This document shows, in pieces, positions 1 to 64,000 of a stretch of DNA of 64,000 nucleotides. Source of the stretch: Haliotis cracherodii (lineage: Eukaryota); NCBI RefSeq assembly GCF_022045235.1, contig NW_027266264.1, positions 46,624,001 through 46,688,000 of the forward strand, in the 5' to 3' direction. The translations under genes were made by a program, and so were the position numbers. Under the pieces are notes generated by a model. That model was not told the origin of the DNA. It worked only from the letters and a program-made list of their open reading frames with translations, and did no database searches. How positions within the stretch are numbered: the first letter of the stretch is position 1; every line of letters begins with the position of its first letter.

Positions 1-10
1 GGTTATACAT
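1..10 (-). CDS. First codons (MYN...) of a further FoxAB-like copy continuing off the left edge of the window
   Basis: 1-~166 is identical to 7839-~8004 (offset 7838), i.e. the ATG, 5' leader and core promoter of the 6772-7848 gene. Intactness cannot be judged from this window. Confidence 0.7.
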
Positions 11-93
11 GATTCCTGGCTCAATGTGCAGCAGGTGAGAAATGTATTACCTCAGTAGGCAGAGGAATGTTTATCCCCCTCGTCACGGCGAGG

Positions 94-270
94 TTTATAG
101 TCCCTGGCCAGATAATCCCCTCAACACGCGCTTTACAGATCTCAATTGCCTCTAGATTAGGTAGCCTTTGATATGTAAATAACCGTATGTCGTCACTGAT
201 AATGGGCGTCGCTCTAAAACATCTTTCAAAAGTTTTTAGGTACGATTGGTCAAGAGCTATAATCTCGCCG
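94..270 (-). promoter_or_regulatory. FoxAB core promoter (left-edge copy)
   Basis: TATAAA 94-100, TAATCCCC 113-120, CCAAT 245-249, GC-box variant ~263-269; spacing matches the other copies. Confidence 0.6.
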
Positions 271-1140
271 TTCACTTGTGAGTTGCATTACAGTATATGA
301 AATATGTGCTATTATTCGCACGAAAGACGTTACATCCACCAGCGTGTTCATAACGATGACGGAAAGTAATAAAAAAACACTAGATTACAATAAGTGTGTT
401 AATGGTTAAATAGTTGTAGCATGGATTCCTTTCGAAAGGCTTATAGACTTTGGAGATGTCGAAAGAAAAGGCACCTCACATTTAGTATTTATAGAAGTTG
501 GTATACAATATGAACGATCTTGTGACTTCTACTCGACTGTAGAAGTGTCACCATGTTCAGTATATGTATATTGTGGACGAGGAACCGGTTGGTTCAAGTC
601 TAAGTAAAGTTTATGTTCTGTTCTGTTCAGTACATAGCTGACACCAACAATCGTATTGGGTAGACATATTGCTGTTTTCTCAAGGATTGTCACCGAGCTT
701 ATTGATATCCCAACAAACCAAAACCACACTATCAAGGGCTGTCAGTATCGGTCATCACAAATACAACAACAACCTGTCGGTGTTAAAAGCTCAAATGTAG
801 GTGGTTGTATTGGCATTGCTACTGTGTGCAATACTCGAAGATGGGGACGTGCCAAAAATTGCACCATAAGATGATTTTGTTTATGTTGACATTGATTATT
901 AAAAATATATTTGTCTAAGATACTATAAAACCACCACAATAATATACTATATACGTTTCATTATGGGTGCAGATAGAATATGGCTGATTTCGGCGTTAAA
1001 CAACAATGTAAACAATCAACTGTGTATAGTTCAGGCTGCAGACAGAGTATCTCACAGCATAAATATATTAGTGTAAAAGGGGTATATAAAATATACTACC
1101 GGTCACTAGCCATATAAAATATGTTTTCTTAGTTGGAGAA

Positions 1141-1960
1141 TTAAAATGTAGGTTTGGGCTGTGTAATATACATAATATTTATAAAGTAAAATAAGTTTAT
1201 CAGTATTAATAACTCTAGTAAGTTGGAATAGCTAAAACTGACCTTTGCGTATAAACCTTCACGCAAATCATCGTACACAGGGAAATCCAACAATACATGA
1301 CATTCATCCCCAACACTTTCCTGACACTGAAAACACACTCTTTCATTCACATTCATATTCGAATATCTGCCTGTTTCCAACTTCAGATCTAAGAAGGCAG
1401 AGTGGTTTAGAACGAGGCATATGCATACTAACATAACTTTCACACCCATACACATCTTTAAACATTCTATACGTACGTAAGTTATTACCACCCGTTCTTC
1501 CGAGAGGCTTGCGTAACAGTTCATTCCAATCAGTCACATAAAATCCCATGCAGATAACCTGCACACCTGCAAGTACACTTTTCACGCTCACATTCTCTAA
1601 AATATTCAACCCCCATTCGTTCAGCTTTGCCAGTATATCAAACGTACACAAGCATACCGTTCAGACCACATAAAACATTCTTATTTAATCTAAGGAGGTT
1701 CTAGTAAAACGACAATACTGTAACAATACACATCCACTATCTAACTGTCGGAGGAATCCATCCCATATCTCCATTAACAGCAACATTTGGAGCGTATTTA
1801 CCCAATCCTAAAATAAATCTCAAAGCACGATGGTGAACGGCATTTACAGTAGAAATGTCACGATGACCCCAGATAGATGCCCAAAGATTCAAGACTGACC
1901 AAACCATCGTATCGTACAATTTGGAATAAGCAGTGGATTGCATACGTCCGATTGCCTTAG
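1141..1960 (-). mobile_element. Degenerate LINE 3' portion (post-RT region and Cys/His finger)
   Basis: Frameshifted pieces: ASIWG...AVHHRALRFILG, LRTYRMFK, LETGRY...RVCFQC...DECHVLL. Confidence 0.75.
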
Positions 1961-2117
1961 CATTGTAGTCAAAATGTGTGAGTGAGGTTGGTTTAACACG
2001 GCTTTGACACTACACATGCTGTCCATTTACATGGTGCTGTACTAAGTAAACAAATGCTAATAATTACAATCTCAAAATGAGCCATTAAATGACCAAAGTC
2101 ACCATAGGCTGTCTGAA

Positions 2118-2250
2118 AGATGTACACCACACCCTGTAGGATAACCCCTCACCCAAGGGCGTCAGGTGACATATCCGCGGACACCAGTGTCTTCCCCGGG
2201 TCTATGTCCTGTAGCTATAGAAGTAAGCACTAGGGTCAATATTGATTCAG
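2118..2250. promoter_or_regulatory. Paralog-conserved upstream element CNE1 (ends in TCAATATTGA palindrome)
   Basis: Related copies at ~9388-9517, 13438-13530, 44090-44180, 50060-50170 (degenerate) and 63348-63500. Confidence 0.5.
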
Positions 2251-2469
2251 ACCCGTACATGCTTACGAAATATGCAGATATTTCAGTTTATTCACGAAAT
2301 GCACATATCTACACATATCGACACATATGCACAATGTATAATTAACATATTCGAGGTTATAAAACCCAAATTAAACTATACGATTATAGTGTCAAAAGTA
2401 AAATTATATAAATTATAAATTCTCTTATCGATCGGGTACAATATTTTGCTTGATGCTTTGACAGATACA

Positions 2470-2831
2470 GATATCAATAACATGCTGTGATTAATGGCAC
2501 TGAAAGAACAAGCCATGCGTTGCAAGGAGTTCCAGTATTCCAAAAGATCAAAGAAGCAGGACTAAACATGCAAATGTAAATGTGCGACAAAATAAGTCAC
2601 CCACTTAGGGCATATTTTCAGCAAAGATGGCATCCATGCCAATATACTTCAAAAATAGATTCAGTCACAGAGATCCCACCCTCTAAAAATGTCCATGACG
2701 TGTGTCACTTCTTAGATTTGGTCTCGTATGATCACAAATTTGTAACACAAATTCTGGTATCGCCTCCCCCTCTATACAATCTTCTGAAAAAAGACGCATC
2801 TCTCAAATTGTGGCAAATTAGGGCAACTTGA
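2470..2831 (+). mobile_element. Gypsy-type LTR retrotransposon pol remnant
   Basis: KIDSVTEIPPSKNVHDVCHFLDLVSYDHKF...PLYNLLKKD resembles the RT-RNaseH linker. Confidence 0.65.
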
Positions 2832-3196
2832 TTCTCATGGCGTAACTTGGAGTGATGTTGTTAAACCGCGTCTTTTGACCATACAAGAATCTTCCTGTTC
2901 TGATTTTTAGGAACAAACAATGTTGACTGGTAACGTTTCGTTTTCGTCAGTTTTCAAGGAAGGGTATATGGTGCTTTATGATCATTTCCCATCACAGTCA
3001 ACAACTGTTATGGCCTGATGAAATGGAAGGTTTGAAATGATTATTAATAAATAAAGGTTACAGGCCTACTGTCTCTCTGTCAAAAACACTGTATTGATCA
3101 GGATGTCCATATTGTGATCCAGATGGAGGCTGAGTTTTTTTTATTGAAATAAAATTAAGAACCCCCCCCCCTCCCCCAGAAATGACACAATCAAAT

Positions 3197-3342
3197 GACA
3201 CAAGTAATCGTAATGGGGAGACTTAATGGTGCGTTAAATAAGTTGTCTCTACACTCACAGACATCACAACAAATCAACACCATGCTCTGTCACATTGTCA
3301 GCACATGTAACAGCAGTAACAACATCCAATCTGTGTCAGTAG
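3197..3342. promoter_or_regulatory. Paralog-conserved upstream element CNE2 (GTAATCGT..GGGGAGAC..TTGTCTCTACAC..CATCACAAC..TCTGTGTCAG)
   Basis: Copies at ~10939-11081, 38537-38680, 44770-44902, 50592-50707, 51037-51183 and 63783-63910, all in the same orientation. Confidence 0.55.
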
Positions 3343-3789
3343 CAGTGGATGTGCGGAATATTATTCTGGGATAGTAAAGGTATACAATCTTAGAGGATAG
3401 TAGTTTTAATGCTGAACAAAAATGACTGACTAAGCTGGCAAAATAGAAATGAATTCCCTGACTGAATGCCATCATATTTTTCTTTAAACAAGAATACGTG
3501 TTCTTTTCTTTAATTAAGAAGACATGTACATGGTTATGCTACATATGAATACACTTGATATGTTACTAAATACTGAAAGTTTATTAGAACACAGAAAGCT
3601 AGCACAATTTGTAAAATTAAAAGTAGTATGTAGTATATACTGTATGTATAAAATGTAGTGTTACACACGCCTTTGTGTCACTACTTTACATCTGTCCATA
3701 AGTATGTTGTCATTAGAGTGTGGTTACAATGCTAGAGTGGTCAGAAGCAGGGTGGGGCGAATTTGATGACTACATGAGTGACCGAGTCA

Positions 3790-4070
3790 CTCAACCCTGG
3801 ATTGGAGCTTGTGATGCGAAGCTAGGCCGCTACCAATTTTGGTTTGATCAAATAGAGATTATCATTTGTCGGTTTCCTGTTTGCTTAGCTTCCTAATTTA
3901 CCTGAAAGGAACAACCCGTTTTGTTTAGCTACCAAAGACTAAACTTATCCGATCTTCAGAATTGACTTACCTCCGGATCAGAGGATGAAGGTAAGTTAGA
4001 TGGCGACAGAGGCGGACGATACTGCGCGCGACAGACATTCAAATTCAATTTCACAGAAGGCCGACTTAAT
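3790..4070. promoter_or_regulatory. Paralog-conserved upstream element CNE3 (TTT(G/T)ATCAAATA.AGATTA ... GTAAGT.AGATGGCGAC ... CACAGAAG)
   Basis: Copies at ~4590-4885, 11450-11745, 12675-12745 (partial), 45305-45620 and 51705-52020. Confidence 0.55.
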
Positions 4071-4240
4071 AACGATATATATTTATACCCATCCACCCAA
4101 GGGTTGCCCAAAAGATTACCTTGTCCAAACTTAGCATTGGTTCACCGAATATTCTAATCAATTATCCTTTATTTTCATTAGAAGTACATCATTGATGTAT
4201 GAAATATGTAGAACTGTGTGGTTGTTGTTTTTTGTTTTAA

Positions 4241-4885
4241 GATAACAACACATAAATAAATCGTACTTATTATCAAATAGAAGAAAATGCCTTTCTCACA
4301 TCACTTTTCTTTAAAAAATAATGGCATATTCTTACATTCTTAAAGTGTTTTTTTTTTATTTCTTCACGTAACACGTGCTTAGTATACATACTATTACACA
4401 CGTCAGTACTTTACTTATTTCCATGTACACGCCTTAAGCATGTTGTCATTAGAGTGACAAAACAAGTGGTTACAATGTTAACATGCTGTTTTGATGTCAG
4501 TAGCAGGATGAGACTGTCTGTTTCTCCACCTCAAGATTTTACCTGACGATGTCGGCATATTTGATGTTTCTATAAGGTAACAAGATTCAATCAACCCTGG
4601 ATTAGGGCTTGTGGGGTTAAGCAATTGTGGTTTGATCAAATACAGATTACCATTTGTCGGTTTCCTGTTTGCTTAGCTTCCTAATTTACCGGTAATGAAC
4701 AACCAGCTTTATTAAGCAAGCAAATGACGAACATTATCCGATCTTGTGAATTGGCTTACCAGAAACCGCTTATCTCCCTTTACCATTCTCCCGTCAGTGG
4801 ATGAATGTAAGTAAGATGGCGACAGAGTGGACTTTACTGCACGCGACAGACATTCAAATCCAATTTCACAGAAGGCCGACTTAAT
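4241..4885. repeat. Near-identical duplicate of 11104-11745 (includes CNE3)
   Basis: About 640 bp of very high identity by direct comparison. Confidence 0.9.
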
Positions 4886-6771
4886 ACCTTTTAATATGCA
4901 TATTATATATATACATATATATATATATTTATAAGGGGTATGTAACAAAACGAAAACAACCACATAGTTCTACATGTCTACCTTCATGTCATCTTGTCAT
5001 GTGCTTTATTTCATACATAAATGATGTAGTTCTAATGAAATTATAGGGTAATTGATTGGAACATCTTAACGTTGTTTTGTGTGTTGTTTTACATCATTCA
5101 CAACGCACGTGTGTGAATCTCATCTTGTCAAAGCCTTGGTTCATACCAGATTGATTTGATGAGCATGTGGATGCTTTTGAAGATATATTTTCACGATCAT
5201 TAGGTCTAGAGCCAATTTACACTTAATACTACATGGAATCAAGGTTATCATTTTACATTTATGATCACTATTCCAATATCCCCCACGACCTTCCCCAGGC
5301 GCCTGATAATTCTGATATTAATGTTCATAAGCGTACTCACCTTCTCTCAAACTTATTATTTTATACACAAATTGTTTATTCTGCACAGTCACACATTGCA
5401 TCGTAATCAAGGCAAATCTGGGATTCGAACCCACATCACACTATGTCACTCCATTGACACAGGCCCACATCCACGAGCTGAGACATTGATTATGTTTGTT
5501 GCTTCTGCTGGTGTAAACCAATGTGCATGTTTGTGTATAATCGGTTACATGCCTTTGGGTAAAAGTTTAAGAATAATAGCAATAATGTTCTTACTGGAAG
5601 AATGGCTAATGTTCACAGGTGTCCACAATGCTAGAAATTCCGCCTGTGTCCGGCTTCTGATGGGTTGGATTTAAGATGGGTACGAGGTGACAAACGTGTT
5701 TTCAACTTATGTTACTTAATTACCTTAATCCAATTTAAACAAATGCAAAAATACACGATGAGTCTAAACTATGATCAATTCATAAAAGGGGTTAATTACC
5801 GATAGTTCTTTTTCTGTCCTGGCATGTTCACAAGCATGTATAAGTGGATCGGTTTAATATTTAGGAAATAAGCATTTTGTGTTTTAGCGTAGAGTTGGTT
5901 AACTGTAGATATAACCATGCAAAATTGAATTCTGAATAAAAGGAGATCACATTGAAAAGGCAAAATGGTTCGAAACAAGACATGACATTGTTTCCTTTGA
6001 ATTCTTATTTGTATTCACCAAAAGCTTGCAGGTGTCACTATAGGGTGTATGTAATAGATATAGTACTGACACAACTTCTCTGTCTATATCAGCGCGCAAG
6101 CAGATACTCGAGTTCTACAAACTATAACGTGACTGCAGATCGTACAAACTCCACCATCACATTCGGAGCAGATTGCACGATTTCATGTAAACTGTCCGGT
6201 TCATGCAGTTACGTTTGTTGTTGAAGGCCTGAATTTTGAATGTATACGTTTCACGAAGCTGGAGAGTTTCACGCCTTTATAAACTGTTTACTTTCGAATA
6301 CTTTATCAGTGTAAAATGTACTCCATCATCACAAAACAGTGACTATCCATTGGACAAAAGTATTTGCCTGTGCTATAAGGGATACTTGTAGCTGAATCGG
6401 CTTGTACACCGCAAGGCAGCAGGTCTCGGGGTGCACACGACAGAGGTGTATAAAATACAAATGTACAAATAAGTCTTGTTAATTTCATTTATTATATTTC
6501 TATATTTAGTTCACGTTGTACATTATGTAACCATAAGTATTTTACCTGAACGCAACATATTGTTACTGTAAGGCAATATATACCGTATGTTTTCAGTTAA
6601 ATACACACAATACATATTTGACAATACAGATATGATATTGTCAGTAGTATTGCCATCATATTCAAAGCCACGAATTGTTTGTCATGCACCAGATGTTGAA
6701 TCAACTTATATTCCTATATAGCACTTGTGTATATCAGTCTTCATTATCGCACCAGCAGGGGTGTATCCACA

Positions 6772-7848
6772 CTAAGCATGGTATGATCTCGTGGACCTTG
6801 TGCCCCAACTCTGACTGATGTCGTTTGAAGAATCAGTCATTGACTGTTGTATGTTTGGATACAGGTAGTTGCAGGAAGGGTCAGGTATGCTTAAACTGGG
6901 TGAGGGAACTTGTGGCGCGTATGTTCCGGCCAGTGGAGAGCTTCCCGGGGGAGAGCTGGAGAGAGGGGAACCGGTCAGAGAACTGATGATACTTCTGGTG
7001 TTGTAGTAGCCGGCTGTAGGAGGAGAGTAGCCTGTAGGAGATCCCATGGTCCAGATACAGGGGTCCGGTTTGCCTATTGTGCTGTAGGGGTGTGTCTGGG
7101 TCAGTCCCGGGGGTAAGGAGCCGTGACTCAGGGGGTTGAAGCTTGTGTAAGGAGATGGACCCCCATACAATCCCAATAACTGTCCGTAAGGACTGGCAGG
7201 ATGGAATGAAGGATCTTCTCGACGTTGCTTTTGTGCGGACTTGAAACGCTTAGAACGACGAAGGAAACTGCCGTTACCAAACATGTCCCCACAAGATGGA
7301 TGCAGAGCCCACAGGTTACCCTTGCCTGGTTTCCCCGGGGGTCGGGGCACCTTGACGAAACAGTCATTGAGGGAGAGGTTGTGTCTGATGGAGTTTTGCC
7401 ATCTCCGTTGGTTGTCTTCGTAGTATGGGAATCTCTTGACGATGTAGTTGTAGATGTCTTTGAGAGTCATCATGCCTGTTGTAGAACTCTCGACGGCCAT
7501 GGTGATGAGAGCCACATAGGAATAGGGAGGCTTCTTGTTGGAAAATCGTCTGTCTTGTTGTGAGAGGGTGGATGTTCCCGAGAAACCGTCCCCTTCTCCG
7601 TTCGAGGATACCGATGAGGTAGGAGACGGAAGAATGTTGTCATAATTTGGAGATCCTTGTTGCGTGTGACCTGATCCATGTGTGATCAGGGATCTGACGT
7701 CTTCTCCCTCAGTAGCTCCAGATGTCTGAGACACGACTGGGACGGAGTGTTGTGAAGATATGGAGTGATCAGATGGAAGAGGTGTCATCTGCTGTCCCAT
7801 GAAGGGAGATGTACCTGGGACATACTGGAACATGAATGGGTTATACAT
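6772..7848 (-). CDS. foxAB: Forkhead transcription factor, FoxAB-like (copy A), intronless, 358 aa
   Basis: Full forkhead domain (~7240-7536) [24 protein letters not shown]...[58 protein letters not shown]. The GMMTL, KGNxWALHP and [16 protein letters not shown] residues fit FoxAB better than FoxA or FoxB as I recall those families. Minus-strand AATAAA at ~6488-6493. Confidence 0.85.
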
Positions 7849-7931
7849 GATTCCTGGCTCAATGTGCAGCAGGTGAGAAATGTATTACCTCAGTAGGCAG
7901 AGGAATGTTTATCCCCCTCGTCACGGCGAGG

Positions 7932-8104
7932 TTTATAGTCCCTGGCCAGATAATCCCCTCAACACGCGCTTTACAGATCTCAATTGCCTCTAGATTAGGT
8001 AGCCATTGATATGTTAATTGGATTGGCATAGGTAATGGGTGTTTCCCCTTAAACATAATTAGACACTGTCAGTCACTATTGGCCAGGACAATAACCCCGC
8101 CTCC
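7932..8104 (-). promoter_or_regulatory. FoxAB copy A core promoter
   Basis: TATAAA 7932-7938, TAATCCCC 7951-7958, CCAAT 8078-8082, GGCGGGG 8095-8101. Confidence 0.65.
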
Positions 8105-8896
8105 AGGTAGCAATGCTTTGTTACTGCCTTGAGACCTCCATGTTACATGAAGATGACACAATCATAAGTAGGTTTGTAATGCTCATATCAACTGTACACT
8201 CATACAAAAGCCCTGTTCAAGCATAATGGTGCTGAAAAATGCGAGCGAATGTTATTTTAGTATGATAGTAGGTATATAACCTCAAACTTGAATATGGAAG
8301 TGATGTCCAATATAACTGGCAATCGTAGCGGGGTATTGTTGCTTTGCAAGACGCATATGTGAATGTGGCCGTAAGGAATGGCTCAAGCCGCAGCAGCTGC
8401 AATTACGTACTACAGATTGTTATAAGACTTATCCCACCCCCGACCCCCGACGTTATTTGTACTAGATATTTTTAAAAGTTATTTTTTAACCTTGTATTTA
8501 ATATTGAGTATACATGACTGGAGTCTCGTAGACTTTAATGACCGGATATGCAATACACATATTGTAATATGTTTTATTGTGTTCTATCACTGTGCAGTAT
8601 GTGACACTATGCAATATGTGGTAATCCTTATTATCTTCTTCTTCAATGTTAAACATGTGATTTGGCCACAGATAGGGGCAATGCTTCAGAACTACTTCAT
8701 ACTGCCGACTGTTCCGCTCTCATTCGCTGACTAGCTTAAAATTTAGTTGAACGCTGATAGAGTGGTCCCAGACGAAGAGTCCAAGATATTTCATCGCTAC
8801 GGAGAATGTCATGGTTTCTTCCACGATTTAAATTTGATGGCATATACTGATCAAAGGATTTACTGGAGGCATGTGTTTGAATTCTCTATATACTAG

Positions 8897-9058
8897 GAGC
8901 GAGTGAGTTGTATTTTAAGCAGCCTTTAGCAATATAGCAATATCGCGGCGGGGGACAACAGCAATGGGCTTCACACATTGTACCCATGTGGAGAATTGAA
9001 CCAGGGCATGCGACGTGACGAGTGATCACTTTAACTACTGGGCTACCCCACCGCCCCC
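8897..9058 (-). mobile_element. Short tRNA-derived SINE (family 3)
   Basis: GGGGCGGTGGGGTAGCC head, B-box-like GGTTCAATTC, (CACT)n-like tail; related copies at 10520-10683, 29972-30138, 35682-35780 and 45922-46080. Confidence 0.75.
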
Positions 9059-9582
9059 TGGGACAATAACCAGAGATTGTTTTTCAGATTGTTTAATGCA
9101 AACGCTAACACTTCACTCAGTGACAGCTTTAATAAATATAAAACATATTCATCAAATATAGCAATAAATATATATTTGCAATGAAACAACTCTTCATATT
9201 GCCTCCAAACTGTATTTCACAAGTAATTTCCGGAACCTTAATTCCCGATTTGCAAATACACAATAAATAAGCGTTCATGTTTAAATGACACTTCACAATA
9301 AAACCTGAAGAAGCAAGTTAGTTGCAGTAGTAATGAAACGTTAATTGCATGCTCAGCTAATGAAATGTCACTATAGGTTGCTTTAATGATGTACATCACA
9401 CCCTGTATCGAAATCCTCACCCAGGGGCGTCGGGTAAAATACCGTCGGATTCTAATGTCCCCCTGGGCCTATCGCTTGTGTTCTTTTTGGAGTAAATACC
9501 AGGGTCAATATTGAATCATGTATACCAACTTCATGACATGCTTTTCAGCATGGTGGAAATGCGTTTTGTATCATTTAAGTTA

Positions 9583-9990
9583 CGTAATACGAACATCTTG
9601 TAGACGTAATACGAATATCTTATAGACGTAATACGTACATCTTATTGGCGTAATACGAACAGCCTAAAGCCGTCATACGAACATCTTATAGGCGTGATAC
9701 GAACATATTATAGGCGTACTACGAACATCTTATTGGCGTAATACGAACATCTTGTAGACGTAATACAAATATATGATAAGCGTAATACGATCATCTTATA
9801 GGCGTGATACAAACATCTTATAGGCGTAATACGAACATCTTATAGGCGTAATACGAACATCTTAAAGCAGTAATACGAACATCTTATAGGCGTAATACGA
9901 ACATCTTATAGACGTAATACGAACATCTTATGGACGTAATACGAACATTTTATAGACGTAATACGAACATTTTATAGACAGAATACGATC
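9583..9990. repeat. 22-bp minisatellite (GTAATACGAACATCTTATAGGC)n, about 18 copies
   Basis: Direct reading. Confidence 0.95.
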
Positions 9991-10519
9991 GTCTTGAATC
10001 CACATCCACGACCTACAAATTAATGCACCAGTTGTTCGTAGGTGTATGATTATGATCAGTTTACCCATCTGTGGTGTTCCATAACAATGCATCCACAACG
10101 GATGCCAAGATACAGCATATATTCAACATATCTATTTTTTCTCAGCATATGACAATATTTTCGCACCTGCAGTGCAAATGGTTGACACCAGATTATCAAC
10201 CATAGTAAATATTACAACATCGATATTGTCTTAATTTTGTCTCTGACTAGTATCATAATCACTTTTGACAACATAGAGGTGGTTCAACATGATTATCATC
10301 AACAAATAGGTTGTTCATGGTCCTCAACACTACATATATGAATGCATCTATTACAAGCTTGTATTATGTAGTTAAATATTGAATTGCTTTCGTCGTATCC
10401 AAATACTTATGAATATTCAGTGAAATATATTGTTTGTCACTGACATGATTATTTAGGAATTGCTCCATGTCCTTCCACAGATTTGTAAGAAATTTGCATT
10501 CCTAAAAGGTGAGTGGTAG

Positions 10520-10683
10520 AATGTGTAGCATAGTGGTAAAGGCTTTCGTTTGTCACGCCAAGGACTTGGGTTCGATTAGGGTTCAATGCGTGAGGCCGAT
10601 TTTATGGTGTAACCACTGATTAACCTTGATATTGCTGGAATATTGCTAAAAGCGACGCAAACCACACCCACTCAGTCACTATT
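10520..10683 (+). mobile_element. Short tRNA-derived SINE (family 3)
   Basis: TAGCATAGTGGT A box, GGTTCGATT B box, shared tail. Confidence 0.7.
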
Positions 10684-11723
10684 CATTATAATGTAATGCG
10701 TACTTTAATTTGTCAGACAGAGCCAATAACAAGTCCACTTTATTGTTCTTGTGGCCACTGACATGGGCAAACCATGCATTCATAGCCAGACTGGCAATCC
10801 TATTGATTTTTTAGTGAAACACTTGACCCAGCATATAATACACAATAACATAAATTGTCCTTTTGGACAAATTTCTGACATCCTGACAAAATCACCACCA
10901 AAAACAGGGAAACATTTAAGCATATCTCAGGATAAGCTGACACAAGTAATCGTAACGGTGAGACTTAATGGTGCGTTAAATGAGTTGTCTCTACACTCAC
11001 AGACATCACAACAAATCAACACCATGCTCTGTCACATTGTCAGCACATGTAACAGCAGTAACAACATCCAATCTGTGTCAGAAGCTAACGATATCGTCCT
11101 GCGATAACAACAGATAAAAATAATCGTACTTATTATCAAATAGAAGAAAATGCCTTTCTCACATTACTTTCCTTTAAAAAATAATGGCATATTCTTACAT
11201 TCTTAAAGTGTTTTTTTTTATTTCTTCACGTAACACGTGCTTAGTATACATACTATTACACACGCCAGTTCTTTACTTATTTCCATGTACACGCCTTAAG
11301 CATGTTGTCATTAGAGTGACAAAACAAGTGGTTACAATGTTAACATGCTGTTTTGATGTCAGTAGCAGGATGGGACTGTCTGTTTCTCCACCTCAAGATT
11401 TTACCTGACGATGTCGGCGTAATTGATGTTTCTATAAGGTAACAAGATTCAATCAACCCTGGATTAGGGCTTGTGGGGTTAAGCAATTGTGGTTTGATCA
11501 AATACAGATTACCATTTGTCGGCTTCGTATTTGCTTAGTCTCCTAATTTACAAGTAATGAACAACCAGCTTTATTAAGCAAGCAAATGACGAACATTATC
11601 CGATCTTGTGAATTGGCTTACCAGAAACCGCTTATCTCCCTTTACCATCCTCCCGTCAGAGGATGAATGTAAGTAAGATGGCGACAGAGCGGACTTTACT
11701 GCACGCGACAGACATTCAAATCC

Positions 11724-11848
11724 AATTTCACAGAAGGCCGACTTATAAGTCTCAATGCAATTATTTAATACATACCTTTTAATATATGTAGTTAAGGTAT
11801 GTATTAAATAATTGCATTGAGACTTATAAGTCGGTCTTCTGTGAAATT
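11724..11848. repeat. 55-bp inverted repeat with a 15-nt spacer
   Basis: 11724-11778 is the reverse complement of 11794-11848 with one mismatch. Confidence 0.9.
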
Positions 11849-14800
11849 ATATTATATATATTTTAATGCTGAGTGCCCCAGAGAAGATATTTGGTGAAAC
11901 CCACGAGCAAACGAGCAAACCTAGAAACGTATTTTGGTGATTTAAATCCCCTAACCACAGGTTTCTGCCCCCCTCCCATGCACCCCCGAGGCGTTCGGTA
12001 GCCTCGGTAAGAGTAATACAATGACATACATGAATATAATCAGTTTATTTCTATACGAAATTGTAATCAGAGTAACAGAAAATATATTTTAATTTATTTA
12101 TCATTCGTGACAGACAAAGTTGTATTTTACTCTTAGATTTACTCTAACTATAAAAAATGTCCCACTAAGCATCCGTCCATGGCTGTTCATTTCTATGGTT
12201 ACGGAACAAATCAGTTTCACGCTTTCTCGTGTTCTGAGTCAATTACTACGACAAAAAACAACACACTGAGGGTGGTTGTTATTTATACAGACAGCATATC
12301 AGCTAAATATGTGTGAAATGATCTGTAATGACCCGTTAATGTACACACAGTGCAATAAAAAATGAATGACGTTAGCAGGTAAATCCTTTCACAGTTGTAC
12401 AATTGTCAGTTTACATTCCAGAATGTATCTAACACAGCCTTCACGCATGGCCTATTTATGTCGGACACTCTGAAGTTTGTGTCCAGATAATAGAATTTAA
12501 TTAAGTTGGAATAGGATTCGGTGGTCCATAATTCAGGCAGGTTCATATTTGTTAATGAAGATTAATGTATTGCTTTACATGTTGTGTTTATTCCACCCTC
12601 CTAATGTACTTTGTAGAGAATATACAGCAGTTGCCGAGACTAACATGCTTAGTTGATTTTGTCCGGACTAACACGATCAGAGTAAGATGGCGACGACAAC
12701 GGACTTACATGCACGCAACTGGTGTCAAAATCCAATGTGACACAACACCGACTGTCCACTTCAAAGTTCTGCTCGTTTATACCCCAGACATGTACAGCGT
12801 GTTCAGTATGATGATTTCCATCGGTAAAATCGCAATCATAAACAGACAATTTTTTATACCTGTCATCTCAAATATTTTATCCCTCATTTCAATAATCTAT
12901 ACTTAGGCAGGTACATATGTAAGTATTGGTACATTCTCTTTACTGAGGAAGTAATCAATGTTCATGTCACTAAAAGTACAACAAAACAAACAATTTTAGA
13001 TTGCCCTCGAAGCGAGTGAACCGTTGTTTGAATCAATGGGTCAACATGGTTGGAAGGGTGTGACTCCCGAATGGGTATTTCATCCAGATGTCATACACGT
13101 CGCACGTAAGGGCCCTATCGATCCAGTTTTACATTCCGTTATCCCAAAGCATTACATATCTCAATGATCCAAACGTAGTTGAGCGTTGTAATGGAGCTAC
13201 AGTGGCAGAACCCTTTGACACACCACCTGCGTGGCAGGCGATAAGCGTCTACGCATGCATGCATTGTTGAACGTGAAAACTCTCTCGGTGACACTGACAA
13301 TTTAGCACATTAACGGCAATGATGACTATGACGAAATTACTTAATCGAGCTGAATGATCGCGCTCGTGCATCTTTAATCGCCATAATCCTGAACGTGTCT
13401 CACAGCCTCTATTGACAATATCATAATCCATGGGCACCGTACATCACCCCCGGTGTTTCTGCTCTCACCCCAAAGTGTGTCCACCATGTCCCGCTCGGGG
13501 GGAGAGGCTTAAACATCAATATTGATTCAGTCGCCCGACAGTTTGATAAGTGAGGAACGGTACTGTTGATGAGTTTGGGCAAATTACTACCACATATAGT
13601 TTTGTGCAATCTTAATGATGAAATAGGCTGTACATAGACATTGGACGGTATCTTGGTTTCTTTATTGAATTAGTAATACAATTTGACAAGGAATAACCAT
13701 TTGTCTCGCGATTGGTTACAATGATATTTTAAATTGCCTGTGTTCATTTATTCAGTAAACAGTTGACATTTAAAGCGACAGATCTGATAATTTTGGACTA
13801 TGGGATTTATGGGTAATTTAACGGGAAATACACGCATTGTCAATTTGTTCAAAGTGTGTTTTTATCTTTTGGTTTAGCGGGAAATGTGTTGTATATTTGG
13901 AGTCTATTCATGAAAAATGACAAGCATATATTTTAAGGACGCCCCAGCATCAGCCACAACAAGAGTGAGGCATTTCGTCCTTACAGACAGATCTTGCAAG
14001 GAAAGGTGACTCACTTTCCTGAAATGTTGTATAATCCTATAGAAACTATTCTACAGCAATTCACTTTACGGTAGTATGATTATCGGTGGTTTTATATCCC
14101 TTTTTTAAATGTTGACATAAATTGTATTATGTGTACCGTAGTCTTATAGCCTGGATATAACTTTTAACGGTGTGAATATAGCATTTATGGTTTGTCTTGT
14201 ATTATTTAAATGACATGATGCGCGACACATAGCTCACTCGCTCATTTCTCTATTTCTCCTTAAAGCTCGGGGAAAGGCTCAATGCTATTGTCGAACCCAT
14301 TCGGCAGAGTGTGTCACTATAGCCTTTTTGCTATTGTCGAACAAGTTCGACAGGCGAATAGCATGACACACCAAAATAAAACTCGCACTAACTATTTTCC
14401 AAGTAGGTTTTAGGTGTCATTTAGATTATGGACCTATATATTTGCTCACGGGGAGCATTTTGGCACTGTGTTGATGACTTGAATTATTGTTTTCCTGTTC
14501 TATTTTGTTCGCCTTTTCAAAGGAAGCACACGGAACTCACCATTATTCCTCTAAAAAGCGCCGAGCTTGTATTTTTTCGGAAGGTCCTTTGTCCCGACGT
14601 TTAACCGAGACAGGCGTTGTTTATTATCAATTTTAGTTCAATATTGTCTCTCGATGTCCCTTCGTATATATGTCATTTGAATCGGAGTTTACGGTAGTTT
14701 AAAAAGGCAGGATTCTTCAGGAAATTAACGTGAAACTTTGTATACACAACAATACTGTTGGAAATGTCGTTTGCTATACTGGATTGTTAAGTTTTCATTT

Positions 14801-16080
14801 CCGATGCATAATTTCTAAGCTGTTTAGTATTAATTATCAAACTGTGTATACAATTCAGACAAAAGTTGCATGTCGAAAATCGCAAATTTGGTTAATATTT
14901 TTAACTGTTTTGGCACAATTATTGTAACCTATGTAAATAAGGTTTATTTAAAAATATTCAGCATATTTAATTTAATTAATATGTAACACATATAATGAAT
15001 ACAAGAAATTAACATCACTTCGTTGTCACTGATTCATTATCCAAACTAATTATTGTCATGAATCTTTATGATCGACTTAGAATTAACCTAAGAATTACAT
15101 AACCTAAGTATTTCCACTGTAAGTTGAAGTCGGGTTATTTACATGTGAAAACGTTACTATTGTTTGTGAAACCTTCTGAAAAAGATCATGTCCTTGTAAT
15201 TGTAACTCTTATATTTTTTATAAGAACATCTGGTGAGAAAATTCCAACATGCAAAGATGACACCATCGGTCAACCGCTCAAGGGAGTTAACTACCCTATT
15301 ACATTAGAGTTGCCCCCCTTACACAGATAGGTGTCAGAAGAGATTTTGCTGGCAATTTGTTGCCGGTAGGTACTGAATCCTGGTTCTCACTGACAGATGA
15401 CGCTTGTAAAACCAAGATGCTATTCTTCTCCTAGTATAAACAGTTTATGCTCAGGTAAATTGTAACGGTTACTTGTGTAGCGCACCGTGCGTAACCCGTG
15501 TCCCTATTGACAATCGTCCATCTGTCCACTGGCGAGTGCTGTGTTGCAGTTACCGAGTCAGCTGTTGGCTAGCCTATTGCTTGGAGGCACCCGCTGGGAA
15601 CTGTGAATCCAATTTACCCATTAAATATAAACACGCCCAAGCTATATAACTGAGATTGCTGGCCAGTAGTAAACAAGACACTGTTAATATAAGAATAAGT
15701 GACCTAAACTGTTACATACTCACAGCAGAGACAAAATTTTAGTATTCCATACCTGTATGAACCACGAAACTGCAATCAGCATTGGTCATTACCATTGATT
15801 ACTATTGCATCTACAACAGCACATATGATCTGGCACAGACAAGCCAGTTGTAGAAGGATGATTTGTGTCATTGAAACACCCCAGTTACAGTTAATTTGGA
15901 AGGATATCAAGATGAGGTTATATAAATAGTTTAGACAGATTGAAAACAGTTTAATGACAAAAGAATTTTCTACAAGTCAACCATGGAACAGTTTTAATCC
16001 TATCAATTGTATGCCACAGTAGATGTGTGGCATGGGAACACTCATGCCTCTGTAACTGATAATCTGACCTTTTACAGGTA

Positions 16081-16206
16081 ATGGCTGAACAGACAGGGTC
16101 ATCCTCTACCTCATCCACTCCATCAGGACCCAAGGAAGAGACGCTTCTGGAAAACTATTTCCTCCTACTCAGCCAATTTGCCTTTGATAAAGCAAAGGAA
16201 CTCAGT
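16081..16206 (+). CDS. KICS2: KICS2 coding exon 1 (MAEQ...DKAKELS)
   Basis: Acceptor ttttacag at 16077 implies an upstream non-coding exon; donor gtatgt at 16207. Confidence 0.85.
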
Positions 16207-19200
16207 GTATGTGCTCGTCCACTGATTTTTATATCATACTATCTTATTTAAGTTTTTGTTGGTTGTTTAAGTCGCGCTCAGCAATAATCCAGCTGTATGA
16301 TGGTGGTCTGTAAATAATTGAGTCTGGACCAGACAATTCAGTGATTGAAATCATGAGCATCGATCAATGCAATGGGATACAATGACATGTACCAAGTCAG
16401 CGAGCCGGACCACCCAATCCCATTGGTTGCCTCTTACGACAAGCATACCCGCCGTTTACGGCAAGTTTTGGTAGCTGAGGATGTATTCTACCCTGGATCT
16501 TCACGGTATTAGGATCTATTACTGTACATGTATCACCTTCTTCAACAATCTCACTCTAGTAACTGTCAAATTCAAGTTAAGGAACAATAACACACAGGGG
16601 CATATGCTCAAAGGGCTATTATATTCCCGGTCAATTTATCAATGTGAATTCAACAATCATTCTCAGCTTCCTGGAGAGTATACAAGCTGCCTGTTACTTT
16701 TAGGCGCTAGAAGGTTAACAACCACATTGCAATCTCATCCCACCCATTCACTGCTGGGTGGACAGAGGCACATTGCACAAAGTCACTTTGCCCATGGAGA
16801 CAACACATGTAAGTGTGGGGCAGGACCAAAGCACTAGAAAATCTCAGGAGCCAAACTGCTGAAATGTGGTCACCCATCGCAGCGAATGTTGGTTACCTTC
16901 ACCTTATTTGGGACCTGTGCGCTGTGCAGTTATAGTAATAGAGGGAATCTGAATCCTATTATATATGAGACCACCTCCCTGGCCTAGTGGTAAAGTGTCT
17001 GCCCTGAGGGCAGAAGGTCAGGGATTCGATCCCTGGTCATGTTATACCAAAAGATGTTAACAGATGGTACTTGTTGTTAACTAATCTCGCGATCTGCATT
17101 AAAGTGCTAAAACAAGGACTGGTATGCTGTGTCTGAGTGGGGTATTTGTTTTAAACTGTGGCATGGTATCTCAAAGGGATGGCACTATAAAATCGGTGTT
17201 AGTCCGGCATACATGCAGCCACATACATGCAGCCACTCACGCACATGTAAGGGCAATAATCTTGAATGCAGCTTTAAACATGCATTTCTTCTCACCTATT
17301 TCTTATGTAGTCACATGGAAATAGGTAAATTTGAAACATGTACGGACTGTAGACTTGTATTTGTTGCCATCTGGTATTGAAGTGATATGATTATTATCCC
17401 TCGCCACGAAGTGGAAGGGGGATATAGGAATGGGTGCCGTCCGTCTGTCCGTCCGTCACATTTCGTTTCCGGAGCAGATCTTGAAAACCGTACCATATTT
17501 CTTCACCAAACTTGGCACATAGATAGATCTAGTGGTGAACTGGTGCCTTTTGATAGTTTGGGATTTTAATTTTTTATATTTTTTTGAGTTTCCATGGCAA
17601 CGACTTTGATTTAGACTGAAAATGGCGGTAGTCCTCGTTTCCGGACCAGATCTTGAAAACCGTACCATATTTCTTCACCATACTTGGCACATAGATAGGT
17701 CTAGTGGTGAACTGGTGCCTTTTGATAGTTTGGGATTTTAAAAATAAATATTTTTCGAGTTTCCATGGCTGAAAATGGCCGTAGTCCTAGTTTCCGGACC
17801 AGATCTTGAAAAACGTACCATAATTCTTCACCATACTTGGCACATAGATAGGTCTAGTGGTGAACTGGTGCCTTTTGATAGTTAGGGATTTAATAAAAAA
17901 ATATTTTTCGAGTTTCCATCGCAACGACTTTGATTTAGACTGAAAATGGCGGTAGTCCTCGTTGCCGGAGCAGATCTTGAAAACCGTACTATATTTCTTC
18001 ACCATACTTTGCACTTAGATAGGTCTAGTGGTGAACTGGTGCCTTTGGATAGTTTGGCATTTTTAAAAACGATATTTTTCGAGTTTTCATGGCAACGACT
18101 TTGATTTAGACTGAAAATGGCGGTAGTCCTCGTTTCCGGAGCAGATCTTGAAAACCGTACTATATTTCTTCACCATATTTTGCACATTGATAGGTCTAGT
18201 GGTGAACTGGTGCCTTTGGATAGTTTTGGATTTTTTTTTATAAAGTTATTTTTCGAGTTTCCATGGCAACGACTTTGATTTAGACTGAAAATGGAGGTAG
18301 TCCTCGTTTCCGGAGCAGATCTTGAAAAATGTACTATATTTCTTTACAAAAAGGCCCAGTGAACATAGTTCACAGGAGCTAATGCATTGCACACACCCGA
18401 CATGTCATATTGGTGGGGGATGTGAGTATTTCATGCTTGTTTTTGTGTGTTTCAGGAGAAGGACAAAGATGTCCACAAGCTGTCCACAGCTGCATCATGG
18501 GGCACCATCATCCAGTGCCTGTCCCAGCTTGCCGCTGCTGAGAAGATGTACATGTCACTCACCTTCCTCGGGCAGAAGAGATTTAATCCTATTGGACGAG
18601 CAAGAGAGGTATGTTGTACCTAATCATGCTAGCAATTGATCTTCTCTGATTAATCAGGGAGAAACATAACGACATGTGGCCATATCATATGGGGGCACAT
18701 TATCCTGTAGGCATCCCGTCAAAATAGTTGATAGCAAAAAACATTCATGTTCTTTTGAGTAGTATATCTACTGGGTTATTGCACCATACACACGATATAA
18801 GTTTTACCTCACTGGATGCAACAAAGTGCTTTAGTTTCCCTTCCTCATACAAACAGACTACTGGAACAAAGAGACAGTTGAAACAGACTACAGCCACATG
18901 CCTTGGCATCCACGAGTTATCCACCTCCTGCCAGCTCAGCCATACAAGATTGTTGACAGCTCCTTTCTGTGTTTGACTGGCAACAGCGACATCTTGTACA
19001 CATGTCTAATACTGCTTTGGATCCATCACCATCGCTAGGTGCTCTGCCTTACTCAAACAGTCTTCCTGGGACCCGCAATTGATGCACCAGCCTTTGTCTG
19101 ATCCGGCTCTTTTCAACAGCCAGATCCTGACAGTTACAAGGAGGCCCAGAGTTGAGACGCTAACCAGCAGCAGTTCTGTCTCCATATTAACATGGAGCGT

Positions 19201-22200
19201 CTGCTGTCTTCCCAGCTCTCTCAACAGCGAACATCATTTGCTGGACTGGTCTACAAGACCCCCCCCCTCCCCATCGTGGACGCTTTCCGGTGGGGACCGT
19301 CGACAAATGTGACCTCCTTGAGATGCCCGACATCTGGCAACTCTCTCTGCCAGTTGTCCCTGTTCAGCCATCTACAGGTAGGTGGGAGACTTCAACAGTA
19401 CTGGGGAGGAATTGGTGGCTGCTGCAGGATCCGTTCGTCATCCGGATCCTCCTCCATGGGTTCAACCTACAGGTTCCACCACTACCATTGGAACCTTAAA
19501 ATCGTCCTCTAGATGTACCAGCTGTACAGGCCAATATCGACTTACTGATTGCCAAGAATATGGTGGAAATTTTGGATGCCAACTCCATCCATCCAGGATT
19601 CTTTCCCCCCCGTCTTCCCATAGCCCCAAAAGGCTTCATCCAAACTATGGATGATTCACAATCTGGCGCTCTTCAATCTTCACTATCTCACGCCTCCATC
19701 ACATTTTCAGATGATCTCCATCTGTTCCCAGCGCCACCGCATCAGTCTGGACCTACAGGATGCCTACCTGCACGTTCCCATTCATGCAACGATTCCTCCA
19801 CTTCATCTTCCAGGCCAGCACTTTCAGTGGAAAGTACACTCATTTGGAATTTTCACGGCTCCGTGGTTATTCATGCGTATCACCAAGCCCATTGTTGGGT
19901 TCCTTCACTGTAGTTGGATTTGTTTCTCTCTTTGAGCAGACTTTTCAAGACCCAATCGTCCATACCCCATGGACTGGGTGCTTCACCCAGAGGGCTTCCC
20001 GTTCTTGTGCGATCGCCTTGGAACTCCAGAAGTTGATCTGTTGTCCAGGGTTAGCAACCACCATACCAGTTGCCAGTGTATGTGTCTCCAGTCCCAGGCA
20101 AAGCTGCTTGGGAGGTAGACGGCCTCGCTGTGTCCTGGGTCAGCCTAAGTGTGTATGCTTTTCTGTCCCCACTTATTCTCCCCCAGGTCATTCACAAAGT
20201 AGCCCTCATCTTACTTGTTCCAGGCCTTCTGCTTCACTTCTTGGTCACCTTGCTGGTTCCATAATTGCAACCTAACTTGCTGCCCTCAGTTCGGTCTTGA
20301 TGACTGCTAGTGACTGTCCTCGGTCCCTGCACTTTGTGCCATGGTCTGAGGATTTTGATTGGAGGATGAGAATAAGAAGTTCAATCCTCCAGCTTGGCAT
20401 TTAGATCTTGTTTCTCGTGACTGCTTGCACCTGCCTCGTTTGAAGATCTCACCTTGAAGACTTGCTTATTCCTGGCACTTGCCATGGAGACCAGGGTTAG
20501 CAAGATTCATGCCCTAGATGTGACCCAGGTCCGGTTCAACAAGCAACCTCACGGCCTGGTTCACCTTGTTCTTTGCTGGTACTTTGTCGCCAAAAATCAA
20601 CTGCCTGGCCAACCTGATCGGCAGTTTCATGTCCCTTCTCTTTTGGAGATCGTTGGTCCAGATGATAACATGAACTCACTCTCTGCCCGGTTCGAGCTCT
20701 CCGACAATATCTTCAGGTGTCTCAGCAGCATCGTTGACAGTGCCTTTGGCTTCATTTCGCTATCATGAAAGCCTATGGTCGTGCTAACTTACCTCCTCCA
20801 ATCAGCATGAGATCCATGCCCTGTCTTCTCCACTGGCCCTCCATCCTGACGACATCATGGAGGGATGCTTCTGGTCCTCTATATCTGTCTTCGCAACCTT
20901 TCTGTGGAAGACGTTGAGGGTACTCATAGATTTGGTCCACTTGTCCTGGCCTAGCACCTGACCAACCCCTGATGCCATACTAGGAGCTGCTACCTTGTTG
21001 TCGTCTGAAGGGTTCCTTGCCTGGTACTTCTGACAGTAAGCCCATCTTCCATGTCAGTCAAATAAAGCACTGTGTAGCATCAGTTAAGGTAAAACATGAG
21101 CACTTCTGATTCAATGCAATGTTGTATACTTACCTGATGCTACACCTATAGGCCCACCTGGACTGGGTCTGCCTCCTCCGCCACTGTCTGTTTGGTGTCA
21201 CTGTCTACTCTGCGCCTGCTGTTGTACAGTGAAGAATATGAGGGAGTAGGGGGCAAGGGGGATTACTTGTGGATGCCGAGGCATGGGTTGTGGTGTCAAC
21301 TGTCTCTTCATTCCAGTACTCTCTGTTTGTATAAGGTAGGGGAGTTAAAGCACTGTGTAGCGTCAGGTAAGTATAACAACCTTGCATTTATTCAGAATTG
21401 CTCATTTTGAAACAATACACATTTCAATACTTATTGAGCATACTGTGAAAATGAATATAATATATTGCTGTCCTTTGAAGATCCGGGTTAGAATTGGTCT
21501 TCAGCAAGCCCATGCTTGTCGTAAGAGGCAACCGGATCAGGTGGTCAGACGTGGATGATGCATGTCATCCCAATTGCGTAGATTGATGTTTGTGATATCA
21601 ATGACTGGATTGTCTGGTCCAGACTTGATTATTTACTGCCTGTCGGCATATAGCTGGAATATCGCTGAGTGAGGCGTTAAACAACAGACAAACAAAGAAA
21701 CTTTATATATGGCTGTTACTTCCTCCCTGATTTCTCCTTTTGCCCACAGGTATACGTGATAAGAAATCTTTGATTTCGACTCAGTGTAGCGTCTTTAGAA
21801 ATATCTAGGGTTATACCCATCTTCCTGAGGCAAGGGAGTTAACTGACTTTAAAAGTCCAGTTTCCATCCTTGCCAAACTAGGCTGGAATTTCAGGGCCTT
21901 GATTCTAGTGCCATGAGTGGCTATTATGAATTATGTCCCCCCTCAGATTCCACCTCTCATATCATTTGTTTCAACCAAAATGGTTGTGACCATTCAATCT
22001 CATCAATAATACAGATCTTTGTTGTAATAAAACTGCTTTTCCCTCGCAAAGTGCATCATATCACTTGAGCACCTTGATTAAAAACATGAAAAAATTGGAA
22101 AATATGTGTTGACGCCCAGCTGAGGGTACACATGCTCTGCAAATCCTGGTTCGATATTTGCCATGTGGATTATGATGCGGGTGTCGATATCTTGTTAGTC

Positions 22201-25200
22201 CAGCAAAAACATCTCCATAATTATCCCCCGCCGCGCGAAAGCGCGAAGCGGGGGATATAGTATTCACGACCGTCCGTACGTCCGTCCGTACGTCCGTACG
22301 TCCGTCTGTACGTCCCACCTGTTTGTTGCCGCGATATCTCAAGAACTAAACACTGGATTGTCTTCATATTTGGAACTATGGTGTATATACAGACTCCGCA
22401 GACACCAGTCGGTTTTGGTGACCTTGACCCCATTTTCAAGGTCACAGCAGGCAAATCTGTTTTTGGAGTTGGAAAACGGTGTTGCCACAATATCTCAAGA
22501 ACTAATCGCTTGATTGTCTTCATATTTGGTACTATGGTGTACAGGCGGGGGATATTTCGTCACTCTGTGACAAATACTTGTTCCAGCCTAGTTTGGCAAG
22601 GATGGAAACTGAACTTTTAAAGTCTGTTAACTCACTTGCCTCTGGAAGAAGGGGACCGCCTCCGTGGTCTTGTGGTAGAGCGTCGGCCCGGAGAGCGGAA
22701 GGTCCAGGGTTCGATCCCGGGCCGCGTCATACAAAAAGACGTTAAAAGATTGTACTTGTTGTTACCCTGTCTGGCGCTCGGCATTAAGGGGCTAAAACAA
22801 GGACTGGTCGGCTCGGAGTCAGTATACTGTGTCTGAGTGGGGTATTCATGTTAAACTGCGGCATGGTATCTCAGTGAGCTAGCACTATAAATCGGCATCA
22901 GTCCGGACTAGTACAAGCAGCCACACACACATACACGTGCATGCACGTCGCTATATAAGTGCAATAATCTTGGACGCGACGTTAAACCCAATTTCACCTC
23001 ACCTCACCTCTGGAAGAAGGGTATACTAACCATATTGAAAGGCTATATTTATATCAGTAGAGACCCATAGAGCTGCTCAGTTAAAGTGATGTCCACAACC
23101 ACCACCACCACCACCACCAAGGGTCTAATTTTAAGATGAAACTGATTTGGTTCTTCCCTCCACAGAACCTGCGCAACAACTACCAGTTCCTGGTTCAGGA
23201 GTTCCAGCGTATTGACAGCTTGTCCCAGACACCAGTGACTCTTCGCTCGGACCTTGACATTCTCCTGGCACATCTGAGTGGTCAGCTGAGTCACTACCTC
23301 ACAGCCAGACAGAGGCTCATGGATCTGTATCCTGGAGACTGTTTAGTGGAGAGATTTAATCTTAGGGATGTAAACCTCAGTTGTATTGTGAATCTATTAG
23401 AACATGTAAAATGATGTCTACCTATTTTGATAATATTTAGTATCAGGTATAACTAGCAGTTTATGTCTACTTTAGGACAAACATGTATCTCCTAGCCCAG
23501 ATTACTCTCTCTGCTATGTTCCCAAAACAGACAACATACTTGTGCCATTTTGTTATGTTCCTAAAGTCATTGCATGGGCACCAATTGTTTTTCATCTTTA
23601 TACCCAAATGTTATACTATATGAGTATCAACATGACCATCTCAGGAGGCTTCCTAGTGGTAATCCTGCTTAATGTGAATGTAGTTAGTTTATGCACTCAT
23701 CAGTGTTATATGATTGTGTTGTCCACTTAACAAAACAAGATATGAGCAGATATCTTCAGTTGCTGTCCACAGGAATGTGAGTTTTGATGACCTGGTTACT
23801 ATGGTTACTGACATAATACAGGCTCACAGTCGGGGCTTCCACCATCCACTCCTCAGCCCTCTCAAGTCATCCTTCAGGTAGGGTTAGAACCATTGTCTGA
23901 ACACTCAAGAACAATAGTACATCATGTTAGAATCACAATGTTGCCACCACATTGATACATCATGATACAAAAGATTTTAATGCTGTCTCCATATGTGATG
24001 CTGTCTCCATATGTGATGCTGTCTCCATGTGTGTGATGCTGTCTCCATATGTGATGCTGTCTCCATATGTGATGCTGTCTCCATGTGTGTGATGCTGTCT
24101 CCATATGTGATGCTGTCTCAATATGTGATGCTGTCTCCATGTGTGTGATGCTGTCTCCATATGTGATGCTGTCTCCATATGTGATGCTGTCTCCATGTGT
24201 GTGATGCTGTCTCCATATGTGATGCTGTCTCCATGTGTGATGTTGTCTCCATGTGTGTGATGCTGTCTCTATATGTGATGCTGTCGCCATGTGTGTGATG
24301 CTGTCACCATGTGTGTGATGCTGTCTCCATATGTGATGTTGTCGCCATGTGTGTGATGCTGTCGCCATGTGTGTGATGTTGTCTCCATATGTGATTCTGT
24401 CACCAAGTGTGTGATGCTGTCTCAATGTGTGATGTTGTCTCCATATGTGATGTTGTCGCCATGTGTGTGATGTTGTCTACATGTGTGTGATGCTGTCTCC
24501 ATGTGTGTGATGCTATCTCAATGTGTGATGTTGTCTACATGTGTGTGATGTTGTCTACATGTGTGTGATGTTGTCTCCATGTGTGATGTTGTCTCCATAT
24601 GTGATTCTGTCACCATGTGTGTGATGCTGTCTCAATATGTGATGTTGTCTCCATATGTGATGTTGTCGCCATGTGTGTAATGCTGTCTCCATGTGTGATG
24701 TTGTCTCCATGTGTGTGATGCTGTCTCTATATGTGATGCTGTGGCCATGTGTGATGCTGTCGCCATGTGTGTGATGTTGTCTACATGTGTGTGATGCTGT
24801 CTCCATGTGTGTGATGCTATCTCCATGTGTGTGATGTTGTCTCCATGTGTGTGATGTTGTCTACATGTGTGATGTTGTCTCCATGTGTGTGATGTTGTCT
24901 CCATGTGTGTGATGTTGTCTCCATGTGTGATGTTGTCTCCATGTGTGATTCTGTCACCATGTGTGTGATGCTGTCTCCATATGTGATGCTTTCTCCATGT
25001 GTGTGATGCTGTCTCCATGTGTGATGTTGTCACCATGTGTGTTATGTTGTCTCCATATGTGATGTTGTATCCATATGTGTGATGTTGTCTCCATGTGTGT
25101 GATGTTGTCTCCATGTGTGATGTTGTCTCCATGTGTGTGATGTTGTCTCCATGTGTGTGATGTTGTCTCCATATGTGATTCTGTCACCAAGTGTGTGATG

Positions 25201-37058: not shown

Positions 37059-37937
37059 TTATTGCTCAACTAACACATCTTCGCTACTTGCCAATGCTTG
37101 TAGTTGCATCTCTGTGGCCAAGTTTCGAATCTTTTCTGCAATTTTAGCATTGTTTTTCTCTCTCCACATGATTACTTTATAGCTGAAATACAACAAAGTT
37201 GCAACGTTTACAAAAAAGCAAGCAAAAGCCAAACAGCTGTCCAACACCTCCATTGCCTTTCCAAGGTCGTTGAGTGAGAGCCAGGTGTCTTTGTGGCTGG
37301 GTACTAAAGAACTGTTCATTATCAAACTGGGAATGATCACCAGTGGGTTTTTCCCACTGGACACCGAGTCCACAACAGTGGAAAAAATCTTCTGTAGGTC
37401 CTTGATACTGCTGATGAGTATCCATGCGGGCAGAATAGTCAGAAACACATCCTCCACAGCTCGCCATACCTTGCTACCACAACACAGCAGTAGGAAGGAA
37501 CTCCCTGTACGTAGTGGTTCCTCGGGCTCCAGAATCAAGTCAGTGAAGGCACACAAGGTCGGTTTAGATAATGTTACAAGGCTGGTGTCTTGAGAAACTA
37601 TGTATATGTCAGAATGCTTGCCTCTTCCCAGAAACACGTCTCTTGTGTCCCTGATGGATCTGTTGTTGTAGAAATCCCGCACCAGTTTGATAGAGAAGGT
37701 GACAAGTCCTGCTACCAGCGCCAGGCTAGCTCCTACCACGCTGATGTGAGAGGACACATTAAAGTCTTTGAAGGTCCATCCTGACCCAAACAGAACAATA
37801 CCACTACCAGTTATGCCGAATATGGAGAAAATGATTCGGAGGATGTTGAGGGTCCGGTGTCTTTTCTCCAGTTTGTCGGCAATCTTGTTTAACCTGTTCT
37901 TGGATTCTTCCATCTCAGAGGCCCCTGAAATAAACAT
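37059..37937 (-). CDS. Apolipoprotein-L-like membrane protein (292-aa ORF; likely start M at 37913 after a splice acceptor at 37925)
   Basis: LNKIADKLEKRHR, then two Gly-rich hydrophobic helices, a C-terminal hydrophobic stretch and the amphipathic tail AKIAEKIRNLATEMQ. This is the ApoL-family layout, recognised by eye. Acceptor tttatttcag lies upstream of MEESKN. Confidence 0.6.
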   Translation of the reverse strand: MFISGASEMEESKNRLNKIADKLEKRHRTLNILRIIFSIFGITGSGIVLFGSGWTFKDFNVSSHISVVGASLALVAGLVTFSIKLVRDFYNNRSIRDTRDVFLGRGKHSDIYIVSQDTSLVTLSKPTLCAFTDLILEPEEPLRTGSSFLLLCCGSKVWRAVEDVFLTILPAWILISSIKDLQKIFSTVVDSVSSGKNPLVIIPSLIMNSSLVPSHKDTWLSLNDLGKAMEVLDSCLAFACFFVNVATLLYFSYKVIMWREKNNAKIAEKIRNLATEMQLQALASSEDVLVEQ

Positions 37938-38177
37938 GTTGCTATTGCAGTATTGGAAATAACTTTGTCAGGCTGACAGTATGTCTATTCTGAAGTAAAG
38001 GGCACTTGAAAACGGTAAGCTTGTCTGGAACTTTAGGAATGATGGAATTGAGGAATAAGGGGATCGTAATACTAATTCTTACGGTTTGGAATTCTTAACA
38101 TTTAGTGCTGAAATCGGGTGGCAGTTAATCCCCATTAACTACAACGTCCCAAGCAGGATTCGCGATTCTCTGAAAAC

Positions 38178-38208
<31 letters not shown>

Positions 38209-38232
38209 AACACACATGTGTAATAATGAAAG

Positions 38233-38392
38233 TGACCCCTGAAGATCTGGGGTAGAATAGGTCTTCAGCAACCCACGCTTGCTGTAAGAGGCGACTAAGG
38301 GCATCGGTCGGTCAGGCTCACTGATTTGGTTGGTGCATGTCATTGATACCAATTGCGTGGAACGATGCTCATGATGTCAATCACTGGATTGT
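38233..38392 (+). mobile_element. SINE-like repeat (family 2), 3' truncated
   Basis: Head and body only. Confidence 0.8.
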
Positions 38393-38414
38393 TGGCTTTG
38401 CTCACCAAATACAA

Positions 38415-39207
38415 TGTATTGATCAGGATGGCCATATTGTGATCGAGACTTTTTATTGAGGCAGATGGAGCCTGAGTTTTTTATTAACATAAAATTAAGC
38501 TGTTCCCTCAGCACCCCCCCCCCCCCCCCACCCCCCCAAGTAATCGTAATGGGGAGACTTAATGGTGCGTTAAATGAGTTGTCTCTAAACTCACAGACAT
38601 CACAACAAATCAACACCATGCTCTGTCACATTGTCTGCACATGTAACAGCAGTAACAACATCCAATCTGTGTCAGTAGCAGTGGATGTGCGGAATATTAT
38701 TCTGGGATAGTAAAGGTATACAATCTTAGAGGATAGTATTTTTAATGACTGAATGCCATTATGTTTTTCTTTAAACTGAACAAGAAACAAGAAGACGTGT
38801 CCATGAATATTCTACATATGAATATACATGATATGTTACTAAATACTGAAAGTTTGTTAGAAAATGAAAACTAGCACAATTTGTAAAAGAAATCCTCAAG
38901 ATGTTTAATTAAACGTATGAATGTGTTGTAGTTAAAAGTATAGGTGTCGCACGTCTGTCTCCTGCCTTGTGTCACATGTTATATCTTCACATGTACCTTC
39001 AATATGTCGTAGCTAAGACCTTGAAGCGAAATAAACGTGTTTTCGTTTGTTGTTACTGAAATCGTTACATAAAGTGTGTAACCGTGTGTTGAATGGACTT
39101 TTTTTGCTGCATGTACGACGTGCTTAGCATATGTAGTATTACACACACCTTGTGCTAATACATTACATCTGTCCATAAGTATGTTGTCATTACGGTGACA
39201 AAACAAG
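38415..39207. repeat. Duplicate of the FoxAB upstream block ~3090-3720 (includes CNE2)
   Basis: Collinear near-identity from tgtattgatcaggatg through CNE2 to catctgtccataagtatgttgtcatta; bounded on both sides by family-2 SINEs. Confidence 0.85.
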
Positions 39208-39478
39208 TGACCCGTGAAGATCCGGGGTAGAATAGGTCTTCAGCAACCCATACTTGTCGTAAAAGGCGACAATGCTTGTCGTAAGTGGCGACTAACGGCA
39301 TCGGGTGGTCAGGCTCGGTGGCTTGGTTGATGCATGTCATCGTATCCCAATTTCGTATATCGATGCTCATGATGGCAATCACTGGATTGTCTGTTCAAGG
39401 ATCGATTATTTACAGACCGCCGTCATATAGCTGGAATATTGCTGAGTGCGGCGTTAAACAACAAACAAACAAACAGAC
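39208..39478 (+). mobile_element. SINE-like repeat (family 2), full length
   Basis: Head with duplicated hairpin, (AAAC)n tail. Confidence 0.85.
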
Positions 39479-39494
39479 AATAATGACCGTTTCT

Positions 39495-39768
39495 CGTCAT
39501 ACCAAAAGACGTTAAGAGATTGTACTTGTTGTTACCCTGTCTGGCGCTCGGCATTAAGGGGCTAAAACAAGGACTGGTCGGCTCGGAGTCAGTATATTGT
39601 GTCTGAGTGGGGTATTCCTGTTAAACTGTGGCAGGGTATCTCAGTGAGCTCGCACTATAAATCGACATCAGTCCGGACTAGTACATGCACGTCGCTATAT
39701 ACATGATATAAGCGCAATAATCTTGGACGCGACGTTAAACCCCATTTCACCTCACCTCACCTCACCTC
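39495..39768 (+). mobile_element. 5'-truncated SINE (family 1)
   Basis: Core and (CACCT)n tail without the tRNA head. Confidence 0.85.
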
Positions 39769-40284
39769 AATATGCAGTCCACAGATTTGATAATGAAATG
39801 TGTGTATGAGAGAGTGAAATGTAAACTGTATACTCTGTTTTTGATTTCTACGAATCAGATACTTACACGAATGTCCTGAAGATTATCGCCCAATTGGAGA
39901 CGAAGTTGTTTACCATGCAAATACTTGTTATAAACGTTAGGTGTCCCTGCATACCTCTTGCCAACTGGGGTAAATAATGGATTCGTGGTTGTTTGTTGTG
40001 AAAGTGTGGCATTCCACTCCTTTACAGACTTGCGTTTCTTTTGACTGTCACTTTCCATTCAGTGTTATACACGCTTTACAAAACATGGCCTGGAAGGCTT
40101 TGGGAAGACATTTTATGTTTGTTAGATATGGGATACGTCATTAACCAGGGACTCGTCTACAGTAGAATTACAAAGGACGTGTCCCTTTGCAATATCTTGT
40201 CTAACATTCGTACGTTATGGATATTTACAGAACACGTGGTTATAAACACCATCTATATTTCAATAGATTGTTGTTTCATGTATC

Positions 40285-40637
40285 GGACCGCCTCCGTGGT
40301 CTAGTGGTAGAGCGTCCGCCCGGAGAGCGGAAGGTCCGGGGTTCGATCCCCGGCCGCGTCATAACAAAAGACGTTAAAAGATGGTACTTGTTGTTACCCT
40401 GTCTGGCGCTCGGCATTAAGGGGCTAAAACAAGGATTGGTCTGCTTAGAGTCAGTATACTGTGTCTGAGTGGGGTATTCCTGTTAAACTGTGGTATGGTA
40501 TCTCAGTGAGCTAGCACTATAAATCGGCATCAGTCTGGACTAGTACAAGAAGCCACACAAACACACACACGTACTTGCACGTCGCTATATAAGTGCAATA
40601 ATCTGGGCCGCGACGTTAAACCCCATTTCACCTCACC
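40285..40637 (+). mobile_element. tRNA-derived SINE (family 1), full length with TSD
   Basis: TSD tgtttcatgtatc(g) at 40272-40285 and 40638-40651. Confidence 0.9.
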
Positions 40638-41805
40638 TGTTTCATGTATCGAGTCTAGTGTTATTTGAGCCTGGTGTGGTATCAAGTCACGCGACCTGAC
40701 GGGTTGTCTTGACATGGTAGAGCACTTGACGCGATGATTAAATCGTATTCTGTAAATGTGGTATCAGTGCCATACTATCAGCATTGTCTTTCAACATGTA
40801 CTCATATTAGAACCACACACGGTGGTACAAGGGAATATGTTACATGTTATTGATGTAGTACATAAAACACATGGTATGACGGTAGACATGTAGAACTATT
40901 TCGTGCTTACAGTTTTCAGCATCAAATGTATGAATTAGATATTTATTTCAGTACCTTTCATTTCTTTGAACATTAAGTTATAAATATGTACATACAGATG
41001 TCTGAATTACTTACTAGTTCAATGCCAACTCCGTCATTTGTTACGTGAAGTTGTCTGCACTTATAGACAGCACATCGCTTCATTAGGTACATTTGTTCTG
41101 GCTTAATCGATCATCTCAGTAAAAACAACCTCAATTGCATTCACATTTAAAGCGAAGATATAAAGGTACATTGTGTAAATTGTCAGGTGTTGATTGAGTG
41201 AAGTGCACGAAAGCTGACTCGTGAGAGTGTGGGTGGGTTGACTGTGTGTGTGTGGGTGGGAGATCTCCTATGTTATTTTCACAGTAATTATCATTTCCCC
41301 GAGTTTCCGATTCTCGGGCTTAATATTATAGATATAATTACTTGTAGTATTAATGCATCTTATGTAAGGGCCTGCAGGTTCACTACATACCTGACCGTCT
41401 GCTGCATCGCTGGTTGTAATCTGCAGACGAGGTGACATCTACAGGGATTTCCGCCTTACATTAACAGCCTGCATTAATATTTTACATTAACCCGACATTG
41501 TTCTGAAAATAGTCTTTCTCAGAAACCGGTCTATCAGCCTTCAGGGCCACCATGGGTTGTGAAGGGGATCAGATAGACACGGCCCGGATCAGACGACGTT
41601 GTTTTCAGGGTTTAATCGTTCTATGCCTTTGGGACAATTGCTATTTCTGTATTCTACACCTTATATGCATGTAAGAGTGCCATAAATAGGTCCGGGTGAC
41701 TTTCCTGTAACTTGATGAAAAAGGTAATATGTATTAATCACGTCCGGAAGCATGCCTATTCACTAGAGTCACGTGATCCATATATACAACCAGTCCGCAA
41801 TTCAC

Positions 41806-41989
41806 NNNNNNNNNNNNNNNNNNNNNNNNNNNNNNNNNNNNNNNNNNNNNNNNNNNNNNNNNNNNNNNNNNNNNNNNNNNNNNNNNNNNNNNNNNNNNNN
41901 NNNNNNNNNNNNNNNNNNNNNNNNNNNNNNNNNNNNNNNNNNNNNNNNNNNNNNNNNNNNNNNNNNNNNNNNNNNNNNNNNNNNNNNNN
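41806..41989. other. Assembly gap (N run)
   Basis: Run of Ns. Confidence 1.
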
Positions 41990-42428
41990 GCAATTCCAGA
42001 CTGTCTATCCGGAATTACTCCCTCCCTTTGTTAAAATACTCATAAATCTTCTCCCAGCCTAGTCCGTCATGTATTCCAAGTATATACCTATGTACAAGCA
42101 TCAGGAATCCACGTGTACTACACGTAGGTGACTGGGGTTAATACCGAAAATATTCAACGGACACATTCTGGGGACATTCAAACACCGTCCTTCCTACACC
42201 CATATTTTTACATGCACATACATACATGTACTACTGTATATCATAAACACACGACATGGCGGTTTGCAGCATATTAACTTTAATAATGCACATAATTATC
42301 ACTAACATTCGAAACACACGGACAGTGTATGCAAAAACTAAAAAGTGCAGTGTATGTAATATTCAAAACACTAATTCCTCAAATCAATGTTAATAGCACT
42401 ATAGGTACAAGAGTCGTTGTCTTGTTAT

Positions 42429-43502
42429 TCAGGGATGTTGTTGCAGGTTTCTGAAAGAGGGTACAGCACTGAATGACTGTCGTGGATGTAGCGACACACA
42501 GTGACGGAGGTTTTCATCAATAGTGGATCTTGGGCAGCTCCCTGGACGCATGTAGGCCCTACCCAGGGGCGAGCTTCCCGGGGGAGAGCTGGAGAGAGGG
42601 GAGCCGGTCAGGGAGCTGTTCATGCTGCTGGTGTTGTAGTAGCCAGCTGTAGGAGAGTAGACTGTTGGAGATCCCATAGTCCAGACACAGGGGTCCGGTT
42701 TGCTTGTGTTGCTGTAGGGGTGTGTCTGGGTCAGTCCCTGGGGTACATGGACAAGGCTCACGGGGTTGAAACCTTGGTATGGCGATTGACGATCATAGAA
42801 ACCTGAATGGCCATAGAAATTGAGACGTTGGACGGTGGCTTCATCTTGTCGCTGTTTGTGTCCTGACTTGAAACGTTTAGAACGACGGAGGAAACTGCCG
42901 TTACCAAACATGTCCCCACAAGAAGGATGCAGAGCCCACAGGTTACCCTTGCCTGGTTTCCCCGGGGGTCGGGGCACCTTGACGAAACAGTCATTGAGGG
43001 AGAGGTTGTGTCTGATGGAGTTTTGCCATCTCCGTTGGTTGTCTTGGTAGTAAGGGAATCTCTTGACGATGTAGTTGTAGATGTCGTTGAGAGTCATCAT
43101 GCCTGTTGTGGAACTCTCGACGGCCATGGTGATGAGGGCCACATAGGAATAGGGAGGCTTCTTGTTGGAAAACTGCCTGCTTTGTTGGGAGAGAGTTGAC
43201 GTTCCTGGGACAGTGTCTAGACTTGGGTCCTCTTCCTCGTCGTTTTCGGAGCTCATTGAGGAAGATGGTGAAGGCAAGGTGTTGTGATCGCTGTCTGGAA
43301 CTCGATGCTGTTGAAGAGGCTCCCTCATGTCTCTTGGAGAGAGTTCAGGCCTGACGTCAGCTTCACGTAAAGGTACATATGACTCGACCTGGAACTTGGA
43401 CGAAGGAGGAAGTTGTGTTGCATATGGAGGTGTCATCGTCACTGCCATAGCTGGGTCGGCAACGGCATTTCCATACTGAAATGTTGCTGGATTGAACAAC
43501 AT
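42429..43502 (-). CDS. foxAB: Forkhead transcription factor, FoxAB-like (copy B), intronless, 357 aa
   Basis: Same forkhead domain. N-terminus nearly identical to copy C; the post-domain segment (SGHKQRQD) resembles copy D. Confidence 0.85.
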
Positions 43503-43578
43503 TTTGTTATCTCAGAAAACCCAGTATGTTATAACTGAGTAACAGTGAGACTGTATGCCTTCACATTTGTCGGCGGAG

Positions 43579-43776
43579 TATATATCCCCGTACTAATCCC
43601 CCAAGAAAACATATAATTACAAACGTGGATTTGTCCAAAAATAAATTGGATAGCTAATTGTTTATGTACAATTGATTGGACCAAAACCACATCGACCTGC
43701 TTGAGGTGTGTCTAGATAACCCAGTGGGCACTGTTACGAATTGCTATTGGCTACTGGCTCACAATAACTCCGCCTA
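43579..43776 (-). promoter_or_regulatory. FoxAB copy B core promoter
   Basis: TATATA 43579-43585, TAATCCCCC 43594-43602, CCAAT 43746-43750, GGCGGAG ~43768-43774. Confidence 0.65.
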
Positions 43777-45921
43777 CTTGTCTGCAGCGCCCCAAATGTC
43801 GACGCCTCTTTGTTCGTCGGGTTACAACACTTCCCGAGTGTATAGTTTTGGCGATGTTGTCCTTGCATGCCCATGCTTTGGTGAATAAATGAGCCTTTGT
43901 GAACTGAAAAATGTTTTCCATGTGACGTGGAGTTCTATGTATACCTCACAACAGGTTATTTTTATCTTTACTGCCATTCTTTACTTAAACGTTATAATTA
44001 GTAGTCCAACATACATGTGGCTAACACAGCTGATTAGAAATTGAACGCCTAGATAATATCTTTCGTTTTATTCTGTTCATAGCTAAATCAACACCCGCGG
44101 GATTCGCTTGACGTGCTTTAGGGTCCCTTGTCCACATGGGGTCATGTTCAAGTACTGATACCATAATCAATATTGACGTCAATTTAGTTACGGAACTAAT
44201 GGAGGGTGCACATTTGGCTGTTAAAATTATATCACTAAACTGTGTTTCTCAAGCAAAATCGAGAAATGTTTTATGTAGGGCGTCAAAGCAGAATCTGCCC
44301 AGGGAACTCAATTGATGGAAAAGATGTGCTTGCCTCTGCAGATGTAATGACATGTTAATAACCTGAATATGCATTTTCTCGTGTTGTCTCTTAGGTCATT
44401 TTAGCAGGACAACTCACCGTCTATCGTCAATAATTTAATATACACGTGTATGTATTATTGTATGTAAATGATTACAGTGTGCTGTGTGACACAGTAATAA
44501 ACTACATTCTTATGTTATTTCCATTTGCAAATATTTCTGCTTATCTAAAATAGATGATTGAACAATGAGCAACTGTGCTAGTGCAAACTGACACCATGGA
44601 GTTGGTCATTGCTTGTTCATGGTAACTAATTTTGATTTCACGTGTAGGTTATATTAAGATAGCGGGTAAACAAAATGTGTCGAATGACACCAATTAGGGA
44701 GATTTCATAGAATGTTTTGAAGCAGGGAACCACGCGCAACATAAAGTGCGACTACACAGGGGTAATTGTGACACGAGTAATCGTAGAGGGGAGACGTATG
44801 ACGCGGGTAATGGGTTGTCTTTACACTTATTTACATCACAACATTTCAACACAACACTTTGTCTGAATCGATCATCCCAGAAACAACATCTATGTCAGCA
44901 GCTTCACTTGGAGTGACACTTAATATCAAAATGGGGATATTGATGACACTTTCACTGACTGCTATACATTGTATGTGTGAACGAACAAAAAAAACTTGTC
45001 TGGTCTTTTCCTTAGATGCTCTATTACATTTATTATGATGAGTCGATATTTCTCAACTTCGAATTAACTATCTACAGTCTTCATCTGTCCCATTAGTTCG
45101 TCCTGCTCTGATGACAATGGCACAGAACACATCTTTACAAGATACATGTATGTTTGAACAGTCTCTCACATTCTTCGAGTTAAAACATGATGCAGTATAT
45201 TAAAGACTGGTCATTACCTAACATCACCTTGTTACCTTAATACCAGATCTGTGTGACTCTCTTTCATGTGACCACCCAAGAAAGGGGGTTCAAATCAGAA
45301 CAGGATTAGGATTAAAACTGACGACGACATATAGAATTCCAATTGTTTTATCAAATACAGATTATGACTGTTGTTTGTGGTAAGTACAATATTGATCCAA
45401 TTACAGTTTGCTTTGTCTTTCTAAATAAGATTTAGTTGTAACAATGCGCTGTATTCCCTTCACAGAGTGGAATACCGACACAGGCCTATCTACCTATACG
45501 GTCGTTAAGGTCTAGCATCGCGGTAAGTAAGATGGCGACAAGGACGTTCCTTCTTGGATGACGAAATTTAAATCGCTTTAACGAAATTCGAATTAAATTA
45601 CAGAAACAATCTTCCGACTTCAAAATGACCAACTAGAAGACTGATGGCCACTCACAGGTTGATGCTGGGTGTCTTTCAAGAAGAAAGCTGTACATATGTT
45701 CTTCTTGGGGTGAAACTCAGACCCTAGTGACAGCCTTGTGACCAGTAGCCGTAAACCTTTTGTTATGTTCTTATTTCCAGTGAAAACTTGAAACGGACGA
45801 AAGGCGATACACTTATTCACTCCACTAAAGCTTTAAGAAAACAACCATACACGTGGTCTGGGGATTGAAGAATTATGCGTTGGTGATAAAAAAAAAATAT
45901 ATATAGTATCACATAACCAGG

Positions 45922-45989
45922 TGGGGCGGTCGGGTTCGATTCCCGACATGGGTACAATATGCGAAGCCCATTTCCGGTGCCCCCCCCCC

Positions 45990-46020
<31 letters not shown>

Positions 46021-46080
46021 ACACACCCGGCAGGAATATTGCTAAAAGCGGCGTAAAACCATACTCACTCTCACTCACTC
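45922..46080 (+). mobile_element. Short tRNA-derived SINE (family 3), internally deleted, with poly-C/(CA)n expansion
   Basis: GGTTCGATTCCCGACATGGGTACAA body and shared tail. Confidence 0.7.
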
Positions 46081-47339
46081 ATACTTACATTTATATGAGA
46101 GGTATAAACTATATTTTAGATTCTACAATTAGTTAATTAAATTAAGTAACGTTTAGTTTCTGGATATGGTAGCTTAACTATAACGATCATATGTAGCGGA
46201 CCTGTCGTCATTAACAAACGGTCATATAGTTAAACTAGTCTTTTTCATACATTAGTTCCGGATTATTGCTGGTTCCACAATTGTCCAAACAAGAACAAGT
46301 TAATTAGGAAAAGTACAGAAACTGCAACTCAACTGTGTAAATGTAGCATGAGGTACCTTTTGTAATTGTCACCTCTTGACTACCTAGTACACAACGGCAT
46401 GACCCCACGTGCAGACTGTAAGTTAATGACGCACACATCGGGAGACATGATATTGAGAAGTATGTCAGTGCTTCACCTGATAGACATGAAAGAAGTATTT
46501 TGAGTAACACCTTCTATAAATAGACTCTGCAAGTTTTGTACCAACTGTGTTGAAGTTGAAATACACTTTCTTGTAACTTGTGATCTTTACTCAGACCTAC
46601 GTTACAAATTGTTTAATTCTATTCCTAGTTTAGACCCCTCCTTCCTATAACTTAATCCAGCGGACCAGTTTAATTATAATAAATAATGATTCACTATGTA
46701 ATACGTTTTACTAACAAAAATGTATTACTAACAAAAATGCATAGGCGTCTTTGTCACATACTCTCTTGACATCACGTCACTACTCAATTAATCCCGTTTT
46801 AATACTTTGATGTATATTTTATATGTTAACTATTGATGTAACACATATATTTGTGTCAATATATTGGTCAATGCTGTTCGGTAGATGTATTTATAATTTA
46901 TGCCATATTTGCTTTGTTACTGTTTTTATGCCGCCAGTGACACGTTAATAAAACGTTTTTCTTCTTCTTTCTTCTATCAACTTGTTGCTTCACACCACAA
47001 CCAACCCCATTCCAGCTATGTCGCTTTCACTGTCTTTACGGCGAATGCTAGACTGTTTGTGAAAAAGAAAACGTACAACTTTATGGATAACATCTTCTGG
47101 TTTACTGCTTTTAGCAACGTTTCGAGATTGATTCTTACGCTGTTATCAAGCAGGCGTCGCTATATGCAGTAAACCAGAAGTTGTTATACAGAAAATCGGA
47201 CGTTTTCTATTAGAATGAGTTGCATTTGCTTGCAAACAGTTAGAAGATCCAAATGTTTCATTACCGCCCAAAATCTATTAAAATGTCTGAAATTAACTTA
47301 GCCATTGGTTGCTGTGAGGTTGAAAGTACCAATGCATAC

Positions 47340-47800
47340 ACTATTTGGGAGTCTGATTAGATGGAAATCTGCAAAAAGGGCATCAGTCTTGTAATACTTG
47401 AATGACAATTTAGTCCAGCTTGATTTGTCCTATGGTTATCAAGCTTGGAGTAGTGGGGATATTAGCTGTATTGATGCTGTGCAGAACCCATCTCAGTAGT
47501 CTACATAGTAGTAGGCACTAACAACCCCAAATTTAGCTGTCCGTGGCACTAACATAATATTAACCAAACATGTATCATGATTAAATTGCCTTGGGATACT
47601 CTGCCACTAAAATTTAAACTTCGTAGATGTATTTGCCCCAAATTTACATTCCCAGATAAAATCTGTAAGCTTTGTAATAATAGAACAATTGACGATGAAG
47701 TACATAGTCAATCTGGCTGCATTGTTTACTCCAGTTCGAGGAGTGACTTGGTATCTCATGAATGTCGACCAAACTGTATCCTTAAAGCGGAACGATAGGC
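47340..47800 (+). mobile_element. Highly degenerate LINE remnant
   Basis: YGYQAWSSGDISCIDAVQ and ICKLCNNRTIDDEVH motifs, similar in type to 1141-1960. Confidence 0.5.
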
Positions 47801-48460
47801 TTGTAAAACCACTAGCCCCATTGTCATCCCAAATGTTTAAACGAAGAAAAGTAAATAATGCGCCACGTACACTATGAAAACTCTTTTAACCACTATATGC
47901 ATCTTGTATTATCATGTTTTAAGTACCAGCAGATCAATATCAATGTGTAGATTACGTATATGCGTTGCTGGTTTACCCATTGCCGTATTTGTATGAATTA
48001 TTTTACTGTCATACTTGCATTATATATAGTATGAGAGACACACTCATAAAATAATGTTCATCTTCTTCCTTATCACTGAGGCTAAAGGCACCGAAGAGAA
48101 TATTGAACAAAGGGATACAATGTATTAAAGATGCTGCAGTGCTCGATTCCGATGAAATTTCATTTGATTTGAAACCAATCTGCCGTACAGTGGTGATATT
48201 GAGAGACAAAAATGTAATCTATTCACTGAATATTTATTCATTTTATAATAAATATGCAAGAAAACATAATTATACAGTGTACAATACAAAACATGGTTAC
48301 AAGCGTACACCCACCTGTAAGTCATGATATATGTCCGTATTGTACAATGAAACTAAGAATAGTTTGCATGGTAATAAACGGAGCTTCATTTCACAGTTGG
48401 ACCACACTCAACAGCACTTTGGTTTTGTAGTGATGATACATCAGTACCACACCAGAATGA

Positions 48461-49552
48461 TTACATAATGTTAGTGTACTGGTTTCCCGGGGGTTGCATG
48501 GACTTAGTAGCACTGGGGAGTGACTGATGAACACTAGGGTACAAATAGTCATAGGGATTTCTAGACCTGTCAAAGCTGGAAGATGAACATTGAGGCATGT
48601 AGGTTCCAGCCAGGGACGAGCTTCCCGGGGGAGAGCTGGAGAGAGGGGAGCCGGTCAGGGAGCTGTTCATGCTGCTGGCGTTGTAGTAGCCAGCTGTAGG
48701 AGAGTAGCCTGTAGGAGATCCCATGGTCCAGATACAGGGGTCAGGCTTGCCTGTTGTGCTGTATGGGTGTGTCTGGGTTAGTCCCTGCGGTAAGGAGCCG
48801 AGACTCAGGGGGCTGAAACTTGTGTAAGGAGATGGGGCTCCATACAACCCCAATAAATGTCCGTAGGGACTGGCAGGATGGAATGAAGGATCTTCTCGAC
48901 GTTGCTTTTGTGCGGACTTGAAACGCTTAGAACGACGAAGGAAACTGCCGTTGCCGAACATGTCCCCACAAGAAGGATGCAGAGCCCACAGGTTACCCTT
49001 GCCTGGTTTCCCCGGGGGTCGGGGCACCTTGACGAAACAGTCATTGAGGGAGAGGTTGTGTCTGATGGAGTTTTGCCATCTTCGTTGGTTGTCTTCGTAG
49101 TATGGGAATCTCTTGACGATGTAGTTGTAGATGTCGTTGAGAGTCATCATGCCTGTTGTGGAACTCTCGACGGCCATGGTGATGAGAGCCACATAGGAAT
49201 AGGGAGGCTTCTTGTTGGAAAACTGCCTGCTTTGTTGGGAGAGAGTTGACGTTCCTGGGACAGTGTCTAGACTTGGGTCCTCTTCCTCATCGTTTTCGGA
49301 GCTCATTGAGGAAGATGGTGAAGGCAAGGTGTTGTGATCGCTGTCTGGAACTCGATGCTGTTGAAGAGACTCCCTCATGTCTCTTGGAGAGAGTTCAGGC
49401 CTGACGTCAGCTTCACGTAAAGGTACATATGACTCGACCTGGAACTTGGACGAAGGAGGAAGTTGTGTTGCATATGGAGATGTCATCGTCATTGCCATAG
49501 CTGGGTCGGCAACGGCATTTCCATACTGAAACGTTGCTGGATTGAACAACAT
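48461..49552 (-). CDS. foxAB: Forkhead transcription factor, FoxAB-like (copy C), intronless, 363 aa
   Basis: Same forkhead domain. N-terminus as copy B; post-domain segment ([19 protein letters not shown]) as copy A. Confidence 0.85.
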
Positions 49553-49628
49553 TTTGTTATCTCAGAAAACCCAGTATGTTATAACTGAGTAACAGTGAGA
49601 CTGTATGCCTTCACATTTGTCGGCGGAG

Positions 49629-49808
49629 TATATATCCCCGTACTAATCCCCCAAGAAAACATCTTACAATTCCAATTTGCTCCCCGAGAGAGAATCTATT
49701 GTTATATTGTAAATTGGACTGTACTACCCTCGGTGAATTACAGGAGGTGTGGCCAGTGTGTAATGCGCCCGGATGCTATTGGCTACTGGTAAATATAAGT
49801 CCCGCCTA
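49629..49808 (-). promoter_or_regulatory. FoxAB copy C core promoter
   Basis: TATATA 49629-49635, TAATCCCCC 49644-49652, CCAAT 49778-49782, GGCGGG 49801-49806. Confidence 0.65.
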
Positions 49809-52800
49809 CCTACTTACAGGCCAATCAGTTGTTCCACATTGATAGTAACCTCTAGCCTGCATAATGAACATGTATGATACTGGGAAAAATGTCTACCTAC
49901 TTCTCTTCACCATAGTTAAATTAATTTTCCACAAAACCATAAGCCGAATAAAATATATATGGCGATGAATGTGTTTCTACATTAGATGAATAACACAAAG
50001 GAATTTTGGCCACAAGGCAACACTTGTAATTACATAAGTACACATTTTGATAAAGGCTTTCCTACCCCTCTTTTCACTGAGGCAGCTCAACCTATATCCA
50101 TAGGGTTCCAGTAGCCCTCGGGGATCAAGTACATGTCAGGTTCTAAAGCTTAAGTCAACACTGATGTCATAACCCTGTAGAACAAATTACATTTTACCAA
50201 ATATATGTCTAGATGATAAAAGTAAAGGTTAAGGCCAAATGAACAAGACGTATTCTACGTATCAAAATATGTTAGATTGTTTGTCTTGATTCACGACACG
50301 TATCTCGAGCTGGGTATCATAATTGCAATGTTCTTGTAAATTAGATGCTGTAAATGGATACACTACAGCCCACTATGAGAGGAGGGATACATGCAATACA
50401 TTTATGATCAAAGGATCGTCATATCTTTGTGTCGAACTATAATGAGTTATGGTGACCTGTATGTAGATTTTGAAACCAGCGACACCTGGTGATATGCTTA
50501 GTGGGATAGGTTGGGCATATGTATGTGTTGTAAGTGAATGGTCCAAAGTGACATAACCACCACATGTCGGATACGTCACGGGCCATGGAAGCGGTAATCG
50601 TATCGGGGAGACGTAGCGATTCGTTAAAAGGTTGTCTCTACACTTATTGACATCACAACAATTCAGTATCGATCATCACTGAAATAACACCCAGTCTGTG
50701 TCAGCAGTTGAGTGGTATCAAGATCCTGTACAAGTACACCTCCTACATACCCCTTTGTCTGAATAATGTACGAGAATGAATGATTAAAAGCAAATTAACA
50801 GGCCAATATATTGATATAGGTGTTGCTCAAGTTTTCATTTGTTACAAGGTATTTTCCATTTGTTGTTGTCAGTGGAATGATGCTAATAATTTAAATTATC
50901 GCTATAGAATCTATTCGTCTTCTAATATTCAAGCTATGACTTTGTATGGACGAAGGGGATATTTTAGGCTAAACATGGACATTGCAAAAGTACTCAAATG
51001 CTCAGAGAATAGTGATGTGGCATGTTGGTGAAGGATGACGCAAGTAATCGTATCGGGGAGCCTTAATGACTCAGTTAATGTGTTGTCTCTACACTTATTG
51101 ACGTCACAATAAACACACAACATCACACTTCACGGGTTGTCGGCATCGATCATTACAGAGACAACTCATCATCTGTGTCAGCGGTTCACTTAATTAAATT
51201 TAGATCCCTTCATTGAACAAATGATGTTGTACAAACTGTGAAATTGTCCCTACGTTATAGTGTATACAGTGTGTCGGAATATTTCTACTCTGTAAATAAT
51301 GAGCTAGATTAACACTTCTTTATTTAGAGGTCTATATTATTCAAAACATTTGTATGGTCATATTAATGTTGTACACCCAGGGGGAAGGGATAGCATTACA
51401 GGTAGTAATGCAACATCATTGCAGTTTTAGTTGAACAACAGATATTTCCTCATATATCGATTGCTTCTTTTATAGCACATGTGTGTATTATTGCACACCT
51501 GAAAGTGTTACAGAGATTGGCTTCTCGGAAAGTGGAATACCAGTTGATGAAACCATCTGGTAAAGGTGACAAACTACATGTGATTGTCCCCCAATGCTGT
51601 TCATTACATGGGGTTTTGCAATTATGCTAGAGGTGTTCGTGAACATGTTAGAAAAACACCACATGCTTTGATGTAGCCGCCCAGGTAACAGGATTTAAAG
51701 GAAACTGGATTAAGATTCGAAGGCCCAGCCACATATAGAAAATCTATTGTTTTATCAAATACCGATTATGACTGTTGTTCATAGCAAGTACAATATTGAT
51801 GCAGTTATTGTTTTCTTACGCTTCCTAATTCACCGTCAGTAGCACGGCCGCCCTTTATCAACTGGCTATTGACTACCTTATTTCCAAAATGGATTACTGT
51901 AAAACTGCTTTTCTCCCTTTCTATCACCCCGATACTGAAATCAGAGTAAGTACGGTGGCGACAGCGGCAGGGGACAATGCAGAGGCCAGACGCCAGAATC
52001 CAATATCACAGAAGACCGAAATATAAATCTTGTTTTATTTCTTATGTGTGACATCAACATTATTTACGGCCTCTTTAAGGATGTTCAAAAAATTGTACAA
52101 GCTTTAACAATATTAACCCAAATTTTAATAATGATCACTCCCAGAATAGAATCCGACAACGGAAATGTCGGACAAGTCCATTTTACGAACAGGTGGATTA
52201 AGTTTGTTTTTCCCCGAATATTCTCACAATCCTTACGTCGATTGTCTTCACATTTTCTCCTCATACCAATTGTCATATCTCTCCCGCTTTAGTATGCGAT
52301 CGTCCGGCCACTGCGTTTGTCTCGCAGCCCAGCTACATCTATGGGGAACAACTTGCTGGACATTTCCCTCTAAAAAATAACGTCGTCCAATATATGACGT
52401 CATCAAATTGCGAGCACATATTCAAATCTCCAGAAATGAAATAATGATCGAACAATGTTTTATCGTGAAAAATACCACTCTTCGTTCTTCATTGCCCTTT
52501 GCGATTAATCGCGTAGCTATCATATATATCCAAGAAAAATGTTTTTTGAAGTTGAATATACCATGATTAGGAATGTTTAATTCATGTTACACTAATCACT
52601 GCGGAACAGTGTACGTCGTTTGTTGGTGAGGGAGAAACAAACCAGAAGAACCCTACAGTACAGCAGGGTTAATGATAAAGCAGGCATCAACTCAGCATTG
52701 AGCGTTATCATATTTCGATAACCGAAATATAAATTGAAAAACAAAAAGGCAAACTATCATTGAGCGTAATTTGGTTTCCAATTCCAATTGTGTCCTTCAA

Positions 52801-54189
52801 ATGTGAAAGAGACCTACTAGACCTAAGTAACCCGAGGGTGGGCGTGGACTGTACTACAGATTGTTTGTAAATATGATGGCGTTTATTCATATACACATAA
52901 CTACCATATTTTAATCACCTATTTTGACTGAATAAATTTATCATATCCCATACACTGAACAACACACACACACTGAAGTATCATAGTATTACATGGTCAA
53001 AGAACACTACAATGACATCTACGAAACACAAGCCGGGCAAACAAACTACATCACAGAGTGTTCGTAAGACACTGAAAAACTTCAATTAATTAGATACACA
53101 TCTCACCTTCCATGATTTCACAGACGCTACACTATTGCTGTGAAATCCCAGATAGTAATGCCTTACAGACGGCAGTTTCCAGATTGTGAATCTCATTGTG
53201 CTTGACGTGCTGTCAAGCTGTAAATATCCATGTCATGTTCTTGAATTTGTTAGAATTAAGACAATATGCCGCTACAGCCATTTTCCAATTTGAAATCCAT
53301 TAAAATTGACTGAAGTCCTTTTCCTGTTAGAATTTCTTTTTTAAATATTGAAAATTCTATTTTAAATGTCTGTATATATCTGTAGACAACTTACATGTGA
53401 TTTTATGTGAATGCATTATGTAGTTGTTACTGTCAATTAATTTGCTTAATAACATTGAACACAAAGTACTGACACAAGCAGATGAATGGCCGGTCACATT
53501 TTTTGGACGAAACATTTGAAGAATTGCAAGACGAATGTTACACAGTTTCGCCGGAGCTAGAATCATGTAAGCCGGTCAAGCAAAAGTAATAGTCTGTGAC
53601 CAGTCACTGTAAGGTCATTGTCGTGGGCTAAAGTCTAGTATAAATATTGAATCAGCCAGCGGTATTCACGTAACAATCGCCAGGTGTCGCTTCTGCAGAC
53701 TGTTTCCTTGATGCCAGATCATGATGTAGGTTCGTCGAGTTACTACACAGCTGTAGGAATCTGTGTAGCTCGTAGATGTAGCTACTACCAATACCACTAA
53801 TGACGAATACGTTTCATTGACAGACAGGCATGTCTAACCAACCTACCCGACAAGACCTTACTTAACAGGGATTAAAAACGATTGAGTGATCACATATATA
53901 TATATAAAATGTACTTTTTTCTATTTACATATTATCGAGTGATCACACATTTCTGTTCATAAACGGGACAAACATTCAATAACACTAGGTGTGTATATGT
54001 GGTTGTATACAGTGTCTCAATTCACTTGTCACAATAGTCAATACGTAAAGGTTCAATATCAACTGATAGTTAATGGTATATGTTGCTATTTGCGTCGATT
54101 CTGTAGCACCCGGGTGAAAACGTACATATGGATAGAATTGCTCAGAGGAACTTCGAAGTCCTATCGAAACTGGGAGTGGCCTCACCCAG

Positions 54190-54622
54190 GGGCCAGCTTC
54201 CCGGGGGAGAGCTGGAGACAGTGGAGCCGGTCAGAGAACGTGTGATGCTGCTGAGACGTTGTAGTAGCCGGCTGTACGAGGAGGGTTAGACTAACATTTA
54301 GTCTCTGAAATCTTGTATTACACAATATCCGTCTTGACTCTAAAAATAAAACAATATTTCCCTATGCTGTGGAATAGAGCTAGCTACAGCTGGCTAGACT
54401 TGCTTTTGTATGCGTTTCTAGATTTATTTATTTTTCATAGAATTAGACCCTGGGGTAAGGAGCTGAGACTCGGGGGTTGAAACTTGTGTAATGAGATGGA
54501 CCTCCATACAACCCCCATAACTGTCCGTAGGGACTGGTAGGATGGAATGAAGGATCTTCTCGACGTTGTTTTTGTGCCGACGGAGGAAACTGCCGTTACC
54601 GAACATTTCCCCACAAGATGGA
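54190..54622 (-). pseudogene. Truncated FoxAB-like pseudogene fragment
   Basis: Holds only the end of the forkhead box ([10 protein letters not shown]), followed by a 19-nt frameshifting deletion relative to copy C. Then the EDPSFH..SPYG segment, a replaced internal segment (~54283-54445), and the TAGYYN..LTGS..SSSPPGS segment (54190-54280). Confidence 0.85.
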
Positions 54623-55035
54623 CTTGTTCAATAACTAACACTCTAGTAATACAGTGTGCGATTCATTTAGGACATTAATAAATAAAGAATTTAAGTCTGA
54701 ATAAATTGTGCTGTAAACATACATTCCTGATTTGTGTAAAAAAACATATAAAGATAAATCAGTTGCTGATAAAAATTCTCAATTCCGAAAACACTATAAA
54801 ATCGTTTGATATTTTCTGGAGCAATGTATTTTCTGTAAGGTGGTAATGTTCAACAAATTCACGTGACTAAGTCATATATGTAAGACAAACTGTACAAATG
54901 ACCATACGGCCTGAAATACTGAATATCATAATTGTGTCTAATACATATTTATACACACATGAAGTTTACTATCGTATGTCATCTAATTAAACATGATCGG
55001 CGATCGAATGGTTAATGTCACTGGTCAACGTCTTC

Positions 55036-55690
55036 ATTACTTACTTACTTACTTACTTACTTTGGAGATTTAACGTGCGCTTTCCGACTGATGCGTATTT
55101 CGCACACGGGCCCGGCCAGGCCATTTAATGTGTTTCCGAAAGGGGCGAGGGTGGTCTGTGCAACCCAAGAGGGGGCTTTAGGGGTTGCTTATATAGAATT
55201 TGGGAATTTTGAGATTTGGAATAGATGCTGATGGGGTTGGGGAGGAGAACTAAGGGAGCTGGGTATGGTGGATGATTGTTTGTTTATGTGATTTTGATTT
55301 GGTAGGTTATTATGGTTTTAGATGCGTTTTATTAGTTCCGTTTTGATTAAGAATACGCCTAAGGCCTTGAAGTTTTCTAGTTTATTTTGTGGGTTTAGTA
55401 TTGCTTCTAGAGTGAGAGCCTTGTTTAGATTGAGGGTGGTTTGTAATGCGGTTCGATGTGTTAGGTAGTGTGTGCAGTGGATGAGTGCGTGTTCTGGGGT
55501 TTCTGGTTGTTTGCAGTGTGGGCAGTTACCTGTAGTGTGTTTTTTAAATTTTTTTAGGTGGTTATTTAGGTTGGTGTGTCCTGTTTGGAGTTTAGTGATT
55601 ACTCTGTCGATTTTTTTTGATGGATGGAGAATTTTTGGTTTGGTTAGTGGTTTGCTGAGCACTCTTTTGATTTTGCTATTTGAGTTTAGA
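55036..55690 (-). mobile_element. 5'-truncated LINE (I/Nimb-like) 3' end
   Basis: KLQTGHTNLN.HL...CPHCKQPETPEHALIHC zinc knuckle, 3' UTR and (TAAG)n tail at 55036-55062. Confidence 0.75.
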
Positions 55691-56284
55691 TATACGTCTT
55701 CATACGCATTTGTACATAAAGGACACCCTCTTGCTGTATCAAAGAATTGAAATCTTAACGTGAGTTTGTTTCGTTTGATATTTACACATCAAATTGAGAA
55801 GACTTGTTTCCACTTGATTACCTTCCCGAAATGAACAAAGTCACCACGTGATGATCAATATCAGACACAGCACGTTAAAGTCTATTATTTATCTATTGCC
55901 AAGTCCTTGTTTCTTGTCGGCTCAAGCATCAAAGTGAAGGTGTCTTGCTCCCCAGCATATACAGACACCCTCCCGTGATACTCCGGTAAAGCAACAAGCA
56001 GCTTAGTGTAATCCGACCACACTACATGAAAACCAAAACCAAAATAGTGATAATCTGTTGTTTACTTTAAGTGACGAGGATCTTAAGTCACCTTTGGTGT
56101 AGGACGAACTCAATAGTTTATATGTCTTTAAATAATATACATTTTCGAAATAGTTTAAGTGCAATACTTTTTAAGATGTTTACAAGACGGCAAACAATGT
56201 CACAACATATTTGTTGTTATAAGTTACTACATGTGTGTTGATGCGTTCTATATGTGTATATACGGCAAGAAGTGACTGGATTCA

Positions 56285-56449
56285 NNNNNNNNNNNNNNNN
56301 NNNNNNNNNNNNNNNNNNNNNNNNNNNNNNNNNNNNNNNNNNNNNNNNNNNNNNNNNNNNNNNNNNNNNNNNNNNNNNNNNNNNNNNNNNNNNNNNNNNN
56401 NNNNNNNNNNNNNNNNNNNNNNNNNNNNNNNNNNNNNNNNNNNNNNNNN
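56285..56449. other. Assembly gap (N run)
   Basis: Run of Ns. Confidence 1.
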
Positions 56450-56525
56450 TAGGTAATCCTCGTGAAATAGCGAAATAAGCTATACTGAAACCTGCTGATG
56501 TCTTTTTGTCAGTCCAGTGGTCATA

Positions 56526-56698
56526 GGATCTGTGCACACAGGAGCGTATACCTGATCTTTGTAAAATGACAACATTGAGGGATCTGTGCACACAGGAGCG
56601 TATACCTGATCTTTGTAAAATGACAACATTGAGGGATCTGTGCACACAGGAGCGTATACCTGATCTTTGTAAAATGACAACATTGAGGGATCTTTGCA
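56526..56698. repeat. 54-bp perfect tandem repeat, 3 copies plus a partial
   Basis: Direct reading; close to an assembly gap. Confidence 0.9.
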
Positions 56699-57228
56699 CG
56701 CGACCAAGTATTCTAATACTATTTCACAGTAAATCTAGATTAAAATTACACCTTAACTGGATTATAGCAACTTTATTGAAATTTCTTCCATGACCAAATC
56801 AACTAAGTGTGAAGTGTATCAGTTTCTGTGGCTGTGTTCTGATCGTTTGGTTCTGGCTTGATGCAGCGTCTAATGTAAATGTGCATGGTACATGGCATGT
56901 GTGTGAAACGGACATAGCCATACAACAGACATAGTTTCAGTGAAGGTGTCAGGAGGTAGCCACGAGAATGTAGTGTTGAGAGCTTGGGTTTACATGCGTT
57001 TACATACACGCTAGATGTTTACAGCCAAACACCATCGCTGATTCCATACCCTCGCAATTACATTCAACGCGTGAAAAGAAACTTCATTTGCTGCAATCTA
57101 GGTTATGACGTCGCTCGATGGAGATCAACTTATTATTGGATACACTGACCAGCACGTCAGAGAAAAAAGACATCTTTCATGACATGTTAAAGATATGGCA
57201 AAATAAACTCCAATGCCTTGTGGATATA

Positions 57229-58713
57229 TACTGAACCAAATTAAAAACTTCACAATCCTAAAATTTTAACATTTTGACCACTTATCATTGTGGGCCCTTA
57301 TTGTGTATTTAAACAGTCATGGCCACGTATTGTCTTCAGATAACACCAGTGTTTGTGCAGGTGAATCGATCAAAATCATGTGCACAGCACTATAGTGGCA
57401 AAAGTGGTTTTTCACGTGCAACTGGTCACGTGGCCATAATACCGCACGTGTTTTCAGCCATACTTGTTAGCAGTCATTAACAAAAAAAGAAAAACACAAG
57501 AAAACAAAAGTCTTTACGGCCATTTGTCATGCCACGCCTTTCAAAAGTGCAACGTGAACGTGCCATCGGCATGTTGCAGACGAGAACGTCCGTAGCTGAA
57601 GTCGCAAGGACGATGGGTTGTAGTCGACGGACTGTTTATGATTTACAGACGCCTCTACAGCAAACGGGTACCACCGCTGATCGCCCTCGGCCAGGTCGAC
57701 CACGTGTGACGTCACATGCAGAGGATCTTCAGATTGTCTTACGTCACCTCCGTAACCGATTTTTGACGGCTACATCAACCAGAAATGAACTGTTTAGGGG
57801 TAGAATGAGTGCGCAAACTGTTCGAAACCGTCTGAGAACTGCTCACCTTCAAGCACGACGGCCATACTGCGAGCCGATTCTGACTCAATTACACAGACGT
57901 CAACGTCAATTGTGGGCACAGCGACACTTACGATGGACTCAGAGGAATTGGAATCAAGTCGTCTTCAGTGATGAATCCCGATTTGCTGATGGTAGGGCGA
58001 GGGTGTGGAGGCGCCGTCATGAACGTTACGCCCAGTGTTGTGTACAGGAAGTTGACAGATTTCGAGGCGGAAGTGTCATGGTGTGGGGTGCTTTCTGTGG
58101 CAATGCACGTTCCAGGCTTGTTGTCATCCGTGGCAACCTCAACGCAGAACTGCCTTTTATGGCAGCACATGGACCCGGTTTGATCTTCCAACACGACAAT
58201 GCCAGACCCCACACAGCAATTTTGACAAGGAATTTCCTTCAGAATGAGTCAACGTCATGGACTGGCCGTCAAGGTCTCCCGACCTCAATCCCATCGAACA
58301 CGTCTGGGATGCTCTTAGCAGAAGTCTGCGCACTCTCCAGAACCAACCACAGAATTTGCAAGATCTTGGCACCATTTTGCAGCAACAATGGCGTCGTCTT
58401 CCCAATCATGTGTTCACAAGCATCACAAGGTCCATGCGGAGGCGTTGTGTGGCAGTTGTAAACGCACATGGTGGCCATACATGCTACTGAACTTGTGTGC
58501 CATCAGATTCTCGTGCTTGGGACTTATGGTTTAAACTGTTGATGTTATAACCGAATACCGAAGGTGCTTGGAACAAATTATGGTTACCACCGTTAATTAA
58601 AATCCTTCTTTGGACATTAATGATTAAAAATTACCTTCTCTGATACATTTGTCCGTTGTATATCATATATTGGATTACTTTTAAAAATGTGAAGATTTTA
58701 ATTTGACTCAGTA
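57229..58713 (+). mobile_element. Tc1/mariner DNA transposon, frameshifted transposase (57529-58490)
   Basis: TA TSDs; ~26-bp imperfect TIRs (tactgaaccaaattaaaaacttcaca / tgtgaagattttaatttgactcagta); HTH, FSDESRF, VMVWGAF, FQHDNARPH, and WPSRSPDLNPIEHVW in a shifted frame. Confidence 0.92.
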
Positions 58714-58889
58714 TATGTTCAATAATAAAATTCACGGAAGACATGGTGTGATTAGCCACTGCTCGACGACGAACACATGGAGATATAATAATGTATGTAC
58801 AAGATAATATTCCTGTAGTAGTTACTGTAGACACCGGTCTGCTGTGAATTTTATGATATCCTACAACCTATTGGGTCTCTAATATCTAC

Positions 58890-59575
58890 CATACCGAGGA
58901 CGGAATATTAAAGATATGATAACATGATGTTTGAGCCATACCGAGGAGGGAATATTGAAGCTATTATAACATGATGTTTCAGCACTACCGAGGAGGGAAT
59001 ATTGAAGGTATGATAACTTGATGTTTGAGCCATACCGAGGAGGGAATATTGAAGCTATTATAACATGATGTTTCAGCACTACCGAGGAGGGAATATTGAA
59101 GATATCATAACATGATGTTTGAGCCATACCGAGGAGGGAATATTGAAGCTAGTATAACATGATGTTTCAGCACTACCGAGGACGGAATATTGAAGCTATT
59201 ATAACATGATGTTTCAACACTAGCGAGGAGGGAATATTGAAGCTATTATAACATGATGTTTGAGCCAAAACCGAGGAGGGAATATTGAAGCTATTATAAC
59301 ATAATGTTTCAGCACTACCGAGGAGGGAATATTGAAGCTATGATAACATGATGTTTGAGCCATACCCAGTAGGGAATATTGAAGCAATTATATCATGAAT
59401 TGTTAGCCATACCGAGGAGGGAATATTGAAGCTATTTTAACATGACGTTGAGCCATACCGAGGAGGCAATATTGAAGCTATCATCACATGATGTTGAGCC
59501 ATACCGAGGAGGGAATATTGAAGCTATTATAACATGATGTTTCAGCCATACCGAGGAGGCAATATTGAAGCTTTA
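58890..59575. repeat. About 47-bp minisatellite (TACCGAGGAGGGAATATTGAAGCTATTATAACATGATGTTT...), about 14-15 copies
   Basis: Direct reading; unit ends alternate between GAGCCA and CAGCAC. Confidence 0.95.
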
Positions 59576-60015
59576 AAGTGGGTAGTTTCAGCGCATGGAG
59601 AACACACACACGTACAACATCCAGCAGTGGGAGATAACACGCTGAACAAATTGAGATGCCATGATGATGTACAAAAATGACATCGAGATATGTTTCACAA
59701 AATAGTACTTAAGTTACAACACCACTACACAAGAATAGACAATTCTGTGATAAAGCATATTTATTTTTGAATGTATATTATACATATATAACAATAATTA
59801 TATAACTTATATCAAAGCATGAAAGAGTACATTTACAATTCAAGTCACTTGTGATATATGCATAGACATCAGTCGTTGCTGTGTCAACCAAGTTTATGTA
59901 TATTATGATTATATAGTGGCGTACCTGTACGCCTTTTACATCAATGACAAGCAATTTGATAGCACTATTATCGATGTTTTTGATCCTGAGATGATATGAT
60001 TCTCAGCCAATGCCT

Positions 60016-61122
60016 TCACTTTGACATACCATATGAATACATAGGCTGTGAAGCTCCTGTGAATGACTGACACAACTGAGGATAGGAATAATTATATAAA
60101 TTTTGGATAGCACTCGAGCTCGGTGATGACACTTGTGGCATATATGTCCCAGCTAGAGGCGAGCTTCCCGACTGGGCAGACAGCATATGTGGTATGTGAG
60201 GTCCTGGTGGAGAGCTGGAGAGAGGGGAGCCGGTCAGGGAGCTGTTAATGCTACTGGCGTTGTAGTAGCCGGCTGTAGGAGAGTAGACGCTAGGAGTTCC
60301 CAAAGTCCAGGTACTTGGGTCAGACGTGCCTGCTGTGTTGGGTGTGTGTGTCTGGGTCAGTCTCTGGGGTAAGGGGCTAAGATTCAGGTTGAAACCTTGG
60401 TAGGGGGACGGGCCCCCATAAAGACCAAACTGTCCGTATGATGTGAACCGCTGAATCAGTGCGTCGTCTTGTCGCTGTTTGTGTCCTGACTTGAAACGTT
60501 TAGAACGACGAAGGAAACTGCCGTTACCGAACATGTCCCCACAAGAAGGATGCAGGGCCCACAGGTTACCCTTGCCTGGTTTCCCCGGGGGTCGGGGCAC
60601 CTTGACGAAACAGTCATTGAGGGAGAGGTTGTGTCTGATGGAGTTTTGCCATCTCTGTCGGTTGTCTTCGTAGTAAGGGAATCTCTTGACGATGTAGTTG
60701 TAGATGTCGTTGAGAGTCATCATGCCTGTTGTGGAACTCTCGACGGCCATGGTGATGAGGGCTACGTAGGAATAGGGAGGTTTCTTGTTGGAAAACTGCC
60801 TGCTTTGTTTTGAGAGAGTTGATGTTCCCGAGACAGTGTCAATGAGTAGTTCGTCATTGCTGTCCTTATCTGTACACGGTGACGATGATGGTGAAGGCAG
60901 AGGGACGTTATCGGGCAATTCTGCCTGTTGTCGATCTGTTTCTCCGAGGAACATGTCATCTATTCTGTTCGGCGTTCCTGGGGGCGCAGTTGTCTCCCTT
61001 GTGAGTGCCACTCTTGAAAATGTTTGAGGCAACATGTACGACGGCAACACTGGTGTCTCACCCTGCATCACAGCATCCCCAGTCACGTTGCCATACGGAG
61101 ATACACTTGTATGATTCAACAT
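60016..61122 (-). CDS. foxAB: Forkhead transcription factor, FoxAB-like (copy D), intronless, 368 aa
   Basis: Same forkhead domain (NRQRWQ variant), unique N-terminus, shared [23 protein letters not shown] block. Confidence 0.85.
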
Positions 61123-61197
61123 TGCGTAAGTGACGGTTCTGCAGCGGTTTAACTGAGAAGGTACAGGAATGTATACCGTCGTTACTCCATCCTTAGG

Positions 61198-61360
61198 TTT
61201 ATATCACCGCAAAGATTATCCCCCTTAATACAGACAGCTTTGTCTCTTGATTTGTCAGCCATTGTTGGGTAATTTGTAATGGGTGACGTTCACAAGAAGG
61301 CGTGATATCTTTAATTGGCCGTTCACTCCTATTGGCGACCAGATCTGAAGCTCCGCCCAC
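61198..61360 (-). promoter_or_regulatory. FoxAB copy D core promoter
   Basis: TATAAA 61198-61204, TTATCCCCC 61216-61224, CCAAT 61331-61335, GGGCGG ~61353-61358. Confidence 0.65.
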
Positions 61361-61766
61361 CATTGTTCATACCATTAAACCACTCCTGCTTGGGAAGCGC
61401 TTTTAAATAGATCGTTAATCCAATTTGATTTCCAAAGTTTTTTTATGTATATCAAAGTCGATTTCTGTCTGTAAAATAGTTTTAAAATAAAAAAATACGA
61501 TCAGGAACGCGGGTATTTTCATGCACACTTAAAGACATAGTATATATAAAGCGTGGAACAAGAGCAGTTCTAGTGATGTTAGTGATGTAATAAGTTACTA
61601 CATGTATGGTCAGTGTCATGTACATATGAAGCATGTGCTATAAAGACATCGTACTCCCAGGCTATCACATCAGGGTATCAAATCAAGTCGTACATAAAAA
61701 CGACAAAACCCTTTTCATTTTCGCAATATATCTCTGGTAAAAACAGAGAAGCTTGTACGGTTCCGA

Positions 61767-62015
61767 CTATATCATGAGCATATGTTTGTGAAACTCCATC
61801 ACCATAAAACGTTTTGAAATCTTTACTGATGCCTTAAACGTTGTAAGTTTGATCAAACAACTTTTGAGTCGTAAGACGCTCTTTGAAATCTTCATACAAA
61901 GATCATGTTCGATTGTACCTAAATGTTGTGAAATGTACACACCAAAGGCTGGAGCTGCCGGGATATTACTCGAACAGAAAGGAAAGGTTGACTTCTGGAA
62001 AGATGAAGTCATTCA
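61767..62015 (-). mobile_element. Penelope-like retroelement RT C-terminal remnant
   Basis: FPFCSSNIPAAPAFGVYISQ motif. Confidence 0.6.
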
Positions 62016-62611
62016 TCTTGTCACTCTGACACATACAAAAACATACTTTTGTCAGTAGGAATTGTACACATTTCTTCTTGTGAAAACTATCAAAAACGTG
62101 TAGAAAACACCAACGGTTACATATGTTAGTTGGGGTATGTGTGGACTTTACGAGCAAAATAGAACAAAGAATTTACAAAGTATATTTGACTAGAAATAAC
62201 ATATTACAAAAGAATGGATCAAACGGGGACATTTAGTGAATTTAATTCCCCTCCACAAACAAGTAGCTGCTGATAACTGTGGTTGACTGACAACGAATTG
62301 CCATTATCATGCAAAAATAGAATGCTTCGGTAAATATTCCAAGCACGATAAAGCCATTTCCACCATATTTCAATCCAATTTCTACCCTTCGTGTATAAGC
62401 ATAAGAATCGTCCAAAGATAAGATTTTAATTTCAAGATATTGTCGAACCTATTGTTCATTTCAGTGCATTTTAAATACGTTAAATTCGGAAATTGTGTAT
62501 AGTCTTAGTTCTTTCATAGATGCATGCAATTCTACAAAATACAGTTACTCATTAGCTGAAGGTGTATCTATCAGTTCCAGTTAAATTTTTCTGACTATCA
62601 TGCACAAATAG

Positions 62612-62764
62612 GTGAGGTGCGATGAAATTAGGTTTAATGTAGTGTCCAAGATTATTGCACTTATATAGCGACATGCATGCACGTGTGTGTGTGTTTGTGT
62701 TTTTTTTTGTGTGTGTGTGTTTTGTGTGTGTGTTTTTTTTGGTGTGTTTTGTGTTTTGTGTGTG

Positions 62765-62845
<81 letters not shown>

Positions 62846-63069
62846 TGCTTGTACTAGTCCGGACTGATGCCGATTTATAGTACTAGCTCACTGAGATACC
62901 ATGCCGCAGTTTAACATGAATACCCCACTCAGACACAGTATGAGCCGATCAGTCCTTGTTTTAGCCCCGTGATGCCGAGCCCCTGGCAGGGTAACAACAA
63001 GTACCATCTTTTAACGTCTTTCCGTATGACGCGGCCGAACGCTCTACCACAAGACCACGGAGGCGGTCC
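62612..63069 (-). mobile_element. tRNA-derived SINE (family 1) with expanded (GT)n microsatellite and TSD
   Basis: TSD tgcacaaatag at 62601-62611 and 63070-63080. Confidence 0.9.
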
Positions 63070-64000
63070 TGCACAAATAGAGACAAGTCACTCTTAAAAG
63101 GCGTACTTGATATTAAGATCACAAATACACATGAATAACATCAGGTTTGGTGTACAGCATATATGACGTGCGGCCAGAACTGTGATATACCATGTGCCAT
63201 ATGTTATTACTCGTTCATGACACAGCGTACATCCGGGTAACTACATGGGCATGACTGTGGGTGTCATTGAAGGAACCATTGCAACAAAGCATGTAACACT
63301 TTCGTAATGAGATCCCTGCTCCTCCACTGATTGGGATATGACTGGAAGATGTACATCACACCCTAATCAAAACCCTTACCCACTGGCTACGGCGTACCCC
63401 CAGGACCCTCAACCCCCTGGGGATGATTGACCAATATGTCACTCACGGATCAGCTTTGTTAAACATGTCAGTTTTAACTACTAGAATCAATATTAACTAT
63501 CCCACACTGACTACTGAAAGGTGCACAATAAAGTCGAAAATTGGTGTTCGATATTTGCTAGCAATTCAAAAGGATGGCAGTGCCAACAGGAACTATACCT
63601 AAAAAAACACAGACTGGAGTATACCACCATTAACGGTAAGACAAGAGCAATCAATTAAGTCATTATCCTTATATATTTGCATGGAAAGTATATGCACGTG
63701 GCCGACTATGGAATTGAAATTGGATGTACTCTTAACACGTATACTTTTATTTCACTTAAAAATGTGCGAATGTGGGTATATATGACACGAGCAATTGTTA
63801 CTGGTTTACCTTTTTGGCTTGATAAACGAGCTATTGGTATCACAACAAATCAGCACCCAACTGATGTTGGTATCGATGATCATAGAAGCAACATTCAATC
63901 TGTGTCAGTTAAGCTGAAGATTGTTCCTGTTGTGATCTTTAGAGATGGCGTGTTCTACACTAACAAATCAAAATAGATAGTATGCAAGCGAATTTCAGTC

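Follow-up and report, generated by a model that had tools for sequence, protein, structure and literature searches.

The 64,000-nucleotide stretch of Haliotis cracherodii DNA analysed here (the window) very probably sits in a genuine tandem array comprising ten intact genes of the FoxAB class, in which copy c1 is the canonical gene, copies c2 to c10 form a derived clade seen only in Haliotis, and the forkhead box has been homogenised, with gene conversion as the most likely cause. Searching the same assembly revealed the ten intact genes and two decayed relics, all on the minus strand, within ~101 kb of chromosome C1 (46,596,446-46,697,547), with the window forming the middle of the array. The window itself contains four of the intact forkhead ORFs, each a single exon on the minus strand, together with the first 10 nt of another and one of the two relics, which is truncated at its 5′ end. 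An earlier note on this DNA had described a cluster of at least five FoxAB-like genes and a pseudogene. The cluster is confirmed, but its size was understated, and the count of ten is itself a lower bound because the lengths of the N gaps are only estimated. The tandem amplification of FoxAB that the note proposed comprises ten genes rather than five, includes a conserved canonical FoxAB (c1) outside the window, and has a forkhead domain that is homogenised at the nucleotide level.

At the left edge of the window, positions 1-10 (minus strand) hold the first 10 nt of copy c4 (ATG TAC AAT plus one nucleotide), which encode MYN and correspond to the start of a fifth gene that had been noticed from the window. 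The remainder of c4 lies to the left, and its complete ORF in the same assembly (G000:C1:46622934-46624010) encodes 358 aa, is identical to RefSeq model P0122, and is 99% identical to copy c5 (6772-7848, minus strand; 358 aa, with the forkhead domain at aa 105-190), which belongs to the same subfamily, c3-5. Copies c6 (42429-43502; 357 aa), c7 (48461-49552; 363 aa), and c8 (60016-61122; 368 aa, including 12 aa inserted into the C-terminal Ser/Pro region) follow on the same strand. As had been reported for the four intact ORFs, each carries a full-length forkhead domain (Pfam PF00250; profile positions 1-87 of 88, E about 1e-36), and a phmmer search matched FOXA2 chain 7yze with E = 2e-44. The N-terminus of c6 is near-identical to that of c7, while its middle C-terminal region is nearest to c2 and its last ~39 codons are unrelated to c7. 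Copy c7 is a mosaic, with an N-terminus like that of c6 (dS 0.03) and a middle C-terminal region of the c3-5 type (dN 0.04). The decayed sixth gene of the earlier description is the relic at 54177-54622 (minus strand), which starts abruptly at the end of wing 2 and lacks the N-terminus and recognition helix; its body is a C-terminal region of the c3-5/c7 type with frameshifts, stops, and a replaced segment.

Both assembly gaps in the window, at 41806-41989 (440 bp 3′ of the c6 stop codon) and 56285-56449 (between the relic and c8), are intergenic, and neither is crossed by a forkhead reading frame. A listed ORF at 56217-56699 is an artefact that reads through the second gap, and a Pfam search of the window ORFs shows that the one at 37059-37937 does not encode a forkhead protein. 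The intronless structure of the genes fits the ATG-to-stop reading frames, RefSeq models whose lengths are the exact ORF lengths, and RNA-like contigs that are colinear with the ORF. Every one of the ten ORFs has an H. cracherodii model in RefSeq, eight of these being identical to the ORF and two (for c2 and c10) shorter. The names of these models are inconsistent and include B1-like, B2-like, D2-like, E3-like, and lin-31-like, among others.

The right part of a three-unit tandem repeat, with units of ~7.9 kb that carry c3, c4, and c5, occupies positions 1-11803 (minus strand). Self-blastn found neighbouring units to be 99.1% identical over 7839 bp, with a unit-boundary piece found again at 4241-4944 and 11103-11803. 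Apart from this triple and the c6/c7 pair (1071 bp, 92%), the DNA common to paralogs is only a coding core of 650-700 bp. In addition, blastn detected a conserved non-coding element of 146 bp located 3.2 kb upstream of c4 (3197-3342, plus strand), with further copies upstream of c5 (10939-11084), c6 (44770-44863), and c7 (50594-50665 and 51037-51113), and an orphan copy at 38537-38678.

Near-identical units of this kind could arise if some copies, chiefly c3, c4, and c5, were uncollapsed haplotypes or a false tandem duplication. The three proteins differ by only 1-3 aa, the units are 98-99% identical, and the number of units rests on the assembly rather than on reads. However, three units could not be produced by two haplotypes, no gap separates them, and the differences between them, at ~1-2% of positions, are spread along their length. 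The c3-5 subfamily is also multi-copy in all of the other species, with three models in H. rufescens, three in H. rubra, and five in H. asinina. The other seven copies cannot be alleles, because they are 58-88% identical in protein and have no intergenic DNA in common. We therefore regard an assembly artefact as quite unlikely, and conclude that the array is real and that the c3-5 subfamily, with units that are 98-99% identical, is still duplicating.

FoxAB, which has been lost in ecdysozoans as well as vertebrates, is among the least understood of the ancient Fox classes. The literature reports it as absent from vertebrates and, in line with the expectation that invertebrates usually have a single gene, as one gene in Saccoglossus, Capitella, and oyster and two in Owenia. 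In a maximum-likelihood tree of forkhead domains, the array groups with the published Owenia fusiformis foxAB-1 and foxAB-2 with support of 98/93, as the earlier assignment to FoxAB had anticipated. The two Owenia genes, identified by exact length and by match to the sequence printed in the supplement of the paper, are the named FoxAB references in this clade, which also takes in echinoderm (Diadema and Amphiura), brachiopod, nemertean, and mollusc sequences. Four candidate class motifs were derived here from our alignment. Copy c1 has all of them: a pre-domain motif, a post-domain motif (RRAKRFKL..IQHVSSYGHFSLYG), an N-terminal SSCMM, and a C-terminal ..SQYS..RL. In c2 to c10, the pre- and post-domain motifs are modified but kept, with the pre-domain residues RQFSNKK replacing RRFADVK, and the N-terminal SSCMM and the C-terminal motif are gone.

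The automatic RefSeq names (B2-like, D2-like, E3-like, and lin-31-like) would instead place the array in FoxB or another Fox class, and the nearest solved structures, FOXA2 and FOXA3, likewise speak for a class other than FoxAB. Against this, the genome has a separate FoxB gene (L011; C1:8,889,460, 8.89 Mb), 99% identical to an H. rufescens "B1-like" sequence, which falls with Owenia foxB, Saccoglossus FoxB, and vertebrate FOXB1/B2 in a distinct FoxB clade (98/94), and the AU test rejects a grouping of the array with FoxB (p = 0.0006). The vertebrate matches are FoxC2, FoxE3, or FoxD3, and they are positioned outside the FoxAB clade. The pre-domain and IQHVSSYGHFSLYG motifs are common to the array and to the FoxAB-clade sequences of annelids, brachiopods, nemerteans, and molluscs. 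A FoxA candidate in the genome (L013) is proposed by its sequence, the tree having been built without labelled FoxA references. Membership of the array in FoxB or any other class is thus extremely improbable, and we treat it as FoxAB.

Within FoxAB, the canonical ortholog is c1, which occupies the low-coordinate end of the array and is conserved across the genus. Copies c2 to c10 make up a derived clade, seen only in Haliotis and produced by tandem duplication that predates the split of the four sampled species. All 102 of the top relatives from other genera lie outside the Haliotis clade (support 100), and the expansion is common to four Haliotis species; counting copies in the flanking sequence and in related genomes thus bears out the lineage-specific amplification suggested earlier. 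The derived clade comprises the subfamilies c2, c3-5, c6-7, c8, c9, and c10. H. rufescens has 1:1 orthologs of the array copies, and in the full-length tree the starred subfamilies show H. rubra or H. asinina orthologs for c1, c2, c3-5, c6-7, and c8. Between H. cracherodii and H. asinina, the c1 orthologs are 82%, 98%, and 90% identical in the N-terminus, forkhead domain, and C-terminus, respectively, and the derived copies are 59-77% identical outside the domain, where c2 to c10 evolve about 2-3 times faster than c1.

The forkhead core behaves differently from the rest of these genes. Among c2 to c10, it differs at 0-12 of 258 nt with a median dS of 0.076, compared with a dS of 0.519 in the middle C-terminal region, which is the one reliable contrast, the synonymous estimates for the N-terminus and C-terminal tail being based on poor alignments. 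The near-identical stretch spans ~330 nt and includes the 258-nt core. Identity measured in 90-nt windows is 97-100% across the core and 67-90% in the flanks, with the nearest paralog switching along the gene, and the PHI test is significant (p = 0.001, 107 informative sites). As an internal control, c1 compared with the derived copies gives a dS of 0.47 in the core and 0.65 in the middle C-terminal region. The paralogs are therefore more alike in the core than in the flanks, and more alike than their age predicts, with subfamilies that predate the species splits. The earlier description of diversified N- and C-termini on a near-fixed DNA-binding domain holds, but because the domain is homogenised at the nucleotide level, protein-level constraint alone is insufficient to account for it.

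Purifying selection that extends to silent sites or to the mRNA could in principle keep the core near-identical without gene conversion. The domain is under strong constraint at the protein level (dN 0.01), the GC3 of the core (0.66-0.71) is above that of the flanks, the core also varies little among RNA-like contigs of related species (1-3 differences in 141 nt), and c1 and every derived copy have an identical 82-nt tract in common. However, c1 encodes nearly the same domain with 31-35 mismatches to the derived copies in 258 nt (dS 0.40-0.52), and therefore silent sites in the domain are free to change. Selection alone also sits poorly with c2 and c3, which have no differences in the 258 nt, yet have a dS of 0.52 in the middle C-terminal region and N-termini that barely align, with the switching of nearest paralogs and the PHI result, and with the clear mosaic of c6-type and c3-5-type sequence in c7. 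We consider this alternative unlikely and propose, from the pattern of sequence similarity, that the core of c2 to c10 has most likely been kept near-identical by repeated gene conversion, which indicates concerted evolution that would be confined to the DNA-binding box. The 82-nt tract means that, for part of the core, nucleotide-level conservation extends to c1, and it may reflect nucleotide-level constraint or old conversion with c1.

Concerted evolution by gene conversion is known in rDNA, histone, globin, and opsin arrays. The abalone array resembles these in having a tract more similar than its age predicts, mosaic copies, and significant recombination tests, but differs in that the homogenised tract is the DNA-binding box of a transcription factor, from which the effector regions escape. 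The recognition helix, H3, is invariant across c1 to c10, and because of this the ten proteins would be predicted to share one canonical forkhead DNA site while their effector regions differ.

The region upstream of c5 (7849-8110, minus strand) aligns as a compact promoter that contains, in order, a CCAAT box, TAATC, GGGGATTA (a site of the K50-homeodomain type), and TATAAACC, the last of these ~75 nt ahead of the ATG. The same order of elements is found upstream of c1 to c8, and at least these eight copies would be driven by a common compact promoter (CCAAT, TAATC, GGATTA, TATA). RNA-like contigs from two related organisms and two studies (Logan contigs from organisms other than H. cracherodii, their RNA nature being presumed) cover only 6659-7918, which is the coding sequence and ~100 bp, with 5′ ends at 7917/7918; by contrast, a genomic run covers every bin. 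The contigs include the subfamily-specific N-terminal part at 97-98% identity, and a transcript of the c3-5 type is probably present in the two related organisms.

Loss of the class N- and C-terminal motifs and evolution 2-3 times faster than in c1 might also be expected if c2 to c10 were functionless duplicates decaying into pseudogenes, and the two relics reveal that copies do die in this array. Such decay is hard to reconcile with nine of nine derived copies being full-length ORFs (357-371 aa), with dN/dS values that stay under 1 in all regions (forkhead block, 0.13; middle C-terminal region, 0.35), with the retention of orthologs of several subfamilies in up to four species, with a promoter shared by c2 to c8 and c1, and with the probable c3-5-type transcript in two related organisms. 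General decay is accordingly highly improbable. The array could act as a co-regulated battery that raises FoxAB dosage, diversifies its output, or both. Published work on Capitella, Owenia, Saccoglossus, oyster, and Bugula places FoxAB expression in early cleavage, the gastrula, the oral ectoderm, or larval tissue, and by analogy with other spiralians the setting would likely be embryonic or larval (oral or ectodermal) patterning. Tentatively, the nine derived copies might combine a DNA-binding box locked by ongoing conversion with free effector termini, in an array driven as a whole by a common Otx/K50-homeodomain-type promoter as a co-regulated embryonic or larval battery. Such a battery might draw many outputs from a single DNA-binding specificity, and would be the forkhead equivalent of spiralian TALE arrays or of mammalian Obox/Dux arrays.

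The array is like other members of the FoxAB class (sea urchin FoxABL and the genes of amphioxus, Saccoglossus, Capitella, Owenia, and oyster) in its clade, its single exon, and the motifs that flank the domain. It differs in having ten copies where one or two are reported elsewhere, nine of them derived, with terminal motifs lost and the domain homogenised. Most Fox genes of clade I likewise consist of a single exon. Spiralian TALE (SPILE) homeobox genes and mammalian Obox, Rhox, and Dux genes form tandem arrays of early-embryonic transcription factors. The abalone genes resemble them as tandem, fast-evolving, lineage-restricted paralogs, with short genes, from a developmental DNA-binding family. 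These families (SPILE is mentioned in PMC12550047) have another DNA-binding fold, and they are early-embryonic arrays, to which the abalone array is likened from its sequence. In Spiralia, foxQ2 has undergone lineage-specific multiplication in annelids and molluscs, with some paralogs in early cleavage (Seudre et al. 2022, PMC9539403). The foxQ2 and abalone FoxAB expansions are both lineage-specific multiplications within clade I, but of different Fox classes. We know of no report of domain-limited concerted evolution in foxQ2.

Previously known FoxAB complements amount to one or two genes per genome, with expression around the mouth, the organiser, or larval tissues. The ten-gene array, with its expansion common to four abalone species, is the largest FoxAB complement found in this analysis, and our literature search found no paper describing an abalone FoxAB expansion. 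RefSeq names drawn from at least five Fox classes would mislead comparative counts of Fox genes. The homogenised box means that one probe, morpholino, or guide RNA should match all nine derived copies, while the N-terminal regions permit paralog-specific assays. With one conserved copy beside nine fast-evolving ones and a recognition helix common to all ten, the array is a natural experiment and a system for testing the divergence of duplicates via effector regions rather than DNA-binding specificity.

Four intact minus-strand open reading frames (ORFs) of the window each encode a complete Forkhead domain (PF00250, E about 1e-36), as seen in an ORF listing searched with Pfam, which bears out the co-oriented forkhead cluster reported in the earlier note. 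The note's count of at least five genes plus a pseudogene was too low, although the cluster itself is real: searching the assembly and fetching the flanks recovered ten intact genes (c1 to c10, numbered by increasing chromosome C1 coordinate) and two relics, with all ten genes on the minus strand of C1:46,596,446-46,697,547, a span of ~101 kb. Genes c1 (375 aa), c2 (368 aa), and c3 (358 aa) lie to the left of the window, as does c4 (358 aa) apart from its first 10 nt, which occupy window positions 1-10. Only 'MYN' can be read at this edge (minus strand), and a search of the assembly from which the window comes, which placed the window at C1:46,624,001-46,688,000, showed that it continues as a complete 358-aa ORF, as expected for the fifth gene proposed there. 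Within the window are c5 (358 aa, 6772-7848), which is 99% identical to c4, c6 (357 aa, 42429-43502), c7 (363 aa, 48461-49552), and c8 (368 aa, 60016-61122). Genes c9 and c10 (371 aa each) lie to the right, at the equivalent of 67541-68656 and 72432-73547, respectively. Starting c9 and c10 at the first in-frame ATG produces N-terminal extensions, and because an internal methionine of c10 ('MFNY..') lines up with the conserved start 'M(L)FNPxxFQY' of the other copies, the true start codons of both genes may be downstream of those listed. No extra array copies were found within 30 kb of either side, and the remaining forkhead matches across the 1.18-Gb assembly are at other loci and represent other Fox classes.

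A tblastn search of the window with the proteins of its four ORFs identified one decayed fragment near 54.2-54.6 kb in addition to the ORFs, and no further forkhead matches beyond the four ORFs, the edge start, and this fragment. The fragment (54177-54622) is the decayed sixth copy recognized earlier: it begins abruptly where wing 2 ends, lacks the N-terminus and recognition helix, and contains frameshifts and stops. The second relic (C1:46,610,520-46,610,639, about -13.4 kb and thus outside the window) is located between c2 and c3 and corresponds to amino acids 246-285 with 60% identity. A 146-bp non-coding element occurs 1.0-3.2 kb upstream of c2-c7 and as two additional orphan copies, one of which is ~1.7 kb upstream of the second relic and therefore suggests a lost array member between c2 and c3. 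The other orphan (38537-38678) shares 97.9% identity with the 3197-3342 copy and is found ~600 bp upstream of a minus-strand ORF (37059-37937, 292 aa) in the 34.6-kb interval separating c5 and c6. This ORF lacks a forkhead domain and was rejected as a forkhead gene; its only Pfam match is a weak, sub-threshold one to DUF4079. Both N gaps (41806-41989 and 56285-56449) are intergenic and are crossed by no forkhead frame.

Several other features of the window are repeats or artefacts. A 929-aa ORF (25416-28205) and the minus-strand ORFs that overlap it were rejected as genes and are part of a ~4.6-kb satellite (23980-28558) built from ~240 repeats of the 20-bp unit TGTGATGTTGTCTCCATGTG with strong strand skew, and the ORF at 56217-56699 is an artefact that spans an N gap. 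A plus-strand ORF located between the relic and c8 (57529-58461, 310 aa) encodes Tc1/mariner-type transposase helix-turn-helix domains (HTH_Tnp_Tc3_2 and HTH_29) and is a transposon remnant within the array. Sequence at 8918-9185 and 5300-5433 is repeated at very high copy number, with a summed contig depth of 10^5-10^6 in all four runs and many loose ends, and is probably a SINE-like element flanking the c5 unit. Intergenic minisatellites occur at 34636-35202 (23 bp, 25 copies), 9583-9995 (22 bp, 19 copies), and 17465-18344 (153-324 bp).

To name the class of these genes we relied on Owenia fusiformis, for which foxAB-1 (1353 bp), foxAB-2 (1134 bp), and foxB (888 bp) sequences have been printed (Seudre et al, 2022, supplement, PMC9539403). 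Three protein matches, P0082 (450 aa), P0048 (377 aa), and P0183 (295 aa), agree with these genes, respectively, in length and printed sequence, and therefore served as labelled references. In a maximum likelihood tree of the forkhead domain, all Haliotis copies fall in a FoxAB clade (support 98/93) with Owenia foxAB-1 and foxAB-2, two echinoderms, Lingula, Lineus, and several molluscs. A separate FoxB clade (98/94) contains Owenia foxB, Saccoglossus FoxB, vertebrate FOXB1/B2, and the abalone's own FoxB gene, L011, at C1:8.89 Mb. Grouping the array with FoxB was rejected by the AU test (p = 0.0006), and the phylogeny thus supports the FoxAB assignment made from the sequence. The closest solved structures to the array domain are FOXA2 and FOXA3, in keeping with the class name 'AB'. 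The earlier note describes FoxAB as usually a single gene in invertebrates, in accord with the literature surveyed, which describes one each in Saccoglossus, Capitella, and oyster, and two in Owenia. In a 134-row tree the Haliotis sequences form a clade (28 rows, support 100) that includes none of the 102 non-Haliotis relatives, consistent with the proposed lineage-specific amplification.

The abalone FoxB gene (C1:8889460-8889807) shares a chromosome with the FoxAB array (C1:46.6 Mb), and Owenia foxB, foxAB-1, and foxAB-2 (OFUSG09476, 09642, and 09693) are likewise together on one 37.5-Mb contig, which may reflect an old FoxB-FoxAB linkage. Three other abalone forkhead genes (L019, L015, and L012) lie within 0.4 Mb at C2:54.62-55.01 Mb; L015 groups with vertebrate FOXC2, and the trio looks like a candidate for the conserved foxL1-foxC-foxF(-foxQ1) cluster.

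In a full-length tree of 39 Haliotis proteins, the sister group of c1 and its orthologs is a clade of all derived copies (100/100), which divides into the starred subfamilies c2, c3-5, c6-7, c8, c9, and c10. The H. cracherodii and H. rufescens genes pair one-to-one as orthologs, and c2, c3-5, c6-7, and c8 have orthologs in H. rubra and/or H. asinina. This sharing of orthologs indicates that the main duplications are older than the split of the sampled abalone species. The c3-5 subfamily is multi-copy in each species (3, 3, 3, and 5 genes) and groups largely by species; in H. cracherodii, c3, c4, and c5 are carried by three tandem 7.9-kb units that are 98-99% identical. The DNA shared between other paralogs is limited to a 650-700-bp coding core. 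The c1 orthologs of all four species form one 90%-identity cluster, with 82-90% identity outside the domain between H. cracherodii and H. asinina; the corresponding identity between derived copies and their H. rubra or H. asinina orthologs is 59-77%. Gene c1 retains motifs found in FoxAB of other phyla, namely an N-terminal 'DKSSCMM', a pre-domain motif, the post-domain 'IQHVSSYGHFSLYG', and a C-terminal '..QYS..LR'. Both terminal motifs have been lost in the derived copies. The nearest proteins to the array are exclusively from Haliotis, and H. cracherodii RefSeq models are identical to eight of the ten ORFs, with shorter models for c2 and c10. The array genes are already in RefSeq, but misnamed, and the automatic names disagree: in H. 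cracherodii they are D2-like, D5-B-like, and B2-like, and the H. rufescens orthologs are called lin-31-like, E3-like, unc-130-like, and FD4-like.

The most interesting addition of this analysis is probable concerted evolution limited to the DNA-binding domain. In the forkhead core (86 codons, 258 nt), c2-c10 differ by 0-12 nt, with a median dS of 0.076 and dN of 0.010 (Nei-Gojobori), while the adjoining middle C-terminal region, which is well aligned, has a median dS of 0.519 and dN of 0.19; dS for the N-terminus and C-terminal tail, where sites are saturated or unalignable, was left out as evidence. As a control, the core of c1 differs from derived copies by 31-35 nt (dS 0.40-0.52, with a median of 0.65 in the middle C-terminal region), and silent sites of the domain are therefore not intrinsically frozen. 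Genes c2 and c3 have identical cores and N-termini that can barely be aligned. Between paralogs, 90-nt windows are 97-100% identical in the core but 67-90% identical in the flanks, in line with the diversified termini on a near-fixed domain noticed at the outset. The nearest paralog switches along the gene (PHI p = 0.001, 107 informative sites), and c7 is a mosaic in which the N-terminus and 110 bp of upstream sequence match c6 (dS 0.03) and the middle C-terminal region matches c3-5 (dN 0.04). An origin by unequal crossover was considered, but the mosaic has neither the position nor the polarity of a simple product of c5/c6 crossover, and we therefore prefer gene conversion or ectopic recombination as its probable source. 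We read the overall pattern as gene conversion that would be confined to a ~330-nt stretch including the forkhead core, acting on top of purifying selection. An 82-nt tract is identical in c1 and every derived copy, which leaves room for some nucleotide-level constraint on the core.

Within the 330 nt upstream of their start codons, c1-c8 have a common ordered series of short motifs: a GC box, CCAAT, TAATC, GGGGATTA, and, ~75 nt ahead of the ATG, TATAAACC. Among the sequencing runs that match the array, none is on record as RNA, and those guessed to be RNA contain 5-18% of the words. Three small Logan assemblies of guessed RNA, from two related organisms and two studies, match the c5 region; Logan contigs indicate the location of sequence only, not level, strand, stage, or copy number. 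Two cover only 6659-7918, comprising the c5 coding sequence plus ~70 nt on the 5′ side and ~110 nt on the 3′ side, and the third is restricted to a shorter coding stretch (6919-7856). A large genomic run covers every bin of the region. The subfamily-specific N-terminal part is present in all three of the guessed RNA assemblies, at 97-98% identity, and the 5′ ends of the contigs are just downstream of the TATA box. These contigs from related organisms fit a c3-5-type gene with a single-exon mRNA. Two joints within the coding sequence, at 7058-7241 (182 nt skipped) and 7073-7241 (167 nt), neither a multiple of three, were rejected as introns and taken as paralog-chimeric unitigs.

Lineage-specific tandem expansion of a Fox class is known for foxQ2 in Spiralia (PMC9539403), the same kind of event as the abalone array. 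Our search of the literature outside subscription journals found no published FoxAB expansion in abalone or elsewhere. The ten FoxAB-class genes combine an invariant recognition helix and homogenised domain with divergent termini and, in c1-c8, a shared promoter. All copies would be predicted to bind the same canonical forkhead site and to differ in their effector regions. The array could then serve as a co-regulated battery that raises the dosage or diversifies the output of FoxAB and, by analogy with Capitella, Owenia, Saccoglossus, oyster, and Bugula, may act in patterning of the embryonic or larval ectoderm, mouth, or organiser.

What the first reader, a model, noticed from the sequence alone, without database searches (positions are those of the whole stretch)
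3197..3342. CNE2: ~140-bp non-coding element retained 1-3 kb upstream of every FoxAB unit
Seen: seven same-orientation copies (3197, 10939, 38537, 44770, 50592, 51037, 63783). Conserved blocks (GTAATCGT, GGGGAGAC, GTTAA, TTGTCTCTACACT, CATCACAAC, TCTGTGTCAG) are separated by variable spacers, and the 63783 copy is the most diverged. Copy C has two. It lies between CNE1 and CNE3 in every unit where all three are visible, although the surrounding DNA is unrelated and full of TEs. Inference: an enhancer (or small RNA) under selection since the oldest duplications. With CNE1 and CNE3 it defines a repeated gene-plus-regulatory-cassette unit.
Basis: partly seen in the sequence, partly recalled or inferred. 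Interest (0 to 1): 0.7.

Follow-up and report, generated by a model that had tools for sequence, protein, structure and literature searches.

The report
Repeated regulatory module, abalone FoxAB array
A ~146-base non-coding sequence is repeated 13 times, always facing the same way, inside an abalone array of ten forkhead (likely FoxAB) genes and was found nowhere else in the genome; it is likely a gene-control element copied along with the genes and at times overwritten from copy to copy, but its activity is untested.

Summary
The element is real. All seven stated copies exist, plus an eighth at 639-790; 13 lie in a ~100-kb tandem array of 10 intact FoxAB-like genes and 2 pseudogenes. All face one way, and genome-wide searches found none outside. 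The paralogs predate the split of several abalone species, and flanks between old units are unalignable while the element keeps 55-79% identity. The copy beside a pseudogene has 10 private changes versus 1 in each sister copy, as lost selection would give.

Corrections: it is upstream of 7 of 10 intact genes, not all; its order relative to CNE1 varies; the copy at 38537 has no Fox gene 5' of it within 30 kb. Substitutions are uniform along it, so 'conserved blocks' are not supported; only deletions cluster. Two units 30% apart in CNE1 differ by 3% in CNE2, so gene conversion likely acts on it, as on the forkhead box. It has no conserved RNA fold. Its ends are a 7-bp inverted repeat, leaving a transposon origin open.

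Verdict: likely a duplicated cis-regulatory module (0.6), a new member of a known kind. The apparently undescribed FoxAB array is the more notable feature.

The parts
3196..3343 (+). CNE2 copy (the finding; 'far' copy of the gene whose ATG is at 10); ends TGACACA...TGTGTCA
639..790 (+).
10938..11085 (+). CNE2 copy 3.1 kb upstream of the gene at 6772-7848; 4 of 148 letters differ from the 3196 copy
38537..38679 (+). CNE2 copy in a gene-less duplicate of the 3081-3715 region; first bases replaced by a C run; 3.75 kb 3' of the gene at 42429-43502
41032..41137 (+). weak, partial CNE2 remnant (17.9 bits)
44769..44902 (+). CNE2 copy 1.27 kb upstream of the gene at 42429-43502
50586..50708 (+). CNE2 copy 1.03 kb upstream of the gene at 48461-49552; 5' end decayed, 27-base deletion
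51036..51185 (+). CNE2 copy 1.48 kb upstream of the gene at 48461-49552
63783..63912 (+). diverged CNE2 copy 2.66 kb upstream of the gene at 60016-61122
1..10 (-). start of a FoxAB-like gene that runs off the left edge (99% identical to 6772-7848)
6772..7848 (-). intronless FoxAB-like ORF, 358 aa
42429..43502 (-). intronless FoxAB-like ORF, 357 aa
48461..49552 (-). intronless FoxAB-like ORF, 363 aa
54178..54622 (-). FoxAB-like pseudogene fragment; no CNE2 found upstream
60016..61122 (-). intronless FoxAB-like ORF, 368 aa
7849..8015 (-). conserved core-promoter island with a TATA-like box about 90 bases upstream of the ATG, shared by paralogs (so CNE2 is likely not the promoter)
2088..2257 (+). 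CNE1 copy (others at 9359-9524, 63319-63506; weak 44066-44186)
3800..4071 (+). CNE3 copy (others at 4600-4886, 11462-11748, 12555-12758, 45320-45598, 51724-52026)

Best explanation
CNE2 is a cluster-confined, same-orientation repeat that is likely a transcription-factor-binding cis-regulatory module (enhancer or silencer) of the abalone FoxAB-like paralogs, likely copied with each gene unit, likely kept by purifying selection while its flanks turned over, and likely homogenised at times by gene conversion. Shown: 13 copies, one orientation, none found outside the array, unalignable flanks between old units, an old paralog radiation, faster decay beside a pseudogene. Inferred: the founder of the derived FoxAB clade carried two copies (near, ~0.5 kb; far, 1-3 kb) in a promoter-CNE2-CNE1-CNE2-CNE3 cassette; units then lost or re-duplicated modules. 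Inferred, weakly: it gives the paralogs a shared embryonic input through many short sites spread over its whole length (TGACA x4, a recalled TALE/Meis-type core; ATCGAT, a recalled Cut/Onecut-type core; CAACA x3), which would explain uniform rather than blocky constraint. The bound factors and the sign of regulation are untested.
For: Confinement: 9, 6 and 2 DNA matches, all in the array; three patterns gave 20 array hits and 6 outside hits against 3 control hits, the outside ones being a satellite or <=8.5 bits. CNE1 and CNE3 are likewise confined, i.e. a whole cassette was duplicated. Island: element z>4 in 28 of 28 pairs of old lineages, flanks in 1 of 28 (left) and 0 of 28 (right). Age: N-termini group by ortholog across species (57-69% identity to H. 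rubra and H. asinina orthologs, 22-41% between old paralogs) and their 4-fold sites differ at roughly 40-90%, so neutral DNA between old units should be saturated, yet CNE2 is 55-79% identical. Relaxation: the copy by the pseudogene left of the window has 10 private substitutions vs 1, 1, 1 in sister copies, 7 derived, 0 ancestral, 3 unclear, plus 26 gap columns. Indels and a repeat abut the young copies but do not enter them. A contig of another species (organism D) has 3 differences in 189 letters over the element and 13 plus 14 gap letters in the next 230 (Fisher p 0.025). One old pair shares a collinear flank (z 4.4, best of 36 pairs), as segmental copying predicts.
Against: No functional data. 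Rate along the element is uniform, with 18/20 power at alpha 2 and 20/20 at alpha <=1, whereas CNE1 (p 0.002), CNE3 (p 0.0008) and the promoter (p 0.009 with 7 rows, 0.07 with 5) do show uneven rates; uniform decay on a star-like tree is what a neutral repeat gives. The TGACA-bearing ends are no better kept than the interior (21/112 vs 175/941), and 4 or more copies of some 5-mer arise in 505 of 3000 shuffles, so the motif reading is post hoc. Conversion can raise identity without selection and could also explain the pseudogene contrast if that copy alone stopped converting. The organism-D contig shares the deletions of the 38537 unit, so it may not be the ortholog of 3196. Three intact genes have no copy and one near-perfect copy has no gene upstream-adjacent.
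Confidence: 0.6

Rival explanations
1. A functionless homology island: copied passively with the units and kept recognisable only by repeated gene conversion among tandem copies.
For: The units at 3196 and 10938 differ at 4/148 letters in CNE2 but 50/164 in CNE1 and 44/259 in CNE3 (Fisher p 9e-12 and 4e-6), with identity ending at the element's edges. Conversion is active in the array: forkhead boxes group by species while N-termini group by ortholog; two genes share a 97% identical N-terminus but 56% identical C-terminus. Rates are uniform.
Against: Neutral DNA escapes conversion once indels accumulate (own knowledge), and the flanks did escape; all 8 old lineages keep nearly the same two edges; old copies at 55-79% identity are likely too diverged to convert each other, yet persist; no copy bears an insertion over 3 bases in a region rich in repeats.
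Confidence: 0.15
2. A fossil short DNA transposon (MITE) or solo LTR with TG...CA ends that inserted or hopped locally in the array and now decays without function.
For: 7-bp inverted ends TGACACA/TGTGTCA at the homology edges, seen in 0.3% of random 148-base windows; star-like tree and uniform decay; position varies relative to CNE1; absent from the most ancestral-like gene; unrelated flanks.
Against: No copy found outside the array; patterns that catch 4-5 of 8 old lineages caught no dispersed copy, which leaves room for only a handful; all 8 lineages share one orientation (p 0.008 by arithmetic); no consistent target-site duplication (only a 3-letter match in 3 of 8); CNE1 and CNE3 show the same confinement and orientation without such ends; faster decay beside the pseudogene.
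Confidence: 0.12
3. A structural DNA element (boundary, looping anchor or recombination-prone site) that organises the array or seeds its duplications and conversions rather than binding patterning factors.
For: One orientation, repeated spacing through the array, conversion ending at its edges, a gene-less copy kept at 98%, inverted ends and a weak internal direct repeat (p 0.017).
Against: No CTCF-like consensus seen by eye (recalled motif, not scanned); breakpoints of the recent 7.9-kb duplication fall near CNE3, not in CNE2.
Confidence: 0.08
4. A small structured RNA gene, or a non-coding first exon, repeated in the array.
For: Length ~146; the ends can pair in a 7-bp stem; one copy folds better than shuffles (z -3.1).
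Against: Consensus energies only -2.5 and -3.0 kcal/mol with an unfavourable covariation term; 1 of 16 and 3 of 17 pairs have any two-sided change; 13 of 14 folds have z above -2; no Rfam match on the element; no splice donor shared by the copies (alignments); the genes have their own TATA-like promoter island.
Confidence: 0.05

Closest known systems
SPS+A modules of the fly Enhancer of split complex (PMC3261227, passages read)
   Same: A tandem array of transcription-factor paralogs, many with their own copy of one upstream module 0.3-5 kb from the ATG, built on an inverted pair of sites, with variant and gene-less copies.
   Different: SPS+A is defined by two short fixed sites with set spacing and known factors; CNE2 is alignable over its whole 146 bases, uniformly, with no factor shown.
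Duplicated conserved non-coding elements (dCNEs) of vertebrates (PMC2781166, passages read)
   Same: Non-coding elements retained near paralogous developmental regulators after duplication.
   Different: dCNEs come from whole-genome duplications, lie on different chromosomes in few copies and are kept across ~500 My; CNE2 is tandem, 13-copy, tested only within abalones and subject to likely conversion.
Conserved sequence element (CSE) of clustered protocadherin promoters (PMC3333863, abstract read)
   Same: One element repeated at the members of a tandem array, same orientation.
   Different: CSE is a short promoter element at all 52 genes and binds CTCF; CNE2 is 0.5-3 kb from a separate promoter, misses 3 of 10 genes and shows no CTCF-like motif by eye.
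MITEs / solo LTRs exapted as enhancers (own knowledge)
   Same: Short, non-coding, sharp edges with inverted TG...CA ends.
   Different: No dispersed family, no consistent target-site duplication, single orientation.
foxAB duplicates of Owenia fusiformis and foxQ2 expansions in Spiralia (PMC9539403, passages read)
   Same: Lineage-specific multiplication of early-acting Fox genes.
   Different: Two foxAB genes there, ten plus two pseudogenes here; no shared upstream element appeared in the passages read.

Membership tests
Paralog-shared cis-regulatory module (dCNE / SPS-like) | Non-coding and confined to the neighbourhood of paralogous regulatory genes | tested here: met
   13 of 13 clear copies in the array; no outside copy; indels of 1, 2, 5, 7, 8 and 25 bases break any frame
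Paralog-shared cis-regulatory module (dCNE / SPS-like) | Diverges more slowly than neutral DNA between paralog units | tested here: met
   55-79% identity vs unalignable flanks and near-saturated N-terminal 4-fold sites; conversion confounds the young copies
Paralog-shared cis-regulatory module (dCNE / SPS-like) | Constraint between orthologs of different species | tested here: inconclusive
   one contig, 3/189 vs 13/230, p 0.025, orthology unsure
Paralog-shared cis-regulatory module (dCNE / SPS-like) | Short binding-site blocks better kept than spacers | tested here: not met
   uniform substitution rate; only deletions cluster
Paralog-shared cis-regulatory module (dCNE / SPS-like) | Open chromatin, factor binding or reporter activity | not testable with these tools
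   no such data in the tools
MITE / solo LTR | Terminal inverted repeats at the edges | tested here: met
   7-bp TGACACA/TGTGTCA; 0.3% of random windows
MITE / solo LTR | Target-site duplication | tested here: not met
   no consistent duplication in 8 flank pairs; 3-letter match in 3
MITE / solo LTR | Dispersed copies in both orientations | tested here: not met
   very old copies could be missed
Structured non-coding RNA | Conserved fold with covariation, or Rfam family | tested here: not met
FoxAB class (the neighbouring genes) | Forkhead domain in a clade apart from FoxA and FoxB, shared with other spiralians and echinoderms | tested here: met
   clade 97/93 with mollusc, annelid, nemertean, brachiopod and echinoderm proteins, excluding the genome's L051 and L049 genes (FoxA- and FoxB-like by recalled signature); two Owenia members, as PMC9539403 reports for foxAB
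FoxAB class (the neighbouring genes) | Grouping with a sequence labelled FoxAB by its authors | not tested
   no labelled FoxAB protein was among the rows; databases name these proteins FoxB/D/E-like

The most novel reading that the evidence does not exclude
A short transposon-like element with TG...CA ends was captured as an enhancer by the founder of an abalone-specific FoxAB clade and is now co-homogenised by gene conversion with the forkhead box, so that ten paralogs keep one DNA-binding specificity and one regulatory input while their N-terminal effector regions diverge freely: concerted evolution of an enhancer and a DNA-binding domain in one array.
Probability: 0.2. Interest if true: 0.65.

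Novelty: new member of a known kind. Interest (0 to 1): 0.4.

Why it matters
Invertebrate enhancers are rarely visible from sequence alone; here 8 old and several young copies give a natural mutational series for one module, with a pseudogene-linked copy as a decay control and a gene-less copy as a test of long-range action. FoxAB is little studied: in annelids it comes on in D-quadrant cells and at organizer specification (PMC4407770, PMC9539403, passages read). A ten-gene array shared by several abalone species, with a homogenised forkhead box, did not appear in paper searches (open-access library only), and would make dosage versus subfunction of an early patterning gene testable in an animal whose embryos are reared in hatcheries.

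Tried and rejected
Rfam: one tRNA-like hit at 40290-40361 and two sub-threshold hits, none on the element. RNA folding and covariation: negative. Off-cluster pattern hits: L040/L041 are a 16-base satellite; L036 and L065-L067 score <=8.5 bits; rejected. Profile hits of 5-9 bits (8311, 12184, 66381 and others) are at or near the level of the reversed control (6.0 bits) and were not counted, although 8311 lies where a near copy would be. Sequencing runs: no RNA holder listed; three runs guessed to be RNA have contigs over the Fox body (6659-7918) and little or none over the element's bin (depth 1.9, 1.5, 0); contigs cannot show absence, strand or start, so this was not used as evidence. A whole-genome profile search and a base-level three-species comparison of the 44-52 kb copies were not obtained, so very old dispersed relatives and ortholog-level constraint remain open. 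Motif test: TGACA x4 is p 0.002 alone but not after allowing for any 5-mer. Target-site duplication: not consistent. Earlier scan notes: none by place or sequence. Paper searches returned 0 papers; one returned none on point by title; PMC3836708 passages did not bear on the case; the PMC9539403 supplement gave tree labels only. Rows left out: one of each twin pair and three of the four young copies from the rate test (8 lineages kept); two twin genes and four N-truncated database proteins from the trees, and one further short-N row from its N-terminal tree; three of twelve own-genome Fox loci without a clean domain from the tree.

Full report
1. Observation. All seven copies are at the stated places on the + strand, and nhmmer adds an eighth at 639-790. 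With 100 kb fetched on each side, an iterated profile finds 13 clear copies (58-143 bits) and one weak remnant at 41032-41137 (17.9 bits) against a best of 6.0 bits on the reversed sequence. All are on the + strand. They lie within a ~100-kb array of 10 intact, intronless forkhead genes and 2 pseudogene fragments, all on the - strand. I number these g1 to g13 from the left; g5 (ATG at 10), g6, g8, g9, p10 and g11 are in the window, and u7 is the gene-less unit at 38 kb.

2. A copy lies 465-3186 bases upstream of 7 of 10 intact genes and of pseudogene p3. None was found at g1, g12, g13 or p10. The 38537 copy sits in a duplicate of the 3081-3715 region, 600 bases upstream of an unrelated ORF with a sub-cutoff ApoL match and 3.75 kb 3' of g8. 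Module order varies: g4 and g5 run CNE2-CNE1-CNE2-CNE3; g6 and p3 run CNE1-CNE2-CNE3; g2 runs CNE2-CNE2-CNE1-CNE3; g9 runs CNE2-CNE2-CNE3. An ancestral unit with a near and a far copy fits most of these (inference).

3. Is it dispersed? Three DNA queries gave 9, 6 and 2 matches, all in the array. These searches miss diverged copies (one search missed 639 and 63783). Three patterns from different parts of the element gave 9 of 12, 7 of 7 and 4 of 7 hits in the array, with 2, 0 and 1 control hits. The six outside hits are a 16-base satellite or score at most 8.5 bits. Because each pattern catches 4-5 of the 8 old lineages, a dispersed family of similar age with more than a handful of members is unlikely (inference). 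CNE3 (7 matches) and CNE1 (4 matches) are confined in the same way.

4. The genes and their age. The nearest named proteins are from Haliotis rufescens, H. rubra and H. asinina, several per species, so the window is abalone and the array is shared across the genus. The forkhead domains form a clade (97/93) with genes of other molluscs, annelids, a nemertean, a brachiopod and echinoderms, apart from the genome's own FoxA- and FoxB-like genes (those two labels rest on recalled signatures). Owenia contributes two rows, as PMC9539403 reports for foxAB (passages read). g1 is the most ancestral-like; the rest form a derived clade (100/98), and CNE2 was found only there. N-termini group by ortholog across species (g2, g11 and g6 with H. 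rubra proteins; g6 and g8/g9 with H. asinina proteins), whereas forkhead boxes group by species (H. rubra pair 98, H. asinina trio 87). Four-fold sites between old paralogs differ at about 8-27% in the box, 20-43% in the C-terminus and roughly 40-90% in the N-terminus, where alignment is unsure. The radiation thus predates these species, and the box is likely under concerted evolution.

5. Evidence for constraint. Between 8 old lineages the element aligns in 28 of 28 pairs; 140-base flanks do so in 1 of 28 and 0 of 28. Identity is 55-79% on a star-like tree. Among the four young copies, the one beside pseudogene p3 has 10 private substitutions against 1 each; by outgroups 7 are derived, 0 ancestral and 3 unclear, and it also lacks 26 bases. 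Indels crowd the flanks of the other three but spare the element. A contig from another species has 3 differences in 189 letters over the element and the next 67 bases, and 13 plus 14 gap letters in the following 230 (p 0.025); it shares the deletions of u7, so its orthology is unsure. One old pair (g2 far, g9 far) shares a collinear left flank (z 4.4, best of 36 pairs).

6. Evidence against the simple picture. Substitutions are uniform: a gamma rate adds 0.26 log units (alpha 10.6), 30 of 143 columns are invariant against 24.5 expected (p 0.14), and autocorrelation is borderline (p 0.052). The test detects alpha 0.5 and 1 in 20 of 20 simulations, alpha 2 in 18 of 20 and alpha 5 in 7 of 20; CNE1, CNE3 and the promoter island do show uneven rates. 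Only deletions cluster. The g5 and g6 units differ at 4/148 letters in CNE2 but 50/164 in CNE1 and 44/259 in CNE3, so CNE2 was likely overwritten between them, edge to edge. The edges carry a 7-bp inverted repeat found in 0.3% of random windows, but these ends are no better kept than the interior (21/112 vs 175/941) and no consistent target-site duplication is seen.

7. Not an RNA, as far as tested. No Rfam family matches it. Consensus folds are weak on both strands and the covariation term is unfavourable. One of 14 single folds has z below -2. Each gene has its own TATA-like island about 90 bases from the ATG.

8. Mechanism. Most likely (0.6) CNE2 is a factor-binding module that came with the founder of the derived FoxAB clade, was copied by segmental duplication, is kept by selection spread over most of its length, and is at times converted between close copies. 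Copy number, orientation, confinement and the pseudogene contrast are shown; selection and conversion are inferred; enhancer activity is untested. The majority sequence has TGACA four times, CAACA three times and one ATCGAT, kept in 6 of 8 lineages. TGACA as a TALE core and ATCGAT as a Cut-class core are recalled, and the enrichment does not survive correction. Spiralian TALE genes specify blastomere fates in limpets (PMC8524836, abstract read) and annelid foxAB starts in D-quadrant cells at 28-33 cells (PMC4407770, passages read), so an early-embryo input is a lead only. Rivals: neutral conversion island 0.15, functionless transposon remnant 0.12, structural element 0.08, RNA 0.05.

9. Comparison and novelty. 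It looks like the repeated upstream modules of tandem paralog arrays: SPS+A in the E(spl) complex (PMC3261227, passages read), the protocadherin CSE (PMC3333863, abstract read) and, more distantly, vertebrate dCNEs (PMC2781166, passages read). It meets the confinement and slow-divergence tests of that kind, fails the block-conservation test and has no activity data. It fails two of three MITE tests. Searches of the open-access library showed no paper on an abalone FoxAB array or its upstream elements; subscription papers and genome-paper supplements were not seen. Earlier scan notes held nothing.

10. Verdict. A real, cluster-confined element, likely regulatory, a new member of a known kind; interest 0.4. 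The boldest reading not excluded, a captured transposon co-homogenised with the forkhead box, has probability 0.2 and would rate 0.65.

Noticed in passing
G000:C1:46596446-46697547 (window 1-64000 is its middle): Tandem array of 10 intact FoxAB-like genes plus 2 pseudogenes; paralogs shared with H. rubra, H. asinina and H. rufescens; forkhead boxes group by species while N-termini group by ortholog (concerted evolution of the DNA-binding domain).
   Followed up: yes
window 42429-43612 and 48461-49662: Two genes share a 97% identical N-terminus and 110 bases upstream of the ATG but only 56% in the C-terminus, where the second resembles the gene at 6772-7848 (71%): a likely conversion chimera.
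   Followed up: partly
window 37059-37937 (-): Intronless 292-aa ORF with a sub-cutoff Apolipoprotein L match (E 0.0014) inside the array, 600 bases from a near-perfect CNE2 copy; could have come under its control.
   Followed up: partly
window 3800-4071, 4600-4886, 11462-11748, 12555-12758, 45320-45598, 51724-52026: CNE3 has a well-kept AAGATGGCG core (recalled YY1-type motif) and is also upstream of g12, which lacks CNE2; runs guessed to be RNA have low-depth contigs at 4326-4888.
   Followed up: partly
G000:C1:46614323-46630072: Recent ~7.9-kb tandem duplication (99% identical) giving three nearly identical genes; copy number may vary among animals.
   Followed up: no
window 57529-58461 (+): Tc1/mariner-type transposase ORF (Pfam HTH_Tnp_Tc3_2).
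   Followed up: no
window 23980-28586; also 9583-9998, 17463-18351, 34636-35206, 58889-59572: Long minisatellite arrays; the ORFs read from the largest are artefacts of the repeat.
   Followed up: no
window 40285-40638, 22653-23009, 36511-36881, 39495-39763, 62610-63069: tRNA-headed repeat family in both orientations (Rfam tRNA hit at 40290-40361), likely a SINE.
   Followed up: no
window 11724-11848: 125-base near-perfect inverted repeat at the right end of a CNE3 copy.
   Followed up: no

What the first reader, a model, noticed from the sequence alone, without database searches (positions are those of the whole stretch)
6772..61122. The paralogs are mosaics: homogenised forkhead box, shuffled flanks
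Seen: a ~95-nt core of the forkhead box (acaggttacccttg...gagttttgccatct) is identical in all four copies including synonymous sites, and the rest of the box differs at only a few positions. Yet the N-termini of A, B/C and D are barely alignable apart from an LPSP(T/S)SS motif. C shares its N-terminus and leader with B but its post-domain segment ([19 protein letters not shown]) with A, 41 kb away across KICS2. B shares SGHKQRQD with D. A second homogenised island ([23 protein letters not shown]) is common to all copies, and the extreme C-termini all differ. Inference: old duplicates under segmental gene conversion, which generates combinatorial effector regions on one DNA-binding domain.
Basis: partly seen in the sequence, partly recalled or inferred. 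Interest (0 to 1): 0.8.

Follow-up and report, generated by a model that had tools for sequence, protein, structure and literature searches.

The report
Abalone FoxAB cluster homogenised by gene conversion
Ten neighbouring copies of one forkhead (FoxAB) regulator gene in black abalone keep almost the same DNA-binding domain because the copies repeatedly overwrite one another there, while their ends stay different; this is a clear and apparently undescribed example of a well-known process.

Summary
The window (Haliotis cracherodii, C1:46.62-46.69 Mb) carries four intact intronless forkhead ORFs and one decayed relic. They belong to a 10-gene FoxAB cluster spanning about 100 kb.

Synonymous divergence (dS) is 0.03-0.17 in the box, 0.13-0.39 in the mid island, and saturated in the N- and C-termini. 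A 98-nt core is identical in nine copies.

Gene C is B-like up to the box (142 of 143 informative sites) and then A-like (tract 48708-48938). Gene B carries a g2-like patch (42823-42906). PHI, breakpoint and AU tests are all significant.

Proteins from three other abalone species show eight orthologue types that predate the genus. Even so, the box carries species-specific residues shared by all derived paralogues. Box trees follow species; C-terminal trees follow orthologue type. That is concerted evolution by interlocus gene conversion, and it is still active: near-identical twin copies differ only inside the box, at states found in other paralogues.

The same C mosaic occurs in four independent assemblies, so it is not a chimera.

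The "combinatorial effector" role is untested. The scan had already noted box-limited conversion on the adjacent window of this cluster. Verdict: a new member of a known kind.

The parts
6772..7848 (-). Gene A, 358 aa. Intronless FoxAB-derived paralogue and youngest member of a ~7.9 kb tandem triplication (g3, g4, A). Box at 7240-7533.
   Evidence: ORF; Pfam Forkhead; triplication at 98.2-99.3% identity
42429..43502 (-). Gene B, 357 aa. Box at 42867-43160.
   Evidence: ORF; Pfam; orthologues P0016, P0121, P0003
48461..49552 (-). Gene C, 363 aa, the mosaic copy. Box at 48917-49210.
   Evidence: ORF; Pfam; the same architecture in P0140, P0122, P0002 and P0123
60016..61122 (-). Gene D, 368 aa. 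Box at 60490-60783.
   Evidence: ORF; Pfam; orthologues P0142, P0011, P0018
48984..49081 (-). 98-nt core identical in all nine derived copies (also at A 7307-7404, B 42934-43031, D 60557-60654). 82 nt of it (48991-49072) are identical in g1 too.
48708..48938 (-). A-like conversion tract inside C: 51 of 57 informative sites are A-like, bounded by B-like sites at 48974 and 48692.
   Evidence: the C-specific version is present at single-copy depth in two independent samples
48974..49662 (-). 5' block of C homogenised with B (B: 42924-43612). It covers the leader (~110 bp), N-terminus, pre-box and first part of the box.
   Evidence: blastn 92.4% block ending at 49662/43612; 142 of 143 informative sites B-like; B and C N-termini also co-vary within H. 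asinina
42823..42906 (-). g2-like conversion patch inside B: 22 of 22 informative sites. Present only in the H. cracherodii and H. rufescens B genes.
54178..54622 (-). Relic copy. It is 5'-truncated and has frameshifts and stops. It keeps the last ~15 box codons, an A/C-type post-domain segment (82% identity) and part of the mid island.
1..180 (-). Start codon (window 8-10) and leader of paralogue g4, whose body lies left of the window. 98.9% identical to A's leader at 7839-8018.
18456..35647 (+). KICS2 (C12orf66-like) exons splitting the cluster between A and B.
41806..41989 (.). Assembly gap, 440 nt 3' of B's stop codon. It touches no family ORF.
56285..56449 (.). Assembly gap, intergenic between the relic and D.

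Best explanation
The four genes belong to a tandem cluster of ten intact, intronless FoxAB-class forkhead genes in Haliotis cracherodii. One slowly evolving copy, g1, keeps the ancestral form. The nine derived copies arose before the living abalone species diverged.

Non-allelic (interlocus) gene conversion repeatedly copies short tracts between the derived paralogues. It is centred on the forkhead box, where identity is highest. This keeps the box nearly identical within each species, synonymous sites included.

Tracts that run out of the box homogenise neighbouring segments within smaller groups of copies. These groups are: leader plus N-terminus for B and C; the post-domain segment for A/B/C, for g9/g10, and for g2/D (plus B in two species); and the mid island more widely. 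The extreme N- and C-termini are too diverged to pair, so they evolve as ordinary orthologues. The mosaics are the visible outcome of this process.

Shown here: the duplicates are old, the conversion signal is real, it is limited to the core, and it is still active. Inferred: the molecular route (heteroduplex repair after misaligned pairing) and any selective benefit.
For: 1. dS by segment across 10 copies: box 0.03-0.17, mid island 0.13-0.39, N- and C-termini mostly above 1 or saturated.

2. Changing relationships along the gene. B and C have dS 0.03 in the N-terminus but 1.13 in the post-domain segment. The post-domain tree groups C with the A-types at 100/100 and B with g2 at 98/97, and the AU test rejects B+C at p = 2e-16.

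3. Breakpoints. Two-breakpoint chi-square values are 158.7 and 119.1, reached by 0 of 500 shuffles. The tracts are bounded on both sides: C 48708-48938 and B 42823-42906.

4. Recombination statistics. PHI gives 0 of 2000 permutations in every partition, third codon positions included. 32 of 66 pairs of informative box sites show all four gametes.

5. Cross-species proteins. Box position 14 is V in all derived copies of Hc, Hr and Hb and I in all 13 Ha copies. Position 32 is V in Hc and Hr and I in Hb and Ha. The post-domain pools also carry species-specific states. On segment trees the box needs 20 changes of the orthologue-type label (shuffled mean 22.6) but only 8 of the species label (shuffled 21.1). 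The C-terminus needs 6 type changes (the minimum) and 19 species changes.

6. Ongoing activity. The twin units g3 and g4 are 99.31% identical over 7.8 kb. All 4 of their CDS differences fall in the 294-nt box and none in the other 783 nt, and each is a state present in other paralogues. The E/Q residue at box position 39 sits in different paralogues in Hc and Hr. The Hr C post-domain segment is identical to the Hr A-type.

7. Synonymous sites in the box are free to change: g1's box differs from the others at dS 0.35-0.46 outside the shared 82-nt tract.

8. GC3 is 0.64 in the box and 0.62 in the mid island, against 0.45-0.48 in the flanks, which fits GC-biased conversion.

9. Between paralogues, homology stops at the edges of the CDS or leader; the flanks are unrelated.
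Against: The classical comparison of paralogue dS with orthologue dS in the box was therefore not made, and the cross-species evidence rests on a few amino-acid positions and on protein trees.

I assigned orthologue types from the termini, so their clustering in the N- and C-terminal trees is partly circular.

Short-read contigs break at the box, so they do not physically link the two halves of C. No long reads were offered.

The mid-island motif, and much of the box, are also under strong protein-level constraint. Higher GC3 could reflect codon preference instead.

The gene models are ORF calls. RefSeq models of some copies are N-terminally truncated or end in a different 3' exon (the g2 models P0017 and P0145), so some C-termini may be spliced differently.
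Confidence: 0.88

Rival explanations
1. No conversion. The box and mid island look homogenised only because purifying selection, codon preference or a local low mutation rate also freezes synonymous sites.
For: The box and the mid-island motif are strongly conserved as protein, even in other molluscs. GC3 is raised there.
Against: Constraint cannot change which copy is the nearest relative along the gene. It cannot produce species-specific residues shared by all paralogues. It cannot concentrate the differences between near-identical twins inside the most constrained segment. g1's box shows that synonymous sites there do diverge, at dS 0.35-0.46. PHI is significant on third positions alone.
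Confidence: 0.03
2. The mosaics are assembly artefacts: reads from similar paralogues were joined wrongly, or copies were collapsed.
For: The identical core of 98 nt or more can mislead assemblers. Two gaps lie in the region. Short-read contigs break at the box and bridge nothing.
Against: The same C architecture (B/C-type N-terminus, A-type post-domain segment, C-specific C-terminus) is encoded in independent assemblies of H. rufescens (P0140), H. rubra (P0122) and H. asinina (P0002, P0123). C's post-domain segment is not a copy of A's: it differs at 16 of 184 nt. It is present with 0 differences at single-copy depth in two independent samples, beside the A-type version at about 2-3 times that depth. 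C's C-terminus is joined to its unique 3' flank in one clean 1.49 kb contig. The gaps touch no ORF.
Confidence: 0.03
3. Young partial duplications. Only the core was copied recently, and each copy recruited unrelated flanking DNA as new N- and C-termini, so box dS gives the true age.
For: Homology between paralogues ends near the borders of the core. The termini are barely alignable.
Against: Each N- and C-terminal type has clear orthologues in four species, so the copies predate the radiation of the genus. Short motifs shared in the termini (M.(F)NP..FQY, LPSPSSS, an acidic run) point to old common descent.
Confidence: 0.02
4. Unequal crossing-over between misaligned paralogues, giving reciprocal chimeras with copy-number change, made the mosaics instead of non-reciprocal conversion.
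For: Unequal exchange clearly operates in the cluster: g3, g4 and A form a ~7.9 kb tandem triplication, and the number of A-type copies varies (3, 3, 3 and 5 across the species).
Against: The C and B patches are internal and return to the gene's own sequence on both sides. The flanks of B and C are unrelated beyond the leader. A crossover chimera would carry one parent's flank on each side.
Confidence: 0.06

Closest known systems
Concerted evolution by interlocus gene conversion in tandem developmental transcription-factor paralogues (for example hexapod engrailed/invected, from my own knowledge; mammalian PRD-class ETCHbox homeobox genes, PMC8208926; long-lasting conversion in mammalian gene pairs, PMC2720389)
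   Same: Old tandem paralogues. Conversion is limited to the conserved DNA-binding region. Paralogues are more alike within a species than orthologues are between species. The flanks diverge normally, giving mosaic divergence along the gene.
   Different: This is a forkhead (FoxAB) array of nine converting copies plus one largely exempt ancestral copy. An unrelated gene (KICS2) splits the array. The post-domain segment forms several nested conversion pools.
FoxAB class of forkhead genes (O. fusiformis foxAB-1 and foxAB-2, C. teleta foxAB; PMC9539403, PMC4407770)
   Same: g1 and, more distantly, the derived copies share the FoxAB forkhead domain. They also share the pre-box motif [10 protein letters not shown] and, in g1, the post-box motif HVSSYGHFSLYG and the C-terminal QY...LR tail. 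The genes are intronless.
   Different: Published spiralians have one or two copies, whereas abalone has ten. The derived copies have replaced the ancestral N- and C-terminal motifs and changed several box residues (V for I, NKK for [14 protein letters not shown] for RAPGRPGKGNY).
Lineage-specific tandem expansions of Fox genes in Spiralia (foxQ2; PMC9539403)
   Same: Tandem expansion of a clade I Fox class in molluscs and annelids.
   Different: A different class. Conversion-driven homogenisation of the box is not mentioned in that paper (0 occurrences of 'gene conversion').

Membership tests
Forkhead (winged-helix) domain proteins, Pfam PF00250 | A full-length forkhead domain scoring above the curated cut-off | tested here: met
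   All four ORFs score 125-127 bits (cut-off 27) over profile positions 1-87 of 88
FoxAB class | Closest full-length relatives are genes assigned to FoxAB by published phylogeny | tested here: met
   P0082 and P0044 match O. fusiformis FoxAB-1 and FoxAB-2 as named in the supplement of PMC9539403. They group with g1 and the mollusc orthologues and share motifs outside the domain.
FoxAB class | Distinct from FoxA and FoxB, which exist separately in the same genome | tested here: met
   L011 carries a FoxB-type domain almost identical to Owenia FoxB. L013 carries a FoxA-type domain.
FoxAB class | Monophyly with FoxAB in a phylogeny of all Fox classes | not tested
   No all-class tree was built here. 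The class assignment rests on the two rows above.
Concerted evolution by interlocus gene conversion | In the converted segment, paralogues within a species are more alike than orthologues between species | tested here: met
   Met at protein level: species-specific box residues shared by all derived paralogues, and the box tree follows species (8 changes against 21.1 shuffled) rather than type (20 against 22.6).
Concerted evolution by interlocus gene conversion | Phylogenetic incongruence and significant recombination signal along the alignment | tested here: met
   Segment trees and AU test p = 2e-16; breakpoint test 0 of 500; PHI 0 of 2000; four-gamete violations in 32 of 66 pairs
Concerted evolution by interlocus gene conversion | Non-reciprocal patches bounded on both sides, with flanks unchanged | tested here: met
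   C 48708-48938 and B 42823-42906 are bounded by own-type sites. The flanks are unrelated.
Concerted evolution by interlocus gene conversion | GC enrichment of converted tracts (GC-biased conversion) | tested here: inconclusive
   GC3 is 0.64 and 0.62 in the box and mid island against 0.45-0.48 in the flanks. Codon preference in conserved segments could give the same result.
Assembly chimera | The mosaic is absent from independent data | tested here: not met
   The mosaic is present in three other species' assemblies. C-specific segments are present in two independent samples. Direct bridging by long reads was not testable because no long-read run was offered.

The most novel reading that the evidence does not exclude
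The arrangement is maintained by selection as a modular regulator array. Conversion keeps one DNA-binding specificity across nine paralogues. Their distinct, orthologously conserved N- and C-terminal regions give different regulatory outputs or partners. Tracts leaking out of the box occasionally create new module combinations for selection to test. Such an array might act in early spiralian patterning, where FoxAB is expressed in annelids.
Probability: 0.15. Interest if true: 0.7.

Novelty: new member of a known kind. Interest (0 to 1): 0.5.

Why it matters
FoxAB is a poorly understood Fox class that vertebrates have lost and that is normally present in one or two copies. A ten-gene abalone array is a lineage-specific expansion of a developmental regulator, and it deserves expression and functional study.

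For molecular evolution it is a clean natural example in which domain-limited conversion, nested conversion pools, a largely exempt ancestral copy and a decayed relic can be compared across several sequenced species.

There is also a practical consequence. Box-based phylogenies and automatic names for these genes are misleading: NCBI names them E1-, E3-, B1-, B2-, D1-, D2-, A4-, lin-31- and FD4-like. Short-read assemblies and RNA-seq mapping will confuse the copies unless the terminal regions are used.

Tried and rejected
No DNA of the other species was obtained, so no orthologue dS and no GENECONV or RDP analysis across species.
- **AU tests on the N-terminal segment** (clades {C, A-types} and {B, g2}) were uninformative, with p = 0.15-0.24. 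Moving a very long branch onto a very short one costs little likelihood. For that segment I rely on distances and site counts.
- **Read laying**: Logan contigs break at the box, so they cannot prove or disprove linkage across it. No long-read run was listed. The runs guessed to be RNA, from two related species, cover only 48332-49662. That fits transcription, but the RNA label is the tool's guess, and the laid contigs may include paralogues.
- **My first twin test** used about 10 differences in 4 kb. The full 7.8 kb comparison gives 37 mismatches, so enrichment against the whole unit is weaker (about 1.4 expected in the box, 4 seen). The stronger statement is that all 4 CDS differences fall in the box and none in the other 783 nt, and that all are states of other paralogues.
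- **Pfam scan of long ORFs between A and B** found nothing for KICS2. The family search by exon found it.
- **Literature searches** found no description of this abalone cluster.
- **A frameshift as the cause of B's different C-terminus** was considered and rejected. B and C align in frame there, and each has orthologues in other species.
Full report
**Where and what.** The window is G000:C1:46624001-46688000 of a 1.18 Gb genome. Exact protein matches on a contig of the same length (89,134,964 bp) are named Haliotis cracherodii, the black abalone. The two quoted motifs occur four times each on the + strand, against about 0.5 expected by chance. Each pair lies inside an intact ORF on the - strand: A 6772-7848 (358 aa), B 42429-43502 (357 aa), C 48461-49552 (363 aa) and D 60016-61122 (368 aa). 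Each ORF has one full Pfam Forkhead domain. A fifth, partial copy lies at 54178-54622 (-). It is 5'-truncated and frameshifted, has stop codons, and keeps an A/C-type post-domain segment at 82% identity.

**Assembly gaps, checked first.** The N runs are at 41806-41989 and 56285-56449. The first lies 440 nt 3' of B's stop codon. The second is intergenic, between the relic and D. No family ORF or homology block touches either gap, so no reading frame depends on them. Only distances measured across them are estimates. I did not try to fill them.

**The cluster is larger than the window.** A six-frame search of the whole genome finds ten intact copies and two relics within C1:46.596-46.697 Mb. I call the ten g1, g2, g3, g4, A, B, C, D, g9 and g10, in genomic order. 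Window bases 1-180 are the start and leader of g4. g3, g4 and A form a ~7.9 kb tandem triplication at 98.2-99.3% identity. KICS2 exons (PF09404, in profile order, + strand) lie at window 18456-35647, between A and B.

**Class.** The closest relatives outside Haliotis form one conserved gene family found across molluscs, annelids, nemerteans and brachiopods, with one or two copies per sampled species (two in Owenia). Two of them (P0082, P0044) match the sequences that the Owenia Fox paper names FoxAB-1 and FoxAB-2 in its supplement (PMC9539403). The abalone genome has a separate FoxB (L011) and a FoxA-type gene (L013). In a full-length tree all Haliotis copies form one clade (100/99), and g2-g10 form a clade (100/100) sister to g1. 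g1 evolves slowly and keeps the ancestral motifs outside the domain. The cluster is therefore an abalone-lineage expansion of FoxAB. I did not build a tree of all Fox classes.

**The observation, quantified.** Nei-Gojobori dS by segment was computed for the four genes and for all ten.
- N-terminus: saturated for nearly all pairs, except B-C (0.03) and the triplicates (0).
- Box: 0.03-0.17 among g2-g10, and 0.35-0.46 against g1.
- Post-domain segment: low only within three groups (A-types with C 0.22; g9 with g10 0.22; g2 with B 0.43), and otherwise about 1 or more.
- Mid island: 0.13-0.39.
- C-terminus: above 1 or saturated.

A 98-nt run is identical in all nine derived copies, and 82 nt of it are identical in g1 as well. 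Outside the CDS the paralogues are unrelated, except for about 110 bp of leader shared by B and C and about 170 bp shared by the A-types.

**Conversion tests within the genome.**
- Segment trees disagree. The N-terminus joins B and C at a distance of 0.018. The post-domain segment joins C to the A-types (100/100) and B to g2 (98/97). The post-domain data reject a B+C clade (lnL difference 48, p-AU 2e-16).
- Triplet scans show C as B-like at 142 of 143 informative sites up to the box, A-like at 42 of 47 sites in the post-domain segment, and B-like again in the second half of the mid island.
- The densest A-like tract in C is 48708-48938 (51 of 57 sites), bounded by B-like sites on both sides. 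B carries a g2-like patch at 42823-42906 (22 of 22 sites). Two-breakpoint chi-square values of 158.7 and 119.1 were reached by none of 500 shuffles.
- PHI is significant in every partition (0 of 2000), including third positions alone and the box alone. 32 of 66 pairs of informative box sites show all four gametes.
- The patches are internal, which points to conversion, not crossover chimeras.

**Conversion is still active.** The g3 and g4 units differ at 37 of 7808 aligned positions. Within the 1077-nt CDS they differ at four positions. All four lie in the 294-nt box and none in the other 783 nt (probability about 0.006 if the four were spread evenly along the CDS, my calculation from these counts). 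All four are states present in other paralogues. This is the opposite of what constraint alone would predict.

- Eight orthologue types are recognisable in all species by their N- and C-termini.
- The box nevertheless carries species-specific residues shared by all derived paralogues. Position 14 is V in Hc, Hr and Hb and I in all 13 Ha copies. Position 32 is V in Hc and Hr and I in Hb and Ha.
- The post-domain pools also co-vary within species. Examples are QLFG in Hb A, B and C; a 4-aa deletion shared by Ha A and B; and KQHCNN in Hb g9 and g10.
- On segment trees, the C-terminus needs the minimum of 6 changes of the type label and 19 of the species label (shuffled mean 20.2). The box needs 20 type changes (shuffled 22.6) and 8 species changes (shuffled 21.1). 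The post-domain and mid segments are intermediate.
- I assigned the types from the termini, so their clustering there is partly circular. The loss of type signal in the box, and its replacement by species signal, is not circular.
- Differences between the sister species Hc and Hr point to recent events. The E/Q residue at box position 39 sits in different paralogues in the two species. Hr C's post-domain segment equals Hr A's, whereas Hc C differs from Hc A at 5 residues. g1 carries the derived K at box position 68 only in Hc and Hr.

**History of the mosaics.** C has the A-type post-domain segment in all four species. B has it in Hb and Ha, but a g2-like segment in Hc and Hr. So A, B and C form an old post-domain conversion pool, and B of the North Pacific lineage is the copy that received a foreign patch. 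B and C N-termini are homogenised within each species, while their C-termini remain distinct and orthologous.

**Assembly chimera?** One read-laying run on 47000-51000 used two independent DNA samples of the same species and two runs guessed to be RNA from related species.
- Contigs break at the box, as expected for an identical core longer than the assembler's word length, so they do not bridge it.
- They do show C's own post-domain segment (48713-48896) with 0 differences at single-copy depth, beside a version with 16 differences at about 2-3 times that depth (the A-types).
- They also show C's C-terminus continuous with its unique 3' flank (47158-48647).
- The stronger argument is that three other species' assemblies encode the same mosaic.
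- The RNA-like runs cover only 48332-49662, which fits transcription of this gene type. The RNA label is the tool's guess.

**Rivals.**
- Synonymous constraint fails on the incongruence, the species-specific shared residues, the twin test and g1's diverged box.
- Young partial duplication fails on the cross-species orthologue types.
- Unequal crossing-over explains the A triplication, but not the internal patches.

**What is not shown.** Nothing here shows that the N-terminal, post-domain or C-terminal regions are effector domains, or that shuffling them is adaptive. All ten ORFs are intact, and the types are retained in all four species while two relics decayed. That argues the copies are functional, but not for what purpose. 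GC3 is higher in the homogenised segments. This fits GC-biased conversion but is not decisive. The gene models are ORF calls, and some RefSeq models are N-terminally truncated or use another 3' exon.

**Known or new.** Domain-limited concerted evolution in tandem paralogues is well known (for example PMC2720389, PMC8208926). I found no description of this abalone FoxAB array or its conversion. The scan's own notes already record box-limited conversion on the adjacent window of the same cluster. I confirmed two of those notes here: a 278-nt identical run between g2 and g3, and the 82-nt tract shared with g1.

Noticed in passing
window 23980-28560: A ~4.6 kb tandem-repeat array (copies 83-90% alike) with strong strand asymmetry (AT skew about -0.5, GC skew +0.23). 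It fills the KICS2 intron between the exons at 23741-23884 and 28565-28690. The 929-aa ORF at 25416-28205 (-) lies wholly inside it and has no Pfam match, so it is probably spurious.
   Followed up: partly
G000:C1:46613215-46632018 (window 1-8018 and the DNA to its left; L031, L032): g3, g4 and A form a ~7.9 kb tandem triplication (g3-g4 99.31% over 7808 bp; both about 98.2% to the A unit). A-type copy number varies between species (3, 3, 3 and 5).
   Followed up: yes
g1 (L007, outside the window); matching tract in C at window 48991-49072: The otherwise divergent ancestral copy g1 shares an exactly identical 82-nt tract (helix 3 to wing 1) with all nine derived copies. In H. cracherodii and H. 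rufescens only, g1 carries the derived K in PGKPGKG where H. rubra, H. asinina and outgroups have R. This suggests a conversion into g1 in the North Pacific lineage.
   Followed up: partly
window 37059-37937 (-): A 292-aa ORF with weak ApoL and DUF4079 matches, both below Pfam's cut-offs (18.5 and 20.5 bits). It sits inside the Fox cluster between KICS2 and B.
   Followed up: no
RefSeq proteins P0013, P0016, P0017, P0127, P0145, P0014, P0015, P0018: Public gene models of several cluster members start at the internal Met of MA(V/I)ESS and so lack the N-terminus and the first helix of the box. The g2 models end in a different C-terminus (…VMDTVKMSRITNTIETQ), which implies a 3' intron. NCBI's names for members of this one family span nine different Fox or lin-31 labels.
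   Followed up: partly
window 47000-47267: A very high-copy repeat, with summed contig depth hundreds of times the single-copy level and many variant junctions, lies 1.2 kb 3' of gene C. It is also present in the RNA-like runs of related species.
   Followed up: no
window 49662 / 43612: The 5' end of B/C homology coincides with the 5' end of coverage by the RNA-like contigs. One such contig runs on for 85 nt unlike the window. It could come from the B orthologue, mark a transcription start, or reveal an upstream spliced exon. Unresolved.
   Followed up: no
window 34636-35206: A minisatellite (copies 80-87% alike) that begins inside or at the end of the KICS2 exon at 34549-34650.
   Followed up: no

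What the first reader, a model, noticed from the sequence alone, without database searches (positions are those of the whole stretch)
37059..39207. ApoL-like gene in a 'Fox slot': possible capture of a FoxAB enhancer
Seen: 38415-39207 is a high-identity duplicate of the FoxAB upstream block 3090-3720, including CNE2. In the direction where a Fox gene would be expected lies a co-oriented ApoL-like ORF, about 500 bp away. A TAATCCCC motif also occurs at ~38125, near a candidate minus-strand donor at 38082. The block is bounded by two family-2 SINEs. Inference: either a Fox copy was lost or replaced, or the block was copied next to the ApoL-like gene. Either could place a putative membrane/immune effector under FoxAB-type regulation.
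Basis: partly seen in the sequence, partly recalled or inferred. Interest (0 to 1): 0.7.

Follow-up and report, generated by a model that had tools for sequence, protein, structure and literature searches.

The report
FoxAB DNA copied into ApoL intron
In an abalone genome, an 800-base piece of non-coding DNA from a tandem array of FoxAB developmental genes sits inside the first intron of a spliced apolipoprotein-L-like gene; it was likely copied in at an existing mobile element and is likely a passenger, not a control switch captured by that gene.

Summary
The duplication is real: 38406-39208 matches 3081-3730 (core 4 of 206 differences, flanks 36 of 295), so it is no assembly artefact. An RNA-type contig joins a non-coding exon at 41391-41494 to the coding exon at 37924 across a 3,466-bp GT-AG intron. 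The block, both SINEs and TAATCCCC are therefore intronic, and that transcript does not use the 38082 donor. No Fox coding or promoter remnant lies at the 'slot'. The gap between the two halves of a 12-copy FoxAB array holds a multi-exon KICS2 gene plus the ApoL-like gene. One 8-bp direct repeat flanks SINE+block+SINE, which favours insertion into a resident SINE over loss of a Fox gene. The protein is a divergent ApoL. Enhancer activity and co-expression are untested. Capture is not excluded (about 12%): the core is unusually similar and a second, older copy lies in the same intron. Verdict: local duplication in an unstable array, modest interest. The abalone FoxAB array itself is the better lead.

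The parts
37059..37924 (-). ApoL-like coding exon (exon 2): acceptor AG 37926-37925, ATG 37913, 284 aa, stop 37061-37059; transcript contigs extend to about 37006
   Evidence: 78% to a named Haliotis asinina protein; ApoL by profile transitivity
41391..41494 (-). ApoL-like exon 1, non-coding (no in-frame ATG); 5' end may extend further
   Evidence: contig X7 piece and loose end; translation; DNA run X8 continues across both ends
37925..41390 (-). ApoL-like intron 1, 3,466 bp, GT..AG; holds everything listed below
38406..39208 (+). Duplicated FoxAB-unit non-coding block, sister to 3081-3730 and to the same block one unit left of the window
38537..38742 (+). CNE2 core, 98% identical to 3201-3406; regulatory function untested
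38817..39054 (+). Dispersed repeat inside the block, 78-86% to copies on many contigs
38234..38392 (+). Family-2 SINE, 3'-truncated at the block junction
39209..39475 (+). Family-2 SINE, full length
38222..38229 (+). Left copy of 8-bp direct repeat, candidate target-site duplication of the whole SINE+block+SINE unit
39479..39486 (+). Right copy of the 8-bp direct repeat
41049..41144 (+). Older, decayed CNE2 copy, closest to the CNE2 at 44814-44907
   Evidence: 17.6 bits against decoy maximum 6.6; z 7.8 against shuffles
38126..38133 (+). TAATCCCC motif, intronic, no Fox-promoter homology around it
3081..3730 (+). Sister block upstream of the FoxAB copy that starts at window position 46
16081..36047 (+). 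KICS2/C12orf66 gene (coding pieces at 16081, 18426, 23085, 33612, 35477), convergent with the ApoL-like gene
   Evidence: Pfam PF09404 in 4 of 100 ORFs; first coding exon; last exon covered by contigs of 4 of 4 runs
6772..7884 (-). FoxAB copy, last of the left half of the array
42429..43511 (-). FoxAB copy, first of the right half; its stop lies about 0.9 kb from the mapped start of ApoL-like exon 1

Best explanation
The block is a local duplicate of FoxAB-array non-coding DNA that lies inside intron 1 of a spliced ApoL-like gene; it was likely inserted at a resident SINE and is likely a passenger that, if active at all, would act on FoxAB promoters rather than set the ApoL-like gene's expression. 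SHOWN: the duplicate, its intronic position in one transcript contig, the absence of a detectable Fox remnant, the 8-bp repeat around SINE+block+SINE. INFERRED: a single SINE with that target-site duplication was there first; repair by template switching or SINE-SINE recombination copied about 800 bp from a FoxAB unit 35-43 kb away into it, leaving a truncated SINE on the left and a full one on the right; this happened before organisms A and B split (flanks 12% diverged against about 4.6% between them); the core has since been kept at 98% mainly by gene conversion within the array.
For: Intron: X7 contig 1023 nt = 918 nt on 37006-37923 + 105 nt on 41390-41494 with matching loose end; contigs of 3 of 4 runs (3 studies) stop at 37923 with extra letters, the fourth (X13) ends inside the exon. 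Acceptor just before the ATG is also seen by eye in 3 of 3 ApoL-family paralogs on C10, so the gene has family-type structure. No Fox coding hit between 7884 and 42429 and no promoter hit. 8-bp direct repeat at 38222/39479; 3 of 9 other full-length family-2 SINEs show clear 9-10 bp target-site duplications; random windows give 15 of 3000. The block's right end shares AAGTG with both the sister unit and the left SINE head. Conversion: the core differs at 2 of 93 columns conserved in older paralogs and 2 of 113 unconserved columns, so identity is uniform rather than motif-focused; the 10943 copy looks mosaic. Organism B non-coding pieces differ at 66 of 1428 letters. The array is unstable: 99% recent unit duplications and 2 broken copies of 12.
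Against: Exon 1 was mapped in 1 of 3 runs with extra letters; X16's 121 extra letters did not lay on 40660-43700 at 90% and X14 laid nothing there, so another first exon, even one using the 38082 donor, is not excluded. All RNA labels are the tool's guesses and tissues are unknown. The 8-bp repeat was found after the fact and stops 4 nt short of the SINE head. Left and right SINEs are 86.2% alike, tied for best of 13, with only 2 shared derived sites: inconclusive. Uniform 98% identity also fits selection on a longer young enhancer. A second CNE2 copy in the same intron is not explained by this insertion. An intronic element 2.7 kb from exon 1 could well act on the ApoL-like promoter.
Confidence: 0.62

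Rival explanations
1. A FoxAB unit once stood here; its coding part and promoter were deleted or replaced by the ApoL-like coding exon, and the CNE2 copies are what is left.
For: 12 of 14 CNE2 profile hits lie within 3.2 kb 5' of a Fox copy in this orientation; the other 2 are in this intron, co-oriented with the ApoL-like gene (7 of the 14 were training sequences). The 41049 remnant is of the right-array type. Block-to-exon distance (0.6 kb) resembles proximal CNE2 spacing at 635 and -7281.
Against: No Fox coding, promoter or KICS2-promoter-like remnant in 37926-38240 or 40650-42430 (an N stretch there could not be read). One direct repeat flanks the SINE+block+SINE unit. The array half can simply begin with a partial unit. 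An ApoL-like ortholog and several FoxAB copies share one long contig in H. asinina.
Confidence: 0.17
2. However it arrived, the CNE2 copy now works as an intronic enhancer of the ApoL-like gene and gives it a FoxAB-type (embryonic, oral-ectoderm) expression domain.
For: Core is six times less diverged than its flanks and less than organism A/B non-coding divergence; two CNE2 copies lie in the intron; the ApoL-like first exon is the nearest mapped one (2.7 kb; nearest Fox start 4.8 kb).
Against: Conservation is uniform, as conversion would give. CNE2 has never been shown to be an enhancer. No promoter-proximal arrangement. Intronic elements in genes beside developmental regulators can act on the regulator (PMC3514665, passages read).
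Confidence: 0.12
3. The CNE2 copy is under selection as a long-range FoxAB enhancer housed in a bystander intron (genomic-regulatory-block logic).
For: Predictions 1 and 3 of PMC3514665 fit in part: developmental regulator plus unrelated genes; short conserved block in the intron.
Against: The copy is young and redundant with 12 others; conversion suffices; no functional data. Overlaps with the best explanation on origin.
Confidence: 0.08
4. The block is an assembly artefact.
For: The array holds near-identical units (99%) that are hard to assemble.
Against: The block differs from its sisters by 40 substitutions, several indels and a retained repeat; a false duplication would be near-identical. 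An RNA-type contig splices across it.
Confidence: 0.01

Closest known systems
Genomic regulatory block with bystander gene (PMC3514665; abstract and passages read)
   Same: Unrelated genes (ApoL-like, KICS2) lie inside a developmental transcription-factor locus, and a short conserved non-coding block lies in an intron.
   Different: The block here is a paralogous duplicate, not an anciently conserved orthologous element; no enhancer activity shown; linkage shown only within Haliotis.
SINE-associated local segmental duplication / templated insertion (Alu-Alu-type or template-switch repair; recalled, no call)
   Same: Short duplicate from tens of kb away, both ends at SINE sequence, microhomology at one junction, one target-site-like repeat around the unit.
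   Different: Mollusc SINEs about 86% alike; no SINE beside the sister block today; mechanism inferred from one locus.
Apolipoprotein L family (Pfam PF05461)
   Same: All 10 distant profile hits are ApoL above cut-off; N-terminal hydrophobic pair and C-terminal hydrophobic segment; one coding exon behind a non-coding exon.
   Different: The protein itself scores below the cut-off (18.8 vs 25.9 bits); about 20% identical to canonical ApoLs; no activity known.
Spiralian Fox expansions, e.g. tandem foxQ2 and two foxAB paralogs in Owenia (PMC9539403; passages read)
   Same: Tandem copies of a clade-I Fox gene.
   Different: Here the expanded class is FoxAB, 10 intact forkhead domains plus 2 broken copies, split by two unrelated genes.

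Membership tests
Apolipoprotein L | Pfam PF05461 score above the curated cut-off | tested here: not met
   18.8 bits, E 0.0012, cut-off 25.9; ortholog and closest paralog have no ApoL hit at E 0.05
Apolipoprotein L | Homology to bona fide ApoL proteins by profile search | tested here: met
   Profile of 3 sequences gave 12 hits; 1 is near-identical to the query, 1 matches the paralog in the profile, and 10 of the other 10 are ApoL above cut-off; Atlas lead 0.84 ApoL
Apolipoprotein L | Hydrophobic helical hairpin near the N-terminus (feature recalled) | tested here: met
   Hydropathy peaks at 22-45 and 53-78, also 152-170 and 220-248
Apolipoprotein L | ApoL-type fold | tested here: inconclusive
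   Model all-helical but mean pLDDT 38.7; no fold search run
Apolipoprotein L | Membrane permeabilising or immune activity | not testable with these tools
   No data
FoxAB class | Forkhead domain groups with invertebrate FoxAB-type proteins, apart from the genome's other Fox genes | tested here: met
   Array copies fall in a 96/93 clade with spiralian and echinoderm proteins including two Owenia paralogs, apart from 7 other Fox domains of G000 (5 of 22 loci were not parsed). No row was labelled FoxAB by its source: the class name rests on the two Owenia paralogs (PMC9539403) and recalled motifs
Enhancer capture | Element lies within reach of the new gene's promoter | tested here: met
   Intronic, 2.7 kb from exon 1
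Enhancer capture | New gene occupies the old gene's promoter position | tested here: not met
   No Fox promoter remnant; first exon elsewhere
Enhancer capture | Selection on the element at the new site | tested here: inconclusive
   Core 4 of 206 vs flanks 36 of 295, but uniform across conserved and unconserved columns
Enhancer capture | Shared expression and enhancer activity | not testable with these tools
   Only contigs of unknown tissue
Genomic regulatory block | Developmental gene plus unrelated bystander genes | tested here: met
Genomic regulatory block | Cross-species conservation of the intronic element and of gene order | not tested
   No relative's genome served; both read-laying runs went to gene structure; only same-contig linkage in H. 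asinina
Insertion at a resident SINE | One target-site duplication around the composite | tested here: met
   8 bp; 15 of 3000 by chance; post hoc
Insertion at a resident SINE | Left and right SINE heads descend from one copy | tested here: inconclusive
   86.2%, tied best of 13; 2 shared derived sites

The most novel reading that the evidence does not exclude
A SINE-guided insertion dropped a FoxAB enhancer into the intron of a divergent apolipoprotein-L gene trapped inside an abalone-specific 12-copy FoxAB array, and the gene now uses it, giving a membrane-active protein an embryonic or larval oral-ectoderm domain; gene conversion keeps the borrowed enhancer in step with the FoxAB copies.
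Probability: 0.12. Interest if true: 0.65.

Novelty: new member of a known kind. Interest (0 to 1): 0.3.

Why it matters
As it stands it is a datable example of how an expanding transcription-factor array scatters its non-coding DNA into neighbouring genes, with a testable pre-insertion state (one SINE with an 8-bp target-site duplication). If capture proved true it would be a clean case of a regulatory element moving from a developmental regulator to an effector gene. The context may matter more: a FoxAB array of 10 intact and 2 broken copies, with multiple copies also in other named Haliotis species, against one copy in Capitella (PMC4407770) and two in Owenia (PMC9539403). Searches found no paper describing it, in a library that lacks most subscription journals.

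Tried and rejected
1. Fox promoter remnant at 38125: profile and pairwise searches found none. 2. Homology of ApoL-like exon 1 and its upstream DNA (41200-41805, 41990-42430) to Fox units or the KICS2-promoter-like element: none apart from a GT-repeat match; the N stretch 41806-41989 could not be examined. 3. CNE2 as a structured RNA: Rfam gave only a tRNA-like SINE head and a weak chance hit in 35000-46000. 4. CNE2 as a genome-wide repeat: 7 matches, all in this array (the tool warns this does not prove rarity). 5. Co-expression: no listed holder is on record as RNA. Fox ORFs were covered only by 159-168 nt pieces while the ApoL-like exon was covered over 678-918 nt in three runs and in pieces in the fourth, but the runs were found with the ApoL-like stretch and contig depth cannot rank genes, so this is not used as evidence. 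6. Structure prediction was too poor for a fold search. 7. SINE common-origin test inconclusive. 8. CNE2 tree: only the clade 38537+3201+(-4717) is supported, 98/94; direction of copying between these sisters cannot be read from it. 9. Earlier findings: none by place or words. 10. Papers: FoxAB+C12orf66 0 hits; ApoL+abalone, +mollusc, +invertebrate gave nothing relevant by listing; supplements of PMC3514665 could not be read and might list Fox-KICS2 linkage. 11. I first misread the right-hand Fox ORFs as plus strand; corrected.

Full report
Setting. The window is G000:C1:46624001-46688000 of a 1.18-Gb genome. Named relatives place it in the abalone genus Haliotis: a Fox protein is 96% identical to an H. 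rufescens record and the ApoL-like protein 78% to an H. asinina record. I added 100 kb on each side. tblastn finds 12 Fox loci from -27.5 kb to +73.3 kb, all on the minus strand; 10 have an intact forkhead domain. In a tree of 41 domains they group with spiralian and echinoderm proteins, including two Owenia paralogs, apart from 7 other Fox domains of this genome (5 of 22 loci were not parsed). This fits FoxAB; no source labels a row so, and the class name rests on PMC9539403 (passages: two Owenia foxAB paralogs) and recalled motifs.

The duplicate. 38406-38888 aligns to 3081-3616 and 39131-39192 to 3653-3715; a third copy lies one unit left of the window. The core 38537-38742 differs at 4 of 206 columns, the flanks at 36 of 295, p=1.5e-5. 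38817-39054 is a dispersed repeat of which the 3-kb copy keeps only part, so the two blocks are sisters and neither is a copy of today's other. Forty substitutions and several indels rule out a false duplication. A CNE2 profile gives 14 hits at E below 0.001 in 264 kb, all plus strand: 12 within 3.2 kb 5' of a Fox copy and 2 in the ApoL-like gene (7 were training sequences; decoy maximum 6.6 bits).

Gene structure overturns the layout. Contigs of runs guessed to be RNA cover the ApoL-like exon; in 3 of 4 runs (X7, X14, X16; three studies, three organisms) they stop at 37923 with 105, 43 and 121 further letters, and X13 ends inside the exon. X7's 105 letters lie at 41390-41494, its loose end is the start of the coding exon, and DNA run X8 runs through both ends of that piece. 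The intron is 41390-37925, GT..AG, 3,466 bp, and exon 1 has no in-frame ATG. So the block, both SINEs, TAATCCCC and the 38082 site are intronic in this transcript. Against over-reading: X14 laid nothing on 40660-43700 and X16's extra letters did not lay there at 90%, so other first exons remain possible.

No Fox remnant. There is no Fox coding hit between 7884 and 42429. Fox starts carry a TATA-like run about 11 nt from TAATCC; 38126 does not. A promoter profile recovers 2 held-out Fox promoters and nothing at 37926-38240. TAATCCCC occurs 12 times in 264 kb, 5 at Fox starts, so one here is mildly unusual but unsupported. The interval is occupied: Pfam finds KICS2/C12orf66 in 4 of 100 ORFs, its first coding exon is at 16081, and its last exon is covered in 4 of 4 runs. 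The order is six FoxAB copies, KICS2, ApoL-like, six FoxAB copies.

How the block arrived (inferred). Family-2 SINEs make target-site duplications: 3 of 9 other full-length copies show clear 9-10 bp ones. One 8-bp repeat flanks the whole unit of truncated SINE, block and full SINE (38222-38229, 39479-39486); random windows give 15 of 3000. The right junction shares AAGTG with the sister unit and the left SINE head. The simplest reading is one resident SINE into which the block was copied by template switching or SINE-SINE recombination. The repeat was noticed after the fact, and the two SINE heads are no more alike than independent copies can be (86.2%, tied best of 13). Flank divergence of 12% exceeds the roughly 4.6% (66 of 1428 letters) between this genome and organism B, so the event likely predates that split.

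Is the core maintained? It is, but by what is open. Differences are 2 of 93 in columns conserved among four older paralogs and 2 of 113 in unconserved columns. Uniform identity and the mosaic look of the 10943 copy favour gene conversion; selection on a longer young element is not excluded. An older CNE2 remnant at 41049-41144, closest to the 44814 copy, is the main loose end: it fits a partial unit at the edge of the right half, or a lost Fox unit.

The protein. Direct Pfam ApoL score is below cut-off. A profile of the protein, its ortholog and its closest paralog returns 12 hits, and all 10 distant ones are ApoL above cut-off. Hydrophobic segments lie at 22-45, 53-78, 152-170 and 220-248. 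The structure model is uninformative, pLDDT 38.7. It is a divergent ApoL; 'immune effector' is an analogy from recalled vertebrate ApoL biology.

Comparison and verdict. It resembles a bystander gene in a regulatory block (PMC3514665, abstract and passages) more than a promoter swap, but the element is a young paralog and its activity is untested. FoxAB is embryonic and oral-ectodermal in Capitella (PMC4407770, passages) and embryonic in Owenia (PMC9539403, passages); nothing here shows such expression for the ApoL-like gene. Best reading: passenger insertion, 0.62; lost Fox 0.17; capture 0.12; bystander-housed FoxAB enhancer under selection 0.08; artefact 0.01. Novelty: new member of a known kind. 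Interest 0.3. The FoxAB array, for which searches found no description, deserves its own look.

Noticed in passing
window -27500 to +73600 (G000:C1:46596500-46697600): Tandem FoxAB array: 12 copies, all minus strand, 10 with intact forkhead domain, 2 broken. The leftmost copy keeps the ancestral-type domain; the other 9 intact copies form a derived abalone clade, 100/99. Several copies also in named H. asinina, H. rubra and H. rufescens records. No paper found.
   Followed up: partly
window 16081-36047: Multi-exon KICS2/C12orf66 gene splits the array, head-to-head with the FoxAB copy at 7884.
   Followed up: partly
window 3760-4090, 4550-4909, 11412-11769, 45251-45598, 51658-52048 and flanks: Many Fox units carry a copy of an element homologous to 12400-12755, 3.4 kb upstream of the first KICS2 coding exon, with an AAGATGGCG motif (YY1-like, recalled). 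Likely duplicated KICS2 promoter DNA carried along with the units; not checked with RNA.
   Followed up: partly
window 41049-41144: Second, older CNE2 remnant in the ApoL-like intron, closest to the 44814 copy; not explained by the insertion model.
   Followed up: partly
window 10910-11100: CNE2 copy looks mosaic: centre 97% to 3201/38537, edges like the -11667 copy; suggests conversion or unequal crossover.
   Followed up: partly
window 1-8018: Two very recent 7.9-kb unit duplications, 98-99% identical; could be copy-number variable or partly an assembly effect.
   Followed up: no
L042-L044 (G000:C10:26.32-26.39 Mb): ApoL-family cluster: two canonical members and one divergent member that is the closest paralog (30%) of the window gene; a plausible source of the gene.
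   Followed up: partly
window 42101-42148 and 43313-43637: Organism B DNA contigs skip 46 bp and 323 bp; the second spans a Fox start and TATA region, possibly another broken copy.
   Followed up: no
window 19624-19932; 23980-28560; 55318-55788; 57481-58461: Reverse-transcriptase fragment in a KICS2 intron; 4.6-kb tandem repeat; ORFs that look like retrotransposon and Tc1-type transposase fragments by eye.
   Followed up: no
window 11724-11848 and 47063-47211: Short palindromes; the first lies right after the KICS2-promoter-like copy.
   Followed up: no
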